DNA of 64,000 bases, taken from IMG/VR virus record IMGVR_UViG_3300044984_001421, positions 21,368 to 85,367 of that record; one strand, written 5' to 3'. The DNA comes from a virus. The notes below the pieces were generated by a model. That model was not told the origin of the DNA. It searched no databases and saw only the letters and a program-made list of their open reading frames with translations. A program made the position numbers and the translations under genes. Below, piece after piece: positions 1-64,000 of this stretch (the first letter of the stretch is position 1; each line of letters begins with the position of its first letter).

Positions 1-1434
1 CTCGACCTTCTTCGCAGCCTCGGCATTACCCATGGATGGATTTTTTTCGAGCAGATCGATGACCTTCGCCGCCATCGTGGCGCTGCCGCCAAACAAGCCC
101 TTGGTTGCGGAAGCCATGGCGTTTTTACCCATGCCGCCGTACTGCGATTTCAGTTGCTTGATCAACTCCGGGCCGATCATCTTGCCGTTGCCCATCTTGC
201 CGGCAAAGCCGCCTTCAAGCGCCATTTCGATGTCGAACGGGTCGTCCGTGCCGTTTCTCGACATGACGTTGTAGATGAAGTTCTTGCCGGAGTCTCCCGC
301 GCGCCCACCAGCCCGCACAGATTCGTCGTAGCCGCCAAGGATGCCGGCCGCATTGGCGCGGATGCCCTTGTCGCTGCTGTTGAACAGCGCCAGCAGCCGG
401 CCGGTATAGCCAGCAACATTGCCGCCGTCGCCGATCATGCTTGCGCTTCTCTCGGCAAAGCGAATCATCGCCTCGGCCGCATCAGACTGACGCGCGCCAA
501 GGTTGCTGCCGGCCATGGCTTCGGCCAGCATCTGCGCCTGCTTCTTCGGATCGCCGCCACCCAAGCCAAGGAACGACATGCGCCCCATCATCGACGCGCC
601 TTGACTCGGGTCCAGACCGAACTGACGAGACAGCGCGATTCCGGCGCGCGTGCCGGACGCGATGCCGCCGCTGCCTGACACGCCGGATAGCTGCGCGAAC
701 GACTTCGACAGCGCCAGCGTCTCGTTGTATGTGACACCCAGCCCATCGCCAGCCGCGCGGATGTTTTCGCGGAAGTCTCCGAATTCCTCGTTGATGCCGT
801 AGACGCTGCGGCGAAGGTCGGACATGCCGAACGCTTCCTGCATTGACTGTTCGGCGTATTTGCTGGCAGCAGCCTGTAGCTTGCCGCCGATGGCCGCGCC
901 TATCATGGCACCGATCGGACCACCAGCCAGACCACCCATCGCGCCTCCCGCGATGCCGCCGATGTTGCCGCTCATCAAGCCACCCAGCGCTGCACCCATG
1001 CCTGGACCACCGTACCAGCCAGGACCGCCAGGACCGTGACCACTACCACCACCTCCGACACCGCCGCTCATCGCAGCGATGTTTCCGGCTTGCGATAACA
1101 CCGAGTCGATGTGCCGTTGCTGCGCGTGTTGATCCGGGAATTGACGTCCTACGTTCTGGTGCCATGAAATGGCGTCGCTGTACAGGCCAGCCTGCCGGCC
1201 AGAACGCAGCGCAGCGGCGGCGTTGCCGCGCACGGCGGTCGAGTACATCTGCTGCATGCCGGCGTTGATGTCGCGGACGTGCTGCTTGGCTGCGTCAAGC
1301 CCAGGCAGCATGTCCAGGTCCGACATCTTTTTGACTTCAAGCCCGAGGCGGCGAGCCTCGTCCATGATTTGCTTGAACGCGTTGACAGCCTGGTTCGGCT
1401 GCGCGTTGATACCGATTGAAACGTTCTGGCTCAT
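1..1434 (-). CDS. Tail tape measure protein, N-terminal part (runs off the window edge)
   Basis: Hand translation from ATG 1434 (MSQNVSIGINAQPNQAVNAFKQIMDEARRLG...) stays open to position 1; Gly/Ala-rich and helical; directly follows the tail chaperone pair. Confidence 0.8.
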   Translation of the reverse strand, partial: MSQNVSIGINAQPNQAVNAFKQIMDEARRLGLEVKKMSDLDMLPGLDAAKQHVRDINAGMQQMYSTAVRGNAAAALRSGRQAGLYSDAISWHQNVGRQFPDQHAQQRHIDSVLSQAGNIAAMSGGVGGGGSGHGPGGPGWYGGPGMGAALGGLMSGNIGGIAGGAMGGLAGGPIGAMIGAAIGGKLQAAASKYAEQSMQEAFGMSDLRRSVYGINEEFGDFRENIRAAGDGLGVTYNETLALSKSFAQLSGVSGSGGIASGTRAGIALSRQFGLDPSQGASMMGRMSFLGLGGGDPKKQAQMLAEAMAGSNLGARQSDAAEAMIRFAERSASMIGDGGNVAGYTGRLLALFNSSDKGIRANAAGILGGYDESVRAGGRAGDSGKNFIYNVMSRNGTDDPFDIEMALEGGFAGKMGNGKMIGPELIKQLKSQYGGMGKNAMASATKGLFGGSATMAAKVIDLLEKNPSMGNAEAAKKVE

Positions 1435-1725
1435 TTACACTTCCTCCCAATCGCCATCGTCGCCGTTCATGAACCGTTCGAAATCTTCGTCAAAATCAGG
1501 ATTCTCGAAGTCGTCTTCAAGCTTGCCGGCCCGGTGCAGATCGTCATAGTGCTGCGACCAATACTCGGTGAGGATTTCACCGATGGTCAGGTCAAGGTAG
1601 CGCGGATCATTGGCCGGCAGGTTGAACTGGCGGCGATACCACAGCGGTATGGTTCCCGCCTGCTCCCGCCCCGCTACCTTCGACAGACGCTCCACTTCCA
1701 GATCGAAATCGGGCCTCTGCGGCAC
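1435..1725 (-). CDS. Tail assembly chaperone C-terminal (gpT-like) frame, probably reached by frameshift
   Basis: WYRRQFNLPANDPRYLDLT motif with acidic tail; overlaps the upstream chaperone in the +1 frame; directly before the tape measure. Confidence 0.65.
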   Translation of the reverse strand: MPQRPDFDLEVERLSKVAGREQAGTIPLWYRRQFNLPANDPRYLDLTIGEILTEYWSQHYDDLHRAGKLEDDFENPDFDEDFERFMNGDDGDWEEV

Positions 1726-2002
1726 GTAGCGCGCCGTAGACCTCCAGGATTTTGCGGTAGGTGTCGTTGTCGTCGGGCTCCATCTCGTCCAGGTTCCAGC
1801 CGGCCGGCGCTTCAGCGGTCAAGGTCTTCAGCGTCGAGAACGCGGTGGCGAACATATCCAGCCATTGCGACGGGGTGGCGACGCCTTCGGTCAGCCGCGA
1901 ATACTCCGCGCCGATCTTGAACTCGTCGCGCATGACGCGTCGGCGGAAAGTGAAAGTGCCGACATTCGGCACCTCGATGGTGTGTTGGCGCTCGTTGCTC
2001 AT
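1607..2002 (-). CDS. Tail assembly chaperone (gpG-like)
   Basis: MSNERQHTIEV start after GAGGA RBS; size and position upstream of tape measure; conserved-looking part ends EARFR. Confidence 0.7.
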   Translation of the reverse strand: MSNERQHTIEVPNVGTFTFRRRVMRDEFKIGAEYSRLTEGVATPSQWLDMFATAFSTLKTLTAEAPAGWNLDEMEPDDNDTYRKILEVYGALRAAEARFRSGSGASVEGSGAGAGGNHTAVVSPPVQPAGQ

Positions 2003-2469
2003 GTTTTCCTCAGTAGTAGTTGTGCTTCGGCCTCTCGCCTGACTACAAGCCCGGCCAGCACCTTGCCGCCCGCCTTGTTCCATCGCCGTATCTCGAAAGC
2101 AGCAGCAGTCCAGTCACGCTGATTGACGCGACGCCGAAGGGTTGATATTTGAAGTTGACCAGCGCCAAGGTTGTAAGCGAAGTCGATCAGCGCGGCGAAC
2201 TTGAATGGCTGATCGTGAACGACAGGACACAGGCGAAGCACCGACTGCGCGCAGGATTCCAGTTCATGCATCAGCATGGAATCGGCCTGCGCCTTGGTGA
2301 TCGGCGTGTCGTTCATCTGCACGCGACGACCGTCGTTGTAGCGAGTGCTGCCAACCCCAATAGTCGGCACGCCGGCCGGGCAACGATAGGGGTAAATCAA
2401 CCCATCGCGCCCGAGGCGAGCCAAGCCCTCGAACTTGACGGCAAGCAGGACAGCGGCGTCAGGAACCAT
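1999..2469 (-). CDS. Endolysin, GH24 phage lysozyme
   Basis: KFEG...YRCPAGVPTIGVG, ALIDFAYNLG, RWNKAGGKVLAGLVVRREAE motifs. Confidence 0.92.
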   Translation of the reverse strand: MVPDAAVLLAVKFEGLARLGRDGLIYPYRCPAGVPTIGVGSTRYNDGRRVQMNDTPITKAQADSMLMHELESCAQSVLRLCPVVHDQPFKFAALIDFAYNLGAGQLQISTLRRRVNQRDWTAAAFEIRRWNKAGGKVLAGLVVRREAEAQLLLRKT

Positions 2470-2478
2470 CGCCGCCCA

Positions 2479-2958
2479 TCACTTAGAGCCTTTTTCGAGA
2501 ACTCTACCGAGGAACCAAAAATTCAGGATTGCAGACGCAATTGCCTTCTCTTCTGGCCCGAATGTATTCGCCAGCGCAATCAACGGCGGCGTGCCGGAAC
2601 TTACGGCCAGGCTGAATGCGGCAATCATGGCAGCCGGATAGAGAACCACCACCCATTGCAGGGTGATGATCGGCCGCATGATGGTGGACAACGCATCAGC
2701 CCACTTGACACCAGACTTCTCAGACTGACCCTTGATCGACTCGACCAATGCACCCATTGCCCCAGTGTTCCAGGCAGAATCTGCGGCCGCGCCAATCTCA
2801 GCCATCTTCTGTGCGCCGCGCGTCTTCTCGAATTCAAGCGCCTTGTCCTGCATCGCCAGTTCGTGCTTGCGCTCGTTCTTGGCATCAAGCATCTTGAAGA
2901 CTTCCGGAGCGAGCCGGAAGACACCGCCGAGCAAACCTCCCAGTAGCGTTTCCAGCAT
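2479..2958 (-). CDS. Holin-like membrane protein
   Basis: Hydrophobic N-terminus, ERKHELAM, MRPIIT plus transmembrane segments and FWFLGR; adjacent to lysozyme. Confidence 0.65.
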   Translation of the reverse strand: MLETLLGGLLGGVFRLAPEVFKMLDAKNERKHELAMQDKALEFEKTRGAQKMAEIGAAADSAWNTGAMGALVESIKGQSEKSGVKWADALSTIMRPIITLQWVVVLYPAAMIAAFSLAVSSGTPPLIALANTFGPEEKAIASAILNFWFLGRVLEKGSK

Positions 2959-2960
2959 GA

Positions 2961-3386
2961 TCAGAACCCGGTGCCCTGGACGTCGCGCGCCTTGAACTGC
3001 GCGGTGCCGGATACGATCTGGTGCTTCTGCACGTCGATGTCGCCGGAGTCGAAGACGCAGCCGATGTACTTGCGCAGCACCGAACCGTCGTCCTTGTCCT
3101 GGATCAGAATGTCGAACTCGACGCCTTTCAGCGCTGCGTCGCCGTTTTCCGGGATCAGGCCGGCACCTTGCAGACTGGCGTTCTTGAACTTCAACTGAGT
3201 CAGCGACAGGGTATGGTTCGCTACGGTCGGGACGAATTCCTGGACATGGATATCACCAATGCCACTGGCTCCTTCCATGCCGTATCCGTCAGACGAGCGG
3301 CAGGATTGCGCCATGCCGACTGTGGTGCCGTCGAGTTTGACGATAACGCGGTTGCCGGTGCGGGCATTTGCGCGGGTAGTTGCCAT
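2961..3386 (-). CDS. Tail tube protein
   Basis: 141 aa beta-rich protein (TGNRVIVKLDG...GIGDIHVQEFVP) directly downstream of the sheath; AAGGAG RBS. Confidence 0.8.
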   Translation of the reverse strand: MATTRANARTGNRVIVKLDGTTVGMAQSCRSSDGYGMEGASGIGDIHVQEFVPTVANHTLSLTQLKFKNASLQGAGLIPENGDAALKGVEFDILIQDKDDGSVLRKYIGCVFDSGDIDVQKHQIVSGTAQFKARDVQGTGF

Positions 3387-3429
3387 GATGCGGTCTCCTT
3401 GGGTATCAGGGTCTTTTCGATACCGTCAA

Positions 3430-3444
3430 GAATTGCGTCACGAC
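3430..3444 (-). promoter_or_regulatory. Putative late promoter GTCGTGACG-CAATTCT for the tube/lysis/tape measure operon
   Basis: Matches the motif repeated in front of many late genes; follows a terminator. Confidence 0.7.
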
Positions 3445-3449
3445 TAAAG

Positions 3450-3478
3450 CAAAACGGGCCGCGTTGTGCGGCCCGTTG
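3450..3478 (-). terminator. Intrinsic terminator after the sheath gene
   Basis: AACGGGCCGC-ACAAC-GCGGCCCGTT hairpin followed by T residues on the minus strand. Confidence 0.75.
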
Positions 3479-3498
3479 GTTGCTGCGAATTGCGCTGG

Positions 3499-5211
3499 TT
3501 ACACAGAGACAGACCCCGAGTAGGGCACGGCGTGCAGCACGCAGAGGATGTAGTTCAGCGGAATCACCGGGCTGCACTCGAACTCAATCCGCATCACATC
3601 GCCATCCAGCGAAACCTGGATGTTTTTGTAGGCCGGATTGATTTCGTCGCCCGCCAGTACGCCCGGTCCCATCGGTTCCGGTCGCGCCAGTTCGCGCAAG
3701 GTCGATTCGACGCGAGCGCCTGCTTCCGCCAGGATTGCCGGCGTTCCCTTGGAGCCACGCAGATCGTCTACCGCGTTGCGGACATTGCGCGCAGTGAAGT
3801 CGACCGCGAAGCCGGTGGAGACTTCGACCCGGTTGTAGTTGTCGTTGATGCGCCAGGTGCTGATCGACTTCACCACCTTGTAGCCGCGCGCCGTTTCTTC
3901 GATACACAGCACGCCGGACAGGATCAGGTCGTCGGTATCGGTCGGGTTACGCAGTTTGGTTTCCATGCCGCGTACCTTCAGCGCCTTGTTCGTCAACGAT
4001 GTGCCAGGATTGCTGCCTGCGAACGCCGCCGCGACCATCGCAGCAGTCATGTAGCTGGGATACAGCGTCAGCGCGCCGACATTGTCGTAGTCGTAGAAGC
4101 CGGGGTAGCACTGGCTGGTGCGATCGCTGTTCAGCGCCTTGGCTGCCGCCTTGGCTTCGGCGATTGTCTGGCCTGCAGCGCCACCGACAAGGCAACGACG
4201 TTCCATGCGGGCAACGTTGGACATGAACGTGCAATGCGTGTCGGCCTGGGCATGAATACTGACATCCGATGTCAGCGGCACTACCCATTGCACATCTTCC
4301 GATTGCAACGTGGTGAAAGCGGCTGCCCATTCGGTCGATGTCGTGGTGCCATTGGAACCGCCAGCCAGGTAGGTCCAGGCGACGTTATCCGGCACGACGC
4401 CGACGCTGGCCTGTCTGGTGGCGGTGACGTAGCCCTCGCCGTAGCCGTTGAACCAGTCAACAATCGCTTGCAGGTTAGCGGTGGCGGTGACGGTGGCGGT
4501 CTTGACGTCGACGTTGCTGGCGTAATCAAGACCGTTCAAAACCACTTTTTCATCATTGCCATCGAGCACCACAGCGGTGAAGCTGGACACCGAATTGATG
4601 CGGTCAACCAGTTTGCGCACGCTGTTGTAGGTGGCGAGGTCGATCGTGGCAACGACTGTTGAGTTCGGCGCTTCCAGCGTCAACGTGGTGCCGGTGATGC
4701 TCATGCGGGAGGTCGCTTGTGCGCCGGTGTAATGCACCGAGAAGGCGTCGCGGTAAACGTCATCCTGGCTGTAGTAGTCGTTGCCGACTTGCGTACTCAG
4801 ACGCTTGCCCTTGTTGGTGGCAGTCTCGACCTTGGCCTTTATCTCGTTGGTCCACAGTCCGTAATCGGTGGATTGCAGGTTGATGATGTTGGTGGCGCTG
4901 GCCTTCAGCATCAGCGCAGCCTGCACGGCAGGGTTAGCGCGAACAGCCATGACCGTACTCGGCGCGAAGGTCTGCGGAGACGGGTCAAAGGCGCGCTCAA
5001 CCGCATCCAACAGAGGACCGCTGCGCAGCATGGCGCGAGCTTCGCTGGGCGATCCAAACTTGAGCGGCGTGTTCGGTGCGCCACCTTCTGAAGTTCCAAC
5101 CAGGGCAAGGACATTCGCCACAGTCAGGTTTTTGTTGCGCATGGCGGAATCATCCACCAGCGAGGAAGTTGCGGGAGAAACCAGCAGTCGTCCGTTGAAA
5201 AATACGCTCAT
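3499..5211 (-). CDS. Contractile tail sheath protein
   Basis: 570 aa; sheath-type C-terminus (...IQVSLDGDVMRIEFECSPVIPLNYI) and LAGGSNGT motif; upstream of the tube. Confidence 0.9.
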   Translation of the reverse strand: MSVFFNGRLLVSPATSSLVDDSAMRNKNLTVANVLALVGTSEGGAPNTPLKFGSPSEARAMLRSGPLLDAVERAFDPSPQTFAPSTVMAVRANPAVQAALMLKASATNIINLQSTDYGLWTNEIKAKVETATNKGKRLSTQVGNDYYSQDDVYRDAFSVHYTGAQATSRMSITGTTLTLEAPNSTVVATIDLATYNSVRKLVDRINSVSSFTAVVLDGNDEKVVLNGLDYASNVDVKTATVTATANLQAIVDWFNGYGEGYVTATRQASVGVVPDNVAWTYLAGGSNGTTTSTEWAAAFTTLQSEDVQWVVPLTSDVSIHAQADTHCTFMSNVARMERRCLVGGAAGQTIAEAKAAAKALNSDRTSQCYPGFYDYDNVGALTLYPSYMTAAMVAAAFAGSNPGTSLTNKALKVRGMETKLRNPTDTDDLILSGVLCIEETARGYKVVKSISTWRINDNYNRVEVSTGFAVDFTARNVRNAVDDLRGSKGTPAILAEAGARVESTLRELARPEPMGPGVLAGDEINPAYKNIQVSLDGDVMRIEFECSPVIPLNYILCVLHAVPYSGSVSV

Positions 5212-5224
5212 TTCATGCTCCCGA

Positions 5225-5449
5225 TCAGTTTACAGGGCGGTCAGCGTACTCGGCGAAGGCGCGGAGGAAGCCCACGTCAACGTCCTTGTTATGCCCGCGT
5301 TTTTTTGCATCGGCGAAAAAACCGCCGATCAGTTCCACGCGCTTGTCGGTCTTCGACAGGCGTGCGCAGAACTCGTCCAACGTCAGTGATTCCGCCGCGA
5401 TTTCATCGACGGGGTTCTTGACGTCGGCTTTTCCTTCCGATTTGCTCAT
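5225..5449 (-). CDS. Small hypothetical virion-module protein
   Basis: AAGGAG RBS; 74 aa; lies between neck genes and sheath. Confidence 0.6.
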   Translation of the reverse strand: MSKSEGKADVKNPVDEIAAESLTLDEFCARLSKTDKRVELIGGFFADAKKRGHNKDVDVGFLRAFAEYADRPVN

Positions 5450-5461
5450 TGCTTTATCTCC

Positions 5462-6304
5462 TTACGGATTGATTGCTGTGGCGACGACCGGGATATCCGA
5501 AATCGTCAAGTAATCGCTGTTGCCAACGACGTTTGAGGTTGTCACGCACGAAAACTGCGAGGACGTCATGTACACAGGCGCGCTATAGCTCTCGTAATCA
5601 TTCGAGTCAGCAGACGGGGAGAAGGTCACTTCATACATTCCGTTGGCATTGAAAAGCGGGATGTTTGCGACCACGATGCGCTCAATCTCCCGGCGCAGCG
5701 TGATGCGCTCATCCGGATTCAATGCCCACCCGACAATGTGCAGCGATACCCTGCTGATCCAGCCGTCCTCGTCGCCTTGATCAAAAGAAATCGCGTCGCC
5801 CTGCCCTATCTGCGCGCCAACACTGTTTGCATCAGGCGCACCCCCGGCGAACTCGACCGTCACAACAGGCCACGCAACATCAGACGCAAGAGGCGGCGAA
5901 TTCAATACCTGAATTTTCCCGCGTGAGTGCGTCATCCGTCCGCGCGCAATCGAATCCTGCAGTCCGTAGTCGAGACGGTCGCGCATGACAGAAAGCGGGT
6001 CCGGGAAATCAATCGTGTAAGTGGACGCTGGGACCACGCTCGTCGCCGTCTCCGTCGTCCAGGACGTTCCATCAAAGAAGAACGGCTGGTAGAAGTAGGT
6101 CGTTCCATTGACCAGCGCAGAGTCATCCAGAACCACTAGCTCGGTTCCGGAATGGATGACAGACGCGGTCGGGTCATTGTGCGCGACGATGTCGTTTGTT
6201 TTTTTGCGCAGCAGCACCCAATTCACCGCGCCAGACGGCGGGCGCAGGAAAAGCCGAACGGCATTCCCGATAGGAAGTGGGTCAGTGAACCAGATTGAAG
6301 GCAT
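5462..6304 (-). CDS. Neck or tail-terminator-like protein with an N-terminal Fn3-like domain
   Basis: LVNGTTYFY is Fn3-like; WPVVTV...SLHIVGWALNPDER is terminator-like; position before the sheath. Confidence 0.55.
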   Translation of the reverse strand: MPSIWFTDPLPIGNAVRLFLRPPSGAVNWVLLRKKTNDIVAHNDPTASVIHSGTELVVLDDSALVNGTTYFYQPFFFDGTSWTTETATSVVPASTYTIDFPDPLSVMRDRLDYGLQDSIARGRMTHSRGKIQVLNSPPLASDVAWPVVTVEFAGGAPDANSVGAQIGQGDAISFDQGDEDGWISRVSLHIVGWALNPDERITLRREIERIVVANIPLFNANGMYEVTFSPSADSNDYESYSAPVYMTSSQFSCVTTSNVVGNSDYLTISDIPVVATAINP

Positions 6305-6310
6305 GACAGA

Positions 6311-6326
6311 ATCATGCCGTCACGAC
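6311..6326 (-). promoter_or_regulatory. Putative late promoter, leaderless (ATG 6304 at predicted +1)
   Basis: GTCGTGACG-GCATGAT-TCTGTC-ATG. Confidence 0.7.
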
Positions 6327-6329
6327 CAG

Positions 6330-7109
6330 CTAAGGCAATACAACCATCTGAGCGAAGTTCTGCATGAACTTCTGCTCCACTCCGCTCGCCAGGTCTCGCG
6401 CGATGTTCAACCCAGGTGTGGCGCGCACTATCCACTTCCCAGTCTGATCCTCTCGCATGACGCGGAAGGTCAGATAGGCGGACGACTTCGACTTACCTGT
6501 TGACGTGTTGAAACGAACCATGCCGGCATGAATGTCTGTCGTGTGGTGAGGCTTCAGCTTTTGAGTCAGGCCAGCCGGCAATCTACCGCCCCACTTGTAG
6601 ACACTCTGCGGCACGGTCGCGCCGGTAGCGGACAATCGTGTCTTCTTTCCGATAACAGAAGACTGAACGAGCTTCTTTGCCTGATCGTAAACATGCTTCG
6701 GCATAGCCAGCGCCAGCGCGCCATGGCCGGGCGTATTGTGACGAAACGGGATGATCAGGTACTTCTTGCCGGCCTTGGTCTGCCGCGTGCGCTGCGATGT
6801 CTGCAGCATGACCTTCAAGTCCCGCTCAGGGAAGCCAGACTCTATGCCAGAAACAGTTTTGTCTTCACTCGATACAAGCGCCGATGTGTTTCCGGTCATC
6901 CGCCACTTAATCGAGTCGATTGCTGCCTTCTTCCCATCCTCACGCACGCCAGGCGCGTGATATATGGCGAGTTGCCATGCCGTCGCAGTTTCTGCCGCCG
7001 TCTTTTCGACTGCATTCGAAACCGACTGCATCACGTCCTGAAGCATGACATCAGCCAGAGCACCAAGGTGCGTCAGGTCAATGTCGACTTTGAATGTGGC
7101 TTGCATCAC
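6330..7109 (-). CDS. Neck or tail completion protein
   Basis: Basic protein with IESG..RDLK, YLIIPFRH and YLTFRVM motifs; in the neck gene cluster. Confidence 0.55.
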   Translation of the reverse strand: MMQATFKVDIDLTHLGALADVMLQDVMQSVSNAVEKTAAETATAWQLAIYHAPGVREDGKKAAIDSIKWRMTGNTSALVSSEDKTVSGIESGFPERDLKVMLQTSQRTRQTKAGKKYLIIPFRHNTPGHGALALAMPKHVYDQAKKLVQSSVIGKKTRLSATGATVPQSVYKWGGRLPAGLTQKLKPHHTTDIHAGMVRFNTSTGKSKSSAYLTFRVMREDQTGKWIVRATPGLNIARDLASGVEQKFMQNFAQMVVLP

Positions 7110-7732
7110 CGACCGAACAGGTCAAATCGCCTGACGACAACCCGCCTGGGTAACGGCAATCCACCATGGTGAGCACGCTCTGTCGGGAGTTCCTGAAAGA
7201 CGAAATAGTCCGGATTCCAACGACCAGTCACCGTGTATTTTGTTCCCGCTGCCGGCTGCGGATCGACACCCCAGTCAATCTGTGAATTAACGATTGCACG
7301 CGCCGTTGAGTCCACAATCGTCGCGCCACTGATCCAAAAAACGCGATCAATTGAGTCTGGCGTGAACTGGATGTCATCCAGAACGCCTCTCTCCAAGATT
7401 ACGCTGAATGGCTGGGTTGCTTCAATCAGCCGAACAATGTCGAATTGGCCCATCGCATACAGCGGAGAGTCAGACGGCAGCGTCAACAACAGGTCGCCCG
7501 CCTCAAATATGCCAAAGGCGGCATATTGACGCTTTGAATGCATGCTCGATACGCCGACACGTCCAGCGACTGAAGTCTGCCAAATGCGGCCTTTGCCGGC
7601 ACAGTGTGGGCATGTCGTGCTGGCAGCGCCGGAATGGGGAGAAACGCACGGACAAGCATCTGACTTGCTCCATAGCGTGTCCTGCCCGATTCCAGCCAGA
7701 AATCCATTGAAGGCAATCGGTGATAACTTCAA
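7106..7732 (-). CDS. Head closure or neck protein with a Zn-binding CPC...CxxCxGxG motif
   Basis: CPCVS...CPHCAGKG motif; neck cluster position. Confidence 0.55.
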   Translation of the reverse strand: MKLSPIAFNGFLAGIGQDTLWSKSDACPCVSPHSGAASTTCPHCAGKGRIWQTSVAGRVGVSSMHSKRQYAAFGIFEAGDLLLTLPSDSPLYAMGQFDIVRLIEATQPFSVILERGVLDDIQFTPDSIDRVFWISGATIVDSTARAIVNSQIDWGVDPQPAAGTKYTVTGRWNPDYFVFQELPTERAHHGGLPLPRRVVVRRFDLFGR

Positions 7733-7944
7733 CTTGCGACCCCCAATGGGCGAGCATCTTCCATGTCGAAACGCTTGGTCAACGTCTCGACTGGTTCTGC
7801 AATCCCATTCCCAAGGTAACGATAGACGATTCCGTCACGGACAAATAGGTCGCCTGGGGAAAGTACCAGCCGGTTATCTTGATCCATTTCTTGCCCTTGC
7901 ATCAACACGCTTCTGCCAGTCTTGTAGGCAATCCGGGAAGGCAT
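7729..7944 (-). CDS. Small hypothetical protein (start uncertain)
   Basis: Fills the gap in the operon and overlaps the start of the next gene. Confidence 0.4.
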   Translation of the reverse strand: MPSRIAYKTGRSVLMQGQEMDQDNRLVLSPGDLFVRDGIVYRYLGNGIAEPVETLTKRFDMEDARPLGVAS

Positions 7945-8140
7945 CGCAACTCTTCATCTGCTGTCCGTGATGACTGAACTCGCATGCCTGACAAAACACT
8001 TGCAATGGTTCGCGCCGTAGCTTTTGCGCTTCGAGTGCTTGTTTAAGGTCAAGCGCCTCCCTGAACTGGGCCTGGTCGCACTCGTCCATGACATCGCGGA
8101 ATGTCCCGTTGTCTTGGTCTTCAATCATACGAACATGCAC
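7874..8140 (-). CDS. Small Cys-containing protein (DksA/TraR-like Zn finger possible; start may be MDECD)
   Basis: MDECDQAQFREALDL...CQAC...C...DCLQDWQKR pattern. Confidence 0.45.
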   Translation of the reverse strand: MHVRMIEDQDNGTFRDVMDECDQAQFREALDLKQALEAQKLRREPLQVFCQACEFSHHGQQMKSCDAFPDCLQDWQKRVDARARNGSR

Positions 8141-8907
8141 CTGATACCGTGGATCGCATCCCGCAACGCGTCCAGCTTGTCATCGATGCCATCGTGCAAC
8201 TTCTGGGTATCAACAGAAGTGCTCTGAGACAACCCATCCGCAGAAATAGAACCAGACTGCGGGAAGAACATGCCGTCAATGATGCGCAGCAGCGCCATCT
8301 TCTTGATGACATCCAGCAGGTCCGGATAGTTGTTCACGGCATCAGTCAATCCAGCCGTATAGCGAATCCTGACCATGTGCGGAACAGATCGCCCGCCGCC
8401 AATGATCTGCATCAGGTGCATGGCAATCGGCGTCGCCATCGATGCGCCGGTCGGTACGATGCGAATTTGTCCGTATTTGCGATCCATGCGTATCCAGTCG
8501 GCGGCGATGTCGAACGGGTGCGATGCGACAGCGGGGAAAACCATCTGAATGCTTTGCACGGCGATGATCGGCTTCTGGCGAGTTACGATAAAGCCCCACT
8601 TGTCGTTCTGGAACATATCTGGCTCGTAGTCATACGCAGCCTCGACCAGATGTGGGACGGTCGTGGTGACCGGCTCCGGGCCATCGCTCACCGTAGTCAG
8701 CGCGGCTATTTCGTCATCTGTCGGGTCGCCAGCAAATATCTGCGTCGGCTCGAACAGCACGCGCAACTGACGCGACGCATCCGCCTCTGCGGCTTTGTAC
8801 TGCGACCATAGGAAGCCCGCTTCATACGAACTTGGCATGGGCATAGCCATGCGGTTCAGAGAGGCTTGTAGCGCGGTTTCTGCATCAATTTGTGAAAGTA
8901 GCGGCAT
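8125..8907 (-). CDS. Head-tail adaptor (neck) protein
   Basis: VRIRYTAGL...YPDLLDVIKK and SISADGLSQS motifs; first gene after the capsid block. Confidence 0.65.
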   Translation of the reverse strand: MPLLSQIDAETALQASLNRMAMPMPSSYEAGFLWSQYKAAEADASRQLRVLFEPTQIFAGDPTDDEIAALTTVSDGPEPVTTTVPHLVEAAYDYEPDMFQNDKWGFIVTRQKPIIAVQSIQMVFPAVASHPFDIAADWIRMDRKYGQIRIVPTGASMATPIAMHLMQIIGGGRSVPHMVRIRYTAGLTDAVNNYPDLLDVIKKMALLRIIDGMFFPQSGSISADGLSQSTSVDTQKLHDGIDDKLDALRDAIHGIRCMFV

Positions 8908-8913
8908 ACGAAC

Positions 8914-8929
8914 ATCCTTTCGTCACGAC
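8914..8929 (-). promoter_or_regulatory. Putative late promoter, leaderless (ATG 8907 at predicted +1)
   Basis: GTCGTGACG-AAAGGAT-GTTCGT-ATG. Confidence 0.7.
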
Positions 8930-8933
8930 AAAC

Positions 8934-8962
8934 AAAAAGGGCCACCGAAGTGGCCCTTTTTT
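8934..8962. terminator. Bidirectional intrinsic terminator
   Basis: AAAAAGGGCCAC-CGAA-GTGGCCCTTTTT. Confidence 0.85.
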
Positions 8963-8975
8963 GTGAGCTTGCGGA

Positions 8976-9176
8976 TTAACGCTCGCTCAAGGTTTTGACG
9001 CTATGTGCCGACACAAACGTGGTCGCTGTAACGCCACCGTCCAGGTCAAGCTTCGCCATCGCAGCGTTGTGCGCCACGATCAGCTCGTCAATAACATCAC
9101 CAAGCTTCACCTTTGCTGCTGTGGGAGACATTCTGTTCAGGTCAGATTTGAAATTGCGTTTCGGCATATCCATCAC
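8976..9176 (-). CDS. Small hypothetical protein (possible head decoration)
   Basis: 66 aa; translationally coupled; downstream of the capsid gene. Confidence 0.55.
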   Translation of the reverse strand: MMDMPKRNFKSDLNRMSPTAAKVKLGDVIDELIVAHNAAMAKLDLDGGVTATTFVSAHSVKTLSER

Positions 9177-9361
9177 TCACCGCCTTTCTTTTTTGTGGCA
9201 GGCTTTTCTTCAACGGGTTCAAGCGTGTAGCCCGGTATTCCATTGAATTGAGCAGCCGCGTCATCTTCCATCACCGACTCAACGCCACCTTCAACGGATT
9301 CGAACTCGATGCCGTTGATGTTGGTGGACGCATTCGGTAACTTGCATGTTACTTTGATCAT
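9173..9361 (-). CDS. Small hypothetical protein
   Basis: AAAGGAG RBS; ATGA overlap with the upstream gene. Confidence 0.6.
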   Translation of the reverse strand: MIKVTCKLPNASTNINGIEFESVEGGVESVMEDDAAAQFNGIPGYTLEPVEEKPATKKKGGE

Positions 9362-10305
9362 CTTTGATCTCCTTTGTTTGAGATGAACGCATTTATGACG
9401 TCACGACTGAATAACTCGGTGTTTCCGTTCTCCATTATTGGCGGGCCTTGGTATTTGAGATGTGCAAAGTCGCGGTGGAATTGGCGCTCGGCAGCGCGAG
9501 CGTGTTCACCGCGAGTGAAGCGAACCTCATGGACCACTTTTGCATTTATCCCGTCACCCAGGCCAAGCCCTTGCTTCCTGAGTTTTGCCGTCCGGTTCGT
9601 TATCCCGATCTTGCACAACACATCCCCACCAGGGAGGGTGAACTCCATGCAGTACAGGATGGCTGGCTTGTCGCCATCAAATCCGTATTTGCCAAGATCC
9701 ATGTGCGCGCAGGCTTCTTCAAGGTAGCCATGCTCTATGGCGTGTTTGTAAGCGCCAGGACACCCGGAATGAAACAGGCTTCGTGTTACAAACTTTCTGG
9801 CGATCAAGAGAGCAGAAGTCTTATGCCAAGATGTTTTTGCATCCATGTGCCCAGATACAGCATCCATCAATCCGCTCCTCATCGCGTAGACGTATGCCGA
9901 TACGTTTCCTCTTCTGAACGCCGCGCGAGTTGTGTACTTTCTCGCCTCATGCGTGATTTTTTCTAAATCCCATAGTGGGTATGTTGGTGCCATGTGAGCG
10001 CATGCTTCATCCAGGAATCCATTGTCCTTTGCATGACAGTATGCCCCTGAACATTTACGCTTGAACTCACTTTTGCTTTTGTGTTTCAGCCCTTCCGTAA
10101 GCGCGGATGCCTTGTCCCAGCGAACATCCGAGTAAACCAAAGATATTTGCATGTGCGAGCAAATGCTATCCAGAATTCCGAGTCGCCATGCAAACATGTA
10201 CGCTGACTGCGAGTGGCGAGCAAACTCAGAGCGGGCTGAGAACTTCATCGCCTCAAGGCTTGCTGACTCAATTGTGAATCGCTTCTTGCGTTTTTTCTTT
10301 TCCAT
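9358..10305 (-). CDS. Putative free-standing homing endonuclease: repeated DNA-binding modules plus C-terminal GIY-YIG/T5orf172-like domain
   Basis: Four repeats of about 50 aa (A.K...R..F......AY..A...G.LD..C.HM), then LYCMEF...KIGIT...AE...H...GNTELF; codon usage differs from neighbours. Confidence 0.65.
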   Translation of the reverse strand: MEKKKRKKRFTIESASLEAMKFSARSEFARHSQSAYMFAWRLGILDSICSHMQISLVYSDVRWDKASALTEGLKHKSKSEFKRKCSGAYCHAKDNGFLDEACAHMAPTYPLWDLEKITHEARKYTTRAAFRRGNVSAYVYAMRSGLMDAVSGHMDAKTSWHKTSALLIARKFVTRSLFHSGCPGAYKHAIEHGYLEEACAHMDLGKYGFDGDKPAILYCMEFTLPGGDVLCKIGITNRTAKLRKQGLGLGDGINAKVVHEVRFTRGEHARAAERQFHRDFAHLKYQGPPIMENGNTELFSRDVINAFISNKGDQR

Positions 10306-10315
10306 CTCGTCACCA

Positions 10316-10345
10316 AAACAAAACTGGCCGGATAGCCGGCCAGTG
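10316..10345 (-). terminator. Terminator after the major capsid gene
   Basis: ACTGGCCGG-CTAT-CCGGCCAGT followed by TTGTTTT on the minus strand. Confidence 0.75.
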
Positions 10346-10373
10346 ATGTGAGCATACTTCTAGTGCGTTAAGG

Positions 10374-11816
10374 TCAGAACGGACGCCAAGCTGAGCCTGT
10401 TGGCACAATATTGGTGATCAGGACATGCTGACGACGCTTGGTGATGCGCAGGTAACCGCACACCATTTGCAGCCAGGGGATGATCGGGCTACGAACCGCT
10501 GCCATCGGGATCTTCATCATCGGCAGGAACTGCTTCCAGGAGATGGCGTGATCCGATGTGTTCATGTTCAACACATAGGCGGTCGTGGTTCCGGGAATGT
10601 CCAGGTTTTCATCAACCACGACGGTGGTCGCACCAGCCTTGGCAACGCGGGTCATTTCGCGGAAGTCAGTAACAGCATTCGTGCCGTTCAGACGCGAGCG
10701 ATAGATCACGTAACCAGTCTCAGTGCCGCCAGGAGACGCAGTGATGGTCAGGGTGCATTTCTGCGCCGTTGCAATCGCCTGCTGGGCAGTGATCACGCCG
10801 GTGGATTGACCCTTGGCATTGATGCCGGTAACCAAGTAGTAGTAGTTGCCAGCTTGGCCGGCAGCGAACTTGTTGGCAGTGGTGCCAGCAGCAACAGCGA
10901 GCGTGCAACTTGCAGGCTTGAAGATGTTGTTGTTTGCGGCAGTGGCGGAATACTTCACCTCGAAAGGCTTCTGCAGGCGCTCGTCACGGATGAAGACGTC
11001 CTGGTTGGTGGCAATCGCACCGTAGGAAGTCTGAATGGCGCGCACATGAGTGCCGAGGGATACGCTGTTCGGCGTATTGTCCAAGGCGACACGGAAGGCC
11101 GGGTCGAGCTTCGAATTCAGGTCGGTCTGAACGCTGGTCGAACAGAAGATGTCGGTCGGTGTGCCGAAGTTGTCGATACCGAAGATGGTCTCGGCAGCCT
11201 TGGCAATCGGCTCAACGGAATCCAAGGCAGCGCCGCGCATGTCGATGACATGATCGGTGGAGCCAAGACCCTTGATCTGAGTGCGAACGCCGTTGAACTC
11301 GGTCGGAACGATGATGTCGTTGCCTTCCCAGCACAGGTATTCGATGTCGGTCAGCAGTTGCTTCGCGCCGTTGCTGGCTTCCATGGCCTGGGCATCCACG
11401 ATGTTGTTCTGGTGTTGCAGAACAATCGGGATTTTCCGGTAGGTGGACAGGTACTTGACCTTTCCAACCATGCGAGCGTAGTCGCCATTCGCCTCTTCAG
11501 CGTCGCCGTCTTCGGTGTTTGTCGTGCCACCCAAGAATCCGCCGACAGAATACTGTTCGGTCCATTCATCGATGGTCGCGGTTGCGCCAGGCTTCTGCAG
11601 TTTGTTGAACAGGACGAAATGCTTGTTGTCCTGAACGGTTGCCTGCATCGTGGTATCCAGAGACTGGATACGCAGCGCGCCGCCACCAGTCAAAGATGCA
11701 ACGTCAGTGCCGTAGCCAGCGGTAAGGGATTTCTGCAGTTCGGCAAGCTCTTGCATGCCGATCTCGCCGCCCATGGTCTGGCCGGCTCCCGGATTGTTCA
11801 TCAAATTGTCGAGCAT
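10374..11816 (-). CDS. Major capsid protein (SPO1/phage K-like type)
   Basis: LQKSLTAGYG...GALRIQSLD N-terminus and IEYLCWEGN...TEFNG resemble Herelleviridae capsid proteins; strong codon bias; followed by a terminator. Confidence 0.88.
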   Translation of the reverse strand: MLDNLMNNPGAGQTMGGEIGMQELAELQKSLTAGYGTDVASLTGGGALRIQSLDTTMQATVQDNKHFVLFNKLQKPGATATIDEWTEQYSVGGFLGGTTNTEDGDAEEANGDYARMVGKVKYLSTYRKIPIVLQHQNNIVDAQAMEASNGAKQLLTDIEYLCWEGNDIIVPTEFNGVRTQIKGLGSTDHVIDMRGAALDSVEPIAKAAETIFGIDNFGTPTDIFCSTSVQTDLNSKLDPAFRVALDNTPNSVSLGTHVRAIQTSYGAIATNQDVFIRDERLQKPFEVKYSATAANNNIFKPASCTLAVAAGTTANKFAAGQAGNYYYLVTGINAKGQSTGVITAQQAIATAQKCTLTITASPGGTETGYVIYRSRLNGTNAVTDFREMTRVAKAGATTVVVDENLDIPGTTTAYVLNMNTSDHAISWKQFLPMMKIPMAAVRSPIIPWLQMVCGYLRITKRRQHVLITNIVPTGSAWRPF

Positions 11817-11847
11817 AATGTCTCCTGATAACTCGGTTTATGAAAAT

Positions 11848-12480
11848 TTACTCGGGGAGCCGAGCAAGAATGTCGCCGGGAACGGTCAGACCGTTCTCGA
11901 CAGCAACGTTGGCGCGGGCGACATCGAGTGCAGTGATGCTTCCGGCCTTTTGTGCGGTAAGACACTTCGCCATCAGGTCGCCGCTGGTAGGCTGCGGGTC
12001 TTCGGATTTGGCAAGCGTCGATGTCTTCTCGGAGATGGTCAGAACAGTCTTGCGACCACGACCTTCGCCACTCAGATCGCTCACACTCTTCTTGAGCGAT
12101 GCGATCTCGGCGGTTTGAGACTTGAGCATGTCGGCAATCAAGCCGAGAGACTTACCAAGGTGCTCGCGGTTTTCAGCGTCAGTGGACTCAATGCCATCCA
12201 TGCGCGCAGTCATCGACTTGATCAGCGCAGTTGCGTCGTAGGCGCGGACCTTCTCACCATCGCGTTCCATGCTGTAGCTTTTGCCGAGAACCTCGTCTTC
12301 ACCTTCGGCATCGCCGTCAGTGTCGCCGTCAGTATCGCCGTCGCCGTCCTTGTCTTCATCTTCGTCAACGCCTGCAGCGTTGGCGATTTTCTCGTCTGTT
12401 TCTTTGCCTTCGTCTTGCGACTTAGCAAGCAGTTCGAGGTCTTGGGCCAGCTTGTCGAATTCGCTCATTTGCGTCTCCAT
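11848..12480 (-). CDS. Capsid scaffolding protein (start may be 12468)
   Basis: Acidic and coiled-coil; many xxKS sites; between protease and capsid genes. Confidence 0.7.
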   Translation of the reverse strand: METQMSEFDKLAQDLELLAKSQDEGKETDEKIANAAGVDEDEDKDGDGDTDGDTDGDAEGEDEVLGKSYSMERDGEKVRAYDATALIKSMTARMDGIESTDAENREHLGKSLGLIADMLKSQTAEIASLKKSVSDLSGEGRGRKTVLTISEKTSTLAKSEDPQPTSGDLMAKCLTAQKAGSITALDVARANVAVENGLTVPGDILARLPE

Positions 12481-13310
12481 GTTTTCAAATCATTAAGGAA
12501 CCGCTCGACCATCTTTTTCGCCTCTGTCGCATCCATCCCGAACGTGTCAGAGACGAACTTAGTGAGCGAAGCAGGGTCGCGCTTGGGGAGAATGCTGCTG
12601 TCACGACTACGCAACATGCCAGCAAGCTTGTTGCGGAATACGTTGTAAACACCGTCATCGAGTGACTGCGCACGCAGCGCACCGCCGCCCGTCAGCGTCG
12701 CGGAATCGGTGCCGTAGCCAGCCTCAAGACCTTTCAGGACGAAAGCGTTCATGGACTTGGCGAAGACACCGAATGGCGATGTCGAGACGTTTGGAATGTG
12801 CTGGTTGACCGGCGTGCGAGACAGCGCGACGTTTGACCATCTCACCTTTTCCACACAGGTGACCGCGTTCTTGGTTTCAGGATCAATCCGGGTGGACTTC
12901 GCCAGGACAGAGCCACCGACAGACGGATACCAGCGCGCAGGCGGCGAAAGCTCGGTGAGCGACGCCCATACCATGTTCGCGTTTGCAGCCAGGGCTGTGT
13001 CACCCTTGTAGAGTTGCGCCTTGACGAAGGTCGTCTTGTCGTTGATCACGACATCGGTCGGCATGCCGATTTCATAGTTCTCCGGATTGGCGATTCCAGA
13101 ACCGGTGCGCTTGCCGAGGATGGTCAGGTGGTCAAGGTCGACGTTGCCGTACTTCTTGTAGAACTCGGCAGACTCGGCCAGCGCTTTCGACAGCACGCGC
13201 TCGCCTTGCTGGTCGATGCCTTCATTGCTGGCTTCAAAGAAGACGAAGCGCTCGCCGCCAATTTCATGCGGCGTCGCCTTGAGAAAGTCGAAGGCAATGA
13301 AGTCGTTCAT
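12465..13310 (-). CDS. Prohead maturation protease
   Basis: EASNEGIDQQGE...VDLDH...EIG...YPSVGG...NVALSRTPVN resembles HK97/Herelleviridae-type His/Ser proteases. Confidence 0.8.
   Translation of the reverse strand: MNDFIAFDFLKATPHEIGGERFVFFEASNEGIDQQGERVLSKALAESAEFYKKYGNVDLDHLTILGKRTGSGIANPENYEIGMPTDVVINDKTTFVKAQLYKGDTALAANANMVWASLTELSPPARWYPSVGGSVLAKSTRIDPETKNAVTCVEKVRWSNVALSRTPVNQHIPNVSTSPFGVFAKSMNAFVLKGLEAGYGTDSATLTGGGALRAQSLDDGVYNVFRNKLAGMLRSRDSSILPKRDPASLTKFVSDTFGMDATEAKKMVERFLNDLKTWRRK
12592..12607 (-). promoter_or_regulatory. Variant late promoter inside the protease gene, upstream of scaffold and capsid
   Basis: GTCGTGACA-GCAGCAT: one mismatch, conserved A and T retained. Confidence 0.55.
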
Positions 13311-13942
13311 TATTTACCACCAGCCTTGTCATAGGCTTCTTTGACCATCTTTGTTTCAGAGCCAAATTTCGGATTGGCGTGATGGATCGTGAGTTCGTTG
13401 TTCTTGAATGTGGCGACATGCCCGTCCTGGTGGACCATGACGTCATGCTTGTCGCCATCCATAAAGCCCATCTTTCCCTTGTGGACGCGCCAGCCTTGAT
13501 CTCCCATGGCATCCATGGTGTCGACGTGCCGACCGCCGCCAGTCCGCATCGTGACGACTGTCTTTCCGTCAGCCCCAGACTTCGAATGAACCCACCCAGC
13601 ATCCTCTGCTTCATTGCCACCTGTCAGGCGGCTTTGAAGGTCAGAAACAGCCTTCGGAGGGGTGATCGAGTTGCCTTCAGGCTTTTTCGCTATGTGGCTT
13701 GACGAATCTTTTCCGCCATTGGCAAAAATGTAATTGCCGACGTGGTTGGTGCCAGACCAGGCATGAACAACGCCTTTCTTCGCATCCTTTTTGAAGTCGA
13801 CGTTTCCGTGAACGGACTTGACTCCGGATACCCATTCGTCATGAGACATCTTCGTGCGTTTGTCGTCGTGAGCCTGAACGACAGCGCCATCCTTCCGGGT
13901 GTACGCATCGATATGGCTCTTGAGTAGGGTGAACTGATTCAT
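13310..13942 (-). CDS. Putative virion-packaged internal protein with an N-terminal LLKSHIDAYTRKDG tag
   Basis: MNQFTLLKSHIDAYTRKDGAVVQAHDD start after AGGAG RBS; His/Lys-rich. Confidence 0.7.
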   Translation of the reverse strand: MNQFTLLKSHIDAYTRKDGAVVQAHDDKRTKMSHDEWVSGVKSVHGNVDFKKDAKKGVVHAWSGTNHVGNYIFANGGKDSSSHIAKKPEGNSITPPKAVSDLQSRLTGGNEAEDAGWVHSKSGADGKTVVTMRTGGGRHVDTMDAMGDQGWRVHKGKMGFMDGDKHDVMVHQDGHVATFKNNELTIHHANPKFGSETKMVKEAYDKAGGK

Positions 13943-13965
13943 GCACGGCTCCTGAATATGGAGCC

Positions 13966-13981
13966 AGCATTGCGTCACGAC
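13966..13981 (-). promoter_or_regulatory. Putative late promoter
   Basis: GTCGTGACG-CAATGCT. Confidence 0.7.
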
Positions 13982-16900
13982 TTAGAACATGGATGCCTGC
14001 GGCTGATCAGTCTTTGGCTTGATGAAAGACGCAATCCCTGTGTCGTCCAGCCCATCCATCGGGTCGGTCATAAACTCGCGCAGCATGTGCTTCTTCGCCA
14101 GGCGGTCGCGCGCAGCCTTCTCGGATTTGTGATTGGCAACAACATCCAGCAATTCGACGTTGTTCTTCTGTCCGAGCCGGTGGATTCGCGCATTGCGCTG
14201 ACCGTGGACCATGGCGGTATTCGGCGAGTCGTGCTGGATAAGCCAATTTCCGCGCTGGAGGTTGAGTCCAACGGCTGCCGCGTCAGACGCGACCATGATG
14301 TCCGCCGATGCTTCTCCGCTCTCCGGGTTGAACTGCTTGCGCTTGGCATCCTTGTCCTGCGCCGAGTCAGATCCGGTGATGGTGACGACGCGATGGCCGG
14401 CAGCCTTCAGGCGCTTCTCGATTTCAGCAACGGCAGCGCGACTGTGCGCGAACACAACGCCGGGCTTGCCTTTGCGCGCGCCGACCAGTTCCATGACCTT
14501 GTCGATCTTGGCGTTATCCGGGTGAGTGTTGATGATGCGCGATGCGGCGGATTCCTTGATGATGCCAAGCGACTCCTGGATGTTCTTGGCGATCGCTTCG
14601 TGCTGTTCTTCCGGTACCCCGTCGAAGGAGTCCGGGCTGATCGCCTTGCAGGATGCGACATCGACCTTGCCGGCCGTTTTTGCCGCCTTGGCTTTCGACA
14701 TCGACTTGTCGAGCGCAGCAAGTGCTGACTTCTGGCCGGCAGACAGTTCGACTTGATGGACTTCATGCTGCGCGTCGACGTCTGGCGCGATAGTGTTTGA
14801 GATTACGTGGCGGGCCATTTCGCGCTTTAGCGCAGCCTTTGCAGCAATGGTGTCGCCGCCGTACTTGCGCATGAATGCTGCGCGGTCTCCGTAACGCTCG
14901 CGGTCCATTTTCGCCATGACGTCGTGAATTTCAGAACTGTCGTTCTTGATCGGATCGCCAGATCCGTAGACGTGGTATTCGGCATTATCAGAGACGGCAT
15001 CGATCACGTTCGACCGAGCAGAATTCTCCTTTCCGGCACGATTTACGATCTGGTGCGCTTCATCGACCATGGTAGCGTCGAAGTTCATGCCTTCCTTGTC
15101 CATCACTTCCTTGGCCCAGGTCTTGCGCTCGGCCGGCGTCATGGCAGACAGCTTGGCGTTCATTTCTGACTCGGTGATGCCGGCGTGCTTGGCACCCAGG
15201 TGCTGCATGTCGGCGCGGAACGATTCGTGCGTCATCACCGCGAAGTGATGGTCCGGATTCTTGTAGGCGGCAATCCGCTCTGCCTGCGACGCGCCCGGCT
15301 GACAGTGCCAGTTGAACTTGCCAGGCTCCAGGTAGCGCAGAGCCTCGCCGCCAAATTGCCCCTGGACGACAGAAGGCACCAGCATCAGCGCCCGCTTGAT
15401 CTTGCCGGTTTCGTGCAAGTGCGAGAACGCGCCCAGGTAGATGCCGGTCTTTCCGGAGCCGGCACCGTAGGACAGAACCGTCCGCTTGTTGGCTTCGATG
15501 TGCTTGATGGCACGCTGCTGCGGCGTGTACTTGTCGTTCATCGACGGCTGCCACAGCTTCGTCGGATGCCCTGGTTTGAAGTTCTTCCCGACCACCGACA
15601 TCATGCCGGCGATCTGCTGCTCGGCGGCATGGCCCAGCGTGTGGCGTTCGTCGGCCCCCAGCGGAACCTTTTTCCCGGCGTCAGGAAGATGGTCTTCTTC
15701 GGTCGAGAAGAAACCCATCTGCGACTGTTCGAATGCCGCCTTGGCTTCCTGCTGCGCCTCGATCTTGTCTGCAACAGATCCTGATGAGTACTTGCCACCG
15801 GCACGCTCGCGCAGAGAATCCACCAGCGCGCGATGCGATTCCTCACGCTTGGCACGTGCGGCAGGATCGACTGCATCCAGGTGGTTCAAGTTGCCAGCGA
15901 TAACCGTCTTGCCGACCTTGAGCGGGTTCTTCTTGTTGAGCGTGTTGTGGACTTCTGCAAACTTGCTGACAACATGGGAGCGGACCAAGTCCTGCACCGA
16001 CTTGATGGCATTCTCCGGGCTGCCCATGATGCCGACGTACTTGTTCCAGTCCAGGCCGGAAGAACCAGCAACCTGCGACAGTTCGTCACGCTTGGCATTC
16101 CAGGCTGACCACTCCGGCGTCGTGGACGTCTCGCCGAACATATCGACGGATTCCTTCTCCGGCTCGTTGGCAAGGTGCGCCTCATGTTCGTCGCGCGCCG
16201 CCTTGCCGGCTTCGTCCACTTTCGCCAGATTCTCGTTGAACCACTTCCGGAGTCCAGTGCGCTCCTGCGCAGACAGGTCGCCGATGGGCTTGAACGCTGC
16301 GACACCTTCCGGCGTTTCAGACAGCGCACGATGCAAAGCATCGACGGATTTCTGGTTGATCTCGATCTTCTGCCGATGCAGCGGAGAGCGGTCGCCGCCC
16401 ATCTTCCCAACATAGTCGTCGGCCATTTTCTCGAACTCGCCAGCCAGGCTCTCGACCGGGCGCATCTTGCCGTCTTCACTCTTGAGCGGAGCAACAGAGT
16501 CGAGCGCAGCACGGTAGGCTTCAGGGTCGCCAGACTTGGCATGGAAGTCGCCAGACTGGATATCGGCCAGGATGTCTGCGGGTGAATCGCCGTCTGCCGC
16601 GCGCCCGCCGATGTAGTCGCGGAGCGATTGCGCCAGGTCAGCGCCAGGCTTGAACGGTTGCGCCAGGCGTTCAGCGACGCCAGGCTCTGCCTTCATCGCA
16701 AGATCCGGCCGGTTGGCAAAGCCCTTCGGCAGCCAGCCGTCCTCGTCATGCTTTCCGGAGATGATGTCCATGTTCCGGCTGATCTGCTTCATGCCTTCGA
16801 CATCAACAGGCGCAGCAAGTCGGTCCAGACCTTCACCGGTAATCGTGGTGACAAGGTTCCCGTTCACTGATTCCAGCTTGTAGTCGCCAGACTTCAGACC

Positions 16901-19129
16901 GAGCGCGTGCAGTTTGGTAATCGCCGACTTCGGGTCCACCTTTCCGAGCGACACCTCGACATGGTCCTTCGCGCCTTCGCGTAGCGCCATCACCAGCGAC
17001 GCGCCGGCCTGCAGTTGACCGGTTGCCTGCCCGAGTACGCGCTTGGCCTGCATGACGGCTTCCCGGCGCTTGTGATTGGCTTCTTGGGCGGTTGCCAGGT
17101 CGTATCCGGTTTTGCCTTCCGGCATTTCGATTTCACCAGCGGCGTCGGCGAGTTCGCGCGCCTGCTTGACGGCATTCTGCTGGATGTCGTTCTGTGACTG
17201 GACGTGGTAATTCTCGGCACCTTGGCGGATGCGGTCCAGGTCGCCGGCTTCGTAATCCTTGTGGATGCGGCGGGCAATGATCTGCGACGCGGCACTGATG
17301 CCGAGAACGTCAACCACCGAACGGTCGATCATCGAGTCACCGGCTGCAGCCTGGGCGAAGGCGTTCAGCGCGTTGAATGCGCCGGCTCCGACGTGACCGC
17401 CAAGCGATTCCTCGCCGCCCATCTTGTCGATCTCTGACAGCAGGCCGACAGCGCCGATGGTCTTGATGTCCTGCTCCATCTGTTTGCGCGCGGCGTCTTC
17501 AACATCGGCATCCGACACTTCGAGGATGTGCGCCTTGGACTCAACCACGGAAGCGCCGTCCAGTTCCATGCTGGCATGACGCGCGGCCATTTCGAGCATC
17601 TTCAACTTCTTCTGCGCCTTCACCAGCGCGGCAGCTTTCTTGGCGTCGTCCAGCACCTTCGGCTGCGGCTTGACCGTTTCCGGATTGGCGAGCTTGAAGT
17701 CTTCTACCTCTTTGGCGATGCCGGCAGCCAGGTCTTTCTTCTCGGCAGCCTTCGACGCCTGCGCAGCCAGTTCATCCGGCGACTTTGCATCCGCGCCGTG
17801 GACATTGGTCAGTTCCGCCTCGACAGATTCCGGAGTCAAGCCTTTGTCTGCCGCGCGCTTGCCGAAGTCTTGCGAGAAGCCCAGGCCGGGCGTCTTTTCC
17901 GGCATCGGGTCGAGGTCGGCAACGGAAATCTGGTCCGGGCTGGGGTCGGTCAGCGGGATCTCTCCCAGGCCGGATGCCGCGAGAGCTTCGTGGTCTTCGA
18001 CCAGATTCTTGCGGTTCATTTCAACGGCAGCCTTGGCGCGATGGAAGATGTCCTTGTCGTGTTCCTTGCGGGCTTTCGCCTGGGCTTCTTCGGACAAGCC
18101 GGCGTGCGCTTCTTCATCGAACGCCAGCGACTTGTCGTCCCAGCCCATAACGTCGGCGACCGTCTTCACGAATTCCTCGCGCTGCTTCTTGACCGACTCC
18201 TTCAGCGCGCCCTTCTCGGCTTGCTTCTGGTTGTGTATGCCGGCTGCCTTGTCGGCTTCGATTTGCTTCTTCTTGGCTTCCTGCCGAGCCTGCCCGCGCT
18301 GCTTGATGGAGTCCTTGTAGGACTCGCCGGTCTTCACCGAGCGCAGCTTAAGATGGTTCAGCGCGCCGCCCGCGCCGCCGATGACGCGCATCGAGCCGTC
18401 TTCGTGCGGCATAACCAGAATCGGGCTGCCCTTCGCGCCTGGGTGCGAATGAACAGTGACCCAATGTGCCCCGGCAGGGATGGGACCGTGCTCGGATTTC
18501 AGCATGTGCTGACCGAAGTCTAGAGAATGATCAAAGTCAACTCGGGCAACTCGGGTAACCGGGTCAATTACCCGATTTGCCCGGACTTCCGCCTTCACCA
18601 TCCGCCCGTCAGCCGCCAGCACCTTCTGCTTGAATTCCTCCACCGGCATAGCCGTGACCGGACCAAGGAAACGAGGGTCGTCGTAGTGAAGCAGGTAGGC
18701 GCGCTCGGCTTCTTCCTGGCTGGCAAATTGGAGCATCGCCTTGTCCTCGTCATACCGATCCCATGCGCCTGCCTTGCGCTGGTGGATGATGTAGACCATC
18801 GGCGCGGTTTCATCCGGCCCGAGGTAGCAATCCACATGGTCACCGTCGACACCCAGGCTGGACAACACATAGCCGTAGGGAAACACCATCCGCGTCCCCC
18901 AGGCGTGACCGTCCCGATCAACGCCACGCCGGAACGAGCCGGCCTCGTTTTCAATCGAGATGGTCAGGCCATTCCAGGCGACCTTGCGCTTGCCGTAGTT
19001 CCCGGCCTTGATCTGCGCCGGGGTCGGCTCATGCGGGAAACGGTAGACGGCGTTCTGAGTCTCAGCCTTCGCCAGCGGCGTGCCGACGAAAGCTGCAATG
19101 TGACTACGGAGTGCGGATAGAGAGTCCAT
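13982..19129 (-). CDS. Large polyvalent protein: N-terminal inorganic pyrophosphatase-like domain and C-terminal SNF2/SWI2 helicase (DarB-like)
   Basis: AGNY...ISIEN...YGY...DGDHVDCYLGP...DEDK; helicase motifs GAGSGKT, DEAH, GLNLQ, QRNARIHRLGQ. Confidence 0.82.
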   Translation of the reverse strand: MDSLSALRSHIAAFVGTPLAKAETQNAVYRFPHEPTPAQIKAGNYGKRKVAWNGLTISIENEAGSFRRGVDRDGHAWGTRMVFPYGYVLSSLGVDGDHVDCYLGPDETAPMVYIIHQRKAGAWDRYDEDKAMLQFASQEEAERAYLLHYDDPRFLGPVTAMPVEEFKQKVLAADGRMVKAEVRANRVIDPVTRVARVDFDHSLDFGQHMLKSEHGPIPAGAHWVTVHSHPGAKGSPILVMPHEDGSMRVIGGAGGALNHLKLRSVKTGESYKDSIKQRGQARQEAKKKQIEADKAAGIHNQKQAEKGALKESVKKQREEFVKTVADVMGWDDKSLAFDEEAHAGLSEEAQAKARKEHDKDIFHRAKAAVEMNRKNLVEDHEALAASGLGEIPLTDPSPDQISVADLDPMPEKTPGLGFSQDFGKRAADKGLTPESVEAELTNVHGADAKSPDELAAQASKAAEKKDLAAGIAKEVEDFKLANPETVKPQPKVLDDAKKAAALVKAQKKLKMLEMAARHASMELDGASVVESKAHILEVSDADVEDAARKQMEQDIKTIGAVGLLSEIDKMGGEESLGGHVGAGAFNALNAFAQAAAGDSMIDRSVVDVLGISAASQIIARRIHKDYEAGDLDRIRQGAENYHVQSQNDIQQNAVKQARELADAAGEIEMPEGKTGYDLATAQEANHKRREAVMQAKRVLGQATGQLQAGASLVMALREGAKDHVEVSLGKVDPKSAITKLHALGLKSGDYKLESVNGNLVTTITGEGLDRLAAPVDVEGMKQISRNMDIISGKHDEDGWLPKGFANRPDLAMKAEPGVAERLAQPFKPGADLAQSLRDYIGGRAADGDSPADILADIQSGDFHAKSGDPEAYRAALDSVAPLKSEDGKMRPVESLAGEFEKMADDYVGKMGGDRSPLHRQKIEINQKSVDALHRALSETPEGVAAFKPIGDLSAQERTGLRKWFNENLAKVDEAGKAARDEHEAHLANEPEKESVDMFGETSTTPEWSAWNAKRDELSQVAGSSGLDWNKYVGIMGSPENAIKSVQDLVRSHVVSKFAEVHNTLNKKNPLKVGKTVIAGNLNHLDAVDPAARAKREESHRALVDSLRERAGGKYSSGSVADKIEAQQEAKAAFEQSQMGFFSTEEDHLPDAGKKVPLGADERHTLGHAAEQQIAGMMSVVGKNFKPGHPTKLWQPSMNDKYTPQQRAIKHIEANKRTVLSYGAGSGKTGIYLGAFSHLHETGKIKRALMLVPSVVQGQFGGEALRYLEPGKFNWHCQPGASQAERIAAYKNPDHHFAVMTHESFRADMQHLGAKHAGITESEMNAKLSAMTPAERKTWAKEVMDKEGMNFDATMVDEAHQIVNRAGKENSARSNVIDAVSDNAEYHVYGSGDPIKNDSSEIHDVMAKMDRERYGDRAAFMRKYGGDTIAAKAALKREMARHVISNTIAPDVDAQHEVHQVELSAGQKSALAALDKSMSKAKAAKTAGKVDVASCKAISPDSFDGVPEEQHEAIAKNIQESLGIIKESAASRIINTHPDNAKIDKVMELVGARKGKPGVVFAHSRAAVAEIEKRLKAAGHRVVTITGSDSAQDKDAKRKQFNPESGEASADIMVASDAAAVGLNLQRGNWLIQHDSPNTAMVHGQRNARIHRLGQKNNVELLDVVANHKSEKAARDRLAKKHMLREFMTDPMDGLDDTGIASFIKPKTDQPQASMF

Positions 19130-19135
19130 CAGCAC

Positions 19136-19151
19136 ATCGTGGCGTCACGAC
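19136..19151 (-). promoter_or_regulatory. Putative late promoter, leaderless (ATG 19129 at predicted +1)
   Basis: GTCGTGACG-CCACGAT-GTGCTG-ATG. Confidence 0.7.
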
Positions 19152-19157
19152 ACAGGG

Positions 19158-19760
19158 CTATTTGTTCTTCGAACCGGACCCGTTGTTCGCCGTGTTGACT
19201 GCGGCGTGACCATTTGCGTAAGCATGGTGCAGAGCAAGCTGCAGGCTGCGCTTGCTTACGTCATGGAAGTCTTTACGATCAGAGCCGCCCTCTTTCAGTG
19301 TGTCGAAATTGGCGAAATGCTTGGCAGCATCCTTCACCGAGTTGTCACGGTGAACACGCAGCGCGGGATTATTGCCACCAGCGCCCGCGTTGTAGGCATG
19401 TTCGAGAGCGCGCTTCGTGCTTACCTTTCCGGTGTCAACGAAGTCATCGTCGTCATGCCCGACTTCTTTGAAACCATTAACGCCAAGGTGCTTCTTTCCG
19501 GCTTCCTTGGCGGCAGACTCCATCGCATCTGATTTGCCGGCAGCATGGACAGCATTCATCACATCCGCGTGATGTTTGGCAAACCTCTCGTCATCAAGGA
19601 TGACGTGGTGCTTTCCGCCGTTCTTTACCTGAAAGCCGCCATGCTTGAACGGAGACGTTGTGAACGCAGCCTGCCGTGAATCATCATGCGCCTGCACCAC
19701 AGCGCCATCCTTGCGCGTGTAAGCGTCAATATGCGATTTCAATAGGTCGAACTGGTTCAT
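19158..19760 (-). CDS. Tagged putative internal protein with two DUF6900-like repeats
   Basis: MNQFDLLKSHIDAYTRKDG; two copies of KH......D..DF.D......AL.HAY..G. Confidence 0.7.
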   Translation of the reverse strand: MNQFDLLKSHIDAYTRKDGAVVQAHDDSRQAAFTTSPFKHGGFQVKNGGKHHVILDDERFAKHHADVMNAVHAAGKSDAMESAAKEAGKKHLGVNGFKEVGHDDDDFVDTGKVSTKRALEHAYNAGAGGNNPALRVHRDNSVKDAAKHFANFDTLKEGGSDRKDFHDVSKRSLQLALHHAYANGHAAVNTANNGSGSKNK

Positions 19761-19783
19761 TTTCGGTTCCTTTAAGTTACCGC

Positions 19784-19799
19784 ATCGTGCCGTCACGAC
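19784..19799 (-). promoter_or_regulatory. Putative late promoter
   Basis: GTCGTGACG-GCACGAT. Confidence 0.7.
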
Positions 19800-19815
19800 A
19801 GCCGGCCTTGATAGA

Positions 19816-19893
19816 TGGAGCCGAAGACAGGAATCGAACCTGTGACCTGCCGATTACAAATCGGCTGCTCTCCCAGCATAAAGCTACTTCGGC
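19816..19893 (-). tRNA. tRNA-Thr(UGU) with encoded CCA
   Basis: Acceptor stem GCCGAAG/CTTCGGC, anticodon arm GCCGA-TTTGTAA-TCGGC, T arm ACAGG-TTCGATT-CCTGT, 3' TCCA. Confidence 0.92.
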
Positions 19894-19896
19894 ACA

Positions 19897-20049
19897 TACG
19901 GGATGCGACAGGACGCGGCACGCTGGATTTAGACACCTTCCGACTCGGCACCAGCACACCCGGAGCTACCCGGTCTTGTCTATTCCGCCCCTTCTAGCTT
20001 TTCAGGGGGCCGTAGAGGTCGGCTATCGCCGGCCTGTCGCATTTCGTAT
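19897..20049. ncRNA. Candidate structured RNA of about 150 nt closed by a stem of about 17 bp
   Basis: ATACGGGATGCGACAGG ... CCTGTCGCATTTCGTAT terminal inverted repeat; no credible ORF. Confidence 0.4.
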
Positions 20050-20050
20050 T

Positions 20051-20152
20051 GGCTGTTGGTGACCGGTGCTGATCTCCGGCTTCGCCCAATGGATTGTCAC
20101 CAGATGGGCAGACCATAGCTGCGCATCAGCCTGCGCATCCACCAACACGGCT
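20051..20152 (-). ncRNA. Cloverleaf-like ncRNA with complementary (kissing) loops
   Basis: Closing stem TGTTGGTGG/TCACCAACA; hairpins TGCGC-AGGCTGAT-GCGCA and GCCGG-AGATCAGCA-CCGGT; loops GCUGAU/AUCAGC. Confidence 0.6.
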
Positions 20153-20209
20153 GCGCTCTCGTACCGGCCCGGTCGATTTACCTCCGCGAGTCGCAGAGGA
20201 CAAGAGCGC
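20152..20209 (-). ncRNA. Candidate three-way-junction RNA
   Basis: Stem TGCGCTCTTGT/ACGAGAGCGCA enclosing CCTCTGCG-ACT-CGCGGAGG; G-U pairs favour the minus strand. Confidence 0.4.
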
Positions 20210-20398
20210 ATGCGTGTTTGTGCCGTCTCTCCGGCTGCCACGCTGCTGTCCGCGTTCAGATGATTCGGTAACGTCGAGTCAACAACCCCGTACCTGGACA
20301 TTTCTGAAGCGCGACGCCAAGTCTCGTCTTATCGCTCCAACCGGTCTGGTTTCCGGCCCGCACCGATAAATCGGCCGCGTGTGTTCGTGGCTTCTATA

Positions 20399-20632
20399 TC
20401 AACTCTGAATCCGTTCCTTGGCAAGTCCTATCACATGCGCCACCTTGCCGCGCTCCATGGTCAGCTTCCGGTATTCGTCGGCAGCAGACTCGTCCCCGGA
20501 AACAGCCGGCCGGAGTTCGTCCAAGCGCGAGGCAATCTCTCCGTCCCGTTCAACCGCACGGTCGTGGATACGCTGCTCTGCCGCGTTGGTACGGGCAGAC
20601 AGCGCAGCCAGGTCGGAGAACAGGCGCTTCAT
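20399..20632 (-). CDS. Hypothetical helical protein
   Basis: TAATG coupling to the upstream tagged gene. Confidence 0.6.
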   Translation of the reverse strand: MKRLFSDLAALSARTNAAEQRIHDRAVERDGEIASRLDELRPAVSGDESAADEYRKLTMERGKVAHVIGLAKERIQS

Positions 20633-21516
20633 TAGATCCGGTGCAGCTTGGTCGGGTGGAAGTCTTTGCCGCTGTAGGTCTTCACCGATGAACCGACGTG
20701 TTCCATCACTTCGTGTTCCTTTCCGAAGTTGTCCTTCACCTTGTCGCCGCGACGGAAATAAGCGCCGTACTTCTGGTGCTCTTCGTGACCAACATCGCCA
20801 GGCTTCGGAACGCGCTGGTCGTCGTGCGCCTGAACTACCGCGCCGTCCTTCCGAGTGTAGGCTTCGATGTGCGACTTCAGGACTTCATGGTCTTCGTCGT
20901 CTTCGTCGCGGTCTTCATCTTCGTCGTCTTCGTCATGCGGAGACAGATCGGACTCATGGTACGAAGCCTTGCTGCCGTCGCTGTGCTTGACGATGTGGAA
21001 GTGACCGCTCGGCGCGGTTTCTTGGATCACGCCGGTTTTACCTTGACCGTTGACCTTGCCGGTCACCTTCACCGAGTCGCCTTCTTTGTGCGTTACCGTC
21101 TTTTCTTCGGCGGCAGCGGAATCATCAATGGGCGCATGGTAGCGGGCATAGCCGTAGCCTTCGGTATTCACAAGATGACGCCCACCATCCTTGTGCTTCA
21201 AGACAAAGTGCTGCGGAGCATTCTCGGCGAAGTCCTTATCGAAATCTGACCCGGCCGGGCTTGTTTTCCCGGCGTTCCCGTAGACCTGTTGATGCGAGAA
21301 TTCAGGAGCGCCATCCGGGATGTCGCCGGCTGGGATTTTCTTCGTGTCGCGCGACCACTCGGTGTCCTTCGACATGAACTTGTCGTCGTGTTTTTCAGCG
21401 ACAGCACGGAGGTCGACCTTCTTGGTGCGCTTGTCATCATGCGCGTTCACAACGGCACCATCCTTGCGCGTGTAGGCGTCGATGTGGCTTTTCAACAGAT
21501 CAAACTGGTCGGTCAT
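20632..21516 (-). CDS. Tagged putative internal polyprotein (two tags; KOW/SH3-like modules)
   Basis: LLKSHIDAYTRKDG at the N-terminus and VLKSHIEAYTRKDG internally after an acidic linker; GDSVKVTG...GKTGVI is KOW-like. Confidence 0.72.
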   Translation of the reverse strand: MTDQFDLLKSHIDAYTRKDGAVVNAHDDKRTKKVDLRAVAEKHDDKFMSKDTEWSRDTKKIPAGDIPDGAPEFSHQQVYGNAGKTSPAGSDFDKDFAENAPQHFVLKHKDGGRHLVNTEGYGYARYHAPIDDSAAAEEKTVTHKEGDSVKVTGKVNGQGKTGVIQETAPSGHFHIVKHSDGSKASYHESDLSPHDEDDEDEDRDEDDEDHEVLKSHIEAYTRKDGAVVQAHDDQRVPKPGDVGHEEHQKYGAYFRRGDKVKDNFGKEHEVMEHVGSSVKTYSGKDFHPTKLHRI

Positions 21517-21814
21517 CTTTGCTCTCCTTAACGTCCGGACATTCTGCCGTCACGACACGCCGCCCGAACGCCTCTCCTTCCGGGCCTCTCGGCGCAGCAG
21601 GAGAAATGGCGATGCGCGACAGCACCGCGCGGAAGTCGACGCCTTTGTCGGCCATCTCCCCCATCAGCGCAGCCGATACAGCAAGCCACTTCGAGACGTG
21701 CCCGCTGGTCCCGTAGTTGGCGACAGCAGCAGGGTGCATTTTCACAAGCTCGGCGAACTCCTTGATGGAGAGGCCGGCTTTGCCAAGGTGGCGTTTGAAT
21801 TCGTCATAGGTCAT
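21500..21814 (-). CDS. XRE-like helix-turn-helix transcriptional regulator
   Basis: KAGLSIKEFAELVKMHPAAVANY HTH pattern; divergent from the island promoter. Confidence 0.7.
   Translation of the reverse strand: MTYDEFKRHLGKAGLSIKEFAELVKMHPAAVANYGTSGHVSKWLAVSAALMGEMADKGVDFRAVLSRIAISPAAPRGPEGEAFGRRVVTAECPDVKESKDDRPV
21541..21556 (-). promoter_or_regulatory. Putative late promoter within the 3' end of the HTH gene
   Basis: GTCGTGACG-GCAGAAT, then AAGGAG RBS of the tagged gene. Confidence 0.7.
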
Positions 21815-21891
21815 GGGTAAAGCATATCACGCCGCGCGGGCGAAGCAACTCAAATAAAAAACAGAACAATTTAATTATCTAACATTTCTGT

Positions 21892-21919
21892 TTGCTTTAT
21901 AACAAAACTGTTATAGAGT
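21892..21919 (+). promoter_or_regulatory. Sigma70-type promoter with a palindromic operator in the spacer
   Basis: TTGCTT-16 nt-TAGAGT; palindrome TATAACA-AAAC-TGTTATA at 21898-21915. Confidence 0.7.
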
Positions 21920-21950
21920 GAGGTCGTCCCCAAACAAACAGGAGCACGAA

Positions 21951-22145
21951 ATGAACGGCACCGAACAGACCACCTTGGAATTCGGAACCAAGTACCTCGT
22001 AACCCATTCCGGTGGCACCGAACGCCTGACGCTGGTGCGCGGATGGAATGACCGGCTCCGGTTTGTTGACGAAGACGGCAGCGGGATCTGGATCAACCGC
22101 AACACCATCGCATGCATGGCGCAACTTGAAGGAGAGACGGCATGA
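21951..22145 (+). CDS. Hypothetical early protein
   Basis: AGGAG RBS; first gene after the promoter. Confidence 0.6.
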   Translation: MNGTEQTTLEFGTKYLVTHSGGTERLTLVRGWNDRLRFVDEDGSGIWINRNTIACMAQLEGETA

Positions 22146-22321
22146 GCAAAGAAACGGAAGCGCTAAAGAAGATCGCCGCACACAACATATTGAAGCGTGC
22201 AGCCCCCGATCTTCTTGCGGCACTCGAACAGATCATGGCTGAAGTTGCCGGATGCCAGAAAGAACCGAAGTACGAGGCGGCAAGAGCCGCAATTGCAAAA
22301 GCGAAAGGAAACAAATCATGA
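22142..22321 (+). CDS. Small phage protein of the AAPDLLAAL...ARAAIAKA type (59 aa, absent from the ORF track)
   Basis: Hand translation MSKETEALKKIAAHNILKRAAPDLLAALEQ...; ATGA overlaps on both sides. Confidence 0.65.
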   Translation: MSKETEALKKIAAHNILKRAAPDLLAALEQIMAEVAGCQKEPKYEAARAAIAKAKGNKS

Positions 22322-22602
22322 GCGTCAAGCAAACAATTTCAGCGGCAGCAGAAGCGATCCCCGCCGAGTTCATGAAGCAGATCGGTGCTTCTAACGCGCA
22401 GGTTGTCAGCGACAGAAGCATTCGCTTCGACATCAAGCAAACATCGGCCGGCGTCAACCGCATCAAGATCACGCTGCAGCCTGACGGCGAGTGGCGGCTC
22501 AGGACATACAAGGTCGAGGAACTGGAAGACGTGCCGGGCATCTTGCCGGCCAGCCTGACCGGTGCGATTGCACAGATTGCAGGGATTGGAGAAGAAGCAT
22601 GA
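22318..22602 (+). CDS. Hypothetical early protein
   Basis: AAGGA RBS; ATGA overlap. Confidence 0.6.
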   Translation: MSVKQTISAAAEAIPAEFMKQIGASNAQVVSDRSIRFDIKQTSAGVNRIKITLQPDGEWRLRTYKVEELEDVPGILPASLTGAIAQIAGIGEEA

Positions 22603-22826
22603 CCGCAGCACTCATCACAGAACAAATCGTGGACCCAGGCAAGAACATGATGGAGTTCATCGTGGACGCTTCCAGCATCGGACTGAAGCCGGGTGAGTGG
22701 CCTGACACACTCGCAACGAACATGGGAAACACGCTCCCGTTCGCCAAGATCAGCGCCGACGCAGAAGGAACGCATGTGTACCGGCAGATTGCCGGCGGGA
22801 TCACGCTGACCGTCCTCAACGACTAA
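22599..22826 (+). CDS. Hypothetical early protein
   Basis: GGAG RBS; DASSIGLKPGEWP...LTVLND. Confidence 0.6.
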   Translation: MTAALITEQIVDPGKNMMEFIVDASSIGLKPGEWPDTLATNMGNTLPFAKISADAEGTHVYRQIAGGITLTVLND

Positions 22827-22858
22827 AACATAATTGTTTTATTTCTTAACTTTTCTGT

Positions 22859-22886
22859 TTGCTTTCTAACAGTTTTGTTATAAAGT
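22859..22886 (+). promoter_or_regulatory. Second copy of the promoter/operator cassette
   Basis: TTGCTT-16 nt-TAAAGT with TAACA-GTTT-TGTTA; downstream leader resembles the first copy. Confidence 0.7.
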
Positions 22887-22917
22887 GAAGTTGTTCCAAA
22901 CAGACCGGAGAAACAGC

Positions 22918-23115
22918 ATGAGCGAAATCACCATCAGCGGCGCGATCAAGTTCCAGCCCGACGCTGGGAACAAAGACGGCGGGGAATACAAGTTCCAACT
23001 GAACGAGCACCAGACATGGGGAATCCCGGTGAGAACCATCACCCCGGAAGACCTCCGCGCGATGGCTGACCACCTCGAAGCGCAGCGCAAAAACCAAGGA
23101 GCGAGTAATGCCTGA
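22918..23115 (+). CDS. Hypothetical early protein
   Basis: GGAG RBS after the promoter. Confidence 0.6.
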   Translation: MSEITISGAIKFQPDAGNKDGGEYKFQLNEHQTWGIPVRTITPEDLRAMADHLEAQRKNQGASNA

Positions 23116-23362
23116 CATGACCATCACCATCAAGATCCATGTGTCCCCAGACGATGCCGCATACGCCGAATGCAAGACCATCTATGAGATGTGCGCAGCA
23201 GAACTTGCTGCATGGATAGGTAACGATTTGGATGACATGGTGTCCGGATACACGCCGGCCAGCATAACGGTCACTCCAGGTCACGATGAAGACACCAGCG
23301 CGGCGGAAGAAGCCGCATACCTTGACGAGTTGAATCGCGGATACGCGCAAGACCGAATTTGA
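23108..23362 (+). CDS. Acidic hypothetical protein
   Basis: AAGGAG RBS; acidic; ends YLDELNRGYAQDRI. Confidence 0.6.
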   Translation: MPDMTITIKIHVSPDDAAYAECKTIYEMCAAELAAWIGNDLDDMVSGYTPASITVTPGHDEDTSAAEEAAYLDELNRGYAQDRI

Positions 23363-23433
23363 CATGCCACCACGCTGGGTGAGTTTTCACTAGGCAAATA
23401 CGCCGCACACCACGGCATCTGAAAGGAGATCCA

Positions 23434-23919
23434 ATGTCCACAGTAATAAGGCTCGACAGAAACGCGATAGACGCACTGTTCCCGGATGGAAGCGAAGCCA
23501 GAGTTGAACTCCAGCGCGCGGTACTTTCAACAGTGATAAAGCAGTCGATGCACGTTAAAAGCCCGGCTCAGATCGAGGCCATGATCGAGAAAGAACTCAC
23601 GGTGATCCATGCCGACACCAGGAAACTGGTCGCTGAATCATCGGCCAGCGTTGCGAAAGAATGGTTTCAATCTTCATGGGGAAATCATTTCCTCACGTCA
23701 GACCGGAAACAGTGCATACGCAAGGCTGTCGAGGATTCGATGGCCGAGCATGTATCCGAATCCATCAAATCTGCGGTTTCCGCGTCTCGGGAATCGGTGG
23801 TGTTCCGAGCAAGCAAAATCGCTGAACGTGACATACAGCGAATCGTTGACGAAACAGTCGATAAGTCCATTGAAGAAGCGGTCAAGAAGCGCTTCATCGA
23901 ACTCGCAGCAAAAGCCTGA
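23434..23919 (+). CDS. Hypothetical helical protein
   Basis: AAGGAG RBS. Confidence 0.65.
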   Translation: MSTVIRLDRNAIDALFPDGSEARVELQRAVLSTVIKQSMHVKSPAQIEAMIEKELTVIHADTRKLVAESSASVAKEWFQSSWGNHFLTSDRKQCIRKAVEDSMAEHVSESIKSAVSASRESVVFRASKIAERDIQRIVDETVDKSIEEAVKKRFIELAAKA

Positions 23920-23952
23920 CCAACATCACCACCAACCAGACAAGGAATCAAC

Positions 23953-24438
23953 ATGGCACACGGTGATATCAGAAAAGCCCTTGGCCTTGATTTAAATGAA
24001 AACCTTGGCAAGCACCGAACATATCGAATTTGGAAAGCGATGAAATCGAGGTGCTCATGGGATGGACACGAAGCAACCGACAGATACAGAGGTAAAGGCG
24101 TCAAGGTCTGCGCGCGCTGGATGGACTTTTTGTCCTTCCTCGAAGACATGGGACACCCCCCAACAGCAACCCATTCAATCGACAGAAAGGACACCAACGG
24201 CGACTACGAACCAGACAACTGCAGATGGGCAACAAAACTCGAACAAAGCAGAAACCGAGTCATGTGCATTTACTTGGACACCCCAATTGGCAGGGTCACC
24301 ATGACGGAAGCTGCAGCCTACTACGGAATTGATTACCACACGGTGTGGAAGCGCCATTTAAGAGGATGGCCGCTTGCAAAACTATTCTCACCAATCACAA
24401 AACCAGGCCCAAACAGAAGGAATCAAAATCATGCATGA
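23953..24438 (+). CDS. HNH-type homing endonuclease
   Basis: WKAMKSRC...YRGKGVKVCARW..F..FLEDMG...SIDRKDTNGDYEPDNCRWAT. Confidence 0.88.
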   Translation: MAHGDIRKALGLDLNENLGKHRTYRIWKAMKSRCSWDGHEATDRYRGKGVKVCARWMDFLSFLEDMGHPPTATHSIDRKDTNGDYEPDNCRWATKLEQSRNRVMCIYLDTPIGRVTMTEAAAYYGIDYHTVWKRHLRGWPLAKLFSPITKPGPNRRNQNHA

Positions 24439-25414
24439 ACTCGACACTACAACAGGCACCGCAGCGATGGCATACGCGGCCGGCAGCGCAACACCATGGC
24501 ATGGCCTGGGCCAGACCATAGACCCGAACGCGAAGCCGAAAGACTGGCAGCGCGCGGCCGGCATCGAATGGGAAGCCAAGCGCACCCCGGTCGTCTTCAA
24601 CAACATAAAGGATGAATACCAGGAGTGGAATGCCAAGCATGTGCTTTACCGCAGCGACACCGGCATGCCTTTATCGGTGGTCAGCGATGACTACCAGATC
24701 GTCCAGCCGGCCCATGTGATGGGCTTCTTCGGCACACTCGCAGAGCAGGGCGGATTCCAGATCGAGACGGTCGGCGCAATCCGCGAAGGTCGCCGCATCT
24801 GGGCGCTCGCCAGGGTCGGAGAAAACGCCAAGATCATGGACGACGAAGTCGCACCATACCTGCTGCTCGCCACCAGCTACGACGCAAGCATGGCGACGGT
24901 GGCGAAGTTCACCACGGTGCGAGTGGTGTGCAACAACACGCTCCAGGCCAGCCTGAAGAACAACGCCGGCCGGAAGCAAGTGTCTATCCCGCACTCGGCG
25001 ATGTTCAAGCCAGAACAGGTGCGCGCGGAACTTGGCATCGCGCTCAACTCTTGGGAGGAATTCAAGCTCAAGGCCGGCACGATGGCGAAGATGAAGATCA
25101 CCGACACCGAGATGGACGTCTACCTGCAAGAACTTCTGGAAGACTTCATCCCATACGGAACGACATACAACCCGGATAAGGTGCGCGCCAGCAAGGGATA
25201 CCAGCGCATCACGCAACTGTTCCACGGTGGGCAGCTTGGAACCGGCCAGGACGCGATCAACGGCACAGTCTGGGGTCTGGTGCAGGCAGTCGGACAGTAC
25301 GTCGACCATGAGAAGGGTCGGCTGCAGGACAACAGGCTCGACGCGGCATGGTTTGGCCCAGGCGCGAAGATCAAGGACGCTGCATGGACTTTGGCCGAAA
25401 AGGTAACGGCATGA
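24431..25414 (+). CDS. DUF932 / phage-plasmid TIGR03299-like protein
   Basis: TPWHGLG, LYRSDTG.PLSVVS..YQIVQP, GRRIWALA, YLLLATSYD, RVVCNNT, GTVWGL motifs. Confidence 0.88.
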   Translation: MHELDTTTGTAAMAYAAGSATPWHGLGQTIDPNAKPKDWQRAAGIEWEAKRTPVVFNNIKDEYQEWNAKHVLYRSDTGMPLSVVSDDYQIVQPAHVMGFFGTLAEQGGFQIETVGAIREGRRIWALARVGENAKIMDDEVAPYLLLATSYDASMATVAKFTTVRVVCNNTLQASLKNNAGRKQVSIPHSAMFKPEQVRAELGIALNSWEEFKLKAGTMAKMKITDTEMDVYLQELLEDFIPYGTTYNPDKVRASKGYQRITQLFHGGQLGTGQDAINGTVWGLVQAVGQYVDHEKGRLQDNRLDAAWFGPGAKIKDAAWTLAEKVTA

Positions 25415-26325
25415 AAGACACAGCAACCGTAGTCGACACGCTGGTCGGTACGTCGGCCATCAACGCGATGGTCACGAAGTCGAACCGGGACAAGATGCCT
25501 TCGGAAAAACTCGGTCGAGTATTGGCCGCGCTTGGGGTCAACCCGATAGGCAAAGACCCGCGCGGGTTCATGCTGTGGTCTAGCATCGCTGTGCAAGCGG
25601 TCATCCCAGGAATCAGAAAGGTCATCGAGGACGAGAAGTCTGTGATTGACAAGCTGTCCGAGCCGCAGAAAGAAGAACCAAAGCCGGCCGCATTGCCAGA
25701 ATACGCGAACCTTATCGCCGACATGGACCACCGGGTCAGCCTGATCATCGGCGACATAATGGAGGATACGGTCGAGAAGGTCGCGCAGATGCACGCTGGG
25801 AATCAAACCATCTTCAAGACGCTGATCGAGCACGACAAGAAGCGGAAGGACGAACATGATGCGGTCATGCAGAACCTGCTCGATGTGACATCTGGACTTG
25901 CGGCCATCGTTGCGAAACTGAATGAGCCGGTAGTCGATAAAAAACCCGCGCAGGCGCAGATTGCCGATCCAACTTCCAAAGAGATACCGCGAGTTGTTGA
26001 AATTCTTGAGTCGGCAATCCAAGGGAAAAAACACCGTCCGCACATCGGCATCATCGGCATCACATCGCCGGCATCGTCGCAGATTGAAAAAGAGTTCTGC
26101 GATAGTTTCAAGATATCGATGCTCGGCCCGAACGAGCCGCACAAGATCGTCAATATGCGCAACTGCGACCGCGTCTTTACGCTGCGCGGCAAGGTCATGT
26201 CGCGCCACATGAACGAACTCAAGAATATCGGACAGAAGCCGTACAGTATCGGAGACAGCGTGAGCAAGATCCGCGACGCGCTGACGGCTTACTTCATCGA
26301 AGTGTCTGAGAAGGAGGCAGCATGA
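25411..26325 (+). CDS. Hypothetical protein with a C-terminal alpha/beta domain
   Basis: Coupled ORF of about 300 aa. Confidence 0.6.
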   Translation: MKDTATVVDTLVGTSAINAMVTKSNRDKMPSEKLGRVLAALGVNPIGKDPRGFMLWSSIAVQAVIPGIRKVIEDEKSVIDKLSEPQKEEPKPAALPEYANLIADMDHRVSLIIGDIMEDTVEKVAQMHAGNQTIFKTLIEHDKKRKDEHDAVMQNLLDVTSGLAAIVAKLNEPVVDKKPAQAQIADPTSKEIPRVVEILESAIQGKKHRPHIGIIGITSPASSQIEKEFCDSFKISMLGPNEPHKIVNMRNCDRVFTLRGKVMSRHMNELKNIGQKPYSIGDSVSKIRDALTAYFIEVSEKEAA

Positions 26326-26558
26326 TGCTTCCGCAATCATCGGAACGCATCAGAAAGCTCAAGTCAGAAGGTGCTGCCAAACGTAAGCGCCTTATGTCTC
26401 TGGTGCCTGATGAATTCACCATAGCGCAGTTGGTGATGGCCTCTGGGATGAGCGCATCAGAAGCCAGATCACAGATCCAGAAAATGATGCGATGGAATGA
26501 AGTGAAGCAGACAAGCGAATACAAAACTCCACGCACATACAGAAAGGATGCAGCATGA
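26322..26558 (+). CDS. Small winged-helix-like protein
   Basis: FTIAQLVMASGMSASEARSQIQKM; AGGAGG RBS. Confidence 0.55.
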   Translation: MMLPQSSERIRKLKSEGAAKRKRLMSLVPDEFTIAQLVMASGMSASEARSQIQKMMRWNEVKQTSEYKTPRTYRKDAA

Positions 26559-26839
26559 GCCGCCCTACACATCGAGGAAACACACTGTCCCCGGAAATGA
26601 ATGCATCAGAACTGACCTATCTTGCGATGAGAGCAGGCCCGATTGATGCGTCTGCGCTCCGCATAAGAGCCGGAGGAATCAGCCACGCAAACAAGATGGT
26701 TCGCATCGGGCATGCGACGGTCAGTACAGACGGACAGAATCCGGTCTACCGCATCACGAATGAAGGACGTGCAGCGTGCCCAAGCCGCCGCACAATCGAG
26801 AAGGAAATCGTTGAGATTTATCCGGGAGTGATGGCATGA
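26555..26839 (+). CDS. Small hypothetical protein (winged-helix-like, YRITNEGR)
   Basis: ATGA-coupled ORF. Confidence 0.55.
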   Translation: MSRPTHRGNTLSPEMNASELTYLAMRAGPIDASALRIRAGGISHANKMVRIGHATVSTDGQNPVYRITNEGRAACPSRRTIEKEIVEIYPGVMA

Positions 26840-27099
26840 ACGAAACTGAACTCGAATCTCCGCGAGATGAAATGGGCCGGCTGCTCAGTCACGGTGAGCA
26901 TTACTGGCTGGACTTGCCGATTCACCCCAATGCTGCTGCGGCTCTCGGAGAAGAACGGATGATCGTGATCTTCAACCAGACGATGGTGGCGCTCCACAAC
27001 AACGTCGCCAACCGGCTGATATTTGCCTGGTCCGGTTCGATGCGTTACCCAGGCTGCCACGGTGATGTCGTGTTTAACGAAGCTGGGGATGCAGCATGA
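26836..27099 (+). CDS. Hypothetical protein
   Basis: ATGA-coupled ORF. Confidence 0.55.
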   Translation: MNETELESPRDEMGRLLSHGEHYWLDLPIHPNAAAALGEERMIVIFNQTMVALHNNVANRLIFAWSGSMRYPGCHGDVVFNEAGDAA

Positions 27100-27416
27100 A
27101 AACAGCATCGAAACAAACCTTGGAAGCGCGCATAGCAACGCTTGAGCGTCAGCTTCAAGAAGCCATAGCAGGGCAAGCGCACACCTACCACTTCGCTGAC
27201 GCCTATCTGGACAAGGCGAGCACTAAACACCTCATGGCTTCTGGTGTGATTCTGACCATGACGGTGCTCGGTGGGAGGGCAATCTGCGAACCAGTGTTGA
27301 TCCGGGATGGGCTGTCAGACGAAACGATAGCCGCACTGAAGGCTGACATGCGCCGAAGTTACGAACTGGCGACCATGTACAAACCTAAACCGCTGCCACA
27401 AAAGGAAGAAAAATGA
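27096..27416 (+). CDS. Hypothetical phage protein
   Basis: ATGA-coupled; LMASGVIL...IRDGLSDETIAALKAD. Confidence 0.6.
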   Translation: MKTASKQTLEARIATLERQLQEAIAGQAHTYHFADAYLDKASTKHLMASGVILTMTVLGGRAICEPVLIRDGLSDETIAALKADMRRSYELATMYKPKPLPQKEEK

Positions 27417-27781
27417 GCAACAAGCACTACGCGGAACGCGACGCCATGGAACAGGGGCAGTTCTACATCGACCACGTCATGGCAATGACAGCAGAGGAAC
27501 TGCACAGCAAGGCGGACATCGCCGCAGAGTTAGCGCACCGAGACATCATCATCAAGAACCTCGAAAACCGCCTCGCTGTCTGGGAAGCCGGCACTGCTGC
27601 GGACATCTCGCGGTCGATGATCAAGACGGCAGACAAACTCATGCAGGAGCGCGATGCCATCAAGTCCGCGCTCTCCGATCTGCTGTTTGTCATCAACCCG
27701 GACAAGGACGGGTCGTTTTTCATCTGCGAAGAAGGAGCGGTAATTATCGCTGCCGCGCGGATTACATTGGAGGAATCATGA
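27413..27781 (+). CDS. Conserved phage hypothetical protein (YAERD...HV.AMTAE.LHSK.DIAAELAHRD type)
   Basis: Recognisable phage motif; coupled ORF. Confidence 0.65.
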   Translation: MSNKHYAERDAMEQGQFYIDHVMAMTAEELHSKADIAAELAHRDIIIKNLENRLAVWEAGTAADISRSMIKTADKLMQERDAIKSALSDLLFVINPDKDGSFFICEEGAVIIAAARITLEES

Positions 27782-28002
27782 GCGAGAAAAACACAGGCGG
27801 GCCGGCGTTTCCGTTTGCATTTGCAGATGAAGACCGGGTTAGTGATGGCATGACCATGCGCGATTACTTCGCGGCGAAGGCGATACCTTACGCACAAGAA
27901 TCAGGTTTCTATGACAAAACAAAGCCTGGAACTTGGGCAGAACAGGTTGCGGTTGAGTGCTATGAGATGGCCGACGCAATGCTGAAAGCGAGGGAAGCAT
28001 GA
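27778..28002 (+). CDS. Conserved phage protein (GGPAFP...GMT.RDYFAAKA...ADAMLKAR type)
   Basis: Recognisable phage motif; GGAGG RBS. Confidence 0.75.
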   Translation: MSEKNTGGPAFPFAFADEDRVSDGMTMRDYFAAKAIPYAQESGFYDKTKPGTWAEQVAVECYEMADAMLKAREA

Positions 28003-28083
28003 GCCGGCCAGGACAAGGAACAGACATCAAGGTCGCCAGCCCGGCATGCCGGATGTTCGAGCAGAAATAACCGTTTTTTTATG

Positions 28084-28112
28084 TTGCTTTATAACAGTTT
28101 TGTTTGTACTGT
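28084..28112 (+). promoter_or_regulatory. Third promoter/operator copy; probably leaderless (ATG 28119 at +1)
   Basis: TTGCTT-17 nt-TACTGT with TAACA-GTTT-TGTTT. Confidence 0.65.
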
Positions 28113-28118
28113 AAGCGC

Positions 28119-28313
28119 ATGGACAGAAAAACAGCCATCCAGGTAATCAAGGTCGCCGGATACCACGGTGATACGAAAACATTCATGCGGACCTACTGCG
28201 AGAACAGGATCAGCTTCGCCGTCGCGGATAACTTCTTCCGCAAGGGTAAGCAAGCAAAGCTGGCCGGCATGAAGTGCGACTGCAACCAGTGCAAGAAGGA
28301 GAAAGGCGAATGA
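28119..28313 (+). CDS. Small basic protein with a C-terminal CxCxxC
   Basis: ATG 7 nt after the -10 element; coupled to the next gene. Confidence 0.6.
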   Translation: MDRKTAIQVIKVAGYHGDTKTFMRTYCENRISFAVADNFFRKGKQAKLAGMKCDCNQCKKEKGE

Positions 28314-28546
28314 GCACGCACACGGTCTTACAGTGCCACAAAACCAAGTGGCACAAGAATCCGGTGTCAGGTCACGAATGGCCTGAATTCACGTTCATCA
28401 ACCGCTGGCAAGTTCAGGGCGGTGTGGCGCTTGGCGAAGTCTTCTTCAGCGAGAAAGCTGCGCAGAAGCATGCCGACTTCCTCAACAAGTTCTGCCCGCC
28501 TGAATACATCAAGCGCATCCAGGCGATAACTGCACCGAAGGAGTGA
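28310..28546 (+). CDS. Hypothetical protein
   Basis: ATGA overlap; RBS. Confidence 0.55.
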   Translation: MSTHTVLQCHKTKWHKNPVSGHEWPEFTFINRWQVQGGVALGEVFFSEKAAQKHADFLNKFCPPEYIKRIQAITAPKE

Positions 28547-28547
28547 C

Positions 28548-28895
28548 ATGGACAACAACAAGACCGCACTCATGCTATCCCAGGCCATACCGATGGGAGA
28601 GCACGACAACCCGCACGGAGAATGGATTCGGGTCCGTCTCGACGTTGTTCTTGACGCCATCGAGCAACTCAAAGACGCGGCACGTTACCGCTGGCTGATG
28701 GAGCGGATGCAGGAAGTCTATGACGGCGCTAACTATGACATTGGTCATGTCGACATAAGCTGCATGATGATCTTCGGCCGCAAAGAAGTGCGTCGCGTGT
28801 CGGCAGAAATTAGCTGGTTCGATGAGCGAGACGAAGACCTCAACTTGAGCTCGGCAATTGACCGCGAACTCCAACAACCAACAACAAAGGATTGA
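28548..28895 (+). CDS. Hypothetical protein (KDAARYRWL motif type)
   Basis: AAGGAG RBS; common phage motif. Confidence 0.65.
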   Translation: MDNNKTALMLSQAIPMGEHDNPHGEWIRVRLDVVLDAIEQLKDAARYRWLMERMQEVYDGANYDIGHVDISCMMIFGRKEVRRVSAEISWFDERDEDLNLSSAIDRELQQPTTKD

Positions 28896-28897
28896 AG

Positions 28898-29260
28898 ATG
28901 TGGATCGCACTTAATAACAGCTTCTTAAGCATTGTCCGAAAGCAGCCGCGCGACAAGTTCCTGACCGTCCGCGCCAGGGTTGCTGGCGACATTGAGCGCG
29001 TGTTCCCGGACGCTAAGGTCCAGGTCGGAGGCGGAACGGATTACAAGTTCCGCGCGCAGATCGGCGATAAGGTCGTGGCGGATGCCATCGCAAAGCAGAT
29101 CAAAGGCATCAGCTACGGCAACTTTAAGGACAGCGTGCAGGACGATGACCGGCACGATGCCTACTTCAACGTGTGGCGCGCGATGATGGCGATGCAGAAG
29201 ATGCCAGTCGACCACCGGCAAGATGCGATGTTTGACTTCTACGAAGACAGTGTCGATTGA
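28898..29260 (+). CDS. Conserved hypothetical protein (MWI...FLSIV...VRAR...DY.FRA...Y.NFK type)
   Basis: AAGGA RBS; recognisable motif pattern. Confidence 0.7.
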   Translation: MWIALNNSFLSIVRKQPRDKFLTVRARVAGDIERVFPDAKVQVGGGTDYKFRAQIGDKVVADAIAKQIKGISYGNFKDSVQDDDRHDAYFNVWRAMMAMQKMPVDHRQDAMFDFYEDSVD

Positions 29261-29262
29261 TT

Positions 29263-29326
29263 ACGCAACGCTGGCGTAACCGGCGCGCAGCGAAGCGGAG
29301 CGTCCGCGTTGACGCAAATGTTAGAA
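29263..29326 (-). repeat. attC site 1
   Basis: Minus strand TTCTAAC-ATTTG-CGTCAACG-CGGACGC...GCGCCG-GTTACGC-CAGC-GTTGCGT, with the extra C in L'' and extra A in GGACGC. Confidence 0.8.
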
Positions 29327-29344
29327 CTCAGGAGGGAATAGACC

Positions 29345-29551
29345 ATGCAACTCAGAGAGGGCGAAGTGGCTTTTGTGATGGCGCAAATTGCGCTGCTGAA
29401 CTGCGAAGTGGCTGGCATGCAGGCCGAAAACACGCACCGCCTGAACTGCGGAAATTCCGTTGCCTACGGCGCGGACGAGTTCGCGGCCGTGCGGCAGCAG
29501 TACGAGGCGCTGATCGGCAGCAACGCGATCTTAGAGATGGCGCGGTCATGA
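29345..29551 (+). CDS. Cassette 1 gene, hypothetical
   Basis: AGGAGG RBS; bounded by GTTAGAACTC (29320) and GAGTTCTAAC (29550). Confidence 0.7.
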   Translation: MQLREGEVAFVMAQIALLNCEVAGMQAENTHRLNCGNSVAYGADEFAAVRQQYEALIGSNAILEMARS

Positions 29552-29575
29552 GTTCTAACGAATGACGTGTTAGCC
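29552..29575 (-). repeat. Collapsed attC (outer R boxes only)
   Basis: GTTCTAAC-GAATGACGT-GTTAGCC; both R boxes match the far ends of the neighbouring cassettes. Confidence 0.6.
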
Positions 29576-29609
29576 ACGACACGCTAAAACGTGGCACCAC
29601 TGAGAGGAT

Positions 29610-29978
29610 ATGAACGTGCGAACTTTGACTGACCATAAGATTAACCCCGGCAATGACACGCTGACCATTACCGTGCTGGACGAACCTGGGCACGGTGGAG
29701 CAAACCACGCCTACGACATCGAAGGTGGCGAGGCGGTACCGACGCACCTGCGCTTTCAAAACGGCCCGATCAACGCGGACGGCAACGGCGTGAATGGCAT
29801 TACTCACGAGGCGTTGCTTGCGGTGCTGTGTGACCGCCTGCGTGGGTTCCAGGCGGGGCAGTATGCCTGCAAAGCGAACGCTTGCGCACTGACCCACCTG
29901 GAAGAAGCACAGCACTGGCTGCAACAGCGCACCATCGAGCGTATGCGGCGTGGCGTCGAAGGCACGCACACGGTTTGA
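29610..29978 (+). CDS. tad1: Tad1-family anti-defence sponge protein (anti-Thoeris/anti-CBASS)
   Basis: G.GGA.H.Y.I...FQ.GP...LL....DRL..FQAG....NACALTHLEEA..W...R...R..RGVEGT matches the Tad1 pattern as I recall it. Confidence 0.85.
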   Translation: MNVRTLTDHKINPGNDTLTITVLDEPGHGGANHAYDIEGGEAVPTHLRFQNGPINADGNGVNGITHEALLAVLCDRLRGFQAGQYACKANACALTHLEEAQHWLQQRTIERMRRGVEGTHTV

Positions 29979-30014
29979 TGTTATGGCCGGCATGACGACG
30001 CGAGAACTCATGCC

Positions 30015-30105
30015 GGCTAACGAACCAGCTAAGTGGCGCGCGTGACCAAGCCAAACGAAGCTGCGCCGGATGTTCGCGCGTCCCGCCTTGAGCGCCTTGT
30101 TGGGC
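30015..30105 (-). repeat. attC site 3 (long loop)
   Basis: Minus strand GCCCAAC-AAGGC-GCTCAAGG-CGGGACGCGCG...CGCGCGCCA-CTTAGCT-GGTTC-GTTAGCC. Confidence 0.85.
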
Positions 30106-30269
30106 TTCTCTGGGCGATCATCTGGCGTCGATGGATGACTGGGCCTGGCGGTCACAAGCGGCGAGTGGTGCGCGTTAAGGGGTGGCGCACAGCCATCGTC
30201 GAGAGCGACTGGGAAATGCGCGTGACGGTGACGCCGTGTTTCTCGGTTTTTGGATGGCGGTTCGATTGA
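30033..30269 (+). CDS. Cassette 3 gene, hypothetical; starts inside attC (GTG 30033 or 30042)
   Basis: Only ORF filling the cassette; stops just before the next core site. Confidence 0.5.
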   Translation: MARVTKPNEAAPDVRASRLERLVGLLWAIIWRRWMTGPGGHKRRVVRVKGWRTAIVESDWEMRVTVTPCFSVFGWRFD

Positions 30270-30273
30270 TGAC

Positions 30274-30341
30274 GCCGAACGCCTAGCTAACCGGCGCAGG
30301 CGGCCTTATCGCCTGCGTCCGGGTTGAGCGACGTGTTATGC
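30274..30341 (-). repeat. attC site 4
   Basis: Minus strand GCATAAC-ACGTC-GCTCAACC-CGGACGCAGGCG-ATAAGGC-CGCCTGCGCCG-GTTAGCT-AGGC-GTTCGGC. Confidence 0.87.
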
Positions 30342-30364
30342 CTTTGACAACGAAAGGATGCGCA

Positions 30365-31048
30365 ATGGAACACACAAAAGAGCGTTGGGAGTGGTCGGAG
30401 CACAAATTCAACGCGCCGCCGTTCGAGGGGACACTTGACCACGAATGCGGCATTTACCCACCAGACGGCGAGAGCGGCCCTGTGGCGATAGCCAGCGGGA
30501 AGAACGACGCACGGCGCATTGTGGCTTGCGTGAATGCTTGCGCCGGAGTGACGACGGAAGAACTTGAGCAGGGCGGGTTTGTTTCTGGACTGATTGAGCA
30601 GCGCGACGAGCTTGCAAAACTGTGCAACTACAACGAGCGCTTGATGCAGGACTGTTTGCGCCTGGCCGAAGAAGCGCCGCGCTGGCGTGATGTGGTTGAT
30701 GAGCTTCCGCAAGAGGCGCAAGAAGTGCTGTTTGTGCGTGACGGAAAGACAGTTCACGGCGCGTGGATTGGCGGGATATTCTGGCACAGCAACAAGAAGA
30801 TGGCCGCTGCGCAATGGATGCCACTGCCGAAACCGCCAACGGCGGCGCTTGCGAGACGGCGGCCTGTGGCGTGGATTCGGTTTTGCAGCGACGGATGCTA
30901 CGAGGGGCCGATCATGGACGCACAGATTGAAGATGTGCGAAAGCAAAGCGGGGCATGGACTCCGCTCTATAAGCACAACGACTTGCGACTGGTGCAGGTT
31001 GGTCCCTGCACATGCAGCGACCACGAATGCGGGGAGTGCATGCGATGA
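30365..31048 (+). CDS. Cassette 4 gene A: mosaic phage protein with a DUF551-like module
   Basis: NDARRIVACVNACAG motif; WRDVVDELP..AQEVL...QWMPLPKPP; AAGGA RBS. Confidence 0.7.
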   Translation: MEHTKERWEWSEHKFNAPPFEGTLDHECGIYPPDGESGPVAIASGKNDARRIVACVNACAGVTTEELEQGGFVSGLIEQRDELAKLCNYNERLMQDCLRLAEEAPRWRDVVDELPQEAQEVLFVRDGKTVHGAWIGGIFWHSNKKMAAAQWMPLPKPPTAALARRRPVAWIRFCSDGCYEGPIMDAQIEDVRKQSGAWTPLYKHNDLRLVQVGPCTCSDHECGECMR

Positions 31049-31287
31049 ACTTCGACGACTGGATGGCTACGCAAAACCCTAAGTACATGCCGACCGACGA
31101 CACTGTGGCGCTGAGGTTGCTGCGCGATTGCTGGAGAGCGGCGGAGTTCCACAGTGATAGAGCGCAGGAGCGCGAGCGGATGATTGCACTGATGCGAGAT
31201 AAGTGCAGGAAAGTCGGCGCTGACAGGACGGCGGCACCTCATGGGCGTTGCGGCATACCAGGAATGCTTGGACACCATGAGGCATAA
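31045..31287 (+). CDS. Cassette 4 gene B, hypothetical
   Basis: GGGGAG RBS; ATGA overlap; stop TAA lies within the core site GCATAAC. Confidence 0.55.
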   Translation: MNFDDWMATQNPKYMPTDDTVALRLLRDCWRAAEFHSDRAQERERMIALMRDKCRKVGADRTAAPHGRCGIPGMLGHHEA

Positions 31288-31318
31288 CGCATGAGACACA
31301 GCAGAATTGACGTATAAC
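31282..31318 (-). other. attI-like or insertion end of the cassette array
   Basis: Core GTTATGC (minus strand) with no attC hairpin and a direct GTTATAC repeat 30 nt upstream. Confidence 0.45.
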
Positions 31319-31335
31319 TGCGAAATCTAGATGTT

Positions 31336-32559
31336 TTACTTCATGCCAGCCTTGCTGATGACATCGTGATCTGCTTCGCTATCCAGATACAGATGAAGAT
31401 CTGACTCTGGAACAAGATGCGCTGCCTGGCTCTCCCAGCCAACGTCCGCAGGCGTTCCTCCGACACGAACCGCATGATAGTAGCGTGTTACAGATGACGT
31501 CCGGTCGACGTCACAGGCATAGCCTACGATCTTCACCTTCAGGCCGGATTCTTCGAACACTTCCTTGATGGCATTCGCCTGCCAGGACATCTCGTCCTCG
31601 ATTTTCCCTTTAGGGAACGTGTTTTTATAGCCGCCGAACTGGTTGGTCGGAGACACCAGCCAGACACGACCATCCGGCTCTTTGATGATGCAGCCTGATG
31701 CCGGCTTGAGTCCTTGCTTCAGATGCATGACAGGCTCGTCCAGGTCTTCCATCTGCCCTTCGACGTAATCCCACTCTTCGTCGGTCTTGGGATGATCCAG
31801 CCAGGGTGACAACGCGAGTCCGTTCAATTCGTCCGGGCAAGCGCCACCAGGGATGAACGTCGCCGTCTTCTTCTGGTCGTGCCAGGTTTCAGGCGCAGTC
31901 TGATGATTCGGGTTGTAGATCCCGACCGGCTTACCGTTGTCGCCGTTCTTCGGGTGGTAGACCTTGGGCGGCGCTTTCGGCAGCGTGTGGAACAGGAACG
32001 AGCCGCCACCCATGCCGTACTGCGGCGCGACAATCTTCTGGTGCGGCTGCGTACTCAGTTTCTTGATCTTGCCGGAGTCGGTGTGCTTGATGCGGAACAG
32101 CGATCCTTGGCGCTCGTAGTCCTTGACGACCGTGCCGTCCTTCTTTGTGTGACCGTGGACGTGCGACTTCGCCATCGTCTCGCCACCGGCAAGCATTTTG
32201 TCTACTGCCTTCTTTGCGTCTTCAATGCCGCCAGGATTCGCCCATGCCTGCGCACGGTAGTGGTCAGAGGACTTCTCTCCGGTGGATGGGTTGACGACCA
32301 GTTTGTAATCATGCCGGTCGAGTATCTCGAACACCGTGGTAACAGTTTTCTTCGTGCCAGCCTTCATCTGCCCAAACACAGATTTTGTTGCCTTTTTCGA
32401 GCCTTCACGCTTGAACACGCGCAACCGAAAGCCACGATACGGCTCGCCGACGTTGTGCTCAGTTCTTGAGTCCTCATGGGCGCGAACGGCTGTGCCGTCT
32501 TTGCGCACAAAGCCGTGGACGTGCGACTTCAACAACCCGGAGTCGGTGACAACGATCAT
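31336..32559 (-). CDS. Tagged polyprotein ending in a NUDIX hydrolase domain
   Basis: Two tags (LLKSHVHGFVRKDG, MAKSHVHGHTKKDG); Nudix box FPKGKIEDEMSWQANAIKEVFEESGL; ATGA overlap with the upstream gene. Confidence 0.85.
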   Translation of the reverse strand: MIVVTDSGLLKSHVHGFVRKDGTAVRAHEDSRTEHNVGEPYRGFRLRVFKREGSKKATKSVFGQMKAGTKKTVTTVFEILDRHDYKLVVNPSTGEKSSDHYRAQAWANPGGIEDAKKAVDKMLAGGETMAKSHVHGHTKKDGTVVKDYERQGSLFRIKHTDSGKIKKLSTQPHQKIVAPQYGMGGGSFLFHTLPKAPPKVYHPKNGDNGKPVGIYNPNHQTAPETWHDQKKTATFIPGGACPDELNGLALSPWLDHPKTDEEWDYVEGQMEDLDEPVMHLKQGLKPASGCIIKEPDGRVWLVSPTNQFGGYKNTFPKGKIEDEMSWQANAIKEVFEESGLKVKIVGYACDVDRTSSVTRYYHAVRVGGTPADVGWESQAAHLVPESDLHLYLDSEADHDVISKAGMK

Positions 32560-33050
32560 GCCGGCATCCTTTCTTCTGCTCCCATCAGAACTTTGACCGC
32601 GTACTGCAGCGACGGCTTGAGCATCACACCAAACAGCATGTCGTCGCCATCGGCCAGCTTCCACTTCTCGATAACCAGCGCAGCCAGCCAGTCGAACAGG
32701 ACCGCGACAGGATCATCGGCGAACTCATGCCGGTGAGCATGCCAATGCGGTCCCAGGTCAATCTTCAGCTTGTTGCCCAGCGTGAAGTCGTTATAGCCAT
32801 TGATGATGCTGTAACCAGGGTCACGCCCGGAGAAGATGCCGGCCAGACGGGTGATCTCAGAGCCAAGTTCAGCATGCGCAGAATCTCCCGGAACCTCTCC
32901 GGAAGACGCTGCCATGGCAATCGCTTCAACCTTGGCGGCGAATCCACCAACCAAGCCGGCGACTACATCAGGATTGCCAAGACTGGTCGCGCTTGACGGG
33001 TCCGAGAAGGCTCCTGGCGATACACGATAACGGTCTCTTTCTTGTCCCAT
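32556..33050 (-). CDS. Hypothetical protein between the kinase/ART polyprotein and NUDIX
   Basis: AAGGAG RBS; overlaps the 3' end of the giant gene. Confidence 0.6.
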   Translation of the reverse strand: MGQERDRYRVSPGAFSDPSSATSLGNPDVVAGLVGGFAAKVEAIAMAASSGEVPGDSAHAELGSEITRLAGIFSGRDPGYSIINGYNDFTLGNKLKIDLGPHWHAHRHEFADDPVAVLFDWLAALVIEKWKLADGDDMLFGVMLKPSLQYAVKVLMGAEERMPA

Positions 33051-36000
33051 TCCGAATTACTCCTTAACGATTTCGCCAGCGTCTGGCCTTTAAGTTGAGC
33101 CACGAAGCCAGTGTCTGGCGGCAGCATGATAACGTCGATGAATACGCCTTGCGGGTGGTTGTGACCGCCAGGCTGAACATCGACTACCAGATACCGCTGG
33201 CCCGGCAACGTTGTCAGTTCGCCCTCACTGCCGAGAGAGCCTGTGCCATACGTCGGCGTTGCTTTGCACCCTGCCGCGCAGCGAATCCGCATCTTGATCT
33301 GCTTGCCGTCCCCGTTCGTAAAGTGCGGCGAGTCGCCCCAGCTTTCGTGGAACGAGGTACACATCGAGTCCGTGTTCTGCAGTATAGCGCCCGGCTTGGT
33401 GGCGAGAAGCTGCTTGGTCATCGACTTGCCAGCCGTGTCGTCGTCCATCCATCGCCACATCTGCGTGCCTTCAGGAAGATCCACAGCGTCGTCGTAGATG
33501 CCAGCCGTCACCTTGTTGATCGGCGTCGAGTCGTATGACGACTTGCCATGCGACCACAGATGGTTTGCAGCACCAGAACCCTGCACACTTGAGATGTAGG
33601 TCTTGGTCGTGCTCCTGACCTTTTGATAGGCAGCCTTGAGCATTCCAGCGAACGATGTTCCTGACTTCTGCCAGAACCACTTCGTCCTTTTCAACAACGC
33701 GACAGCATCGCCTTCATCGATCTGGCACAACTTCATGAAGTACCCGAGACGGTGCTCCTGCGGGATTGTCGTCACGTTCTGGCCTGGCGCGAAAGAACCG
33801 ACCGCATCGGCAATCTCGCTGACCAGACCGAAGCTGCCAAGCGACGGCATCTCCAATGTTTCGACAGGAGGATAGCCAATCGACTGCAGCGTCTGGACCA
33901 GCGACGCCCACTGCTGCTGGATGTGGTTGGAAGGATGCTCTGTAATCGGCTTCTTGCCGATGGACTGGCCGGTCTCCTTGTCCACCGCGTCGTAGTGGTA
34001 ATCCTTCAACGCCTTCAGGTTGCCTTGCATGGCGAAGGCTGCCAGAGCCGCGCTGTCGGCGCTGTTTTTGTCGTTGACGTGCTGCTTCGAAGATACCGGC
34101 TTTCCGCCGTTCAGCGTGTTGAAGTCAAGCGGCGGCTTGATGTCGGCCGGGTCGACGGTCAGCTTTGTCTCATCGACCGGAGGCGTATCCCACTGGTCGA
34201 CAATTCCCATCTGCTTCAGGACGTCAGCGCGCCTGGCAATCAGCTTCTTGGCAAGCGCGGCCTTTTCCGCATCCGTGCCAGGCCCGGCAATTTTGCAGAG
34301 TTCTTCGATTTGCGACGGCTTCAACTTGTTCAACTGCTTGCCACCCCAGGCAATCGATGCGTCCGTAGCGCCGGCAAAGACCGCCGCAGCCTTGGCGTTC
34401 TTGCCGTAGTCCTTCATGGTCTTCAACTCGGCAACCGTGTCGCCGAAGTCCGCGCCCTTCTTGCCGCCCATGGCACGGTAGTCGAGCGAACCGCCCACGT
34501 CGATGCGGACAGCGCCGCCTGAACTGTTGAGCAGCAGGTTGTCGTTCGCCATGCCGACGACATCCCAGTTGCCGATCCAGGCGTCGATGGCGAATGCCTG
34601 GTGTGCGCCAGCTGCGCTGGCAAGATTCTCAGCGCTGCCCTTCTTCATCCCATCAACCCACTTCGAGGCGATACCCAGCTTGCCGTCCTTTTCGACCAGC
34701 TTCAGCGTCGGAACATCGACGCCAAGCATCTGGTAGAACTTGGCAGCCAGGAATTCGCTGCGCACCATTTCGGCGTCGGCCGGGAACTTGCAATACCACT
34801 CCTGCCCGCCTTTGTCCTTGAACTTTCCGCCAGGGTTTGAACCCAACTGCGGACCAGTCTGCGGCCAGGAATCCATTACCGAAACGTGGTCGCCAAGCTT
34901 TGACTTGGCAATCGAGATCGGCGCTGCCGGTTCAACTTTGTGCCAATGGCCGTTTTGGAACACCAGCATGCCATCCGCGCCCTGCTTGGTATCGCCGTCC
35001 TTCGGGCTGGCAGATTGAGCGGCAGTAGAACCCAGTGCAGCGGGGTCAACGCCTTCTGCTTCCGGATCGAACTTGCCAAGCGCAGCGGCATGCATTTGCT
35101 GGCAGAACTTGTAGAACTGTTGACGACGAACAAGCGTCGAGATCGATGTACATTTTCCTGTTTTGAATCCAGTGACGTTTTGCTTCGCCGAAACAGAGCC
35201 GTCGTTGTGGAAAGTGACGTACTGCTTCAACCCTGTAACTCCGCCATTCAATACTGCGTTCTTTATCGCAGTCGAGATGTTGACGTAGATTTTTGAGTTT
35301 TGATGCGGATCAAGCGTCTCGTAATCCGGTACCGGAACTGCCGCTATCTGCTGCGCCTTGGTCAGTTTTTTCTTCTTCTTGAAGACGATGACAATCGGCG
35401 GAATCTCGGTGGGTATTGGCTCGAAGCCGGAAGAGCCGACATAGCTGTAACCGTTTGCGCCCTTCATTCCGACCAGCTTGATCGCAGCCTTGACCGCCGC
35501 GTCGTTGCTGGCATGGACTTCGTCGCCGCTGTGGCCTTTCTGCCCGATCTTGCCGTAGGTCTTGGTCAAAACAGTGCCATGGACCTCGACCTTGTAGAAC
35601 TTGTTGTGCCCTGGTTTTTTGTTTTCCATGTGCGCAATCCACTTGTACCCGGTGGCAGGCTGCGCAGCAGGAGCCGCAGGAGCTGCAGCCACACCCTTGA
35701 TCTTGTCCAGCATTCCGGAATCCGGCATGTGAACGCCGAACATCTTGTCCAGCGTGTTGCGGACGTCGTTTTTGTCGAACGCGGACCATGGGCCAGAACC
35801 GCTACCATCGGCATCGGATGTGCCAATTTGGTACTCTTTCAGGTCATTGTCCCAGCCCACATAGATGGTTGATGTGGCTGTGTGCTCAAGCAGGATCACG
35901 TTGTTCCCGCTGAACCCTTCGTCGTTCATCGACACTTGCCAGGTGCCGGATGGCGCAGGAGCATCGGACGCTGCCGGCTTGGCCGATTCCTGCTCGGCCT

Positions 36001-38674
36001 TTTCCTTCAGAAACTCCTGCTGTCCATTGGTCAAAGAATGCCAAAGCGCCCACATGGTCTTGTCCGTGTTGTCGGTCTGCGGCATGCCAGCCGAGATCCA
36101 CAACTTGAGCGCGTGCTCGTCTTCAGCAGACACATTGGATGGAGCAACCTGCAAGTGCCAGCGACCGTTGAACAGGACGTAGTTCTTGCCGTTGATTTCC
36201 TTGACGTCGCCCTCTTTCGGCCCGCCTTCCTGCGTTTTCTGGCCTGGATGAAAGGCCAGGTTGAGCATCTTTATCGGGTCAGCGCCTTCGTTCTGGACAG
36301 CAACCTCGACCGCAAGTTCATAGGACGCTGAGTGCATCGGCGGCGATGCGGGAGCAGGAATCTCGCCGGCCAGCATCGAGAACATGGCAGCCTTCCAGCC
36401 GTTCTTGCTGTAATCCTGTCCGGTCAAGATGTTCTTCCAGGAGCCGTCCTTCTGCTTCTGGTAGTTGTGCCCTTTGTACGAAGCGTTCACCGCCATCTTG
36501 CCAGCGGCAGCATCCATCTTGCCGGCCGTTTGCATGGCCTGGTCGAGCGCGTACATCGGAGAAGACCAGCCGTCGCCGTCCAGTTCATCGTCGATGAACG
36601 ACTGATAGAAGCCATCGGCAGTCTTGACGACCTTCACATGGTGCCCGTTTACGTTGTCGAACAACACAGTCTCGCCGGCAGCAGGAGGAACGTCAGGCAT
36701 TACCGGAGCACCGACCTTGCCGCCTTGTTTCTTGTTTTCCGCCTTCAAGTGCTGGACTGCCGTCTTCAACGCGGAAGGTTTCAGCCCTGCGTTGTTCGCC
36801 AGAGCCGTAACGACACGCTCCAGCGCTTCACTCGGAACGTGGGCGAGGACCGACATATGATCAATCACGGCGTTGATTGCTTCCTGCGACGGCATGTCGG
36901 GAGTGGATGGCTTCGAAGCTGCAAGCCACTGCTCTCCTGCCTTGTCGATCAAGTGACCAACTTTATCCAGCCCATGCTTGGCAATCGCCGCACTTATGTG
37001 CTGCTGGCCGTTCAGTTCCTCGTAAGTCATTGCTTCGTGCTGCTCGACAGTCGGCACCTTGCCGGCATCGAGCGAGGCGTGCCAGCCATCAACGCCAGGG
37101 ATGGTGTGCGGGTCAACGTCTGGCGCGACCTCTGATTCATGCAGCCACACGGCAACCTGCTTCGGGTTGAATCCGTTCTTTTGATACGTCCCTTGATCGA
37201 CACTGGATAGGTGGGCATACACCGTCTCGTCGGCCGAGAGCTTTGCGCCGATGGCGAGCAGATACCACTTGCCACCGTCGTAATCGACGACCTTCTTGTC
37301 GGCCATCTTCGCCTGGTATTCTGCCTTTTCTTTTTCGGCTAAAGACGGCGACTTGTGCCAACGCCCGTCCTTGAAGGTCAGCGTCCCGCCTTCGCCTTGC
37401 TTGGTGTCGCCATCCTTCGGCGAATCATCCGCTTGCAGCACCACCTTTGCAGTACCGGCAGCGAGCGCAGCGTGCAGCGTCTCCTTCGGGATTGAGACGG
37501 TGTTCTTCGGGCCAGGCACCGTCGCTCCGACCTTGTGCATCTGGTAGGAGTCTGCGCTCTGGTTGTAGATCGTCCAGTCGCCCGCGTTCATCTTGGCGTA
37601 CTGGCTGTCCAGCTTCAGCACAGCGCCGGTCTTGAGGTCCGGGTGCTTGGCAGGCTCTGGTACCGGAGCGGCAATGTTCGCGGCATTCCAGCCGACAGAC
37701 CACTCCTGCAGCGCGTCCATGTATTCGGCATACGGCAGATGGTTGTGCGCCTGCAAGAAGTCCTGGTCGATACCTGCTGCGTGCGGCTTTCCAGCAGCGA
37801 ACGCCGCTGCGCCGTATTCCTTCGGGGTCATGGGCTTCTTGTCGTTCGCATCGACATGAACAGGCGACGTGTCGCTGTTTTCCGTTTTCTTCGACACGAC
37901 ACCCATCAATGCCTCGGCCTTTTCAGCGCCAATGGCCGACTCGATATCTGTCGCCATTTTGGCGACTTTGACCGGGTACTTAGCTGCGTACTCGAAGTAC
38001 GCCTTCTTCTGGCCGGAAGTCGGCGTCTGGCCGGCGAGCATTGCCGCCTTCCAGCCCGAAACAGCAGCGGACAGCGAAGCCTCGGCCTGCAGATCGGTGG
38101 CGTGCGCCAGGACCAGCATCGCCTTGTCGTGGTCGCCAAGCGCGCCGAAGTCTTTCAGTTCCGCCGACAGCTTCTTGTGCGCGGCTTTCTGGTAGTGCGA
38201 GCCTTGGCCGTTTCCGACCTTGGCATGGTCGTGGTCGTCCGAGACGTTGACCATCTTGTGATGGGCATGGATTACCGTGCCGTCCTTCTTCACCGACGCA
38301 GGAATCCACATCTCCTTTTTCACGGTCGCCTTCAGCAAGTCCTCGGTGAACACCAGTATTGACTTGTGAATCGGCACGCCGGAAGACTTCGCGTTCTGAA
38401 CAGCCGCATGCAACTGCTCGGCGGTTGCACCTTCGCCGCCGAATAGATCGTTCGTGCATTTTTCAGGCTTCTTCATGCATTCGTCAGAGAACGGCGACGC
38501 CTTCATGGGTGGTGCTTTCGGACGGGCGAACAGATCAGACGTGTGCGCGTCCTTGGAGGCTCCGCGCGAGTTTGAATGCGGTGACACCTGGACGACGCGA
38601 CCGTTGGCAAGGCGACGCTCGTAGCCACGCACAGCGCCCTTGATGATGTCGGTGACGAAAAACATGATGGTCAT
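32963..38674 (-). CDS. Giant polyvalent protein: tag variants, three short repeats, WGR domain, PI3/4K-HipA-like kinase, C-terminal ADP-ribosyltransferase
   Basis: NKFYKVEV...YGKIGQKG (WGR); GSNPGG...WYCK...E.LA...DAWIGNWDVVG...DN...RIDVGGSL (kinase); WR...MCTS...SEGELTTLPG (R-S-E ART). Confidence 0.78.
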   Translation of the reverse strand: MTIMFFVTDIIKGAVRGYERRLANGRVVQVSPHSNSRGASKDAHTSDLFARPKAPPMKASPFSDECMKKPEKCTNDLFGGEGATAEQLHAAVQNAKSSGVPIHKSILVFTEDLLKATVKKEMWIPASVKKDGTVIHAHHKMVNVSDDHDHAKVGNGQGSHYQKAAHKKLSAELKDFGALGDHDKAMLVLAHATDLQAEASLSAAVSGWKAAMLAGQTPTSGQKKAYFEYAAKYPVKVAKMATDIESAIGAEKAEALMGVVSKKTENSDTSPVHVDANDKKPMTPKEYGAAAFAAGKPHAAGIDQDFLQAHNHLPYAEYMDALQEWSVGWNAANIAAPVPEPAKHPDLKTGAVLKLDSQYAKMNAGDWTIYNQSADSYQMHKVGATVPGPKNTVSIPKETLHAALAAGTAKVVLQADDSPKDGDTKQGEGGTLTFKDGRWHKSPSLAEKEKAEYQAKMADKKVVDYDGGKWYLLAIGAKLSADETVYAHLSSVDQGTYQKNGFNPKQVAVWLHESEVAPDVDPHTIPGVDGWHASLDAGKVPTVEQHEAMTYEELNGQQHISAAIAKHGLDKVGHLIDKAGEQWLAASKPSTPDMPSQEAINAVIDHMSVLAHVPSEALERVVTALANNAGLKPSALKTAVQHLKAENKKQGGKVGAPVMPDVPPAAGETVLFDNVNGHHVKVVKTADGFYQSFIDDELDGDGWSSPMYALDQAMQTAGKMDAAAGKMAVNASYKGHNYQKQKDGSWKNILTGQDYSKNGWKAAMFSMLAGEIPAPASPPMHSASYELAVEVAVQNEGADPIKMLNLAFHPGQKTQEGGPKEGDVKEINGKNYVLFNGRWHLQVAPSNVSAEDEHALKLWISAGMPQTDNTDKTMWALWHSLTNGQQEFLKEKAEQESAKPAASDAPAPSGTWQVSMNDEGFSGNNVILLEHTATSTIYVGWDNDLKEYQIGTSDADGSGSGPWSAFDKNDVRNTLDKMFGVHMPDSGMLDKIKGVAAAPAAPAAQPATGYKWIAHMENKKPGHNKFYKVEVHGTVLTKTYGKIGQKGHSGDEVHASNDAAVKAAIKLVGMKGANGYSYVGSSGFEPIPTEIPPIVIVFKKKKKLTKAQQIAAVPVPDYETLDPHQNSKIYVNISTAIKNAVLNGGVTGLKQYVTFHNDGSVSAKQNVTGFKTGKCTSISTLVRRQQFYKFCQQMHAAALGKFDPEAEGVDPAALGSTAAQSASPKDGDTKQGADGMLVFQNGHWHKVEPAAPISIAKSKLGDHVSVMDSWPQTGPQLGSNPGGKFKDKGGQEWYCKFPADAEMVRSEFLAAKFYQMLGVDVPTLKLVEKDGKLGIASKWVDGMKKGSAENLASAAGAHQAFAIDAWIGNWDVVGMANDNLLLNSSGGAVRIDVGGSLDYRAMGGKKGADFGDTVAELKTMKDYGKNAKAAAVFAGATDASIAWGGKQLNKLKPSQIEELCKIAGPGTDAEKAALAKKLIARRADVLKQMGIVDQWDTPPVDETKLTVDPADIKPPLDFNTLNGGKPVSSKQHVNDKNSADSAALAAFAMQGNLKALKDYHYDAVDKETGQSIGKKPITEHPSNHIQQQWASLVQTLQSIGYPPVETLEMPSLGSFGLVSEIADAVGSFAPGQNVTTIPQEHRLGYFMKLCQIDEGDAVALLKRTKWFWQKSGTSFAGMLKAAYQKVRSTTKTYISSVQGSGAANHLWSHGKSSYDSTPINKVTAGIYDDAVDLPEGTQMWRWMDDDTAGKSMTKQLLATKPGAILQNTDSMCTSFHESWGDSPHFTNGDGKQIKMRIRCAAGCKATPTYGTGSLGSEGELTTLPGQRYLVVDVQPGGHNHPQGVFIDVIMLPPDTGFVAQLKGQTLAKSLRSNSEWDKKETVIVYRQEPSRTRQARPVLAILM

Positions 38675-38677
38675 TGA

Positions 38678-39778
38678 TCAACCCTTCTTTAGATTCTGTT
38701 TCAGCCAGGCATCGAACTGGCTGTTGCTGCCACTAACCGTCTTCGTCAGTTTTTCCCACATGCCACGGCAATGCGGGTGGAACACGCCAGAAGAAGGCTT
38801 CCACATTTCAGAGTCCATGCGCTTGACCAGGCCGGTCGGCGTTTTCTTGTACGGCGATGAGGATCGGCCGACGTTGTTCTTGCCGACCCAAACCTGGGTG
38901 TCCCAGTTCTTCTCTTTGGCATCCGGCGACACGACGTCGAAGACCTTCCCGTTGACCGAAGTGCAGAACGCGCAAGCGCCGTCGTAACGCTCATGCCGGC
39001 GCACCTGATCACCCACTGCGCACGATGCGATAAACCCTTGGTTCGCGTTTTCGCCAGCCTCTGTAACGGCAATTCGCCGCCAGTCACGATTCATGTCGCC
39101 GAAGTCGTCCAGCAGCTTCTGCTGCAACGAGGTCCGACCTTCCTTGTCTGGCACGCCGAGAAACTTCTGCTCCTGCCAGTCGATGATCGAAGTCTTGAGT
39201 TTGGCGCGCATCTTATCGGTGATGCTGGTCACGTACTGGCAGCAGCGAGCCGATCCGAACTCCATCGCGGCTTTTTGCTGGCTTGCCATGCCGCCAAACA
39301 TCGCCTCTGTGGATTTGATGCTGAACGGTGCAGCCATCATCAGCGCGGTCGCCTGCGCAAACGTGATGCCGCTGGCGCGCGCCTGGACTTGCCCCATGAT
39401 GTTCGAGCGAACAGCCAACCATTCGGCTTCTTGCAACATCACGTCCTGCGGGAAGTAGCGCTGGACGAGGTAATCGACAACCATCATCCAGTCATCAAGC
39501 GTGAACAGTTCTGGCGGGACGTTTTCAAGGTAATGCCGCGCGGCCGAAAGCTCTCCAGGAGTCCATCTCTGGACCGAACCAGGCGTGACGACATAGCCAG
39601 GCCGGTCCTTGTTATCCAGCCAGCGAGACAACTCGGACTGCAGCGCGCCGAATTTATCCAGCCCCTTGTTGGTCCATTGCTCGATCAGGTGGCGGATAAA
39701 CTGCGACTCATGCGGTCGCCATGGGTCATCGCCCGGACGGGCAGCCTTCAAGAGTTCTTCGTCGCAGTGTTCGCACAT
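38678..39778 (-). CDS. MuF/SPP1 gp7-like head morphogenesis protein
   Basis: RRIAVTE, ACAFC, FHPHCRG motifs. Confidence 0.85.
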   Translation of the reverse strand: MCEHCDEELLKAARPGDDPWRPHESQFIRHLIEQWTNKGLDKFGALQSELSRWLDNKDRPGYVVTPGSVQRWTPGELSAARHYLENVPPELFTLDDWMMVVDYLVQRYFPQDVMLQEAEWLAVRSNIMGQVQARASGITFAQATALMMAAPFSIKSTEAMFGGMASQQKAAMEFGSARCCQYVTSITDKMRAKLKTSIIDWQEQKFLGVPDKEGRTSLQQKLLDDFGDMNRDWRRIAVTEAGENANQGFIASCAVGDQVRRHERYDGACAFCTSVNGKVFDVVSPDAKEKNWDTQVWVGKNNVGRSSSPYKKTPTGLVKRMDSEMWKPSSGVFHPHCRGMWEKLTKTVSGSNSQFDAWLKQNLKKG

Positions 39779-39784
39779 TGCAAC

Positions 39785-39800
39785 AGTCTTGCGTCACGAC
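39785..39800 (-). promoter_or_regulatory. Putative late promoter, leaderless (ATG 39778 at predicted +1)
   Basis: GTCGTGACG-CAAGACT-GTTGCA-ATG. Confidence 0.7.
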
Positions 39801-39801
39801 A

Positions 39802-40251
39802 CTAAGCCGCCAGAAGGATCGCCATCATTTCAAGTTCGACGTCAACGAACTCTGCCGACGCACTGCAGTCTGCTGCGCCGACAGAATCAACTGAGGCGGA
39901 TGCGACAAGCCGTACCGACTTCACCCTGCCGGAAGCAGAAACGTCCGCGCCGATTTGCTCTGCCGATATGCTGCCAGATAGAACGCGGCGAAGCTGCCGC
40001 TCGATTTCCTGGCGCTGATACTCCGCGACGATGAATGATGTCGACGGGATGATTCCGTGACGCCCGCCAGGCTGTCCGCCTGCGTACTGACCGACGGAGG
40101 CGAGTCTGAGCGATGCATTGCCGGATACTTCGAGTGCCCCGCACTCAACATCAATGTCACCGTGCAGGATTTCGCTGCGCGCACTTCGGCCTAACCCATT
40201 GGCAACGAGTACGTCACCGAATAGTCCAAGTCCGCGTGCAACCAGTGCCAT
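39802..40251 (-). CDS. Hypothetical structural-module protein
   Basis: In the fibre block; ends EMMAILLAA. Confidence 0.55.
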   Translation of the reverse strand: MALVARGLGLFGDVLVANGLGRSARSEILHGDIDVECGALEVSGNASLRLASVGQYAGGQPGGRHGIIPSTSFIVAEYQRQEIERQLRRVLSGSISAEQIGADVSASGRVKSVRLVASASVDSVGAADCSASAEFVDVELEMMAILLAA

Positions 40252-40276
40252 CGTCAGCCCACCTTGTCTTCAAACA

Positions 40277-42406
40277 TTACTGCAATCTCTCTCGGTGCTC
40301 TGCACCTTTACCTCGATACGTTTGTGTCTTAGCCGCATCTTCGTGCAACTGTGCCGTAAGGTACGGTGTCACGCCATCATCAGCATAGACGGTCATAACG
40401 CCAGTTGTCGGGTCAGTGACCGTTTTGTTCCTCAAAATCGCACTACATATCAGCATCTTGTCTGCAAAATCTACGGCTGTTGCGTGCGTCCATACCGCAT
40501 CTGATACTTCGGTTTTGGTCGGGATCAAAGCAATCAGTTCTGCCAGCGTCATATCGCCATCCTCTGTATAGATAATTGTGCCAAGCGTATCGATGGTGGA
40601 TAGCGACCCCACCGAAGACGTAATGGCCGCACCGATAAGCGACTTCGTGCGGAGTATATCGAACGCACCAAACCCTACGGTAACTTGCGATCCAGTAACG
40701 CTGGCAGATCGTTCATTCGAAAGCGCACCAGCCGATGTCGTCGCCGAAGCGCCAGATAGTGCGATTGTTTTGTCGCATACAAGAGAACCTTCTGAGACAT
40801 GGATTTCATCGCCATCAACCACCGCTGATCTGGCGATAGTGAACGTGCCAACGTCAGCCGAAACATGAGCACCGGTAAGCGCGACCAGAATCTCTTTGAC
40901 CGGCGTAACAGTACCAACTGAAGTTGTCGTCTGAGAGCCAACTAATGCAGCAGTTTTTCCTACGGTGGCTGATAGTGCGCCAACAGATGTTGTGGCCGAC
41001 ACACCAGCCAAAGCTACAGTCTTCGCGTGACCCAATATCCCGGTTGAAGTTGCGGCATTCGCGCCAGTCAGTATGGCCGTTTGCGCGACCGTAGCGACCA
41101 GCGTACCAGCATCGGTTGTGGCCGCGCTGCCAGAAAGCGGCTTGCTGACTTGAAGCGCTGTGGTGCCTGCCGATACCGTGACTTCCGCCCCGATAAGCGC
41201 CGCCTGCTTGGACTCAGCGTAGCTGACAGACCCGGATGACGCAGTGACCGACGTTCCTGTCAGTGCGACGGTCTTCGCGTGCGCCAGCGTACCAGCAGCG
41301 GTCGTTACTTCCGACCCAACCAGCGATGCTGCGCCTTCTACGACTGCGACAACTGTGCCAGCCTGGGTCGAGACTGATGAGCCAGCGAGTGCTACCGCGT
41401 TTGCTTGCGCCAGCGTACCGGCTGAGGCAGCGACTTGCTGCCCGGTAAGGGCTGCGGTCTTAGCATGGGCCAGTGCCCCCGCTGATGCTGCGACTTGTTC
41501 TCCAGTCAGCGCCCTCGTATTAACAACCGAGAGCGTGCCGGTTGAGGCCATGACTTGCTGGCCGGTCAGTGCAGCGGACTGTGCGGCGGTGGCTGTGAGC
41601 GTGCCGGCGTGAGTTACTACAGACACCCCAGAGATCGCGGAAGTTACGTCCGCACTGCCCAGTGCGTCGAACTGAACCCACGACACCTTGACGCTGATGA
41701 TGTGGAGCGTGCCCGCCGAAGCTGTGACTGAGCCGCCTGTCAGTGCAGCGGATTGTGCGACGGTCGCGGAGAGCGTGCCGGCTTGTGTGGTTGATGCCGC
41801 TCCCGCGAGTGCCTTGATGTGCTGCTCGGAGATGCTACCCGTAGAGGCAGTCGCTGCGCTGCCAGTCAGCGCGACAGTCTTTGATTGCGCCAGCGTACCG
41901 GCTGAGACAGCGACTTGCTGCCCGGTAAGGGCTGCGGCCTTCGCGTGCGCCAGCGTGCCAGTTGAGGCAATCGCTTGATCGCCGGTCAGCGCCTTTGTAT
42001 TGACAGCCGAGAGCGTTCCGGTTGAAACGAGGACTTGTTGGCCGGTCAGCGCAGCGGACTGTGCGACGGTGGCTGTGATAGTACCCGCCTGAGATGCTGC
42101 CGAAGACCCAGCCAGCGCCTTGCTGCTCTGTACCGACACACTACCTGCTGTGGCAGTGAGTGCGCTTCCAGTCAGGGCAACATTGATGTCCGTTACCGCA
42201 GAAGCGGTGATTGTCCCGGTGGACGTTGTGACCGCACTACCACTCAGTTCAAGTGACTGAACCGCCGCAATCGTGCCGACCGACGCTGTTACCGCTGATC
42301 CAACGAGCGCAACAGATACGTCCGTCACCGCCAGTGCATCGAACTGCACCCACGAGACTTTTACGTCTACTGCTGCAGACTTGCCATAGATTAGCAGCAG
42401 CGACAT
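40277..42406 (-). CDS. Long Ala/Thr/Ser/Val-rich repetitive fibre-like protein
   Basis: Many repeats of about 21-24 aa (ALTGxxxxxSxGTL); duplicated VKVSWVQFDAL; C-terminal RNKTVTDPTTGVMTVYADDG. Confidence 0.7.
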   Translation of the reverse strand: MSLLLIYGKSAAVDVKVSWVQFDALAVTDVSVALVGSAVTASVGTIAAVQSLELSGSAVTTSTGTITASAVTDINVALTGSALTATAGSVSVQSSKALAGSSAASQAGTITATVAQSAALTGQQVLVSTGTLSAVNTKALTGDQAIASTGTLAHAKAAALTGQQVAVSAGTLAQSKTVALTGSAATASTGSISEQHIKALAGAASTTQAGTLSATVAQSAALTGGSVTASAGTLHIISVKVSWVQFDALGSADVTSAISGVSVVTHAGTLTATAAQSAALTGQQVMASTGTLSVVNTRALTGEQVAASAGALAHAKTAALTGQQVAASAGTLAQANAVALAGSSVSTQAGTVVAVVEGAASLVGSEVTTAAGTLAHAKTVALTGTSVTASSGSVSYAESKQAALIGAEVTVSAGTTALQVSKPLSGSAATTDAGTLVATVAQTAILTGANAATSTGILGHAKTVALAGVSATTSVGALSATVGKTAALVGSQTTTSVGTVTPVKEILVALTGAHVSADVGTFTIARSAVVDGDEIHVSEGSLVCDKTIALSGASATTSAGALSNERSASVTGSQVTVGFGAFDILRTKSLIGAAITSSVGSLSTIDTLGTIIYTEDGDMTLAELIALIPTKTEVSDAVWTHATAVDFADKMLICSAILRNKTVTDPTTGVMTVYADDGVTPYLTAQLHEDAAKTQTYRGKGAEHRERLQ

Positions 42407-42409
42407 GGA

Positions 42410-42691
42410 TTAGCTCACTTCACCTGCAGGTGCTAGTCCGTTGGTAACCAAGTACGTGTAGATCGCATATGACAAGTCGTCTCTCCTGGTCAGCCCAGGC
42501 GTGGACATAGCGTCCAGTATTACAGACGTGTTCTCAGGCGAGATCGAAAGTTCCAGACAGTCAATCTCGTTCCACTCGCCATCTTCTTTAACGTACCCCT
42601 TGCGCAGAGTGACCATTGCGCTGCCGTCTGCATGCAAGATCAGCGGCAGCAGCTTGTACGCGATGCGTACCGTATCAGTGAAAATCGGCAT
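42410..42691 (-). CDS. Hypothetical protein (fibre-associated)
   Basis: AAGGAG RBS. Confidence 0.6.
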   Translation of the reverse strand: MPIFTDTVRIAYKLLPLILHADGSAMVTLRKGYVKEDGEWNEIDCLELSISPENTSVILDAMSTPGLTRRDDLSYAIYTYLVTNGLAPAGEVS

Positions 42692-42700
42692 AACTACTCC

Positions 42701-44311
42701 TTAGACCAAGGGGATCATCTCTTGCGAGACGGTTGAAAGGTGAGACTGAAGCAGGATACAGTCGTAGTTGTCCGTGCCGTCGATAACGCAGTACGAAGCC
42801 ATACGCTTACCTTGCGCCGCCGTGCCAGCCTGCAGGAAGTCGGTCGGTGTGAACGGTGCCATTACCCGGTTTTTCACATCGAAGCGGTACATCTGGTTGA
42901 CCGCAGAAGCCACATAGGCGTTCATGTAGAACATGCGGCCCTCGTTTTCGTAGGGAGAATACGCACCGCATGACGCTGCGGTAAGTGTCACTGCACCGTC
43001 GATGGTCTGACCGTTGGTCCATGAGCCGTTTATGGCCCCCGCGATGTCCAGCATGTCAACCGTCGCCGAGCTACCCCGGAAGAAGTGACAGTGGCTATGA
43101 CGCGCATTACGAGCGTCATCCGGCTGAATACCCCACGACGGTGCCCACATACAGCCTGTGGCCATCGCATTACCTGCGGCTGCGAAGTAAGTAGTGCTCC
43201 AAGTGTCCGCAGTGATGCTGTTGGTGCCGTTGTTGATGGTCGCGTCGGTGTAGTTATAGGTGTAGACCGTGGTGGTCGCAGAGGAACGCGCCACAATCAG
43301 GTTCGGCAACTCGATGACGTACTTGGCAGAGGACGAAGGCGTTACCGTCCATGTTGTGCCAAGTGTGTAAACCGGCGAAGGGCCAGCCGTGTGCGAGGCA
43401 ATGATGCGGCGCTGACCGACTGCCGTTGGCGTGGCGGTATCCTGCACGATGCGAATCTGGAAGTTGCGGTACTCGTTGGCGAGAATCACAGCGTCACCCA
43501 GCGTTGCCTGCCCGGTCAGCGTCCCTGGAGCCGCCGCAGTCGCAGCGAGCGCGTGGCGCGTCTCTACCCCGGAGTCATAGACGAATGTGCCCTGGATCAT
43601 GCCCTCACCCGGCATGCAGTCGTAAGGTGTGTACTGCTCGTCCAACACCATGAACGCGGTGTCGGTCGACACAGTGGCCGGTAGATTGGTGCTTACCTTG
43701 TTGGCAAGGAAGTTCGTCGCCAGTTCGTAGCTACGCAAGATTGAGGCGGCGAGAGCGCCGGCAGACAGCATGAACAGGCGACCAGCGACGATTTCGTACC
43801 GTGCGCCAGTGGCCGGCGTAAACGAGAATGCGGACAGCACTTTTATCGTCGGGGTGGTGCTTGCTGTGTTGCCGACGATGTAGCGCTCTTCCGTCTTGCC
43901 CGCTGTGGTGTCGGTGATGCGCAGCTTGAAGCCGTAGTCACCTGAACCTCCACGATTCGCCAGCATGTTGATACCTACCGCTGCGGGGAGAGCGGTGGAC
44001 AGCACGACAGAGGTTGTCGTGGCACCGGCTGCGATGGTCCCGACCAGACCGAAGCTAGGTACGAAAACCGCTTCTGCACCGGCAGCGTAAGTGCCGCCAA
44101 GTGCGGGGGACCCAATGAGGTTCCACGCCTTCGTGACGATGTTGTATCGGTTGAACGTCGTAGCGTTGACTAGGTTGTAAACGAACGGGTTCCTGCTGAT
44201 GCCTGATCGCATGTCGGACGCGAGAATACCCGCAGCAGTATGGGCGTTAGGCGACGGAGCAACCTGTCTCCACGCCAGCATGTCGATGACTTTTTTGAAT
44301 GTGTTTGCCAT
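42701..44311 (-). CDS. Beta-rich structural or receptor-binding-like protein
   Basis: Thr/Ala-rich; two I.I...T...E/Q.R.I..xT...TP...A.Y.I modules inserted in a propeller-like sequence. Confidence 0.55.
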   Translation of the reverse strand: MANTFKKVIDMLAWRQVAPSPNAHTAAGILASDMRSGISRNPFVYNLVNATTFNRYNIVTKAWNLIGSPALGGTYAAGAEAVFVPSFGLVGTIAAGATTTSVVLSTALPAAVGINMLANRGGSGDYGFKLRITDTTAGKTEERYIVGNTASTTPTIKVLSAFSFTPATGARYEIVAGRLFMLSAGALAASILRSYELATNFLANKVSTNLPATVSTDTAFMVLDEQYTPYDCMPGEGMIQGTFVYDSGVETRHALAATAAAPGTLTGQATLGDAVILANEYRNFQIRIVQDTATPTAVGQRRIIASHTAGPSPVYTLGTTWTVTPSSSAKYVIELPNLIVARSSATTTVYTYNYTDATINNGTNSITADTWSTTYFAAAGNAMATGCMWAPSWGIQPDDARNARHSHCHFFRGSSATVDMLDIAGAINGSWTNGQTIDGAVTLTAASCGAYSPYENEGRMFYMNAYVASAVNQMYRFDVKNRVMAPFTPTDFLQAGTAAQGKRMASYCVIDGTDNYDCILLQSHLSTVSQEMIPLV

Positions 44312-44740
44312 TTAGGTGATCCTCGCTCTTACGTTTAAGTTCCATGCCGCGTTGATGTTTGCGCGAACTTGAGCATCCGCGTTGAATCCGCCGATGTTGG
44401 TTTGGCTGGTCAGGGTTCCCACCGTGGTGACACTACCAACGCTGGTGACACTACTCACCGTGGTGACATTTCCCAGCGTTGGCAGTGTCTCAACCACCAC
44501 CGTTCCGCGCTGCCGTTGCAGTGACTTGTCATAGCCCAGAGGCGACAGCAGCATCTGTAGGATGCGACCGAGTATTCCGTTGCCGTCGCTGTCTTGTACT
44601 GGGACTGGGTTACTCTCAGAAGCATCTACAGCTTCGCCGTCGCCGCCATGTGTAAGCTTGACACGTTGGTACTTGACGCCGCCTATGTCGTCTGAGGCAA
44701 TTACGTCCCCAGTTCCGGGTAAGGTGGTGTTATCAGACAT
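44312..44740 (-). CDS. Structural protein with TV-rich repeats
   Basis: DDIGGVKYQRVKL...NPVPV; VTTVSSVT repeats. Confidence 0.6.
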   Translation of the reverse strand: MSDNTTLPGTGDVIASDDIGGVKYQRVKLTHGGDGEAVDASESNPVPVQDSDGNGILGRILQMLLSPLGYDKSLQRQRGTVVVETLPTLGNVTTVSSVTSVGSVTTVGTLTSQTNIGGFNADAQVRANINAAWNLNVRARIT

Positions 44741-45388
44741 TTATTGAGCCTCCAAGGTGACACTGAGATCGGCGTAGTCAGTGATCGCATCACACTCAGC
44801 GCCGGATAATGTGATGGTGTAGTCAGCCCAGGACGCGCCGAGACTGGTGAACGTGCGGGTGGCGATAGTCGTTGCACCCTGCTTCAAGGTAGCCACCAGA
44901 TCATTACCGTTGGCTGACTGAGCGCGGATCGTGATGACCTGACCGGATGACGTTGCCGGGTCGGTGACTGCGTTGAGTGCCACTTCGCAGGTGCTTGCCG
45001 TGGTTGTCTCGATGTAGTCGGTGTCGCTGGCGGTCGTTTCGTCCAGCATGTCATAGAGGTCTGAGCCGGTTGAAGGTGTCCATGCGCCTGCTGAGATGTC
45101 GGAAGATGGTCGTGCAAAGCGAAGTGCAGCCCCACTCAGCGTCGTCCAAGTACCGACAACCTGCACAACATTGGAATACGTCGCGCCGTCATAGATTACC
45201 GCTGCGCTGTCGTACTCAGTCGATGCGCTTAACCCGGTAGCTTCTAGATACTGACCCGATCCTGTCCATGCGGCATTGCCTGCCCACGATGCCGCTGCAC
45301 CTGTCGAATCCTGCCCGGCGACGATTTGCACATTTGACGGTGTGCCGGTGCCTGCGGGGTAGGTGACGATGTAGAGCGTTTGCGGCAT
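44741..45388 (-). CDS. Structural protein with an Fn3-like and a beta-sandwich domain
   Basis: TGLSASTEY; FARPSSDISAGAW...LDE...DTDYI. Confidence 0.55.
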   Translation of the reverse strand: MPQTLYIVTYPAGTGTPSNVQIVAGQDSTGAAASWAGNAAWTGSGQYLEATGLSASTEYDSAAVIYDGATYSNVVQVVGTWTTLSGAALRFARPSSDISAGAWTPSTGSDLYDMLDETTASDTDYIETTTASTCEVALNAVTDPATSSGQVITIRAQSANGNDLVATLKQGATTIATRTFTSLGASWADYTITLSGAECDAITDYADLSVTLEAQ

Positions 45389-45391
45389 AGC

Positions 45392-46234
45392 TTATGCGCT
45401 CGCGGTCAATCGTCCGCCGCTACTGGTGATGTTGCTCACCGCGAGGGAGGTGAGAACGGGGAATGATGATCCGAAGGAATAGATGACTTGCTTCTTATTT
45501 TTATACAGGCCGAATATCTCACCTTTAGTCATCAATCTAGATATTTCTGAATCAGTCAGTGCCCTGTTCCAGTTAGCGGCAAAGTGCACCGCAGAATTGG
45601 ATTCTCCAGATACATTTCTACCAACAATAATCAATCTATTTGCTTCAGATACCTGAATTAAATTAGTCAGTGATCCTGAGGTTGATACGATTGAACCGTT
45701 GTCTGTTCTAGCGTGAATTGAACTACTCGCGCCGTTAAACCGACCGATCACCATCACTACCGTACCGAGCGTATGGGGCGATATAGCGACGGATAAGGCT
45801 GATCCAACGTTATTATAATACAACTGAAATTTAGCATAAGCGACCCCAACATCCGTCCTTGTATGCAAGTGCCAACCTTGGCAATCTATACCGGAAACAT
45901 AATTACCATCATAGAACTGAGAACCTATTGCCGTAGCACTGCTACTCATGATTGTGGCAATAGACATCACCGTGAATGGTTGCCCCGCTGCATATCTTGA
46001 TTTTGCTAATTTTGTCTTATCTATTGTTTGAGCGACACCATTTCCATAGTAGGCATCTTTTTTGAAACTTGGTTGGTCAAAGTTTGCAGCTGAATATAAC
46101 GCTGCGTTATTGACAATCTCATGTGTACCGTTGAAAAGGTGTTGTAACCCCTTCGTAAGTGAATTGTTCCAATTTACGCCAACAGCCGATTGCGGCTGCT
46201 GCGTAAACCTCCGAGGCAGGATTATCGAAGCCAC
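45392..46234 (-). CDS. LamG/concanavalin-A-like lectin-domain protein (AT-rich core)
   Basis: FTV...W...IIVGR...ANWNRALTDSEI LamG-type ending; GTG start. Confidence 0.65.
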   Translation of the reverse strand: MASIILPRRFTQQPQSAVGVNWNNSLTKGLQHLFNGTHEIVNNAALYSAANFDQPSFKKDAYYGNGVAQTIDKTKLAKSRYAAGQPFTVMSIATIMSSSATAIGSQFYDGNYVSGIDCQGWHLHTRTDVGVAYAKFQLYYNNVGSALSVAISPHTLGTVVMVIGRFNGASSSIHARTDNGSIVSTSGSLTNLIQVSEANRLIIVGRNVSGESNSAVHFAANWNRALTDSEISRLMTKGEIFGLYKNKKQVIYSFGSSFPVLTSLAVSNITSSGGRLTASA

Positions 46235-46237
46235 GAT

Positions 46238-46675
46238 TTAGGCCGAGTTCGCCGAGATATTGGCTTGGTAGACGTTGCCAGAAGTCAACGCTACACCAAG
46301 ATCATTTTTAACCACCAGTTTCAGGTATCGCGCAGTCGGCAATCCTGAGATCGAGAAAAACTTGCGGTGGGTGTTGGTGTCGTTCATCGGCAACACACCA
46401 AGAAAATGCAAATCAGATTCTTCCGTTGCCGTGGTTCCGCTTTCCGGACCTGAACCGTAATTGCTGTTATCAAGGCTGAACTTGCAGAACAGCACCAGTT
46501 GTTTGTTGCCTGATGGCGTTCCGTTGGCGTCAGCCTCCACCTCGAAGGTGACATCAATCGGAATGGCTGCGCCAAGGTCAATGGCGGAAGACATGACGTA
46601 AGTCGCACTTGCCAGCGTGCCAAGATTGAGAACTGATGCGCTGCGCGTACCTTGCGCTAGGGTGGTTGTGGTCAT
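46238..46675 (-). CDS. Hypothetical structural protein
   Basis: Beta-rich; RYLKLVVKN.LGVAL. Confidence 0.6.
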   Translation of the reverse strand: MTTTTLAQGTRSASVLNLGTLASATYVMSSAIDLGAAIPIDVTFEVEADANGTPSGNKQLVLFCKFSLDNSNYGSGPESGTTATEESDLHFLGVLPMNDTNTHRKFFSISGLPTARYLKLVVKNDLGVALTSGNVYQANISANSA

Positions 46676-46678
46676 GGT

Positions 46679-47125
46679 TTATCCCCTTGTCGATTGCGCG
46701 ATTTGTTCGATGGTCACGCTGCCGAGTCCTGCTTGTTCCGCCCGCGAAATCAGCGTATCGGCCAGGCTCAGAATCACCAGCTTGTTCGTTTCAGTGAAAT
46801 CCGGGATCAGTTCTTCAGCGACCAGACCATCCAGAACTTGCGTGAACTTGCCCAGGATCATCGGATTGCTCAGGTCGAAGATCGGGAATACTTCGAGCGC
46901 ACGTTTAGCTGCAACGCAAGCAGGCTGCTGGCTGGCTTCGATAGCTATCAGGAGGTCCACCAACATCAGATACTGGCGAATGTCATGACTTGCGACTTTG
47001 CCTTTTGCTGGAATGTCTTTGCGGTTGAGGATTGCCGCAACTACGCCGTCTGCTCCGACGGCGATGTGCGGAGCGAGTTCTTCGGCCAGCGGGCCGGAGG
47101 TGAGTTCTTCAAGTAGTGTGGTCAT
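46679..47125 (-). CDS. Hypothetical protein
   Basis: DGVVAAILN...ISRAEQAGLG.VT. Confidence 0.6.
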   Translation of the reverse strand: MTTLLEELTSGPLAEELAPHIAVGADGVVAAILNRKDIPAKGKVASHDIRQYLMLVDLLIAIEASQQPACVAAKRALEVFPIFDLSNPMILGKFTQVLDGLVAEELIPDFTETNKLVILSLADTLISRAEQAGLGSVTIEQIAQSTRG

Positions 47126-47127
47126 GA

Positions 47128-47550
47128 TTATGCGAACCGAACCAAGCCGGTCGTGCTGTCGTTGGTAGGCATCGTCAGCGTGAAGTTACCCGCCGTGATG
47201 GTCTGGCTACCGAAGGTGAACACGCCGATGGAGCGATCCGAGTCAGTGGTGGAGTAGATCATCACGGCATCGAACGCGGTTGCCAAGGTGACGGTGGTCC
47301 AGGCGATAGACGCCGAAGGAGTCCAGTAAGCTGTAGTGCCAGTCAAGCCGGCACTGTTCGCATTGGTGACGGACGCGCCGGTTGCGGTGTAGCCAGTACC
47401 GGAGACTTCGCCAGTGGCGGTGTACGCCGCGTTGGTCGGGCCAGTGGTTGCCGAGGCCAGATACAGCGAGCCTTTGAGGGTCTTGCCGTTGACGATGGCT
47501 GCGAGAGCTGCCTGTTTGGCAGCGCCGGTAATGCCTTGTGAATTCGCCAT
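47128..47550 (-). CDS. Small structural (decoration or fibre) protein
   Basis: GEVSGTGYTATG...W...IY...FG...GNFTLT; AGGAG RBS. Confidence 0.65.
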   Translation of the reverse strand: MANSQGITGAAKQAALAAIVNGKTLKGSLYLASATTGPTNAAYTATGEVSGTGYTATGASVTNANSAGLTGTTAYWTPSASIAWTTVTLATAFDAVMIYSTTDSDRSIGVFTFGSQTITAGNFTLTMPTNDSTTGLVRFA

Positions 47551-47559
47551 GATGGCTCC

Positions 47560-47760
47560 TTAATTCAAAGATTGGGTGATAGGTTCAGCGGTCAGCCCGC
47601 GCTTGGTCAAAACGTGCGCAGACTCACGCACAACTTCATCACCCAGCGAGTAGGTCTCTACCAACTTGGTGTATTCGTCGGTCACTTCCCAGCGTGTGGC
47701 GTAGGCCAAGTCGCTGATCGGGAGGTTTCCTTTGGTGGTGTAGATCATCGGTGTCGACAT
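47560..47760 (-). CDS. Hypothetical protein
   Basis: IYTTKGN...GDEVVRESAHV. Confidence 0.6.
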   Translation of the reverse strand: MSTPMIYTTKGNLPISDLAYATRWEVTDEYTKLVETYSLGDEVVRESAHVLTKRGLTAEPITQSLN

Positions 47761-47783
47761 GGTCAGCCCTTATATGGTCATAG

Positions 47784-48239
47784 TCATTCAAGTGGTTTTG
47801 AAATCAGGTAGAGATGCTGCGGCGTCAGCCAGTGAGAATCATTCATATCAATGATTGGATGCCCCGTTTCCTGTGCGGCCCATGCAATCAACTCATGGCA
47901 GACCCATTTTTCTTTGTGCTGCCAGTTGCGCCTGAATACCCAGCCGAATAGGTACATCCAGTCATAGGGTTTGCCGATCTGGCTAAACGCAGCCGACCAA
48001 ACAGCCACCGGATCAGGATGCGGAATCATTCTGAAATCCCAATCGCCGCGCGCTATGTAGGCATCGACCTCGCGCACATAAACACCAGACGGTTCTGCTA
48101 TGCCGGATGACTCGATATAGCGGCGATTCATGCCAGGGTGCATCAGCATGCAGTGCGACCAGCGCCCGCGTGTCAACCACTCGATCATTCGACCAATGAT
48201 CGTGTTTGATCGAGAAAACCCGATGACAAGATGCGTCAT
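47784..48239 (-). CDS. Permuted papain-like (YaeF/YiiX NlpC/P60) enzyme
   Basis: WSHC ... GKPYDW ... KWVCHELIA (His before Cys). Confidence 0.75.
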   Translation of the reverse strand: MTHLVIGFSRSNTIIGRMIEWLTRGRWSHCMLMHPGMNRRYIESSGIAEPSGVYVREVDAYIARGDWDFRMIPHPDPVAVWSAAFSQIGKPYDWMYLFGWVFRRNWQHKEKWVCHELIAWAAQETGHPIIDMNDSHWLTPQHLYLISKPLE

Positions 48240-48682
48240 CAGATTGTCACCCCCATGCTTTTCCCAAGCGCATACACACCGTATCCAATCGCTCCGAGTA
48301 CGGCCGCAATCGGGATGAAGTTATCGCGCACCCATCGCATGACAGCCCAGAATCCCTGAATCTTTGCCCAAGTGTCTGGGAAGTCGGTCATCTTGGTCAT
48401 TGTGTTGGCAATCGTCTCGAGCGACGTATTGATAGATCCGATTGACTCGGTCATCTTGTGGACGTCTGCGCGCAGACCATGAACTTCAATCTTCACAGAT
48501 GTGACTGACTCCTGAATGCGCCCGATATCAAGCTCAAAAGTCTGCTTGCACTTGTCGACACGATGCTCAAGCGCCTCTAGCTTTTCGCATGCCTTGCTTG
48601 AGGCGCGACGATCGGGTCCGCTCCATGTATGAGCGTCTTCGCACGATTCGGATTGTCCTTCTTCCTGCATGGCTTCCCTCAT
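48239..48682 (-). CDS. Coiled-coil protein with a C-terminal transmembrane helix (start may be 48670)
   Basis: Heptad region followed by FIPIAAVLGAIGYGVYAL. Confidence 0.6.
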   Translation of the reverse strand: MREAMQEEGQSESCEDAHTWSGPDRRASSKACEKLEALEHRVDKCKQTFELDIGRIQESVTSVKIEVHGLRADVHKMTESIGSINTSLETIANTMTKMTDFPDTWAKIQGFWAVMRWVRDNFIPIAAVLGAIGYGVYALGKSMGVTI

Positions 48683-49089
48683 GGTGAGACAACACGGTAG
48701 GCGACAGAGCCAATATGAAGCTCTCCACCGGGCTGCACCGTGAGTGATTCGTTGATATTCAAATTTCCTTCGTCGCCACCGGTCAGTCCGACAGTTCCAT
48801 CAAAAACAGAATCTCCGGAAACGGTTGACGCGCGGAACCAGACAGCATCTTTGCCGCCTGATGTGTTTGTATCCGGAGTCAACGGGAGCGATAGAATCAC
48901 ACCGTTGACAGCAGGATTGAATGCCGGTAATCCGAACCGAAGCGTTGCGAGCGGAATGTCCGCCGGCGCTATGTCGCAAGATGCTGGCTTCGCATCCCCG
49001 TAGACGTGCAGATACCCGTCATCAAGACTTGAACCAACAGCATCCGCCTGCAGATTGACGGCGAACGTCGAAACCTTCGTCTCACGCAT
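48679..49089 (-). CDS. Hypothetical structural protein
   Basis: L..Y...PA...LA...A.WFR....FDGTVG pattern. Confidence 0.6.
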   Translation of the reverse strand: MRETKVSTFAVNLQADAVGSSLDDGYLHVYGDAKPASCDIAPADIPLATLRFGLPAFNPAVNGVILSLPLTPDTNTSGGKDAVWFRASTVSGDSVFDGTVGLTGGDEGNLNINESLTVQPGGELHIGSVAYRVVSP

Positions 49090-51529
49090 CGCTCACCTCA
49101 ACACTCATCGAACCGTCAGGATTGCGGCGAACGGTCTGGCTGCGCGGCTTCTGTTCCGGCATCTGCAGCGTCAGGTTTATTTCCATCGGCTTGCGCTCTT
49201 CTGCGAGCATGGCGGTCAGCGCCTTGGTCATGTCGTCCGGTTTGCTGGCTGCATCCGCGACAGCATCGATGCGAACAGTTTGCTCGGCGAGCGCAGCAGA
49301 AAGTGCATTTGTCTGGTCGGCCATTGCCTTCTGCATGGCATCGACCAGCGGTTGCATGTCCGTTGCTGCAACATTGATCACAGGGGCTGGAGACTCGGCC
49401 GGAAGATAGACGGTTTTCTCAACCACGGTCGGATCTGACTTGACCAGCGGTTTGCCCAGCACAATCTCGCGCTCGTCGGCCATGTCTTCGTCGTCTTCTG
49501 GCATTTCGCCGGAAAGGAAATGGCGCTTGCCGGTCAGCGGGTCTTCGACAACGGAACCAGACTCGCCACGATCAACGACGTGGTACTGACGCTCGGCACG
49601 TTTCTTGTGACCACGGAACGCATCCCAGAGCACGCCGCTAAACTTGCCGTCTCCAGCGTCTACGGTCATCCCATCCTTGCCAATGGCGCGGACACGACCG
49701 GAAGTCACGCCTGATTCTGGGTGACTATAAAACACCTCGTCATCGATTCCGACACCGTACTGGTTCGCTTTTAGGAGGGATTCACCCAATGCGTCTCCAG
49801 ACTTCGCAAGACCAGATTTGTCGTCATCGCCAGCACGATCCCCACCGCTATTGTCAGAACCGACAGAACCACTACCAGCGCCAACAATGCCGCCCTTTCC
49901 CTCATCGTCATCGTTTTCGTCTTTCTGTTCGCTACCGTCCTGCTCTTCTGCACCGTCTTCTCCATCTTCCTTGTAATCTGGGTGTTGCTCTTCGCCGCTT
50001 GTGTCCGGGCCTTGCTCGGCCTGTTGTTGCTGCTGCATGTCGTTCATCCACGCACCGACCAGCGACGGGTTTGCAGGCGCATCGCCCCAAACAGCGTCGC
50101 TCTTTTCGTACCCCTCTTGAGCGCGGATTTCGTTGATCGACAGAATCGCCTTCTTGAGTTCGTGCCGCTTCTCCTGGTCAACCTCGTCAACCCCGGTCCA
50201 GCGGAAAACGTACTTGTCGCCAAAGTCGCCCAGGACGTAATCGGTAAACAGGTTCTCGAAATAGGACAGCAGCGGGCGCAAGCCCTTGTCCTTCGAGTCC
50301 GCCAGGCGCTCTGCGGTATCGGAGCCGGACAGCGCGGACTTGCCTGAACTGAACGATTCGAAGTTGATCTCGTCCGGCGCAATGCCGTAGACGGCGCAGA
50401 TGATCGAAGCCAGGAAGGTCATCCACTTCGAGAAGTACATCTCATTGAATTCGACGCCGAAGTTCTCGAAACTGGCCTTGCTCTCCTGGTCCTTGGAGAT
50501 CATCACCGGGACGGTCCAGGAGTTGTTAACCCCCTTCACCATCGAGTTCCAGTAACGCTTAAACGCCGCCAGGTCATCCGCGCCATAGTTGCCGGTCATG
50601 TGCAGCACGCCGCGCGGGATGGAGTTGTCCGAGAAGCCCCGGATGTTCAAGGTCATGGCGTTCAGGAAGCCGGTGACAACGCGCACCAGAAGCTCGGTCT
50701 CGGACAGGCCATAGCCAGCGGTCAGCACATTCGACTGCGGGTTGCGCGGCTCGTAGACCAGATCGTAGTGCGAGTAGGCAGCCCTGATCTGCCCCTGAAT
50801 AACCTGCAGCGCGTAGATTTTGTCGTCGCCCCGGTAGCCTTCCTCGGAGCACAGGCGGATGGTCGCGCCATCGACCGCGTACAGGCCATCAATGCCGAGA
50901 CTGCGGTCGCGCTTGAATTCCGTCTCAATGGCGCAGGAGTCCATGACCAGCGAGTCGCGCACCGCTTTAGCCATGAAGCTGCTGAACGTATCGCGGCCAA
51001 GGATTTTCCGTTTGCGCGGATTGAACTCCCAGCCGCAGTTAATGAAGAAGCGCTGCAAAAGCTGGACCGATTCGTCCTCGCTCTTGGTCAACTGGTGTGT
51101 CTTGTCGATGTGGTTGATCGTGAAGCCCGGACCGTCGCCAGACTCCTGCACTTTGCAGAAGGCGTTGACCTGGCGGATGCGGGTCAGCATCACCGCACCG
51201 AGAACCGGAGTCTGATCGACCATCGCGCGCAGCATGTCGAACGACATATTGCCAGGACGTTCGATGTAGTCGCCCTGTAAGGTAATTGTAAGGTCGTCAA
51301 TCTTGACCGACTGCATACCCTTCTTGCCGGCGTTCTTCGATGGGAACGGAATGACGTTGGCCTTGAGCATTTGCTGCTCACGCCAGAGATTCGCCACATG
51401 ATCAATCATCGGGCGGATATTGTCGGAATGGACGATATCGGCCCGCGAAATGGAGGCTTTTTGCAATTCCGACTGTGCGTCGTATCGCTCGTCGGCCGGA
51501 GCGCTCTGATCGAATGCTGGTGAAGTCAT
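49082..51529 (-). CDS. Portal protein with a long C-terminal extension
   Basis: DSLVMDSCAIE, LYAVDGATIR, GYGLSETE, IPRGVL, ICAVYGIAPDEIN, SINEIRA motifs; follows the terminase. Confidence 0.88.
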   Translation of the reverse strand: MTSPAFDQSAPADERYDAQSELQKASISRADIVHSDNIRPMIDHVANLWREQQMLKANVIPFPSKNAGKKGMQSVKIDDLTITLQGDYIERPGNMSFDMLRAMVDQTPVLGAVMLTRIRQVNAFCKVQESGDGPGFTINHIDKTHQLTKSEDESVQLLQRFFINCGWEFNPRKRKILGRDTFSSFMAKAVRDSLVMDSCAIETEFKRDRSLGIDGLYAVDGATIRLCSEEGYRGDDKIYALQVIQGQIRAAYSHYDLVYEPRNPQSNVLTAGYGLSETELLVRVVTGFLNAMTLNIRGFSDNSIPRGVLHMTGNYGADDLAAFKRYWNSMVKGVNNSWTVPVMISKDQESKASFENFGVEFNEMYFSKWMTFLASIICAVYGIAPDEINFESFSSGKSALSGSDTAERLADSKDKGLRPLLSYFENLFTDYVLGDFGDKYVFRWTGVDEVDQEKRHELKKAILSINEIRAQEGYEKSDAVWGDAPANPSLVGAWMNDMQQQQQAEQGPDTSGEEQHPDYKEDGEDGAEEQDGSEQKDENDDDEGKGGIVGAGSGSVGSDNSGGDRAGDDDKSGLAKSGDALGESLLKANQYGVGIDDEVFYSHPESGVTSGRVRAIGKDGMTVDAGDGKFSGVLWDAFRGHKKRAERQYHVVDRGESGSVVEDPLTGKRHFLSGEMPEDDEDMADEREIVLGKPLVKSDPTVVEKTVYLPAESPAPVINVAATDMQPLVDAMQKAMADQTNALSAALAEQTVRIDAVADAASKPDDMTKALTAMLAEERKPMEINLTLQMPEQKPRSQTVRRNPDGSMSVEVSDA

Positions 51530-51536
51530 GCGCTAA

Positions 51537-51552
51537 ATGTTGGCGTCACGAC
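51537..51552 (-). promoter_or_regulatory. Putative late promoter for the portal (leaderless or nearly so)
   Basis: GTCGTGACG-CCAACAT-TTAGCGC-ATG. Confidence 0.7.
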
Positions 51553-51703
51553 TGAAGACGATGAAGCCAGCGCGCCACATTCCAAGGCTGGCGCTTGGTT
51601 TAAGGAGTGGTATCCGTCAGTTTTCTCTGCCAGGCACGGAAACCGTCGTCACGCAACCGATGTGGCACGGTATAGCGCAAGTCGATATGAAGCCTGAGAT
51701 GTC

Positions 51704-51719
51704 ATCTTCACGTCACGAC
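51704..51719 (-). promoter_or_regulatory. Putative late promoter overlapping the terminase stop codon
   Basis: GTCGTGACG-TGAAGAT. Confidence 0.5.
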
Positions 51720-54301
51720 GCGCGACGCGCGAAATAATCGCACGCTGGATCGTCTGACTTTACGCGGCATACTCTCTCCGTGCAGTGAAGGTCTGCCTCA
51801 TAATTGCAACCACCGCATGTGTCCGATGTTTCGAGTGAGATCGTCTTTCCGGGCATGCCATTGATGGTCTTCAAGACGCGCCCCTCCTTGATGTTCGGGA
51901 TGAATATCTCAACCTGAGAACTGCCAATCAGTTCCATGAATGCGCGAGACAGACCATCGACCTGATCGTCCCAGGTACCATTCGGGAACATTCGCATCTC
52001 GGAAATCAGCGCGTCGTTCCAGTCGGCCTTTAGCATCATGACGTTCCCGACGTTGATCTGGCTGGCGAACGGCTCTGCCCGCGTGATCTTGCTGCCAGTC
52101 TCCGGAGACGTTTTGACCGTGTAACCGGCCAGCTTGCGCACCAGATACTTGATCTGAGTCACACCAGCCTGTCCAGGGTCTTGTGGAATTGAGATGCGGC
52201 ATGTGTCGCCGTCCCGAGCCGCTGTATTAACCAGCGCAGCATCCCGTTCATCAGGACCAACGCGGATGCGAACCATGTCGCCGATGATCAACCGCCCATC
52301 CGGAAGCAGGCCAAGCTTCGGCCCAGCAGACCAGTCGCCGGTTGTTGTTGAGGCGAAGTCCCAGCCGCGCACCCAATCAATCGGGCCTGCAGGAATTGCC
52401 CCGACGATCTGGATGTTGTCCGGCTTGAAGATGCCACCAGCCAACGGAGACGGGCGCTGCATGTACTGGCCGGCGAACGTGTACGGGTCGGCCATTTCCA
52501 TCTGGCGCAGCATTTCAATCGAGTGCTTCTCGGGCCAAAGCGCCTCGCCAGTTTCAGTGATCGCGGACAGGCATAGATGCTCCCATTCCTCTCCGCTGCC
52601 ACCGTTCAGCAAGAAGCCAGTCATGTCGTTTTCATGCAAGCGCTGCATGATGACGATGATTGGCGTCTCGGGCGAGTTCGTCCGACTGGCAATCGTGTTC
52701 GTGAAGCGGCGGTTGATCCGGTCGCGCATCGTGTCCGAGAAAGCATCATCCGGCTTCAACGGGTCATCAATGATGATCGCGCCTGCAAATCCATCTGCCG
52801 GGCTTCCAGTTCCAACTCGACGCCGGCCCATTCCGCCAGCACCGAAACCGGTAATCGCACCGCCTGCTGCAGTCGCATACAAGCCGCCGCGCGCCTCAGT
52901 AAACCATTTCTTTTTACTGTCCGAGTCTGCGCGCAACGCCATCGGGAAGAACTTCTGATACTCGGCAGACTTGACCAGATCCCGGATCGCGCTCGAATTG
53001 TCCAGAGCCAGGTCGTCCGAATAGGACAGGTGGATAAACTTCGCCGCCGCGTTGTTCGCCAGGCACCAGGCGATGAACATCTTGACGGCAATTTCAGTGT
53101 TGTGCGTCACCACAAGGTCGCGCCCAGCGCAGAATAGGTGGTCCGGAGCTTCAACGGAGAAGCAAACCATTTCACGCGATTCGACCGGAGAAATATCAGC
53201 AACAAACCTGCGCGGGCTGTTGCGCTCACTGCGTCCACGCACAAGGTCCAGCTTGCGCTTGAGTCGAAACGCAACATCCCCGTTTGCCAAAGAGATGGAC
53301 GTTTTATAGGCCCGCCTGCCACATTCCGGCTGGCTCTCGTTGCACCGCCAAGTACCGCCAAGACTATTAATCAAAAAATGGAGATCGTCTGAAAGCCTTT
53401 TACTTGAAAAGCTAACCGACTGCTCTCCATTCTTCTTGTTTACCGTTCCGTCCGTATCGGAGATACCTTGAAGTAGCGCGAGTCGCTGGCGATGGCTTGA
53501 CCGGAAATACACATCAGGTATGTGCTTGTTTTTCAGAACACCAAGATCCAATAGCGCGCGACCGAAACCTTTCCTGATCCCGTAAGTTGTTGCCCGTCCA
53601 GAGGATTGATGCTTGTGAGGTTTCGGTTCGAAGCCAGAAAAACAGTCGATTATTTCCTTGTCCATCGTTGTTATCGCGGCATAGTGCGAATGACCGTCAC
53701 CAAGCCACAACCCAAATAGATACGGGTCAATTGGCAGTGAAATATCGCAATCATTCCCGTCAGCAAGAACGGGAATGCGCCACTTTTTACGACCATCAGC
53801 CTCAAACAGATCTGCAGCCAATTCGTCTGTTTTCTTGATCTGCCATGGAGCCGTCCATGAACGATCTGACGATTTGTCTCGTAACCTGGCAGACCACAAG
53901 TGCTCACCGCAAGCAACAAGCGATGCGCCATCCGAGAATGAAACCTTATAGGCTGGCTTTACCCCTTGCGGATAAACACCAAGCACGGCCGTCCAGCGCC
54001 CATCACTTCCGAGAAGACTTCCACCAACACGCACATCACCAGCACGAACCCATCCTTCTGGTGTCCACATTGGCGTGTCAGAGTCAATTGCCTTCGCGTA
54101 ACGAGGCGGAATGTTGATGATCAACCGCCGCGTCTCTCCGCGCGCCACCCGTACCAGCGCATCGAACAACTGCGCGTGATACGGCTCCAGCATGAAGCTC
54201 TTGTTGTACTGAGCCTTGAAGAAGAAGCGGACGAAGTAATCGAACTCCGTCAACAACCTCACATACTGCAGATCCAGCAGTTCTTGCTCAGAGTGCTGCA
54301 T
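51713..54301 (-). CDS. terL: Terminase large subunit containing an intein (start 54301 or GTG 54313)
   Basis: LIINIPPRYAK|TE Walker A, IIIDDPLK, MQRLHEND, YMQRP, WDFA, FPNGTWDDQVD. Confidence 0.93.
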   Translation of the reverse strand: MQHSEQELLDLQYVRLLTEFDYFVRFFFKAQYNKSFMLEPYHAQLFDALVRVARGETRRLIINIPPRYAKAIDSDTPMWTPEGWVRAGDVRVGGSLLGSDGRWTAVLGVYPQGVKPAYKVSFSDGASLVACGEHLWSARLRDKSSDRSWTAPWQIKKTDELAADLFEADGRKKWRIPVLADGNDCDISLPIDPYLFGLWLGDGHSHYAAITTMDKEIIDCFSGFEPKPHKHQSSGRATTYGIRKGFGRALLDLGVLKNKHIPDVYFRSSHRQRLALLQGISDTDGTVNKKNGEQSVSFSSKRLSDDLHFLINSLGGTWRCNESQPECGRRAYKTSISLANGDVAFRLKRKLDLVRGRSERNSPRRFVADISPVESREMVCFSVEAPDHLFCAGRDLVVTHNTEIAVKMFIAWCLANNAAAKFIHLSYSDDLALDNSSAIRDLVKSAEYQKFFPMALRADSDSKKKWFTEARGGLYATAAGGAITGFGAGGMGRRRVGTGSPADGFAGAIIIDDPLKPDDAFSDTMRDRINRRFTNTIASRTNSPETPIIVIMQRLHENDMTGFLLNGGSGEEWEHLCLSAITETGEALWPEKHSIEMLRQMEMADPYTFAGQYMQRPSPLAGGIFKPDNIQIVGAIPAGPIDWVRGWDFASTTTGDWSAGPKLGLLPDGRLIIGDMVRIRVGPDERDAALVNTAARDGDTCRISIPQDPGQAGVTQIKYLVRKLAGYTVKTSPETGSKITRAEPFASQINVGNVMMLKADWNDALISEMRMFPNGTWDDQVDGLSRAFMELIGSSQVEIFIPNIKEGRVLKTINGMPGKTISLETSDTCGGCNYEADLHCTERVCRVKSDDPACDYFARRAS
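53099..54091 (-). mobile_element. Class 3-type intein (331 aa) with LAGLIDADG endonuclease
   Basis: Starts Ala (K|AIDSDTP), ends VTHN|T; block B HLW, block F VCFSV, block G THN; LFGLWLGDG and LLQGISDTDG. Confidence 0.88.
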
Positions 54302-54821
54302 CGAGCACGTCACGCATCGACCTCACGCGTTCCGGAGAACGATCAATCTGGACGCTTGTCTGAACCGTGTTGTTGATGATGGTGTCGGGAGACTTCCCAA
54401 GCACCGACTCCTGCGTCTTGGCAATTGCAGTCGCCGCCGCATTCAGTTCGGCATAGCCGGCGTTCACGCCGTCGCGCTGAACCTTGGTCGATACCGTCTT
54501 CGCAATGAGAACATTCGAGTTCCGAAAGAACGCTTCTAGCTTTGTCCGCTCGTCGGCCAGGGTGTTGATTACTCGCTGATCTGTTGAATCTTTCTGTTGA
54601 ATTTCGGCCTTTATTGCCTCAACCCTTTGAACCGACTCAACTTTTTTTTCAACAAGCTGTTGAATTTCGCCGCCCTTCTTCCAGCCTTCTGCCTTCGCCT
54701 TCTTGCTGATCGAGCTTCTATCCTTGATCGCCACTTCATCCCTGGCAGTGATATCCGCCAAAGACAGGCCAGCCTCAAAGAATGACCGAGCAACGCGCCA
54801 CTGTTCGTCCGTGTATGCCAT
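54288..54821 (-). CDS. terS: Terminase small subunit
   Basis: N-terminal HTH (W...FEAGLSLADI...SISKKAKAEGW); directly upstream of terL. Confidence 0.75.
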   Translation of the reverse strand: MAYTDEQWRVARSFFEAGLSLADITARDEVAIKDRSSISKKAKAEGWKKGGEIQQLVEKKVESVQRVEAIKAEIQQKDSTDQRVINTLADERTKLEAFFRNSNVLIAKTVSTKVQRDGVNAGYAELNAAATAIAKTQESVLGKSPDTIINNTVQTSVQIDRSPERVRSMRDVLDAAL

Positions 54822-55072
54822 CAGCGCACCCTCACAAGCCGTGGATGAACCCACATGGAGAACAGCACGCCGGTCGGACCGCCAGCCAGGGTTGCTGCAA
54901 TCTCAGACCAGGACGCAGACGGTATCAAGCGCCAGAGCACGATCTGGACAGCACCGATGGCGACGCTGGTGAGTGCGGCAAGGAGGTAGTGCCGGCCATG
55001 GACGTTCTGCTGCTGGAAGACCAGGAGCGCGACGACAGCGAATGCTGATGCGAACAGCGCGAGTTCAGTCAT
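54821..55072 (-). CDS. Small membrane protein with about three transmembrane segments
   Basis: Hydrophobic segments; LVFQQQNV. Confidence 0.6.
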   Translation of the reverse strand: MTELALFASAFAVVALLVFQQQNVHGRHYLLAALTSVAIGAVQIVLWRLIPSASWSEIAATLAGGPTGVLFSMWVHPRLVRVR

Positions 55073-55238
55073 CGCCAGCCTCGCTCTCAACGTTGCGCAG
55101 GACGGCATCGCATTTTCTGCAGATCACGATGAACTCCTGAAACGGGCTGCACTCCGTGGACGTCCGGTCAGACGGACCCATGTATGCGACATCGGAGAAA
55201 TCCACGGTCTCGTCGCATTGTGTGCAGACCTCGCTCAT
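55065..55238 (-). CDS. Small Zn-ribbon protein
   Basis: CTQC...CRKC. Confidence 0.45.
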   Translation of the reverse strand: MSEVCTQCDETVDFSDVAYMGPSDRTSTECSPFQEFIVICRKCDAVLRNVESEAGDD

Positions 55239-55242
55239 TGGA

Positions 55243-55503
55243 TCACCACTTGGCACGCTCATCTGCTTCAGATGCCATCTCGCGCAGTCGGTTAATGAAG
55301 TTCAATCCGCGAGATGCACACCAAGGCTTCTGCCACTCGTCAACAACACGACGAACCGCCTTGGCGACAGCGCGCCTGGCTACGTGGTCGGCGAACAGTC
55401 GGCAGGACACGGAAGTGACGACGGTTTTGTTTGCCGGGTCATCGAACTCGAAGAACTTGTCGAATTCGTCCTGGATGTCGTCTCGGCTCATGTCTTGGGT
55501 CAT
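55243..55503 (-). CDS. Hypothetical protein
   Basis: MTQDMSRDD start overlapping the methyltransferase stop. Confidence 0.55.
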   Translation of the reverse strand: MTQDMSRDDIQDEFDKFFEFDDPANKTVVTSVSCRLFADHVARRAVAKAVRRVVDEWQKPWCASRGLNFINRLREMASEADERAKW

Positions 55504-57143
55504 GCTTTCCTTGCCTCCATGATTGAAACCGACACGCTCGCACCGGCAAACTCGTTGTCGAACTGCGCGCTCCAGGAAACATCGAATCCAGGCAAGGTGA
55601 ACTTGTTGCGCATGCTGGCCGGCAGGATCGCCACCAGTCTGCCGCCCGGCTTGACCCGGTTTGCGGCAGCTTCGACGTGCGCCTGCGCCCTGCCCTCGCT
55701 GAACGGAGGATTCATAACGACTCGGTCGAACATCGCACCGGTTTCCTTCGCCCACTGGATGAAGTCGGAGCAATCCACCGTGTGGCCTTTTGACTTCAAA
55801 ACCTTGCAATGCAGATCAGACACCTCGACGCAGACAGTGCGGTCCATTGGCATCAAGTCGGCCAGCCCACCGATGCCGGCGCTTGGCTCCAAGCAAGAAT
55901 CATCCGGGCCGATCTGTGCCGCTTCAACCGCGATGCGCGCAAGCCGCTCCGGCGTTGGGTAATACTGGTGCGCCTTTTGGTCTGGAATGCAGCCTGACGC
56001 GACGATATCGCGGATGACATCGCGCGGCTCGTAGTCGAACTGGAAGTAGCCTTTCTGCGTCTTCGTACCGCCGATGGCTTCCAGCACCTTCTCTGCCTCA
56101 TGGCGTGCCGGCTTGCTGTCGCTTGCACTTGCGTAAGAGAACTGCATGGCGTTCGGTATTGGGACGCGTCTGAATTGTTCGCGCCAGTTTCCAGGTTGCG
56201 CGACCATTTCAACCGCCTGCGACATTCCGCTCAGAACCTCCAACACTGCGAACGGCAGCGGGCGTTGGATCATCTGGTATTCCTTGGCGCGCTTCTCCCG
56301 CTTCGGCTTGCGGCGGAATTCCTCCGGGATGGCAGCCGGGTACATGCTGGACAGGACGCTGTTCAAGCGCCATGCCATGTCCGGGTGAACCTCCAAGTGC
56401 GCCGTGCCCTTCTTGTAGAGCCGGATGCGAACCGCGCCGCCGTCCACCGTCACCCATTCACCCCAGCGGTGCTTCAGCGTCTCGATCATGTTGGCGCTGA
56501 CGCCCCACTTCGGCTCGTCGCGGCCCATGAACTTCGCAATCACGCAGCGCAGATCGTTGATATAGCCTGCCTTGCCGTGCTGCACGCTGTAGTAGTCGTT
56601 CAGAACGTAGTTCAGGATCATCCGCTTTCCGAACCCGGCCGGGCTGTTGGTGATGTGCTCGCCGGACAGGTTGCGGAAGATGCCGTCTACCCGCTCGGCA
56701 AAGAACTTCGACCGGCTGGCGAGCAGGGTCTCAATCGTTGCGCGTACCGTATCTTCCGTAAACTCTGGACAGGTCATGTCGCGGATTGAGGCGTGCCATT
56801 CGTCGCGCCGAGCCTGTGGCATCGAGTCGATCACGTCGGTCAACTGGATAGTCTTGCTCCAGCTTTCCGCATCAAGCGCCGATATCGCGGCCTTTTCATC
56901 GAACAGTACAGCAGGCGGAGAGAAGTGCCGATCATTCGACCGTGCGGCCGCGAGGAAGTAATGCACCGCCGCGCCATTCGGGCCGGCGAACTGCCTCGCA
57001 ATCGCCTCGATGCGGGACCGCATATCACGGTACTGACCCATGATGCCGTCGATCATGTCAGATGACGCCAGCGCGAAGAACTCGGGCGCGTCAGGGTCGA
57101 TCAACTCCCCGGCGATGGCGTTATGGATGTCGGAAAGATTCAT
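55500..57143 (-). CDS. DUF4942-type SAM-dependent DNA methyltransferase
   Basis: YKKGTAHLEVHP, QYYPTP, LEPSAGIG, VVMNPPF. Confidence 0.85.
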   Translation of the reverse strand: MNLSDIHNAIAGELIDPDAPEFFALASSDMIDGIMGQYRDMRSRIEAIARQFAGPNGAAVHYFLAAARSNDRHFSPPAVLFDEKAAISALDAESWSKTIQLTDVIDSMPQARRDEWHASIRDMTCPEFTEDTVRATIETLLASRSKFFAERVDGIFRNLSGEHITNSPAGFGKRMILNYVLNDYYSVQHGKAGYINDLRCVIAKFMGRDEPKWGVSANMIETLKHRWGEWVTVDGGAVRIRLYKKGTAHLEVHPDMAWRLNSVLSSMYPAAIPEEFRRKPKREKRAKEYQMIQRPLPFAVLEVLSGMSQAVEMVAQPGNWREQFRRVPIPNAMQFSYASASDSKPARHEAEKVLEAIGGTKTQKGYFQFDYEPRDVIRDIVASGCIPDQKAHQYYPTPERLARIAVEAAQIGPDDSCLEPSAGIGGLADLMPMDRTVCVEVSDLHCKVLKSKGHTVDCSDFIQWAKETGAMFDRVVMNPPFSEGRAQAHVEAAANRVKPGGRLVAILPASMRNKFTLPGFDVSWSAQFDNEFAGASVSVSIMEARKA

Positions 57144-57197
57144 GGCTTTGATTTAGTGGTTTTAGTGCAGCCAATGATACTTGATTTATGTGCATTC

Positions 57198-57212
57198 ATA
57201 ACAGTTTTGTTT
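57198..57212. promoter_or_regulatory. Operator copy ATAACAGTTTTGTTT upstream of the methyltransferase
   Basis: Identical to the operator in the 28084 promoter; AT-rich intergenic region. Confidence 0.55.
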
Positions 57213-57216
57213 GTCT

Positions 57217-58647
57217 TTATGCACCATTCCACTTCGACGTCAGAGCATCGATCACCGACTGCGGGAACGGCTCGCCAGTCTCGGCATGAACTGGAACGCG
57301 ACCGGTGTACATGAAGTAGCGCACAGCAATGACGTCGCAAAACTTCGGATCGAACTCCATCAGCCTGGCGCACATGCCAAGACGCTCGGCGGCAATCATG
57401 GTGGTGCCAGATCCGCCGAAGCCGTCGATGATGATGTCGTTCGCCCTGGCGTTGTTCTTTGCCAGGCGCTCCCACAAGGCGACCGGCTTCATGGTTGGAT
57501 GCATTGCTGACCGCTTCGGCTTGGGAACGTGCAGCAGCGTAGACGGCGCTTCCTCGACAACAGCGTCAGCGTTGAGGTAGTAGATCGAATCTTCAGAGAC
57601 GATGGCGTAACGGCCATCTTCCATGCGCTGTATGGGCGGCGTGTCGCCGTAGGATTGGACCGTTGTTTGCTTGCGCCCGCCGAACCATGCGCGGGTGGCT
57701 CCCGGCTTGGTTGCGTACAGGATTGGCTCATGGCGGTAGTGGAAGTCGCCGCGCCCGAGAACAAGCGCGTTCTTGACCCACATCAGACAGGACTTCAAGT
57801 GAAAACCCGCCTTCTTCAGCGCGCCCCGGAAGTTGGCCCCTTCGCTGTCGGCGTGCGCGACGTACATCGCAGCGCCCGGCTTCATCACCGCAAACGAGCA
57901 GGTATAAAAGTCGAGCAAGAACTGGTAGAACTCGCCGTCCTTCATGTCGTCGTTCTTGATTTTTCCCGCCAGCTTCGACTCGTAGGCGACGTTGTAAGGC
58001 GGATCGCAAACCTGGATATCAGCAAGCTCAGTGCCCATCAGCGCGGTCCAATCCCCCATGTCGGTGGATGACCCGCAGCGAACACGGTGTGGACCGCACA
58101 CCCAGATGTCGCCAATCTTCGAATACGGATCGACCGGGATGTCAGGCGCTGCGTCAGGGTCTTTCTCTGGATTGGTGAGGTCTGGATCAAGCAAGTCGGT
58201 CAGCATATCGCCGAAGCCAAGCAGATCCAGGTCAAAGCCTTCCAACTTCAAATCAGCCAGTTCGACCTTCAGCAGTTCATCGTCCCATCCGCTCGCCAGC
58301 GCGATCTGGTTGTCGGCCAGGATGTACGCGCGGCGCTTTGTGTCGCTCCATCCAGAGCAATCAACGACCGGAACAGTGCCAAACGGAATCTGGTCGCCAT
58401 TTGGCAATTTGATCGGGACACCGGAAGCGTAAAGCTTCTGCGCGCCAAGGACTCGACCGTGACCAGCAACAATCCCTTTCTCGTCCGCAAGGACTGGGTT
58501 CGTGAATCCAAACTCTGAAATGCTTCCTGCGATTAGGGCGACATTCTTGCTGTCGTGCGTCCGCGCATTTCTGATGTACGGGATCAGGCTGTCAACGCTC
58601 GCATAGCGTGTGCTCAACGACTCAGATTGCTTTTCTGCGGTTTCCAT
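57217..58647 (-). CDS. ParB-like N-terminal domain fused to an N6/N4 DNA methyltransferase
   Basis: PYIRNARTH...FGFTNP...AGHGR; DPPYN; HPTMKP; DGFGGSGTT. Confidence 0.9.
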   Translation of the reverse strand: METAEKQSESLSTRYASVDSLIPYIRNARTHDSKNVALIAGSISEFGFTNPVLADEKGIVAGHGRVLGAQKLYASGVPIKLPNGDQIPFGTVPVVDCSGWSDTKRRAYILADNQIALASGWDDELLKVELADLKLEGFDLDLLGFGDMLTDLLDPDLTNPEKDPDAAPDIPVDPYSKIGDIWVCGPHRVRCGSSTDMGDWTALMGTELADIQVCDPPYNVAYESKLAGKIKNDDMKDGEFYQFLLDFYTCSFAVMKPGAAMYVAHADSEGANFRGALKKAGFHLKSCLMWVKNALVLGRGDFHYRHEPILYATKPGATRAWFGGRKQTTVQSYGDTPPIQRMEDGRYAIVSEDSIYYLNADAVVEEAPSTLLHVPKPKRSAMHPTMKPVALWERLAKNNARANDIIIDGFGGSGTTMIAAERLGMCARLMEFDPKFCDVIAVRYFMYTGRVPVHAETGEPFPQSVIDALTSKWNGA

Positions 58648-58655
58648 ATCACTCC

Positions 58656-58671
58656 AGTGTGGCGTCACGAT
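58656..58671 (-). promoter_or_regulatory. First (most upstream) late promoter variant
   Basis: ATCGTGACG-CCACACT, 15 nt before ATG 58647. Confidence 0.55.
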
Positions 58672-59024
58672 TGAACAAGCTCTTGCATGAGGACGACTTC
58701 ATGCGGGAATTCCGGTGTTTTTTCAGGGTTTGGAACACAGCGAACGCGGCTGCTGGCACCGGACGGATAGTGGTGACCACAGAAGCACAGTTCTTTGAGC
58801 TTTCCAGTCTCATGCCCACAGTTCGAGCAGCGATATCCAGTAACCGGAAGCGGTTCTTGCTTTGGCTTATCATTGGAAAATCCAATGAAATCCAGCGTTG
58901 AGGATTCCTTCGTCGGCCTCGGCTTTGCCGGGGTGACAAGACCGGCATCTGACTCGACAAATGACAGGATGCGCCCGACACCGCAATGACGGCACATATG
59001 GTCTACCAACTGATATATCCGCAT
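58665..59024 (-). CDS. Zn-finger protein
   Basis: HMCRHC...YRCSNC...LCFCG...C. Confidence 0.65.
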   Translation of the reverse strand: MRIYQLVDHMCRHCGVGRILSFVESDAGLVTPAKPRPTKESSTLDFIGFSNDKPKQEPLPVTGYRCSNCGHETGKLKELCFCGHHYPSGASSRVRCVPNPEKTPEFPHEVVLMQELVQS

Positions 59025-59594
59025 TCAGAACAACCTCAACTGAACAGGTGCAGCATGCGTAAGAAGACCAGTGACGAAGATCTTGTGCTGGCGCTTCATG
59101 GACCCGGCAAGCAGGAAGTTACTGGTCAGCATTCGGACTGCTTTTCCACTACAGGATCGAAAGGCCAGGACAGCCGCCTCTACTGGCGAACAAAACCGGT
59201 CAAGGTGCGCGTGTCCACCTCCCTGCACGTCATAGTCGACTGAGTGCAGGCGTTTGGCGTGCGTCGGATATGACCCCTTCGCATTCATGCCGATAAGCAA
59301 CTCACGCTCTCGGTTGTAGCAAGAGACGCAGATCGCACCGCGTATCAAGCGCTGATCTGTTCTGCCGCATCTGGCGCACATATGACGCGCCACCTCGCGC
59401 ACAGGGAGAGCACCAGCATGTAGCGCGCCGATATCGCACTCACGGCAGAGTATGCGATTGCAGTTCTCTACGGTGCCGCGAGCACTTCGCCAGTTTTTCG
59501 CGCAGGCATCGACAGAGAACGTCCCGCGATATGGAGTGCATTCGAAATAATCACCGTCAACTCCGTCAATCTTCAAATATTTCACCGTTGCCAC
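59025..59594 (-). CDS. Cys-rich Zn-binding protein
   Basis: C...CA..W...CREC..GA.HAG...CARC...ICVSCYNRERE. Confidence 0.7.
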   Translation of the reverse strand: MATVKYLKIDGVDGDYFECTPYRGTFSVDACAKNWRSARGTVENCNRILCRECDIGALHAGALPVREVARHMCARCGRTDQRLIRGAICVSCYNRERELLIGMNAKGSYPTHAKRLHSVDYDVQGGGHAHLDRFCSPVEAAVLAFRSCSGKAVRMLTSNFLLAGSMKRQHKIFVTGLLTHAAPVQLRLF

Positions 59595-60069
59595 CCCCGC
59601 GCTTTGACCACATTGATGAAACCAAAGACTTCAATTTTTCCGCTTGATCCGGGCCATGCAGCGCCTCGAATTTCATGACCAACGACTGCCTTGCTTGTAA
59701 GTTTCTGGTGATCAATATCTCGCGCGCCGCTATGTAGGTAGGGAACGCGCAAAGAGAAATGCGAAGCCGTTCCTGACAGCAGAATCTTTCCGAATAGACG
59801 TTTGATTCCGATGTGCATAGCGCGCAATCTACCGACTCAACATGATCTGGAATTGCACTTCCAGAAGCTGCGGGTTCTCCAAGTGAATCTCTGCGCAGTT
59901 CCAACAGACCTTCGCTGACATCTTCCTGCCGAGTCCGTTGTGCATCAGGAATATGATCGGGCTGGCTGAAGATATCGGCTCCCCGCACGTCGCGCATGCC
60001 AAAGAGGTCCGTGAACTCTGTGGTGGCGGGAGTAGGACGGGCGGGTTCACTCACGTTCCAGCGCTTCAA
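59566..60069 (-). CDS. Hypothetical protein (start uncertain)
   Basis: Fills the operon; CALC...CC. Confidence 0.45.
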   Translation of the reverse strand: MKRWNVSEPARPTPATTEFTDLFGMRDVRGADIFSQPDHIPDAQRTRQEDVSEGLLELRRDSLGEPAASGSAIPDHVESVDCALCTSESNVYSERFCCQERLRISLCAFPTYIAAREILITRNLQARQSLVMKFEALHGPDQAEKLKSLVSSMWSKRGGGNGEIFED

Positions 60070-60334
60070 TGGTCATGGCGAGCAGGATCGGCTCGCTCAG
60101 TTTGTAACGGCGCTCAAACTCCCTGGTACCGAGTCCGTGCAGGCCGGTCGCTCCACGGTGATGCTCCGGGCACAGACCGATTGCAAGCCAATGACTGGCC
60201 CGCTGCGCCATGCCTTCAGAGAAGCGCGGGTGATGCACCTCTGCCGGCGTCACGCCATAACCAAGGTGCCTGCACAGCACACAGCCGAGACGTGCAACTC
60301 GGTCTAGATGGCGCTTTTCTGCTGACGTGCTCAT
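60047..60334 (-). CDS. Ref-family (recombination enhancement) HNH nuclease
   Basis: EKRHLDRVARLGCVLC...AEVHH...LCPEHHR...GLH...FERRY; the true start is MSTSAEK. Confidence 0.8.
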   Translation of the reverse strand: MSTSAEKRHLDRVARLGCVLCRHLGYGVTPAEVHHPRFSEGMAQRASHWLAIGLCPEHHRGATGLHGLGTREFERRYKLSEPILLAMTIEALERE

Positions 60335-60846
60335 TCCCCGAACCCCATCAGAATTGTTTCCATCATTTCGCTCGGGTCTTCCAGGTGCTTCCAGAGGTAA
60401 TGCGCCGCGTGCGGGCCGCGCAAGAAGTCGATCACTTGATCGTGGTACCGGTGAAACTCTTCCTCGTCGGCCTTGGCGTAACTGATCGACTTCGGGATCG
60501 GAACGACGCCACCCTTCGGGCCGGCAGCCCAGATCACCCAGGCAGCGCCGACCTTCAGCCAGTAGCGGAATTGCTCGAAGTCGGTGAACTTGTCCTGCGC
60601 ATCGAACACCGACTGCTCGATCTTCATGTGCCGACGATGGAACGGACCGGAACGCGGAAACACCATCTCCAGAACTGCCATCTCGCCAGGACCAAGCGCA
60701 ATGAAGCGCTTCCACATGCGACGCCATGCGCGCTTGTCGTCCTTGTGCGCGCCGTCGATGACGCCGAACAGGAATCCGCGAACCTGTTCCAGAACGCTCT
60801 CTGGCGGCAGTTCCTGGTTGGTTCTGGCGATGGTGATGACAGTCAC
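60331..60846 (-). CDS. DUF1367-like phage protein
   Basis: RSGPFHRR...FEQFRYWLKVGA...PKSISYA. Confidence 0.7.
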   Translation of the reverse strand: MTVITIARTNQELPPESVLEQVRGFLFGVIDGAHKDDKRAWRRMWKRFIALGPGEMAVLEMVFPRSGPFHRRHMKIEQSVFDAQDKFTDFEQFRYWLKVGAAWVIWAAGPKGGVVPIPKSISYAKADEEEFHRYHDQVIDFLRGPHAAHYLWKHLEDPSEMMETILMGFGE

Positions 60847-61295
60847 TTGCGCGCGCCTTCATGCTGGTTGGATGCACGCGCCGTCTGCATCTGGATGGCA
60901 CGCGCAACGGCGTCGCCAGCCTCTTGCAGATCTTGAAGCACGTCACCCTTCCCGCGCAGTCCGGAGCACAGCAGTTTCTTGATCGCGTGCTGACGAGCAG
61001 GACAGGTGACGGAAAACGCGTCCAGAACCGCGTACACGTCGAGCGCCCCATCGACAAGGCACACCGCTTTTCGCAGGTACTTTAAACCGCTTTTGTTGAA
61101 CGTCGGTTCTGCTTCAGGAATATCCGGGATAGGTTCATCCGCCGCGTAGATGTCACCACCACCAAACGGCCCCGCTTCAAACGTGCCAGGTTTCACGGAA
61201 TCACGCATGAAATGGTTTGTCGTTCCATGGCATTCTGAACATGGGTATTTGTTATCAGGCGTTGCACTGTGAATGCAGCTTTCGCACGTTTCCAT
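60843..61295 (-). CDS. Phage protein with a DVY.VL.AF.V..PA.QHAIKKLLC.G.RG domain (DUF3310-like)
   Basis: Motif recognition; N-terminal CxxC...CxxC. Confidence 0.65.
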   Translation of the reverse strand: METCESCIHSATPDNKYPCSECHGTTNHFMRDSVKPGTFEAGPFGGGDIYAADEPIPDIPEAEPTFNKSGLKYLRKAVCLVDGALDVYAVLDAFSVTCPARQHAIKKLLCSGLRGKGDVLQDLQEAGDAVARAIQMQTARASNQHEGARK

Positions 61296-61296
61296 T

Positions 61297-61731
61297 TCAC
61301 TCTTTCGGTGTGAACCATGCCGCATCAAAGTACGTATGCGGTGTGGTGTTTCTTGGGGCAGGCGTGACGCGATAGCTCACGCCAGACTGGCTGTATTTCG
61401 TTTCCATGCGACCAACAATCTCGACATCAACCGGGATACCACTGAAGTTTGTCGTCGCCTTGTCGCCAACCTGAAGGTCAAGGAATGTCTTCTTTCCGTC
61501 GCCAAGATGCGGACAGTCCGTGCAGGCCATATCGCTATGGCGCAACGTGTGACCACATGCGATATCAAGCCATGGCGTAGTCACTAGATTTACGATTTGG
61601 CGACGCTCAAGCACATGGTCTGATGCATAGACATTGCGCACAGATGCAGGAATCGAAGCCGTGTCATTGCCGCCACGCTTTAATCCCCAGCATCCGTACC
61701 GATGGCCGGCGTTATGAACACCAGGCTTCAC
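61297..61731 (-). CDS. Hypothetical protein
   Basis: Coupled ORF. Confidence 0.5.
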   Translation of the reverse strand: MKPGVHNAGHRYGCWGLKRGGNDTASIPASVRNVYASDHVLERRQIVNLVTTPWLDIACGHTLRHSDMACTDCPHLGDGKKTFLDLQVGDKATTNFSGIPVDVEIVGRMETKYSQSGVSYRVTPAPRNTTPHTYFDAAWFTPKE

Positions 61732-62144
61732 AGAGATGCCCTCACGCCGCCGAACCGGTCAAGATCAGCCATCATCGCCATCGCTGCATCGAACACATCT
61801 CGATTGGATGAGCGCATCAACGCGGGCAATGTCACCTTAATGGCTGCTCGGATCGGCAACTCTTCTGACGGCGTGATGTGGTTATCTTCACGCGACATGA
61901 CGATTCCGATCATCCTGATGATTGCATCAGCCTGGATGCGCTCAGGGCCAGACTTGAACATCCGTCGAATGATGTCAGCGTGCGCGCACAGCATCGAGTA
62001 ATGCTCCTGAGTCGCCATGCCAGCCTCTAGCGCAAGCAAGGAGGCATGCACATCACCCTCTGTCATCCACGCATTCCGCATGTTCAGAGGACGAATCACC
62101 TCCTTCTGGCGATAGCGCTTGGCCGGCTTTTTGTTTCCAGCCAT
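61728..62144 (-). CDS. Hypothetical protein
   Basis: MAGNKKPAKRYR start; coupled ORF. Confidence 0.6.
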   Translation of the reverse strand: MAGNKKPAKRYRQKEVIRPLNMRNAWMTEGDVHASLLALEAGMATQEHYSMLCAHADIIRRMFKSGPERIQADAIIRMIGIVMSREDNHITPSEELPIRAAIKVTLPALMRSSNRDVFDAAMAMMADLDRFGGVRASL

Positions 62145-62145
62145 G

Positions 62146-62514
62146 TCAGGTGTTCCCGACCATGGCAACCGCCTCTGCGTTCAGATCTCGGAAGTTTGCG
62201 TCGTGCTCGGTGAAGCCGTCCGGGAAACGAGCGCGCAGCTTGTTGATGTTGGCGACGGCGATGTCTTCCAGCGTCACGCCCAGGCCAGTCGCCATCAGCG
62301 AGACGAACCACATCAGATCGCCGCATTCCTCGATCATGTTCTGGCGGTCAAGAACCTTCCCGTAACGGCGATGCTTTTTGATCGCGCTGGCGATTTCACC
62401 GACTTCATCGACCATGCCCTCGAAGGCGTGACCGATCTGTTCGATTTGCGATTCGTTGCGTGCAGTCCGCATCGCCAAGGATTGATATGCGTTGAGCTTC
62501 ATGTCGTGTCTCAC
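62146..62514 (-). CDS. MazG-like nucleotide pyrophosphohydrolase
   Basis: YQ..AMRT...EVGE...KK...EECGDLMWFV...NINKLRARFPDGF. Confidence 0.85.
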   Translation of the reverse strand: MRHDMKLNAYQSLAMRTARNESQIEQIGHAFEGMVDEVGEIASAIKKHRRYGKVLDRQNMIEECGDLMWFVSLMATGLGVTLEDIAVANINKLRARFPDGFTEHDANFRDLNAEAVAMVGNT

Positions 62515-63845
62515 AAGTTGTTGTCGCGCGGTCTGCGCGTAGGTTTGGAAGATGCCGGCTCGTAGTGGCCGGCGAAGTTTTCAAAGCGAACAACGTCGCC
62601 ACGGAAGACAGAAGGCACCATCCCAGTCTCGCCGTGCCGGTTCTTTCTGATCAGGATTTCGCAGACACCCTTGTCCTGCGTGTCCGGGTTGTAGACCTCG
62701 TCGCGGTAGAGCATCAGGATCGAATCAGCGTCCTGCTCGACAGCGCCAGACTCGCGCAGATCGGCTTGTTGTGGACGGCGGTCTGCGCGGTCTTCGAGCT
62801 TTCGATTCAACTGGCTCAAAGCGATGACCGGGCAGCCAAGCTGCTTGGCCGCGATCTTCAGCGAGCGTGTTATCTTTGCGATCTCCTGTTCCCGCGTGTC
62901 GCCAGACGACTGCACCAGGCCGATGTAGTCGATGACGACCGGGCCGATCCCGCCATTGCGGCGTTTGAACGTCCGCATCGTCGCCAGAATCTGACTGAGC
63001 GACGTGCTGTGGTCGTCGATGTAGACGTGGACCTGTTCTAGTTTTCCGACTGCTGCAGCCAGACCACTCCAGTCGTGGTCATCGAACTGCGCTGTCCGGA
63101 ATTTCTTCAGATTCACCCGGCCGGCAGAAGACATCAGCCGGTCGACCAATTGGCCCGCCGACATCTCCAACGAGAAAAACAGGCCGGGCTTTTCCGCCGT
63201 GGACATGGCATCCGCGATCTGCATCGCAAAGGCACTTTTACCCATTCCTGGTCGGCCAGCGACGACCATCATGTCGCCCGGTCGAACCTTGCCCAGCATG
63301 GTGTCGAGATCGGTCAAACCAGTGCTCAAGCCGTCGTCGTTGCCGGCGAAGATGCCGTCCAGCACGTCGATGCGACTCGCCGCCAGCGTCGATGCGCGCA
63401 CCGGCTCCCGCGTTTCTGCGCGGTCGCCTATCGCCATGATCCGCGACTGCGCATCCGCAAGAATGTCGGTCACATCGCCAGACTGCAGCGCCTCGGTGAT
63501 CTGGTTCAACGCCACCATCAGCCCGCGACGGATGGCACGGTCTTTGACCTGGGCGGCGTAGGTTTTCACGTTGGCCGACGAGTAGACGTTCTGCGCAAGA
63601 CTGGTCAGGTAGTCCAAGCCGCCCACGGTGTCGAGCTTGCCGGCACGTTCCAGCGTATCGGAAACGGTGATGACGTCGACCGGCTTACCAGCATCCAGCA
63701 TCGAGCGGATCGCCTGCCAAGCGGTGGCGTGCGACACGCTGGCGAAGTCTTCCGGGACGATTTCCAGACCATCCGCCGAGTCAGGCCAGAGCAGCGCCAC
63801 GCCGATGACATGCTGCTCGGCCGGAATGTTTTTCAGGTCGATCAT
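62511..63845 (-). CDS. dnaB: Replicative DNA helicase DnaB
   Basis: AGRPGMGKS, FSLEMS, IDYIGL, LSQLNR, DLRESGAVEQDAD, KNRHG. Confidence 0.95.
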   Translation of the reverse strand: MIDLKNIPAEQHVIGVALLWPDSADGLEIVPEDFASVSHATAWQAIRSMLDAGKPVDVITVSDTLERAGKLDTVGGLDYLTSLAQNVYSSANVKTYAAQVKDRAIRRGLMVALNQITEALQSGDVTDILADAQSRIMAIGDRAETREPVRASTLAASRIDVLDGIFAGNDDGLSTGLTDLDTMLGKVRPGDMMVVAGRPGMGKSAFAMQIADAMSTAEKPGLFFSLEMSAGQLVDRLMSSAGRVNLKKFRTAQFDDHDWSGLAAAVGKLEQVHVYIDDHSTSLSQILATMRTFKRRNGGIGPVVIDYIGLVQSSGDTREQEIAKITRSLKIAAKQLGCPVIALSQLNRKLEDRADRRPQQADLRESGAVEQDADSILMLYRDEVYNPDTQDKGVCEILIRKNRHGETGMVPSVFRGDVVRFENFAGHYEPASSKPTRRPRDNNL

Positions 63846-64000
63846 GCAGCCTCCTGCTGGTGATATTTACCCTCGATCAATCGGGCAAACGATGACGGCT
63901 GCATCAGAAATTCGAGGTCGGCGAAGAACGGCGACCGGTCCCGGCCATTGACCTGACCGGTCAAAAATTTCGACTGCGCCGCGTAGCCGAACAGGCGGCG
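63842..64000 (-). CDS. C-terminus of a phage replication initiator (partial)
   Basis: Hand translation ...SKFLTGQ...FFADLEFLMQPSSFARLIEGKYH; ATGA overlap with dnaB. Confidence 0.6.
   Translation of the reverse strand, partial: RRLFGYAAQSKFLTGQVNGRDRSPFFADLEFLMQPSSFARLIEGKYHQQEAA

Follow-up and report, generated by a model that had tools for sequence, protein, structure and literature searches.

A candidate portable cassette of a predicted prohead-protease site and a hairpin on head-module proteins of a myovirus lineage

Introduction

The T4 proteins IPIII and Alt carry a short N-terminal capsid targeting sequence that is cut by the prohead protease, according to the sections of PMC9024508 and PMC10052503 used here. 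In phage P1, as far as the available description goes, the first 30 residues of a large antirestriction protein of the helicase type direct its packing into the head and can bring a reporter into capsids as well. Propeptide processing by the prohead protease is described, in the part of PMC10052503 that we draw on, for giant-phage ejection proteins (gp245 of phage SPN3US). Here, we analyze a stretch of 64,000 nucleotides (the window) from an 85,367-b virus record (IMGVR_UViG_3300044984_001421), in which a peptide tag recurs on proteins of the head module.

Results

Tag copies and their genes

The tag is ~30 residues long, with the consensus (L/V/M)xK-SH(I/V)xx(Y/F/H)x(R/K)KDGxxV. Translations and a six-frame regular-expression search of the whole window placed six strong copies in four minus-strand genes of the head module. 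On one side of the tag genes are the portal-side genes, on the other those for protease, scaffold, and capsid. The core pattern SH[IV]..[YFH].[RK]KDG..V matched six times, each time on the minus strand and within a long open reading frame (ORF), and was absent from the plus strand and from the other frames of the window. The whole virus record holds the identical six places and none beyond the window. Two diverged copies were also found in a fifth gene.

13850..13942, minus strand: tag copy 1, N-terminus of a 210-aa protein (gene 13310-13942); core pattern 13877-13918
19668..19760, minus strand: tag copy 2, N-terminus of the 200-aa DUF6900 protein (gene 19158-19760); core 19695-19736; regex and profile
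21421..21516, minus strand: tag copy 3, N-terminus of a 294-aa protein (gene 20632-21516); core 21448-21489; regex and profile
20806..20898, minus strand: tag copy 4, internal in the 294-aa protein; core 20833-20874; regex and profile
32458..32559, minus strand: tag copy 5, N-terminus of the 407-aa NUDIX protein (gene 31336-32559); core 32485-32526; regex and profile
32098..32190, minus strand: tag copy 6, internal in the NUDIX protein, before the NUDIX-bearing segment; core 32125-32166; regex and profile
38576..38650, minus strand: diverged N-terminal tag of the 1903-aa WGR protein (gene 32963-38674), DIIK|GAVRGYERRLANGRVVQV; loose regex only
38261..38338, minus strand: second diverged tag of the 1903-aa protein, LLKAT...SVKKDGTVIHAH, aa 113-138; tag profile

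Copy 1 consists of the leader MNQFTLLK followed by SHIDAYTRKDGAVVQAHDDKR and was detected by the profile with an E value of 3e-23 in the genome search. An acidic run, DEDDEDEDRDEDDEDHE, stands before copy 4, and a 57-aa module comes after this tag. The N-terminal diverged copy of the 1903-aa protein (DIIKGAVRGYERRLANGRVVQV, aa 9-33) is matched by the loose regular expression but not by the tag profile, while SVKKDGTVIHAH reaches a profile E value of 9.4e-4 within the genome and a score of 9.6-10 bits. The first-pass annotation of this DNA had counted eight copies in five genes, and this count holds, with the two diverged copies weaker than the other six.

The likeness between copies is not due to chance and is kept by selection on the peptide rather than by DNA identity. 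Over a 22-codon core, the copies of genes 13942 and 19760 are 100% identical as protein and 74% identical as DNA, and only 8 of the 22 identical residues share a codon, a pattern that shows the tag peptide to be under strong purifying selection. DNA identity between copies is 55-80%, with longest exact matches of 6-18 nt.

A promoter-like motif, GTCGTGACGNCA (at most one mismatch), was counted 14 times where 2.26 would be expected, and 13 of these matches are on the minus strand. It stands 28-29 nt upstream of the ATG of tag genes 13942, 19760, and 21516 and was not found directly before 32559 or 38674, so that the earlier placement of the tag genes under late promoters applies to three of them.

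19788..19799, minus strand: GTCGTGACGNCA promoter-like motif upstream of a tag gene
13970-13981, 21545-21556, 19140-19151, and 39789-39800: further GTCGTGACGNCA motifs

The leader resembles predicted cut sites of head proteins

The first part of the tag is a short hydrophobic leader ending in Phi-x-K|(S/A), which can also be written Phi-Phi-K|(S/A/T), where the bar marks the predicted cut. In a logo of 184 tags from 149 database proteins, P1 is lysine in 180; P1' is a small residue in 179 (serine in 115, alanine in 51, and threonine in 13), and P2 and P3 are mostly leucine or phenylalanine. The same motif was found in neighboring head genes.

10374..11816, minus strand: major capsid protein (phrog_752, E 9e-87)
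11727-11738, minus strand: predicted maturation site LQK|S of the major capsid protein (aa 27-30; PDB alignment)
11848..12480, minus strand: scaffold-like protein, 210 aa, with seven Phi-x-K-S sites
12465..13310, minus strand: prohead protease, 281 aa (phrog_1028 "head maturation protease," E 7e-31)
38678..39778, minus strand: minor-head-type protein of 366 aa, encoded upstream of the 1903-aa gene; its leader is EELLK|A (aa 9-12), and it lacks the hairpin

The capsid protein and the protease have relatives in SPO1 and Staphylococcus phage K. PDB matches of the capsid protein include 9vel_C (E 7e-29), 5lii_P (E 9e-16), and 9row_B. Its segment ...ELQK|SLTAGYG aligns with DVVK|SFQTGYG of the 463-aa deposited chain 5lii_P. 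The 439-aa chain 9row_B, taking the chain start as deposited, has the sequence of 5lii_P from residue 25; its first residue directly follows the lysine and aligns with S30 of the window protein. In capsid proteins of relatives, the corresponding place is occupied by K|S or K|A. The N-terminus of the protease, MNDFIAFDFLK|AT, is a leader of the same type, and its C-terminal part (VLK|GLEAGYGTD...) copies the N-arm of the capsid protein.

The pattern [LMIVF].K[SG] occurs 33 times per 1000 aa in the scaffold, compared with 2.3 over 80 window ORFs (Poisson p 3e-7). Numbers are similar in the scaffolds of relatives: two of these, 213 and 257 aa long, contain 6 and 5 sites in this form, and the counts when alanine is allowed ([SGA]) are 7 in 200 aa, 8 in 223, 6 in 229, and 8 in 215. 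Aligning 10 scaffolds, from this phage and nine relatives (25-41% identity), shows K20, K67, and S68 to be invariant. Phi-x-K-[SAG] was present in the first 35 residues of 10/10 head-block proteins and 4/38 other ORFs (Fisher p 1.5e-7), a comparison of our own ORF calls in which the gene sets were picked after looking at the data. The 366-aa protein, which has the leader, corresponds by gene position alone to the "putative minor head protein" of Mecenats66.

Because of the capsid homology, the density and conservation of scaffold sites, and the 10/10 head-block leaders, K|S of the tag is very probably a prohead-protease site, as the first-pass annotation had suggested. What that annotation overlooked is that, at the sequence level, the predicted cut-site leader is general to all head-internal proteins, whether or not a hairpin follows.

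The hairpin and a look-alike in the scaffold

The second part of the tag is a ~20-residue predicted beta-hairpin, H(V/I)xxYTRKDGxVVxAHDDKR, with both faces and two histidines conserved in the tag logo. An AF2 model of copy 1 places strands at 13-15 and 21-23, with pLDDT values of 79-86 over residues 11-40. An earlier description of this element as a basic beta-hairpin agrees with the model as to the hairpin but not as to the charge, since the first 23 residues after the cut hold 5 K/R and 4 D/E, a net charge of only ~+1.

12235-12282, minus strand: predicted scaffold hairpin, LGK|SYSMERDGEKVRAYD, after an acidic run

This stretch, which follows K67|S68, is the sole predicted beta element of the scaffold (pLDDT <50). 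hhalign places the tag exactly on it (P 0.0042, probability 8%), and the tag HMM scores it at -0.3 bits. The tag hairpin thus weakly resembles the only hairpin of the scaffold, a likeness that had also gone unnoticed. Other scaffold sites have no hairpin, which suggests that the hairpin is not needed for cutting.

Hairpin-only relatives, K(T/P)VHVxxYTRKDGTVVxAHDR, follow signal peptides in proteins of Planctomycetota and Acidobacteriota, and 3/8 of these bacterial proteins have an HNH-type C-terminal motif. Since such secreted proteins are unrelated to capsids, the hairpin may have a general binding function. A structure-based Atlas search returned, as leads only, small hairpins before nucleases and NUDIX proteins, and a match of the tag to PF08789, the PBCV-specific basic adaptor domain, with a TM of 0.59. 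In sequence searches, PF08789 matched 0/20 tag peptides even at E values up to 10 and 1/97 whole tag proteins (E 2.9e-4, at a place in the protein that the search does not give).

Cargo and module borders

The tags precede differing cargo. The cargo of the 200-aa protein is DUF6900 (E 7.5e-18) and that of the 407-aa protein is NUDIX (E 3.6e-10); a domain search found a WGR domain in the 1903-aa protein, of which aa 1215-1852 are 31-34% identical to proteins of relatives annotated as ADP-ribosyltransferase. Direct BLAST comparison gave no similarity among the six cargo segments of the window. The first-pass annotation had listed KOW-like and kinase/ART cargo besides DUF6900 and NUDIX; neither of these two was confirmed by Pfam, NCBIfam, or PDB sequence searches.

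13982..19129, minus strand: 1715-aa InPase and SNF2-helicase protein, DarB-like (phrog_10089)

The InPase domain of this protein is framed by LAK|A (aa 19-22) and MLK|S (aa 209-212), the latter being the junction between the InPase and helicase parts. From residue 219 to 1705, the protein aligns with the Mecenats66 helicase (residues 10-1358), which begins MKRLMIK|AS. Because the homology begins at Mecenats66 residue 10, the MLK|S junction takes the place of the leader MKRLMIK|A.

Internal tags lie at module borders, and gene fusions and fissions fall exactly there. The NUDIX segment and the 57-aa module follow N-terminal tags in some proteins and internal tags in others (the NUDIX segment of the window protein also follows internal tags in P0045 and P0077), and some internal tags in database proteins still contain the former start methionine. 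These positions are in keeping with the proposal that internal tags would divide polyproteins by cleavage.

Distribution of the tag

No Pfam, PHROG, or NCBIfam model matched the tag. A tag profile search recovered 889 protein clusters, whose tags are N-terminal or separate domains of the kinds known from polyvalent proteins; 116/184 tags in database proteins are N-terminal. Domains after tags include InPase, ART-PolyVal, PBECR3, ddrB-ParB, LPD3, RelA_SpoT, Zeta toxin, GNAT, NUDIX, and Acb1; some tag-bearing database proteins combine InPase, PBECR3, and LPD3, and others carry ddrB-ParB or ART-PolyVal. The view of the tag as a portable unit on unrelated cargo is upheld by this range.

A tblastn search of 50,697 phage records found the tag only in the clade of this phage (4 and 6 records), and the profile found it in 7/7 relatives searched. 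Four of five tag-bearing IMG/VR records encode the same capsid-protein lineage. The limitation of the tag to one clade could simply reflect descent.

In Yersinia phage fHe-Yen8-01, a tag-bearing protein and a large ART protein are annotated "particle associated," a database label for which we found no paper. By sequence context and these annotations, the tagged proteins belong to the head module and are likely packed, in line with their initial assignment.

Discussion

We propose, with slightly more confidence than doubt, that the tag is a portable cassette, consisting of a prohead-protease site and a docking hairpin, for capsid-internal and probably injected proteins, used by one lineage of ~90-kb myoviruses. 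The prohead protease encoded by the phage itself would recognize the leader, whose motif is common to the capsid maturation site, the scaffold cut sites, and the N-termini of the protease and all other head-block proteins. A tagged protein would be made late and then enter the assembling procapsid core, where the hairpin would probably dock at the place used by the similar hairpin of the scaffold. The protease would trim the leader, leaving the hairpin on the new N-terminus, and, at internal tags, would split fused "polyvalent" proteins into individual units. These units would remain in the head and enter the host together with the DNA.

The cut site may be real while the hairpin, instead of docking in the procapsid, has nucleic acid, a metal, or a host target as its ligand, either holding cargo on the packaged DNA, with which it would leave, or acting only after injection. 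The hairpin-only homologs after signal peptides, the HNH-type motif in three of eight of them, the conservation of both hairpin faces and two histidines, and the Atlas leads before nucleases and NUDIX proteins would all suit such a role. Against it stand the near-neutral charge of the hairpin, the look-alike at a conserved scaffold cut site, and the single capsid lineage among cultured phages, which is easier to reconcile with a head-specific partner than with a general ligand; we consider this reading unlikely, but deserving of attention. Still less probable is that the tag is an uncut mini-domain, N-terminal or in a linker, that is conserved across a large paralogous family, its likeness to a protease site being coincidental. 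Phi-x-K-[SAG] is indeed short, with the [SG] form occurring at a background of 2.3 per 1000 aa and the [SAG] form near the N-terminus of 4/38 unrelated ORFs. Coincidence would nevertheless have to account for the near-invariant P1 lysine and small P1' residue, for the site being kept at fusion junctions and matching a capsid-protein chain start, and for hairpin-only bacterial versions that lack exactly the cut-site part.

A T4-style removable signal, in which the whole tag, including the hairpin, would be cut off downstream and leave the head, has its precedent in the T4 capsid targeting sequence, which is removed by the prohead protease in the sections of PMC9024508 and PMC10052503 cited above. 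The window copies have no Phi-x-K-[SA] after the hairpin, and the only conserved site precedes it, making this arrangement very improbable. We give least credence to the idea that the repeat matters chiefly as DNA, serving as a patch of homology through which cargo genes are swapped by recombination. Cargo modules are shuffled among proteins at tag borders, but the 55-80% DNA identity, the short exact matches, and the differing codons for identical peptides already largely refute it; the earlier suggestion that near-identical tag DNA aids recombination is not supported.

With the portable cassette as the preferred reading, the occurrence of the tag before many unrelated, probably injected proteins means that it could serve to list injected phage effectors.

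The cargo of the window and the tag-borne domains are of the kind predicted to be injected in the part of Iyer et al. 2017 (PMC5512222) that we draw on. Polyvalent proteins as presented there share with our locus the cargo (InPase, ART-PolyVal, PBECR, ddrB-ParB, LPD3, and SNF2 helicase), the head-gene context, and the predicted packaging and injection. Their architecture, with several disparate domains per polypeptide, is seen in the InPase and SNF2-helicase protein of the window and in tag-bearing database proteins. The processing proposed in that source relies on an in-built zincin metallopeptidase, a frequent but not obligatory feature, whereas here an element resembling a prohead-protease site stands between domains. 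Our domain scan found no zincin-like or peptidase domain in six window proteins or 7 large tag proteins; among 19 families in 97 scanned tag proteins, the only peptidase was one Peptidase_S78_2. The available text of PMC5512222 contains neither "short motif" nor "linker," and "prohead protease" only within a reference title.

The P1 antirestriction protein has a counterpart in the DarB-like InPase-helicase (phrog_10089) of the window's head module; its signal, as described in the available material, is not presented as a conserved tag shared by many proteins, nor with a protease site. In giant phages such as SPN3US, by the consulted part of PMC10052503, many head proteins are substrates of the prohead protease; the motif at which it cuts spans three residues, with a preference for serine at P1', and long propeptides hold several sites. 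That motif ends in glutamate, and those propeptides are long and family specific, in contrast to the common 30-residue cassette here.

The T4 capsid targeting sequence is, like the tag, a short N-terminal peptide on unrelated head-internal proteins, and the tag occupies this position in four window genes and in 116 of the database tags. The T4 signal ends in the prohead-protease site, where the tag has a predicted site whose motif matches those of the capsid protein and the scaffold. The T4 signal is also portable to foreign cargo, which is injected, as cited in PMC9024508 and PMC10052503, and the tag may share these properties. T4 cuts after glutamate and discards the signal; with the predicted Phi-x-K|(S/A) site, only 5-10 residues would go and the conserved hairpin would stay on the mature protein. 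Tag copies also occur inside proteins, unlike the T4 signal. Because the cut chemistry differs (lysine versus glutamate; PMC10052503, in part), homology between the tag and the T4 signal is not expected. Head maturation of the SPO1 and phage K type, with a cut after lysine, matches the locus by sequence in its homologous capsid protein, conserved cut position, and cognate protease (phrog_1028). On the preferred reading, the tag would be a variation on the theme of capsid targeting and propeptides.

Tag copies in this virus

The tag, (L/V/M)xK-SH(I/V)xx(Y/F/H)x(R/K)KDGxxV, combines a leader ending in Phi-x-K|(S/A), where the bar marks the presumed cut, with a second half carrying KDG. Translations and a pattern scan of the window placed the six strong copies at the coordinates recorded in the first-pass annotation: at the N-termini of the 210-aa tag protein, the DUF6900 protein, the 294-aa protein and the NUDIX protein, and internally in the last two. 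The whole virus record (85,367 bases in IMG/VR, of which the window is bases 21368-85367) holds the identical six copies and none further. A profile built from these also detects SVKKDGTVIHAH in the 1903-aa protein (E 9.4e-4), and the N-terminal DIIKGAVRGYERRLANGRVVQV of the same protein was caught by a loose pattern only.

Genes of the window considered here
3499-5211, tail sheath (PHROG match)
10374-11816, minus strand, major capsid protein (PHROG match, E 9e-87)
between capsid protein and protease, minus strand, scaffold-like 210-aa protein
12465-13310, minus strand, head maturation protease (PHROG match, E 7e-31)
13310-13942, minus strand, 210-aa tag protein
13982-19129, minus strand, InPase-helicase
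19158-19760, minus strand, DUF6900 protein
20632-21516, minus strand, 294-aa protein
about 22-31 kb, plus strand, block of small genes interrupting the minus-strand head module
31336-32559, minus strand, NUDIX protein
32963-38674, minus strand, 1903-aa protein
38678-39778, minus strand, 366-aa protein
40277-42406, minus strand, large gene
42701-44311, minus strand, large gene

The minus-strand genes run in the reverse of this order, from 42701-44311 to the capsid protein, with the plus-strand block between the NUDIX and 294-aa genes. At that block (about 22000-31000), the AT skew switches from about -0.13 to +0.26. The capsid protein shares 41-61% identity with its counterparts in a group of ~90-kb myoviruses, namely Pseudomonas phages Touem01, Dolphis and Jeremy, Morganella phage Mecenats66, Bordetella phage PHB04, Aeromonas phage ST4, Enterobacter phage phiT5282EW and Yersinia phage fHe-Yen8-01. 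Remoter likeness of the capsid protein extends to Staphylococcus, Bacillus and Listeria myoviruses, and a megablast search of 13310-21516 against the phage collection gave no matches.

The tags of the 210-aa tag protein and the DUF6900 protein are identical at 22 of 22 residues, with DNA that is 74% identical and only 8 of 22 codons the same. Across all 15 pairs of tag copies, exact shared DNA runs are just 6-18 nt. The copies are old, and selection on the peptide maintains them. The earlier suggestion that near-identical tag DNA drives cargo swapping by recombination fails, because the copies share only these short exact runs and differ in codons. The window's phage has the highest copy number seen, with one to three tags in each relative.

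LSALRSHIAAFVGTPLAK|A (19064-19129), at the N-terminus of the InPase-helicase, resembles a decayed tag: it retains the hairpin start and has a Phi-x-K|A site directly before the InPase domain, and the tag HMM scores it at -2.6 bits. In two tag-bearing database proteins, P0019 and P0049, GTPLAK|A precedes a complete tag. A second repeat, PKDGDTKQG..G.L.F..G.WHK, occurs in the 1903-aa protein at aa 419-441 and 1224-1246 (window 37352-37420 and 34937-35005), and ART-type proteins of relatives open with leader-K|A and then a similar GY.L..GRW(H/K)K stretch; this repeat may be a second hairpin type with the same use. Upstream of genes, GTCGTGACGNCA (at most one mismatch) occurs 14 times between 3433 and 58671, compared with 2.26 expected, and 13 of the 14 are on the minus strand ahead of structural genes (for example, 6315-6326, 19140-19151, 19788-19799 and 39789-39800). 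It lies ~28-29 nt from the start codon, with a Shine-Dalgarno sequence, in genes 13942, 19760 and 21516 (named by start coordinate), and ~11 nt from it in genes 19129, 39778, 6304 and 8907. The ~11-nt spacing suggests near-leaderless starts.

The tag as a widespread family

The first-pass annotation had proposed a profile search of the tag across phages to catalogue its cargo. With 6 window tags and 14 tags from 12 IMG/VR loci as input, such a profile, run against 1.84 billion representative proteins, matched 889 with E ≤0.001, of which 184 reached E ≤1e-10. In 149 listed non-window proteins we placed 184 tags of at least 30 bits, 116 of them within the first 45 residues and 68 internal. Their logo reads (L/F)(L/F)K-(S/A/T)-H-(V/I)-x-x-(Y/F)-T-(R/K)-K-D-G-(T/A)-(V/F)-V-x-(A/E)-H-(D/E)-D-K-R. 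The K is there in 180 of the 184, and 179 have S, A or T at the next position. Autoproteolysis at K|S through a Ser nucleophile was considered and rejected because P1' is Ala in 51 of the 184 tags and Val or Gly in 5.

All ten clusters inspected were metagenomic, each unnamed or called "hypothetical protein". No known family covers the tag: Pfam, PHROG and NCBIfam models all lacked a match, with no Pfam family on the 210-aa tag protein and none relevant on 20 tag peptides. Tag sequence words matched a single, unrelated paper in literature text, and no literature was found on "PBCV-specific basic adaptor". In a tblastn search of 50,697 phage records, two tag variants matched this clade only (4 and 6 records; 6 different phages). 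The profile detected tags in 7 of 7 relatives searched. Of five IMG/VR records with a tag, four also encode a capsid protein of the same lineage, and the remaining one is a fragment with an estimated completeness of 27%.

The leader half resembles a prohead-protease site

The leader half resembles a prohead-protease site, a likeness drawn from the sequences of the scaffold, the capsid protein, the protease, the head-block proteins and the relatives. The scaffold-like protein combines long helices and a helical domain at its C-terminus with a region that is acidic and rich in Gly. It contains 7 [LMIVF].K[SG] motifs, or 33 per 1000 aa versus 2.3 per 1000 across 80 ORFs (Poisson p 3e-7), and its counterparts in nine relatives have 5-8 each. 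K20, K67 and S68 are invariant in an alignment of the ten scaffold-like proteins, which share 25-41% identity.

In the capsid protein, ...ELQK|SLTAGYGTD aligns with DVVK|SFQTGYG of 5lii_P, a deposited 463-aa capsid-protein chain from what we take to be Staphylococcus phage phi812. The 439-aa chain 9row_B, the same protein, corresponds to the 5lii_P sequence from residue 25 and therefore begins at the Ser after Lys. In relatives, this site is K|S or K|A. The protease itself starts with MNDFIAFDFLK|AT, and its C-terminal part repeats the N-arm of the capsid protein after VLK|G.

Phi-x-K-[SAG] occurs within the first 35 residues of 10 of 10 head-block proteins versus 4 of 38 other ORFs (Fisher p 1.5e-7, with the sets defined after looking). 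This head-block set consists of the products of the four tag genes plus the capsid protein, scaffold, protease, 1903-aa protein, InPase-helicase and 366-aa protein. Such leaders also open the large ART, methylase and helicase proteins of relatives (e.g., MLVLAK|A, MKRLMIK|AS and MIILLTK|A). Papers on 7-7-1 and Kayvirus yielded nothing on Lys cut sites.

The N-arm repeat pairs protease aa 191-222 (window 12645-12740; LEAGYGTDSATLTGGGALRAQSLD) with capsid aa 27-58 (11643-11738; LTAGYGTDVASLTGGGALRIQSLD), each directly after a Phi-x-K site, and is present in four IMG/VR relatives too. It may be a means of building the protease into the shell.

The hairpin half and the scaffold

The second half of the tag is predicted to be a hairpin and is separable from the cut site. 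AF2, run on an alignment of 65 N-terminally tagged proteins, placed strands at 13-15 and 21-23 flanking the KDG turn, with pLDDT 79-86 over residues 11-40 and a poor model elsewhere (mean pLDDT 56.7). A scan of 185,579 prokaryote species, one genome each, returned only 8 relatives, from Planctomycetota and Acidobacteriota. These carry the hairpin alone, K(T/P)VHVxxYTRKDGTVVxAHDR, shortly after the signal peptide of small secreted proteins, and 3 of the 8 have an HNH-type nuclease motif at the C-terminal end. Because the LLK|S leader is absent from all 8, the leader-plus-site half is specific to the phage setting.

There is a lead toward a hairpin resemblance between tag and scaffold. In the scaffold an acidic run is followed by EVLGK|SYSMERDGEKVRAYD..LIK|S, and an acidic run also precedes the internal tag of the 294-aa protein. 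The sole hhalign match put tag positions 4-26 on scaffold residues 63-82 (P 0.0042, probability 8%), and the tag HMM alone gave this stretch no score. The same residues form the only beta element of the AF2 scaffold model, at low confidence in a poor model (mean pLDDT 58.9).

Cargo and module borders

A domain scan of 97 tag proteins found 19 families in all. InPase occurs in 12 proteins, ART-PolyVal and DUF6900 in 3 each, NUDIX in 2, and Zeta toxin, Peptidase_S78_2, ADPrib_exo_Tox, RadC, GNAT and RelA_SpoT in one each. Among 7 large tag proteins, PBECR3 and InPase occur together in two (one of them with LPD3 too), InPase alone in one, ddrB-ParB in two and Acb1, directly behind an N-terminal tag, in one; the last gave no match. 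The "kinase/ART" assignment made at first pass was unconfirmed, as a PDB sequence search with the 1903-aa protein was empty at E 0.1. The Peptidase_S78_2 match is to an XkdF-type prohead protease domain (E 1.4e-17). In P0026, a metagenomic protein of 1098 aa, the N-terminal tag spans aa 3-25 and an Acb1 anti-CBASS domain (aa 27-168, E 4e-31) comes immediately next, with another tag further on (933-960). This arrangement hints that some phages inject Acb1 ready-made.

Single-linkage clustering gathered 86 cargo segments in one component, which we judged uninformative because the segments contain several small modules; direct match lists were used instead. The InPase-helicase, from residue 219 to 1705, is 41% identical to residues 10-1358 of the Mecenats66 helicase, and the nine-residue leader of the latter gene corresponds to ...HMLK|SEHG at the window's InPase-helicase junction. 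In 16 InPase-bearing database proteins, a tag often lies within a few residues after the domain. An internal tag precedes the NUDIX segment in the window protein and in two database proteins (P0045 and P0077), but in Mecenats66 the preceding tag is N-terminal. Similarly, the tag ahead of the 57-aa module at the C-terminus of the 294-aa protein has an N-terminal counterpart in the database protein P0028 and internal ones elsewhere. Some internal tags have a Met seven or eight residues ahead of K, like a former start, and 45 of 68 have a second Phi-x-K-[SAG] at most 30 residues upstream.

The tag cargo is the repertoire of the phage "polyvalent proteins", which Iyer et al. (PMC5512222) predicted to be packed and injected. 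The searched text of that paper proposes a built-in metallopeptidase as their processor, has no match for "short motif" or "linker", and contains "prohead protease" in a reference title only. The tag motif may be listed among the 40 uncharacterised domains in its supplementary files.

Link to virions

In fHe-Yen8-01, a tag protein starting MLK|AQIKGYMRRDGVYVKPHD and a 2146-aa ART protein are both annotated "particle associated"; no paper on this phage was found. Trypsin cuts after Lys, and ordinary virion proteomics is therefore blind to K|S cleavage. Virion proteomics is absent from the searched passages of the Mecenats66 paper.

Interpretation and comparison with known systems

The tag observation of the first-pass annotation is confirmed and its interpretation has partial support, with cleavage, packaging and the role of the hairpin inferred. 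We consider it possible, if rather unlikely as a whole, that the hairpin mimics a docking hairpin of the scaffold, that proteins with leader, K|S and hairpin are drawn into the procapsid, that the prohead protease is the processor of polyvalent proteins, and that the tag works as a programmable, general-purpose address label for injected effectors. Head-packed, injected phage proteins are usually identified one by one through proteomics. If the tag marks such proteins, its 31-position profile would pick them out by sequence alone and could yield a catalogue of the proteins that a whole phage lineage injects. The cargo reads as an early counter-defence list of NUDIX, ADP-ribosyltransferases, InPase, PBECR RNases, ParB-like nucleases and Acb1. 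The tag would also supply a concrete processing route for polyvalent proteins, by the prohead protease at Phi-x-K|S/A, which departs from the metallopeptidase route proposed in 2017. It is also a candidate compact tag with which to bring foreign proteins into the capsids of relatives that can be cultivated (Pseudomonas, Morganella, Aeromonas and Yersinia phages).

The logic of the tag is like that of the T4 capsid targeting sequence and, as far as passages of the papers describe them, of the N-terminal packaging signal of P1 DarB (PMC9024508) and the motif-directed propeptide processing of giant-phage head proteins (PMC10052503). It differs in that the predicted cut falls after Lys, the piece discarded, if cut, would be very short, the conserved hairpin would stay on the protein, and the unit is used within fused proteins.

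Follow-up and report, generated by a model that had tools for sequence, protein, structure and literature searches.

The array described here lies in the genome of an uncultured, myovirus-like tailed phage from lake water (85-kb genome of 85,367 bp, 93% complete by CheckV), of which a stretch of 64,000 nucleotides, hereafter called the window, was analyzed. The array occupies the 3′ end of a plus-strand block of small accessory genes. attC sites were scored with two home-made covariance models, i.e., R1, built from 3 class 1 attC sites and searched against both strands of the window with filters off, and R2, built from 22 attC sites of three integrons; the models are not those of IntegronFinder or HattCI, and their E values are rough. 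From left to right, the features are as follows.

28898 to 29260, plus strand: gene A, 120 aa, phage backbone, directly left of the array; stop codon 2 nt before site 1
29263 to 29326, minus strand: attC site 1, left end of the array, part of cassette d; R1 19.3 bits (E = 0.0095), R2 10.5 bits (E = 2.7)
29269 to 29558, minus strand: cassette d, 290 bp, site 1 plus gene B
29345 to 29551, plus strand: gene B, 68 aa, no family match
29553 to 29575, minus strand: truncated attC ("site X"), 23 nt, part of cassette c; R1 11.5 bits (E = 1.6)
29559 to 30020, minus strand: cassette c, 462 bp, site X plus gene C
29610 to 29978, plus strand: gene C, 122 aa, homolog of Tad1 (Thoeris anti-defense 1)
30015 to 30105, minus strand: attC site 2, part of cassette b; R2 23.2 bits (E = 0.0029), missed by R1
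30021 to 30279, minus strand: cassette b, 259 bp, site 2 plus 174 bp; ORF D is its sole open reading frame
30033 to 30269, plus strand: ORF D, 78 aa, GTG start within the attC loop
30274 to 30341, minus strand: attC site 3, part of cassette a; R1 24.1 bits (E = 4e-4), R2 24.7 bits (E = 0.0013)
30280 to 31287, minus strand: cassette a, 1,008 bp, site 3 plus genes E and F
30365 to 31048, plus strand: gene E, 227-aa mosaic with a weak DUF551 match (15.8 bits, below the cutoff of 22)
31045 to 31287, plus strand: gene F, 80 aa, stop codon ending exactly at the crossover
31282 to 31318, minus strand: terminal R box (GCATAAC on the plus strand, GTTATGC on the minus strand) and, 30 nt away, a second box, GTATAAC (31312 to 31318)
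31336 to 32664, minus strand: convergent gene with a NUDIX domain (PF00293, 40.4 bits), right boundary of the array

An earlier, sequence-only reading of this DNA had placed attC sites at 29263-29326 (64 nt), 30015-30105 (91 nt), and 30274-30341 (68 nt), and all three were found there. On the minus strand, each has the layout that was claimed, R″ (RYYYAAC), 5 nt, L″ with an extra C, GGACGC, L′, 5 to 6 nt, and R′ (GTTRRRY), with sites 1, 2, and 3 beginning TTCTAAC-ATTTG-CGTCAAC-GC-GGACGC, GCCCAAC-AAGGC-GCTCAAG-GCG-GGACGC, and GCATAAC-ACGTC-GCTCAAC-CC-GGACGC, respectively. The AAC/GTT triplets are invariant among the three, while the R boxes fit RYYYAAC/GTTRRRY loosely in places (TTCTAAC, GTTATGC). 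In every site, L″ and L′ form 6/6 Watson-Crick pairs with one bulged base, and the bulged A of GGACGC aligns with its counterpart in class 1 attC. The arm that contains the extra base is the same as in 33 real attC sites; in the real arrays MH445380, MK672802, and MZ568829, this is the 5′ arm of the strand reading away from intI.

When both strands were searched with the home-made covariance models, a check of the kind proposed together with the sites, the minus strand gave the three top-ranking matches, at sites 3, 2, and 1 (24.7, 23.2, and 19.3 bits). The best other match in the window scored 15.6 bits with R1 (site X, 11.5 bits) and 11.9 bits with R2 (site 1, 10.5 bits); as a control, held-out real class 1 sites scored 16.3 to 29.6 bits. 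Nothing above 12.5 bits was detected with the attC models in the remaining 21.5 kb of the genome or in L004, an 18-kb relative, and Rfam gave no match for the attC sites. A loose architecture scan was not significant, with 20 matches in the 85-kb genome versus a mean of 8.8 in 30 shuffles. A strict detector (AACA..L″(3+bulge+3)..L′..CGTT, 6/6 Watson-Crick pairs) returned exactly sites 1 to 3, all on the minus strand, and nothing else from the whole 85,367-bp genome; applied as a control to three real integron arrays, it found sites on the correct strand only. Free DNA hairpin folding was better than that of shuffles for site 3 only (z = −2.5, compared to −1.2 for site 1 and +1.8 for site 2), the minimum-energy folds of sites 1 and 2 being different from the attC fold. 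In an alignment of 104 distinct attC matches, which was fitted to the attC model and thus favors pairing, 99.7% of L-box cells were paired, 6/6 L pairs were changed on both sides, two-sided changes numbered 147 cells versus 39.2 ± 4.5 in shuffles (0 of 500 shuffles reached 147), and slid controls had 14.5 to 44.7% of cells paired versus 98.5%. That L-box pairing was kept by compensatory change implies selection on the attC fold.

The array consists of four cassettes with G|TT crossovers as their boundaries; from left to right, they are designated d, c, b, and a. The complementary cassette ends reported earlier were recovered in each case: 29320-29329 with 29550-29559 for cassette d (10/10), 29569-29575 with 30015-30021 for cassette c (7/7), 30099-30105 with 30274-30280 for cassette b (6/7), and 30335-30343 with 31280-31288 for cassette a (9/9); the end-to-end complementarity rule was verified in the same three real arrays named above. 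In cassette d, a ribosome-binding site (AGGAGG) is located 9 nt past the R box. The cargo is phage-like, as had been claimed, gene C being a Tad1 homolog. It matched the Tad1 PDB chains 8kbh, 8kbg, and 7uav with an E value of 1.9e-16 (63.7 bits; residues 20 to 121 of 122 versus 15 to 122 of 123) and phrog_2428 with an E value of 9e-33, the match to Pfam PF24729 being weak (18.9 bits, below the cutoff of 27); by this homology, its product is a putative sponge of the Thoeris signal gcADPR. ORF D had no family match, and tblastn returned nothing for it from 110 viral and 120 bacterial loci; it may be a genuine gene, or cassette b may lack an ORF. Outside the array, gene A had no Pfam or PHROG match, and a homolog with 46% identity is present in the distant relative L004.

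A strand-specific pattern drawn from sites 1 to 3 matched 109 IMG/VR stretches and at least 120 bacterial genome stretches, the latter mostly from Beta- and Gammaproteobacteria. Because the loci were fetched with this pattern, they share attC sites by construction, and only the points at which similarity ends are informative. For site 1, the match was confined to the site in 23 viral loci (6 at ≥95% identity), most commonly starting at 29267 (14/23) and ending at 29324 (20/23); for site 3, this was the case in 50 viral loci (20 at ≥95% identity), the commonest start and end of site 3-only matches being 30278 (24/53) and 30338 (19/53). Logan contigs of four lake runs diverge at the same places where these attC-only matches start and end. 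The Tad1 cassette recurs in an unrelated viral array with 11 attC sites (L026, 6094-6521) at 95% amino acid and 85.6% nucleotide identity, with similarity beginning at the crossover (29560), and segments of genes E and F recur in L033, L032, L105, and L096. At an E value of 1e-10, nothing else was common to the 85-kb genome and L026, L105, L096, L076, or L119.

The L026 homolog also bears on the boundary between cassettes d and c, where the sequence-only reading, correct for sites 1 to 3, had overlooked positions 29553-29575 as a fourth, truncated attC. Site X consists of R″ (GGCTAAC), a 5-nt spacer, and the first 4 nt of L″, followed directly by R′ (GTTAGAA); its counterpart in L026 is a full 70-nt attC (6040-6109) in which R″ is identical (GGCTAAC) and the spacer and the beginning of L″ are similar. 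Because of the truncated site, cassettes c and d can probably no longer be separated. At the right end, the array had been drawn as extending from 29263 to 31318, which holds up to the R box at 31282-31288, with nothing attC-like beyond it except the second RYYYAAC box. Past the same AGGCATAAC as that of the terminal R box, L105 has a full attC and L096 a collapsed site. The segment 31282-31318, which gave no match to R1 or R2, may be what remains of an attI or the site originally targeted: in L076, two RYYYAAC boxes 31 nt apart (30 nt in the phage) adjoin intI, the intervening sequence being not clearly alike. No recognizable attI was detected in the phage array, and no sigma-70-like promoter was found in 24000-32000.

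We then come to the integrase. The suggestion that IntI is encoded elsewhere in the phage genome did not hold: none was found in the whole 85,367-bp record (93% complete), in which the best match to TIGR02249 reached 27.6 bits against a cutoff of 265, with positive controls at 394 to 508 bits. This best match is a generic tyrosine recombinase (G000:C1:8014-9000), which reached 27.6 bits when searched as a protein and 14.4 bits when the genome was scanned. Among the viral records with the same attC subfamily, only 2 of 107 contained IntI above the cutoff, L076 (446.5 bits) and L119 (472.6 bits), both 55 to 57% identical to IntI1 and adjoining arrays of the same type and polarity, in which copies of site 3 are found at 93.2% and 96.7% identity, respectively. 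In both records the attC top strands point away from intI; the cassette genes, two Pfam-confirmed N6_N4 DNA methylases among them, point towards it. What stands of the earlier interpretation is real attC sites, real cassettes, phage-like cargo, and support for a phage-side pool, without an IntI in the phage's own genome.

In Qi et al. 2023 (PMC9892861), a CALIN is called from at least two attC sites within 3 kb with a bit score of at least 20. Here, three full attC sites lie within 1.08 kb, all on the minus strand, and IntI is absent from the 85 kb; with our home-made models, two sites exceed 20 bits with R2 and site 1 reaches 19.3 bits with R1. Altogether, the attC models, the complementary ends, and the strict detector bear out the cassette array first noticed in the sequence, and positions 29263-31288 of the window very probably constitute a genuine integron-type attC cassette array without an integrase, i.e., a CALIN. 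It is hard to credit that the sites are instead the phage's own intergenic hairpins (terminators, RNA processing sites, or operator-like repeats) or substrates of its own tyrosine recombinase. Each gene does have its site in the 5′ untranslated region, on the transcribed strand, and the recombinase mentioned above matches PF00589 (103.8 bits), but its 27.6 bits on TIGR02249 fall far short of 265, bona fide attC models match the sites end to end on one strand, and the same type of site occurs in bacterial genomes and, in L076 and L119, next to IntI. Furthermore, T-run terminators were not beyond chance (9 versus 8.8 expected), and simple hairpins leave the complementary cassette ends unexplained.

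A more serious alternative, although still an unlikely one, is that the array is a fossil or passively inherited, made by IntI long ago or in another genome, with cassettes that now pass between phages by homologous recombination only, the near-identical attC sites providing portable homology, and with no present role for IntI. Consistent with this, IntI is lacking from the phage and from 18 of 19 near-complete viral records with the same attC subfamily, one attC is truncated, and no excision joints indicative of cassette loss were found in the contigs of four metagenome runs; in addition, attC copies with 95 to 98% identity (~60 nt) are abundant in the same metagenomes, attC bins having a depth of 148 to 174 versus 0 to 26 in other bins (runs X7 and X10). 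Against it, similarity ends at the R boxes near G|TT and not randomly inside attC, complementarity of the cassette ends extends past the core (9/9 and 10/10), as would result from circular intermediates, an intact IntI adjoins such arrays in L076 and L119, and compensatory change keeps the L-box pairing.

Among the contigs listed for the four runs, none bridges site 1 or site 3, so the cassette order is not independently confirmed. All listed Logan contigs end inside these two sites, as would be seen if the cassette order or the link to the backbone were an artifact of metagenome assembly across repeated sites, and k-mer depth in run X7 is unequal (22.4 for gene A, 6.65 for cassette d, and 14.6 to 16.7 for the rest), depths of this kind being unable to rank the parts. 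We consider such a chimera improbable, however, since six runs, though possibly including the source of the stretch, contain 98 to 99% of its sampled words, site X and site 2 are bridged by contigs without a difference (X9 record 26 and X7 record 21), and repeats of 64 to 68 nt are shorter than a typical 150-base short read. Because the defining features lie inside each cassette, a chimera would alter the order of the array and not its nature.

We turn next to the orientation of the genes. Genes B, C, E, and F are on the plus strand, opposite to the attC top strand (minus); all four cassettes are reversed compared to those of bacterial integrons, and the phage array departs from the usual rule, which places the gene upstream of attC on its top strand. 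Because the attC top strand is the window's minus strand, each cassette reads along the plus strand as its own attC (bottom-strand sequence), ribosome-binding site, gene or genes, and stop codon. The upstream gene was opposite to the attC top strand at 43 of 77 viral sites and the same at 4, with 30 giving no call, whereas 6 of 59 bacterial sites were opposite and 29 the same, with 24 giving no call. By cluster, the ratio of opposite to same was 34/4 in viruses versus 5/28 in bacteria (Fisher p = 1.2e-10), a statistic based on one pattern and one crude gene caller (GC by codon position) that miscalled gene E in the window. An earlier version of the caller failed on AT-rich control arrays; hence, only loci with a GC content of at least 0.55 were counted, that is, 72 of 109 viral and 56 of 120 bacterial loci. 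The phage-side cassette pool that had been suggested is backed by these results, as cassettes are common to viral contigs and reversed polarity splits viral from bacterial carriers.

IntI normally acts on the folded attC bottom strand, which it cuts and joins. The phage cassettes would be inserted and exchanged through this same integron reaction, with IntI supplied in trans by a host integron or an IntI-bearing phage, and their genes would be expressed by read-through from upstream phage promoters. With reversed polarity, the recombining strand would be the non-template (probably lagging-template) strand, which may favor folding during infection. Since the attC bottom strand carries the genes, insertion of such cassettes at a bacterial attI would put them antisense to Pc and presumably silence them, and owing to this silence a phage-side pool, including the anti-Thoeris sponge Tad1, would stay apart from the bacterial pool. 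We therefore put forward, as possible rather than probable, the wider reading that tailed phages of freshwater Proteobacteria have a pool of their own, with bacterial-type attC sites and every gene on the bottom strand, including Tad1 and orphan methylases, which would be exchanged among unrelated phages by IntI from hosts or a minority of phages, expressed by phage read-through, and silent at bacterial attI. The attC subfamily of the phage array is common in Beta- and Gammaproteobacteria, a possible source of host integrons.

Integrons are bacterial gene-capture devices, and their cassettes have reportedly been shown of late to encode anti-phage defenses. Should phages operate a mirror-image version, both sides of the phage-host arms race would draw on integron recombination, small uncharacterized genes located after phage attC sites would form a list of counter-defense candidates (here B, E, F, and perhaps D), and the control of attC folding by strand choice, transcription, and replication could be tested directly with the reversed polarity. 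From the window alone the gain is smaller, namely one well-documented instance with a Tad1 cassette common to an unrelated array.

Compared to known systems, the array is closest to the phage CALINs of a survey of 10,705 phage genomes, which yielded 17 CALINs and 3 complete integrons (Qi, Rajabal, Ghaly, Tetu, and Gillings 2023, Front Microbiol, PMC9892861). The view that integrons are rare in phages is fair, but the kind itself has already been published; in that study, attC sites of virulent phages were recombined by IntI1, and its CALINs likewise have at least two close attC sites, no IntI, and phage-useful cargo (methyltransferases there, Tad1 here). Unlike those CALINs, for which the text consulted reports no systematic reversal of polarity, 4/4 cassettes here and 34/38 callable viral clusters are reversed; our literature search found no paper on reversed gene polarity relative to attC. 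Integrons are listed among the locations of anti-defense genes in bacteria by Tesson et al. 2024 (PMC11370490), and literature text searches found no paper on a Tad1 gene as an integron cassette. Gene C aligns through residues 20 to 121 with the Tad1 sponge proteins (PDB 8kbh, 8kbg, 7uav, and 8kbb).

The attC layout agrees almost base for base with that of soil and freshwater Proteobacteria integrons, including class 1 (IntI1; aadA-type 60-nt attC): R″, 5 nt, L″ with the extra C, a stem with a bulged A, L′, and R′ are shared, and the 3-site model matches sites 3 and 1. Unlike class 1 integrons, the phage array has no intI and no recognizable attI or Pc, and its genes are on the bottom strand; of the 5 sites detected in the MH445380 class 1 array, 4 have the upstream gene on the attC top strand, the fifth being without a gene call. 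In "inverted integrase" integrons, e.g., that of Treponema denticola, intI is flipped and the cassettes have normal polarity relative to attC. L076 and L119 resemble these in that the cassette genes share the transcription direction of intI but differ from them in that intI is normal relative to the attC strand and it is the genes that are reversed.

Three attC sites had been proposed from sequence alone, and all three were found at exactly the proposed positions, together with a shorter element that we call site X:

29263-29326, minus strand: attC site 1
29553-29575: site X, a truncated attC
30015-30105, minus strand: attC site 2
30274-30341, minus strand: attC site 3

Read on the minus strand, each of the three full sites presents in order an R'' box (RYYYAAC), 5 nt, L'' with its extra C, 2-3 nt and GGACGC, followed by a loop, GCGCC, L', 5-6 nt and R' (GTTRRRY), which is the layout that had been predicted. 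The four pairs of complementary core sites were likewise all recovered, matching at 10/10, 7/7, 6/7 and 9/9 positions. The rule for recognizing the top strand was calibrated on three real arrays, MH445380 (a phage P1 isolate, class 1), MK672802 (Vibrio anguillarum) and MZ568829 (Shewanella), whose IntI proteins score 394-508 bits on TIGR02249. On the strand leading away from intI, every true attC of these controls has its extra base in the 5' arm, and each R' box that closes an attC is the complement of the R'' box in the following attC. At the window sites, the extra bases lie in the 3' arm of the plus strand; according to the control-array rule, the plus strand is therefore the bottom, recombining strand.

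A loose scan for this architecture across the whole genome returned 20 matches vs 8.8 in shuffles, which is not significant alone, and in free-energy folding only site 3 beat shuffled sequence (z = -2.5), sites 1 and 2 not being singled out. A stricter detector returned exactly sites 1, 2 and 3 in 85 kb and nothing more, and on the three control arrays it reported real sites on the correct strand only. Because no attC-like family was matched in an Rfam search, a result that weighs neither for nor against the sites, we built two covariance models, R1 and R2, from the top strands of bona fide attC sites. MAFFT alignments of real attC sites (A2 and A3) were dropped since they misaligned the 3' arms of the 60- to 70-nt class 1 sites; for this reason, R1 was built from three gapless 60-nt class 1 sites (A4) and R2 from 22 sites of three integrons aligned at both ends (A6), with the other 11 of the 33 collected sites held out as positives. 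A covariance search of both strands was the check named by the sequence-only reading; run over the whole window with filters off, it matched sites 1-3 end to end on the minus strand. R1 put site 3 at the top (24.1 bits, E = 4e-4), followed by site 1 (19.3 bits, E = 0.0095), with site X in fifth place (11.5 bits, the best unrelated match reaching 15.6 bits). R2 had site 3 at the top (24.7 bits), followed by site 2 (23.2 bits), and gave site 1 10.5 bits (E = 2.7), below the best unrelated match at 11.9 bits; these E-values are rough, as the models were short-calibrated. Held-out real class 1 sites scored 16.3-29.6 bits on R2. No model match above 12.5 bits was found in the remaining 21.5 kb of the genome or in the 18-kb locus L004.

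Placing the crossover between AA and C of each plus-strand RYYYAAC box divides the array into four cassettes, in the order of the assembled record:

29269-29558, 290 bp: cassette d, with site 1 and gene B
29559-30020, 462 bp: cassette c, with site X and gene C
30021-30279, 259 bp: cassette b, with site 2 and a single doubtful ORF starting within the attC loop
30280-31287, 1008 bp: cassette a, with site 3 and genes E and F

Site X is, by its sequence, a truncated attC; the homologous cassette of the viral locus L026 has a full 70-nt attC with the same R'' as site X and a similar spacer and start of L''. No attC was found beyond the last R box (31282-31288); the same AGGCATAAC precedes a full attC in the viral locus L105 and a collapsed one in L096. 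A second RYYYAAC box lies 30 nt to the right of the last R box, and the same spacing occurs beside intI in the viral locus L076; this box is a candidate attI remnant. The stop codons of genes A, B and C fall before the R box and that of gene F exactly at the crossover, and no frame-locked gene crossing a crossover was seen in the window array (genes A, B, C and F). The ORF of cassette b (30033-30269, 78 aa) takes its GTG start in the loop of site 2, passes through the 3' arm of that site and has no homologue among 230 fetched loci; cassette b may hold a genuine gene that extends through the hairpin, or no ORF at all.

As to the cargo, the proposed Tad1 is supported, gene C matching PDB entry 8kbh and others (E = 1.9e-16) as well as phrog_2428 (E = 9e-33). 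Gene E gave a DUF551 signal below threshold only, and genes B, D and F had no match in family searches. Gene E (30365-31048) is a mosaic. One cassette of the viral locus L033 matches bases 30278-30599 at 92.5% identity, a different L033 gene matches bases 30671-30861 at 83% (94.6% at the amino acid level, residues 103-158), and further parts match L105 and L096.

The source record (85,367 bp, linear, 93% complete by CheckV) is that of a tailed phage, with PHROG matches to tail sheath, major head protein, portal, large terminase, a DnaB-like helicase and two DNA methyltransferases, each at E < 1e-39. Lake-water metagenome runs contain near-identical sequence at the contig level, although the fullest matches may come from the source sample itself. 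The array lies at the 3' end of a plus-strand block of small genes at about 24.4-31.3 kb, which runs into two genes:

31336-32664, minus strand: NUDIX gene, convergent with the small-gene block
1903-aa gene: on the same side of the block as the NUDIX gene

The GC content of the array (0.60-0.625) is somewhat above that of the genes on its left side (0.52-0.555), and no promoter-like sites were found in 24000-32000. L004, the sole relative found through the NUDIX protein, is distant (44% identity), differs in gene order and has no attC match, and the phage collection contained nothing close to this phage. Elsewhere in the window, a tRNA gene lies at 19819-19893 on the minus strand (Rfam, 64.4 bits), and the terminase match of an 866-aa large-terminase ORF (51713-54313) is confined to residues 406-805, its N-terminal 300 residues giving weaker PHROG matches to DNA primase and a DnaC-like helicase loader; this ORF may be a fusion or carry an extra P-loop domain. 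At 21880-21920 and 22830-22890 lie two copies of an AT-rich element, each about 45 nt long (…TTTCTGTTTGCTTT.TAACA….TGTTATA.AGTGA…), with a short inverted repeat inside and a block of small plus-strand genes directly downstream; the copies look like phage promoter/operator repeats. R2 matches at 21897-21916 and 22864-22883 (E = 1.3 and 1.5) were rejected as attC, being AT-rich promoter-like direct repeats.

A strand-specific pattern made from the three sites, for which our own estimate predicts almost no chance matches, recovered 109 IMG/VR stretches and, from bacterial genomes, at least 120, the latter chiefly from Beta- and Gammaproteobacteria and many of them MAGs. R2 detects arrays in many of the viral loci. 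Over 104 distinct attC hits, the L box was paired in 99.7% of cells with compensatory change at 6/6 L pairs, and none of 500 shuffles reached the observed L-pair statistic, in an alignment fitted to the model. Gene C and its L026 counterpart show 95% protein identity and 85.6% DNA identity, the DNA match beginning at 29560, one base off the crossover, and L033/L032, L105 and L096 contain parts of genes E and F. By blastn at E 1e-10, L026, L105, L096, L076 and L119 share nothing further with the 85-kb genome; a tblastx comparison of selected loci was discarded for blastn after giving hundreds of compositional hits. The L026 array (4576-8482) has 11 attC sites on one strand with plus-strand genes in between; of these genes, one encodes the Tad1 homologue (6151-6513) and another an RNA ligase (7682-8419; PF09414, 77 bits). 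One gene, at 5638-6045, points the other way, in the canonical polarity.

Matches limited to the attC were found for site 3 in 50 loci (20 at ≥95% identity) and for site 1 in 23 loci (6 at ≥95% identity). They most often start at 30278 (24/53) for site 3 and 29267 (14/23) for site 1 and end at 30338 (19/53) and 29324 (20/23), respectively; sharing of attC among these loci follows from the fetching pattern, but the point where similarity stops does not. Divergence at 29267, 29324, 30278 and 30338-30341 was seen in Logan contigs from four lake runs as well, and the attC bins are far deeper than the flanking bins. The contigs of the four runs held no joints left by cassette loss, and none among the contigs listed bridged site 1 or site 3. 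In metagenome run X7, gene A has a contig k-mer depth of 22.4, cassette d one of 6.65 and the rest of 28600-31900 one of 14.6-16.7, and a second variant of the Tad1 cassette, roughly 90% identical, occurs in runs X7, X10 and X14; both hint at array variants in the population, a claim that contig depths cannot carry. Naming a host from the bacterial copies was dropped, copies of site 3 or 1 at ≥89% identity being present in 7 of the 120 listed loci, several of them short MAG contigs. The phage-side cassette pool that had been suggested is backed by cassettes that recur in viral contigs sharing nothing else at E 1e-10; on sequence comparison, the array belongs to a cassette pool common to unrelated viral contigs.

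All four window cassettes have their genes on the attC bottom strand. A polarity census, made with one pattern and one gene caller, a crude one, over loci of GC ≥ 0.55, scored the gene just upstream of each attC in the top-strand sense. Viral loci gave 43 opposite, 4 same and 30 without a call (77 sites in 72/109 loci), and bacterial loci 6, 29 and 24 (59 sites in 56 of the 120 matches listed). With near-duplicates clustered and one mixed cluster scored as viral, opposite/same counts were 34/4 for viral vs 5/28 for bacterial loci (Fisher p = 1.2e-10). A gene caller relying on GC3 only was dropped, for it could not distinguish sense from antisense frames sharing third positions and also failed on the AT-rich controls, those from Vibrio and Shewanella; its replacement requires GC1 > GC2 and still takes an antisense ORF in place of the window's gene E. 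We read the array as a real four-cassette CALIN (a cluster of attC sites without an integron integrase) whose attC sites are of a bacterial subfamily and whose gene polarity is reversed.

The suggestion that IntI is encoded elsewhere in the phage genome was not borne out: the sole tyrosine recombinase of the record, at 8014-9000 of the whole record and outside the window (PF00589, 103.8 bits), is a generic one whose TIGR02249 score is 27.6 bits, where the cut-off is 265. It is a possible phage integrase, and the phage may be temperate. The 109 viral loci come from 107 distinct records, of which two carry an IntI over the cut-off (1/19 of records at least 90% complete), L076 (446.5 bits) and L119 (472.6 bits; a "provirus" record), both 55-57% identical to IntI1:

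L076, 5195-8288: complete IntI plus cassette array
L119, 1048-5955: complete IntI plus cassette array

In both, the attC top strands point away from intI, as in any integron, and the cassette genes all read towards intI, antisense to the attC top strand; among these genes are two N6_N4 DNA methylases in L076 (Pfam, 96.5 and 52.9 bits), which also carries a phage tail protein. A second tyrosine recombinase directly follows intI in L119 (6119-7060).

The window array would depend on IntI supplied in trans, exchange would proceed by IntI acting on the folded plus strand, and the cassette genes would be expressed via phage read-through. Reversal could mean that the cassettes stay silent in bacterial integrons, that phage transcription reading through them brings about their expression, or that the bottom strand is exposed as the non-template strand. 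Integrons are among the bacterial locations of anti-defence genes given by Tesson et al. 2024 (PMC11370490). A full-text search of the literature covered found no paper on reversed cassettes in phages, and the portion of Qi et al. 2023 (PMC9892861) consulted does not describe reversed gene polarity. That study, which covered 10,705 phage genomes, reports three complete integrons, one In0 and 17 CALINs, and in it IntI1 recombined 5/6 attC sites of virulent phages with attI1.

Follow-up and report, generated by a model that had tools for sequence, protein, structure and literature searches.

A probable mirror-image array of integron cassettes, without an integrase, in the early operon of a lake-water phage

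Integron-type gene cassettes are found at the end of an early operon in an uncultured lake-water phage, with the cassette genes on the strand opposite to the one they occupy in classical integrons. The phage is represented by IMG/VR record IMGVR_UViG_3300044984_001421 (85,367 nt, ~85 kb). The window, i.e., the whole stretch of DNA analysed, covers 64,000 nt of this record, and all coordinates refer to it. CheckV completeness is 93%, so a small part of the phage genome is unseen. The phage is probably temperate. Between 29263 and 31335, imperfect short hairpins with flanking ...AAC and GTT... boxes separate plus-strand ORFs, giving four integron-type cassette units without an integrase of their own (a CALIN). 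The array forms the 3′ end of the early plus-strand operon 28119-31287. It is very probably a mirror-image four-cassette CALIN that belongs to a family of phage-borne integrons with a promoter-distal intI. The features are as follows, with the crossover in the end boxes given as a slash.

28084-28112, plus strand: promoter/operator-like element of repeat family D1, of putative function, upstream of the operon 28119-31287
29263-29326, plus strand (bottom strand of the site): attC site A, 64 nt, R′ ACGCAAC (29263-29269), R″ GTTAGAA (29320-29326), 0 mismatches
29269-29558, plus strand: cassette 1, made up of attC A and then ORF1 (29345-29551, 68 aa), with GTTCTAA/C at its end
29552-29575, plus strand: site B, an R′ box, 9 nt (the spacer, preceded by the final 4 nt of L″) and R″ GTTAGCC
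29559-30020, plus strand: cassette 2, ORF2 (29610-29978, 122 aa) and, 3′ of it, a hairpin (29984-30017) continuous with the end box GGCTAA/C
30015-30078, plus strand: site C′, R′ GGCTAAC, L′-like AGCTAAG, a 5-bp stem CAGCT/AGCTG (slash between the arms) and R″-like GTTCGCG
30021-30279, plus strand: cassette 3, gene-less or with the doubtful ORF3 (30033-30269, GTG start, 78 aa)
30274-30341, plus strand (bottom strand of the site): attC site D, 68 nt, R′ GCCGAAC, R″ GTTATGC, 0 mismatches
30280-31287, plus strand: cassette 4, attC D, ORF4 (30365-31048, 227 aa) and ORF5 (31045-31287, 80 aa), ending in GGCATAA/C
31288-31335, plus strand: end E, the non-hairpin, attI-side end, with a ..TATAAC box that ends 31 nt past the crossover C

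An attC site's bottom strand is defined as 5′-R′(..AAC)-spacer-L′-loop-L″-spacer-R″(GTT..)-3′ (Nivina 2016, PMC5027507). Lengths of 57-141 nt are given for attC sites (PMC5371416, PMC5027507), a range that includes both A (64 nt) and D (68 nt). Both spacers are 5 nt in each site, and the boxes fit the purine/pyrimidine consensus in part (e.g., ACGCAAC, GTTAGAA). Numbered from the 3′ end of the plus-strand R″ box, the bulges of A are G29311, C29307, and T29303, which are G, C, and T at 16/20/24 on the plus strand. Those of D, also on the plus strand, are G30326 (16), G30322/3 (20), and T30318 (24). Bulges at these positions make the plus strand the recombinogenic bottom strand of both sites. 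The crossovers are predicted between 29268 and 29269 in A and between 30279 and 30280 in D.

Sites were called with a structural detector that encodes the box, spacer, and three-bulge rule of Nivina 2016. This detector was adopted because unconstrained folds of single sites had only a slight advantage over shuffles (z from -0.5 to -2.8) and the minimum-energy folds of A lacked the attC form. Folds with RNA parameters cannot decide the strand, since the strands differ by just 0.7 (A) and 3.3 (D) kcal/mol. In the entire 85,367-nt record, A and D are the sole 0-mismatch calls, both on the plus strand, and 0 of 12 first-order Markov shuffles gave such a call. At two mismatches or fewer, the record has 14 calls vs 2-10 in 10 shuffles. 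The sensitivity of the detector is low, as annotated attC sites in the class 1 control L091 were missed. By their architecture, A and D are read as standard attC sites with the plus strand as the recombinogenic one. This agrees with a sequence-only reading of the same DNA, which had placed the canonical attC top strand on the minus strand and the genes on the plus strand. Two nearby attC sites (A and D, 948 nt apart) with no intI close by constitute a CALIN.

Just these two of the four internal sites are intact. Sites B and C′ are not called as attC by the detector even at 5 mismatches. Site B is best explained as an attC collapsed by deletion, as judged from a related locus (L008, gene 99% identical) in which a full attC ends in the same GAATGACGT and GTTAGCC. 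Another locus (L013) has a different collapse at the same place. Site C′ has no homologue among the compared loci and, from its remaining boxes and stem, appears to be a decayed attC; as a functional attC it was rejected on the detector result. With one attC collapsed and one decayed, the array looks like one undergoing fixation, in which two or three cassettes are probably turning into fixed phage genes.

The ends of each unit are complementary, as expected for cassettes: start and end boxes pair at 8/8, 7/7, 5/8, and 8/8 bases in units 1 to 4. In cassette 1 these boxes are GTTAGAAC (29320-29327) and GTTCTAAC (29552-29559). The same chain of complementary end boxes runs through a related array, G001. 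In copies of the Tad1 cassette elsewhere, homology begins at the AAC in the attC upstream and ends at GGCTAA/C, and the DNA beyond is unrelated. The attC type in these copies covaries with the type of 5′ leader. From these limits, the mobile unit is best described as an attC site and the gene 3′ of it.

The sequence-only reading had put every cassette ORF on the plus strand. Four of the five are backed by homologues, composition, or a ribosome-binding site, and the claim stands for these; ORF3 is doubtful as a real gene, with 3 homologues, a codon score of +2.5, and no ribosome-binding site. ORF1 has the ribosome-binding site AGGAGG and a codon score of +18.7 vs -35.3 for the antisense ORF. 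ORF2 belongs to the Acb2/Tad1-hairpin family (PF24729; phrog_2428 at 8.8e-33) and has 2924 homologues, with PF24729 in 120 of the 120 listed. ORF4 has 156 homologues and scores +26.1 vs -23.4 for the antisense frame. Its stop codon overlaps the ATG of ORF5 (ATGA). ORF5 has homologues in 66 representative clusters, mostly aligned from residue 1, and scores +2.3 vs -17.9. Searches of PHROGs and Pfam gave no match for ORF1, ORF3, or ORF5. The codon scores favour the plus strand in all pairs tested, with a classifier that was trained on GC-rich phage genes without held-out genes and that left 13 of 20 bacterial-locus calls ambiguous. The cassette genes lie on the plus strand and the plus strand is the attC bottom strand, so each unit is read attC first and gene second. 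A classical cassette has its gene on the attC top strand and its attC after it; here, the attC precedes the gene.

End E is directly followed by the stop codon of a convergent NUDIX gene (31336-32664, minus strand), whose minus-strand operon reads into the array. Folding of E gave no hairpin (z-scores +0.28 and +0.64). It resembles attI in a single respect, a box spaced similarly from the crossover: the DR1-like box lies at +31 in E, at +33 (..GTAAC) in attI1 of a class 1 control, at +33 in L012, and at +33 and +45 in L014. E has no match to the attI sites of the compared loci, and an exact search in viral contigs gave 0 matches. By its position, E would be the attI-side junction of the array, and it is a candidate attI only. 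The sequence-only reading had proposed that there is no Pc and that the genes are transcribed from a promoter at 28084. A crude sigma-70 scan called no promoter-like site near E. The element at 28084 recurs in the window (three copies in all, with the further two beginning at 21892 and 22859), but the scan made no call on it, and as a promoter it is putative. The full 29-nt element at 28084 is unique at 3 mismatches.

A TIGR02249 search of the whole 85,367-nt record found no intI above the cut-off, as a complete integron would have. The best match (14.4 bits) lies 42 kb away and is a phage integrase of the ordinary PF00589 kind. This tyrosine recombinase was considered as a divergent IntI and rejected, as was the recombinase of G001, an ordinary PF00589 integrase with 21.9 bits. 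Since the record has no integron integrase, the mobility of the cassettes in the window is argued from their relatives.

Related viral contigs carry intI at the end that corresponds to E. The IntI of L014/L098 scores 465.9 bits to TIGR02249 (cut-off 265), is 58% identical to IntI1, and is encoded on the same strand as the cassette genes. This contig is a true phage fragment, with terminase, a VapE-like primase, and RusA. In the relatives, intI lies 30 nt past the final cassette gene, within a phage operon that is co-directional. L103 has the same geometry, and its IntI is 67% identical to that of L014/L098. In both L098 and L103, the intI sense strand is the attC bottom strand and intI follows the array, as in class 1. 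L105 has a partial intI-like gene (46%), directly preceded by a plus-strand cassette gene and end box; no attC was detected on the plus strand there. The non-hairpin end at 31288 had been taken as the side where a classical array starts, and the presence of a true intI at this side in L098/L014, L103, and L105 bears this out.

Cassette turnover is observed at the intI junction. In three versions of one integron (L098, identical to L099; L100, identical to L101; and L102), attI and intI are common from the C after AA, and three different cassettes stand to the left of this C. Three otherwise identical phage integrons thus differ exactly at the intI junction, which indicates turnover at the promoter-distal end. 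Entry of cassettes at the end corresponding to 29263 had been named as the observation that would overturn the sequence-only reading, and the relatives show the reverse. Its claim that new cassettes are added at the distal end therefore stands for the relatives. For this phage, whose record has no integron integrase and in which one attC is collapsed and one decayed, such addition would be hypothetical. The L102 cassette gene is on the plus strand and matches PTPS at 9e-32 (Pfam). The cargo of the relatives includes a PTPS/QueD-like gene and a weak DHH-type match.

The orientation is shared widely, though not by all units. In 80 Tad1 loci, 36 of 37 attC calls are on the strand of the gene. Of the viral units bounded by attC (23), bottom-strand coding was called in 13 and top-strand coding in 1; 7 were ambiguous and 2 lacked an ORF. 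Mirror orientation thus accounts for 13 of the 14 confident calls in viral records. The mirror layout is not universal in phage arrays, given at least one top-strand-coding unit in G001/L010 and the 7 ambiguous ones among the 23. Of the bacterial units, 17/20 have their longest ORF on the top strand (vs viral units, Fisher p = 0.0013; with codon-score calls, p = 0.00085), and these p-values are generous because units within one array are not independent.

The strand calls agree with known integrons. In the class 1 controls L090 and L091, 2/2 calls share the sense strand of intI1, opposite to the annotated cassette genes. Near bacterial intI genes, 46 of 48 detector calls are on the intI sense strand, in 21 of the 31 loci scanned. 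Shewanella phage M16-3 has 7/8 calls on the intI strand with genes opposite and is classical. In Virus Rctr41k (KX853513), attC lies downstream of 'xerD' with its bottom strand opposite to the genes.

Other explanations differ in how much of this evidence they can accommodate. It is very improbable that the cassettes are classical, with genes on the minus strand (the attC top strand) and the plus-strand ORFs as chance frames of GC-rich DNA. Long antisense frames do exist on the minus strand (29352-30155, 267 aa; 30287-31024, 245 aa), but they traverse the attC sites. In unit 4, GC content by codon position is nearly equal on both strands and could not decide, so the strand was settled by homologues and codon scores. 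The homologues and the Pfam family of the plus-strand ORFs, their ribosome-binding sites, the overlap of ORF4 and ORF5, and the preference of the codon scores for the plus strand in every tested pair all contradict classical genes, as does the Pfam-supported PTPS gene on the plus strand of L102. Even less credit is given to the view that the hairpins are intergenic phage terminators or another repeat family that resembles attC. The weak z-scores of the unconstrained folds and the two internal sites that miss the attC pattern would fit such repeats. It is contradicted by the exact match of A and D to a rule that the shuffles did not satisfy, by the complementary ends of the units, and by intI-bearing relatives in which the same architecture flanks a bona fide intI with cassette turnover at its attI. 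No T-run follows the hairpins.

The array may also be a fossil, which is possible, though less than an even prospect. It would then derive from recombination or mosaicism with an intI-bearing phage, or from one IntI insertion at a secondary attG site of the GWT type; E would be a mere junction, and cassettes would be added at neither end. The lack of intI in the record, the collapse of B and decay of C′, and the lack of a match between E and the attI of the compared loci are consistent with this. The reconstructed target agrees with the GWT consensus of attG, as its minus strand contains GTT, and the account of attG insertion also raises domestication of inserted cassettes and mentions folded attC (bioRxiv 10.1101/2022.09.11.507474). 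Distant homologues of the left-flank gene are followed by no array in 57 metagenome and 5 viral loci (41-72% aa, best segment). Against a fossil, both A and D have stayed intact, and almost identical sites occur in other arrays (for D, an attC in L010/G001, with 98.4% identity over 62 nt), so attC × attC exchange with IntI in trans could still occur. E does have a box at a DR1-like distance, and the orientation and operon-end position are those of the intI-bearing relatives.

The mirror-image array shares its recombination sites with classical integrons: R and L boxes, 5-nt spacers, 16/20/24 bulges, lengths of 64-68 nt, complementary ends, and a crossover at AA/C of the bottom strand. Its relatives also share the IntI (58% to IntI1) beside attI and an attC bottom strand that is the intI sense strand. 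What differs is the coding strand. It is the bottom strand of attC, which places attC ahead of the gene and turns the genes to face intI, whereas classical ones face away; a Pc is not apparent. Bottom-strand selectivity in classical integrons sets genes without promoters downstream of Pc, and the latest cassette to arrive is expressed most strongly. Chromosomal integrons are known to hold single inverted cassettes with their own promoters, e.g., toxin-antitoxin cassettes, which are in the minority in these otherwise classical arrays. Mirror orientation is the rule here, and the short leaders have a ribosome-binding site only. Cassettes that face the promoter are described as never observed in mobile or chromosomal integrons (Nivina 2016, PMC5027507).

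Phage CALINs were reported by Qi et al. 2023 (PMC9892861), who found 17 in phages and 5 of 6 phage attC sites recombined by IntI1, with anti-restriction-type cargo (methyltransferases). These are likewise attC clusters without an integrase inside a phage, but they are described as typical same-direction arrays, in a main text that is silent on how genes are oriented relative to attC. In the 'reverse' integrons of the Treponema denticola type, as described in PMC4909258 and PMC4889954, intI and the cassette genes are also co-directional. The 'reverse' feature is seen in Virus Rctr41k and not in L098 or L103, and the window itself has no intI; in the L098 type, the intI/attI/attC geometry is classical and the genes are flipped. 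Insertion at attG also brings cassettes off the platform by GTT, under a neighbouring promoter and with a tendency to domestication (bioRxiv 10.1101/2022.09.11.507474), whereas here a four-unit array has an attI-side end and is placed and oriented as in the intI-bearing relatives. An attG origin of the array is possible. No description of this orientation, or of phage integrons with counter-defence cargo, was found in the open-licence PubMed Central and bioRxiv literature.

A fuller account that joins the window to its relatives has about an even chance of being right. It describes backward integrons of freshwater phages, with attC before the gene, transcription from early promoters toward intI, entry at the distal end, and a shared counter-defence pool, and it takes the window as an integrase-less, partly fixed offshoot. 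In the main, very probable reading, the mobile unit runs from attC through a 5′ leader with a ribosome-binding site to the gene and end box. A classical Pc reading from the attI side would not serve such genes, for which read-through from upstream phage promoters is the most likely source of transcription. In the family, intI would be promoter-distal, co-directional, and close behind the cassette genes, with new cassettes entering beside it. The phage of the window would have kept the array and the attI-side junction and not intI. Further exchange would depend on an IntI delivered in trans, by the host or by a co-infecting phage. In the fuller account, the non-template strand is also the recombinogenic bottom strand, and the act of transcription could lay it open. 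The Tad1/Acb2-type sponge here, and the PTPS/QueD-like and weak DHH-type genes in relatives, suggest that the cargo is counter-defence; a pool of such genes may be exchanged among co-infecting phages.

Recombination geometry is kept and genes are flipped across several phage lineages. If the account is true, expression would be governed by the phage's own early promoters, the newest cassette would be transcribed last, and intI would be downstream of its own cargo in the same direction, amounting to a second, phage-adapted mode of integron use. These arrays are a natural test of which attC features fix orientation. They may also represent a mobile pool of small counter-defence genes that can be mined via their attC flanks. 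The position of attC 5′ of the gene bears on the open question of how cassettes form.

The empty junction predicted by the sequence-only reading was absent from all the GenBank phage, viral-contig, and metagenome searches made. Megablast and blastn of the region gave no match in GenBank phages. The flanking NUDIX protein found 1 locus in viral contigs (44%), with neither an empty junction nor a near relative. The left flanking protein found 5 loci in viral contigs (41-53%) and 57 in metagenome contigs (42-72% aa, best segment), and no array follows the homologue in either set. On the left-flank homologue loci, the detector made 3 sporadic calls in 263,165 nt, and 0 in L002-L007.

Logan contigs from 4 of 24 lake runs break at attC repeats, and no listed joint spans the whole array; empty sites are neither supported nor excluded by them. 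Loose contig ends fall at 29267 and 29324 in site A and at 30278, 30290, and 30338 in site D. Read depth at site A is 381.5 (run X10) vs about 6-8 in most flanking phage bins. In lake metagenomes, attC A and D are found in many further contexts, where a ribosome-binding site and an ATG again follow 3′ of their R″ boxes on the plus strand.

The array occupies the 3' end of a small, tightly packed plus-strand gene run (28119-31287) in a source record of 85,367 nt with a completeness estimate of 93%. The window covers bases 21368-85367 of this IMG/VR virus record. On its right, the array runs up against the stop codon of a NUDIX gene (31336-32664; PF00293) that converges on it from the minus strand. 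Within the array, the plus-strand ORFs are separated by short imperfect hairpins with flanking ..AAC and GTT.. boxes. The boxes that open and close each unit pair as follows.

Cassette units of the array and their end boxes (window positions).
29269-29558, plus, unit 1: opening box 29320-29327 with closing box 29552-29559, complementary at 8/8 bases
29559-30020, plus, unit 2: 29569-29575 with 30015-30021, complementary at 7/7
30021-30279, plus, unit 3: 30072-30079 with 30274-30280, complementary at 5/8
30280-31287, plus, unit 4: 30335-30342 with 31281-31288, complementary at 8/8

Complementary opening and closing boxes are the signature of integron cassettes. The complementarity is identical when read from either strand, and thus does not give the orientation. 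Orientation is instead read from the attC sites themselves, in which the recombinogenic bottom strand carries AAC in the 5' R' box, the rule described by Nivina et al. (2016; PMC5027507). Bulge positions were counted from the 3' end of the plus-strand GTT box. Site D (30274-30341) has plus-strand bulges at G30326 (16), G30322/3 (20), and T30318 (24), and site A (29263-29326) at G29311, C29307, and T29303; both have 5-nt spacers on each side. A structural detector (AAC, a spacer of 4-6 nt, 12 paired bases plus bulges, a spacer of 4-6 nt, and GTT) gives 14 matches at no more than 2 mismatches across the whole record, versus 2-10 in shuffles. Sites A and D, both on the plus strand, are the only 0-mismatch matches in the record, and none occurs in 12 Markov shuffles. 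A and D fit the bulge pattern on plus, which makes plus the bottom strand; the classical top strand is minus, in agreement with the sequence-only reading.

All detector controls have the expected orientation. In two plasmid class 1 integrons, both calls are on the intI1 sense strand, and the annotated cassette genes (dfrA14 and a cupin gene) are opposite to the attC-call strand; sensitivity is low, as other attC sites in one of them (L091) are missed. In Shewanella phage M16-3, 7/8 calls are on the intI strand with the genes opposite. Bacterial loci encoding relatives of the phage IntI have calls in 21/31, with 46/48 calls on the intI sense strand. In Virus Rctr41k (KX853513), the attC sites lie downstream of an integrase-like gene and their bottom strand is opposite to the genes, the known "reverse", or inverted-integrase, geometry, which the detector recognizes. 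The annotated xerD of this virus is 44.7% identical to the phage IntI and is followed by seven attC-like sites of ~130 nt, with the bottom strand opposite to co-directional genes. The region (4680-10101) looks like an inverted-integrase integron in a deposited virus genome, one that Qi (2023; PMC9892861) does not mention by name in the main text.

The genes of the array had been read as lying on the plus strand throughout, and this holds for four of the five. The codon score of ORF1 (29345-29551) is +18.7, versus -35.3 for the antisense frame, and its ribosome-binding site is AGGAGG. ORF2 (29610-29978) has 2924 homologue matches, with PF24729 (the Acb2/Tad1 hairpin domain) in 120/120 of the matches listed, and matches phrog_2428 at 8.8e-33. 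ORF4 (30365-31048) has 156 homologues, covering ~70% or ~30% of it, and ORF5 (31045-31287) has 66 representative clusters, the majority aligned from residue 1. ORF3 is doubtful as a real gene. The long minus-strand frames cross attC sites and have negative codon scores. The mirror-oriented cassette array in the window is confirmed. ORF4 itself has 227 aa and its homologues mostly 130-170 aa; from these alignments, it looks like a two-module protein, a fusion of modules that are separate elsewhere.

Integrase-bearing relatives place the attI side. The 85,367-nt record has no IntI; the tyrosine recombinase that it does encode is of the ordinary phage type. A related Tad1 locus (L098, identical to L014) encodes a true integron integrase, which scores 465.9 bits for TIGR02249 (cut-off 265) and shares 58% identity with IntI1. 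Its record, G003, contains terminase gpA, a VapE-like primase, RusA, and a C5 methylase, as well as homologues (45-46%) of two of the window's early genes, and is a real phage fragment. In this locus, intI and the cassette genes are on the same strand. The intI gene has a ribosome-binding site of its own and starts 30 nt past the stop of the last cassette ORF; after it comes RusA, whose start codon overlaps the intI stop codon. Since intI is on the cassette-gene strand, the geometry of intI, attI, and attC is classical and only the genes are flipped. A second locus (L103), with an IntI 67% identical to that of L098, has the same geometry. In a third (L105; 46%, partial), a plus-strand cassette gene and an end box stand directly before an intI-like gene, and the detector finds no attC on plus.

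An identical IntI is present in five contigs (L098-L102), whose common sequence begins at the C after AA and runs on across attI and intI. To the left of that C are three different cassettes: one in L098 and L099, one in L100 and L101, and one in L102 that carries a PTPS gene (9e-32). Three cassettes beside a constant attI and intI show turnover at the junction next to intI, which for the cassette genes is the end farthest from the promoter. By geometry, this junction corresponds to that between 31287 and 31288 in the window. The earlier claims that the non-hairpin end is the attI side, and that new cassettes would enter at the distal end of the operon, therefore find support in the position of intI and in the differing junctions of these relatives, respectively. 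The core reading of strand, attI side, and reverse logic is supported, with the reverse logic shown in the relatives.

End E (31288-31335) itself forms no hairpin on folding and has no match among the attI sites compared or in viral contigs. It contains one ..TATAAC box, ending 31 nt past the crossover C. In the class 1 control, attI1 DR1 ends at +33, as do boxes in loci L012 and L014. The sequence gives a weak hint that end E could be an attI remnant. It may also be a secondary site of the attG type, for which a GWT consensus is described in a preprint (bioRxiv 10.1101/2022.09.11.507474).

The mirror layout is general in related viral contigs, contrasting with bacteria. Among 23 attC-bounded units in the viral records examined, the bottom strand is coding in 13 and the top strand in 1; another 7 units are ambiguous, and 2 lack an ORF. 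In 17 of 20 units adjoining bacterial intI, the longest ORF is on the top strand; the codon score assigns 6 of these 20 to the top strand and 1 to the bottom, and leaves 13 ambiguous. The codon classifier had GC-rich phage genes as its training set and no held-out test. The viral and bacterial units differ with a Fisher p of 0.0013 (longest ORF) or 0.00085 (codon score), where units within one array are not independent. Viral arrays are mixed, with at least one classical unit in L010/G001.

Chromosomal integrons are known to contain single inverted cassettes that bring their own promoters. According to Nivina et al. (2016), no mobile or chromosomal integron had ever been seen with cassettes facing the promoter. 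Published work already covers CALINs and integrons in phages (Qi 2023), so the occurrence of attC sites in a phage is not in itself new. In the texts searched, among them the main text of Qi (2023), no account was found of an array in which mirrored genes are the rule and intI lies downstream of its cargo, reading in the same direction.

The mobile unit is defined by Tad1 cassettes. Among 80 viral Tad1-like loci, arrays of A/D-type sites are found, with 36/37 attC calls on the strand of the gene, 10 of the calls being in L010 and 6 in L026. Tad1 cassette copies are homologous from the AAC of the attC that precedes the gene to GGCTAA/C downstream, with unrelated DNA on either side; the attC type and the 5' leader type change together. 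The unit is thus attC, leader, gene, and end box, with crossovers at AA/C on plus. A locus with a 99% identical gene (L008) has a full attC ending in 9 nt plus GTTAGCC, the same letters that directly follow the R' box at site B (29552-29575) in the window, so site B is a deletion of the hairpin. A second, independent collapse before the Tad1 gene occurs in L013. There (~2936-2990 in G002) and at 29552-29575 in the window, different remnants lie behind the same GTTCTAAC end box. Two collapses suggest recurrent loss of the attC hairpin, or selection fusing two cassettes. Site C' (30015-30078) has kept its boxes and an L'-like AGCTAAG and lost the stem.

This phage DNA is present in lake-water metagenomes, with 24 runs listed and at least half of the sampled words in 14. 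Four lake runs were compared as contigs at 85% likeness. Depth over attC A reaches 381.5 in run X10, versus ~6-8 for most flanking phage bins. Contigs have loose ends at 29267, 29324, 30278, 30290, and 30338, which are R-box edges of A and D plus one point within the L' arm of D. Past the R'' boxes, the foreign sequence again has a ribosome-binding site and ATG on plus. In one contig of run X15, position 31231 is linked to 30278 across 26 other letters, so that a D-type attC comes after an ORF5-like unit and the cassettes stand in a different order.

The element at 28084, which had been taken for the phage promoter of these genes, is just upstream of the operon and is one of three similar copies, the others being at 21892 and 22859. 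A sigma-70 scan makes no call at this element. The convergent NUDIX operon on minus reads into the array, with no terminator-like site between them. The 21-nt element (21872-21912, 22839-22879, and 28084-28112) precedes a plus-strand gene block at each of the three places, and at two of them it stands as a tandem pair within a 76-nt repeat; these elements are candidates for a promoter/operator family.

A 37-nt stretch at 29985-30021, identical to 4902-4938 of L105, forms a perfect 10-bp GC-rich stem with a 12-nt loop and runs into GGCTAAC, with no T-run after it. It is present in the Tad1 cassette of the window and in a different L105 cassette (82-aa gene), where the intI-like gene follows it immediately. 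The hairpins at this position differ in other Tad1 cassettes, and the stretch may be a modular 3' element of phage-array cassettes.

Cargo genes of the intI-bearing phage integrons include L102 136-486, L092 9288-10100 (minus), and L098 4596-4970. The L102 gene is PTPS/QueD-like (PF01242, 9e-32) and is the first cassette; a 270-aa cargo gene has weak DHH/DHHA1 matches just below Pfam cut-offs. Such matches hint at counter-defence by DNA modification or signal degradation. The largest array has 10 detected attC sites, and in its record an ordinary phage integrase rather than IntI (L089 1246-2190, G001 ~11893-12837; PF00589, PF22022, PF14659) lies just past the attI-side end on the same strand.

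Window positions 27800-28133 have a depth of 107-210 in X10, versus ~7 for most other phage bins. Many loose ends are found there at 27846/7, 27884, 27957-68, and 28002, and some variants omit 80-86 nt (27881/4 to 27965/8). The 74-aa gene at 27778-28002 looks like a variable module that is widely shared.
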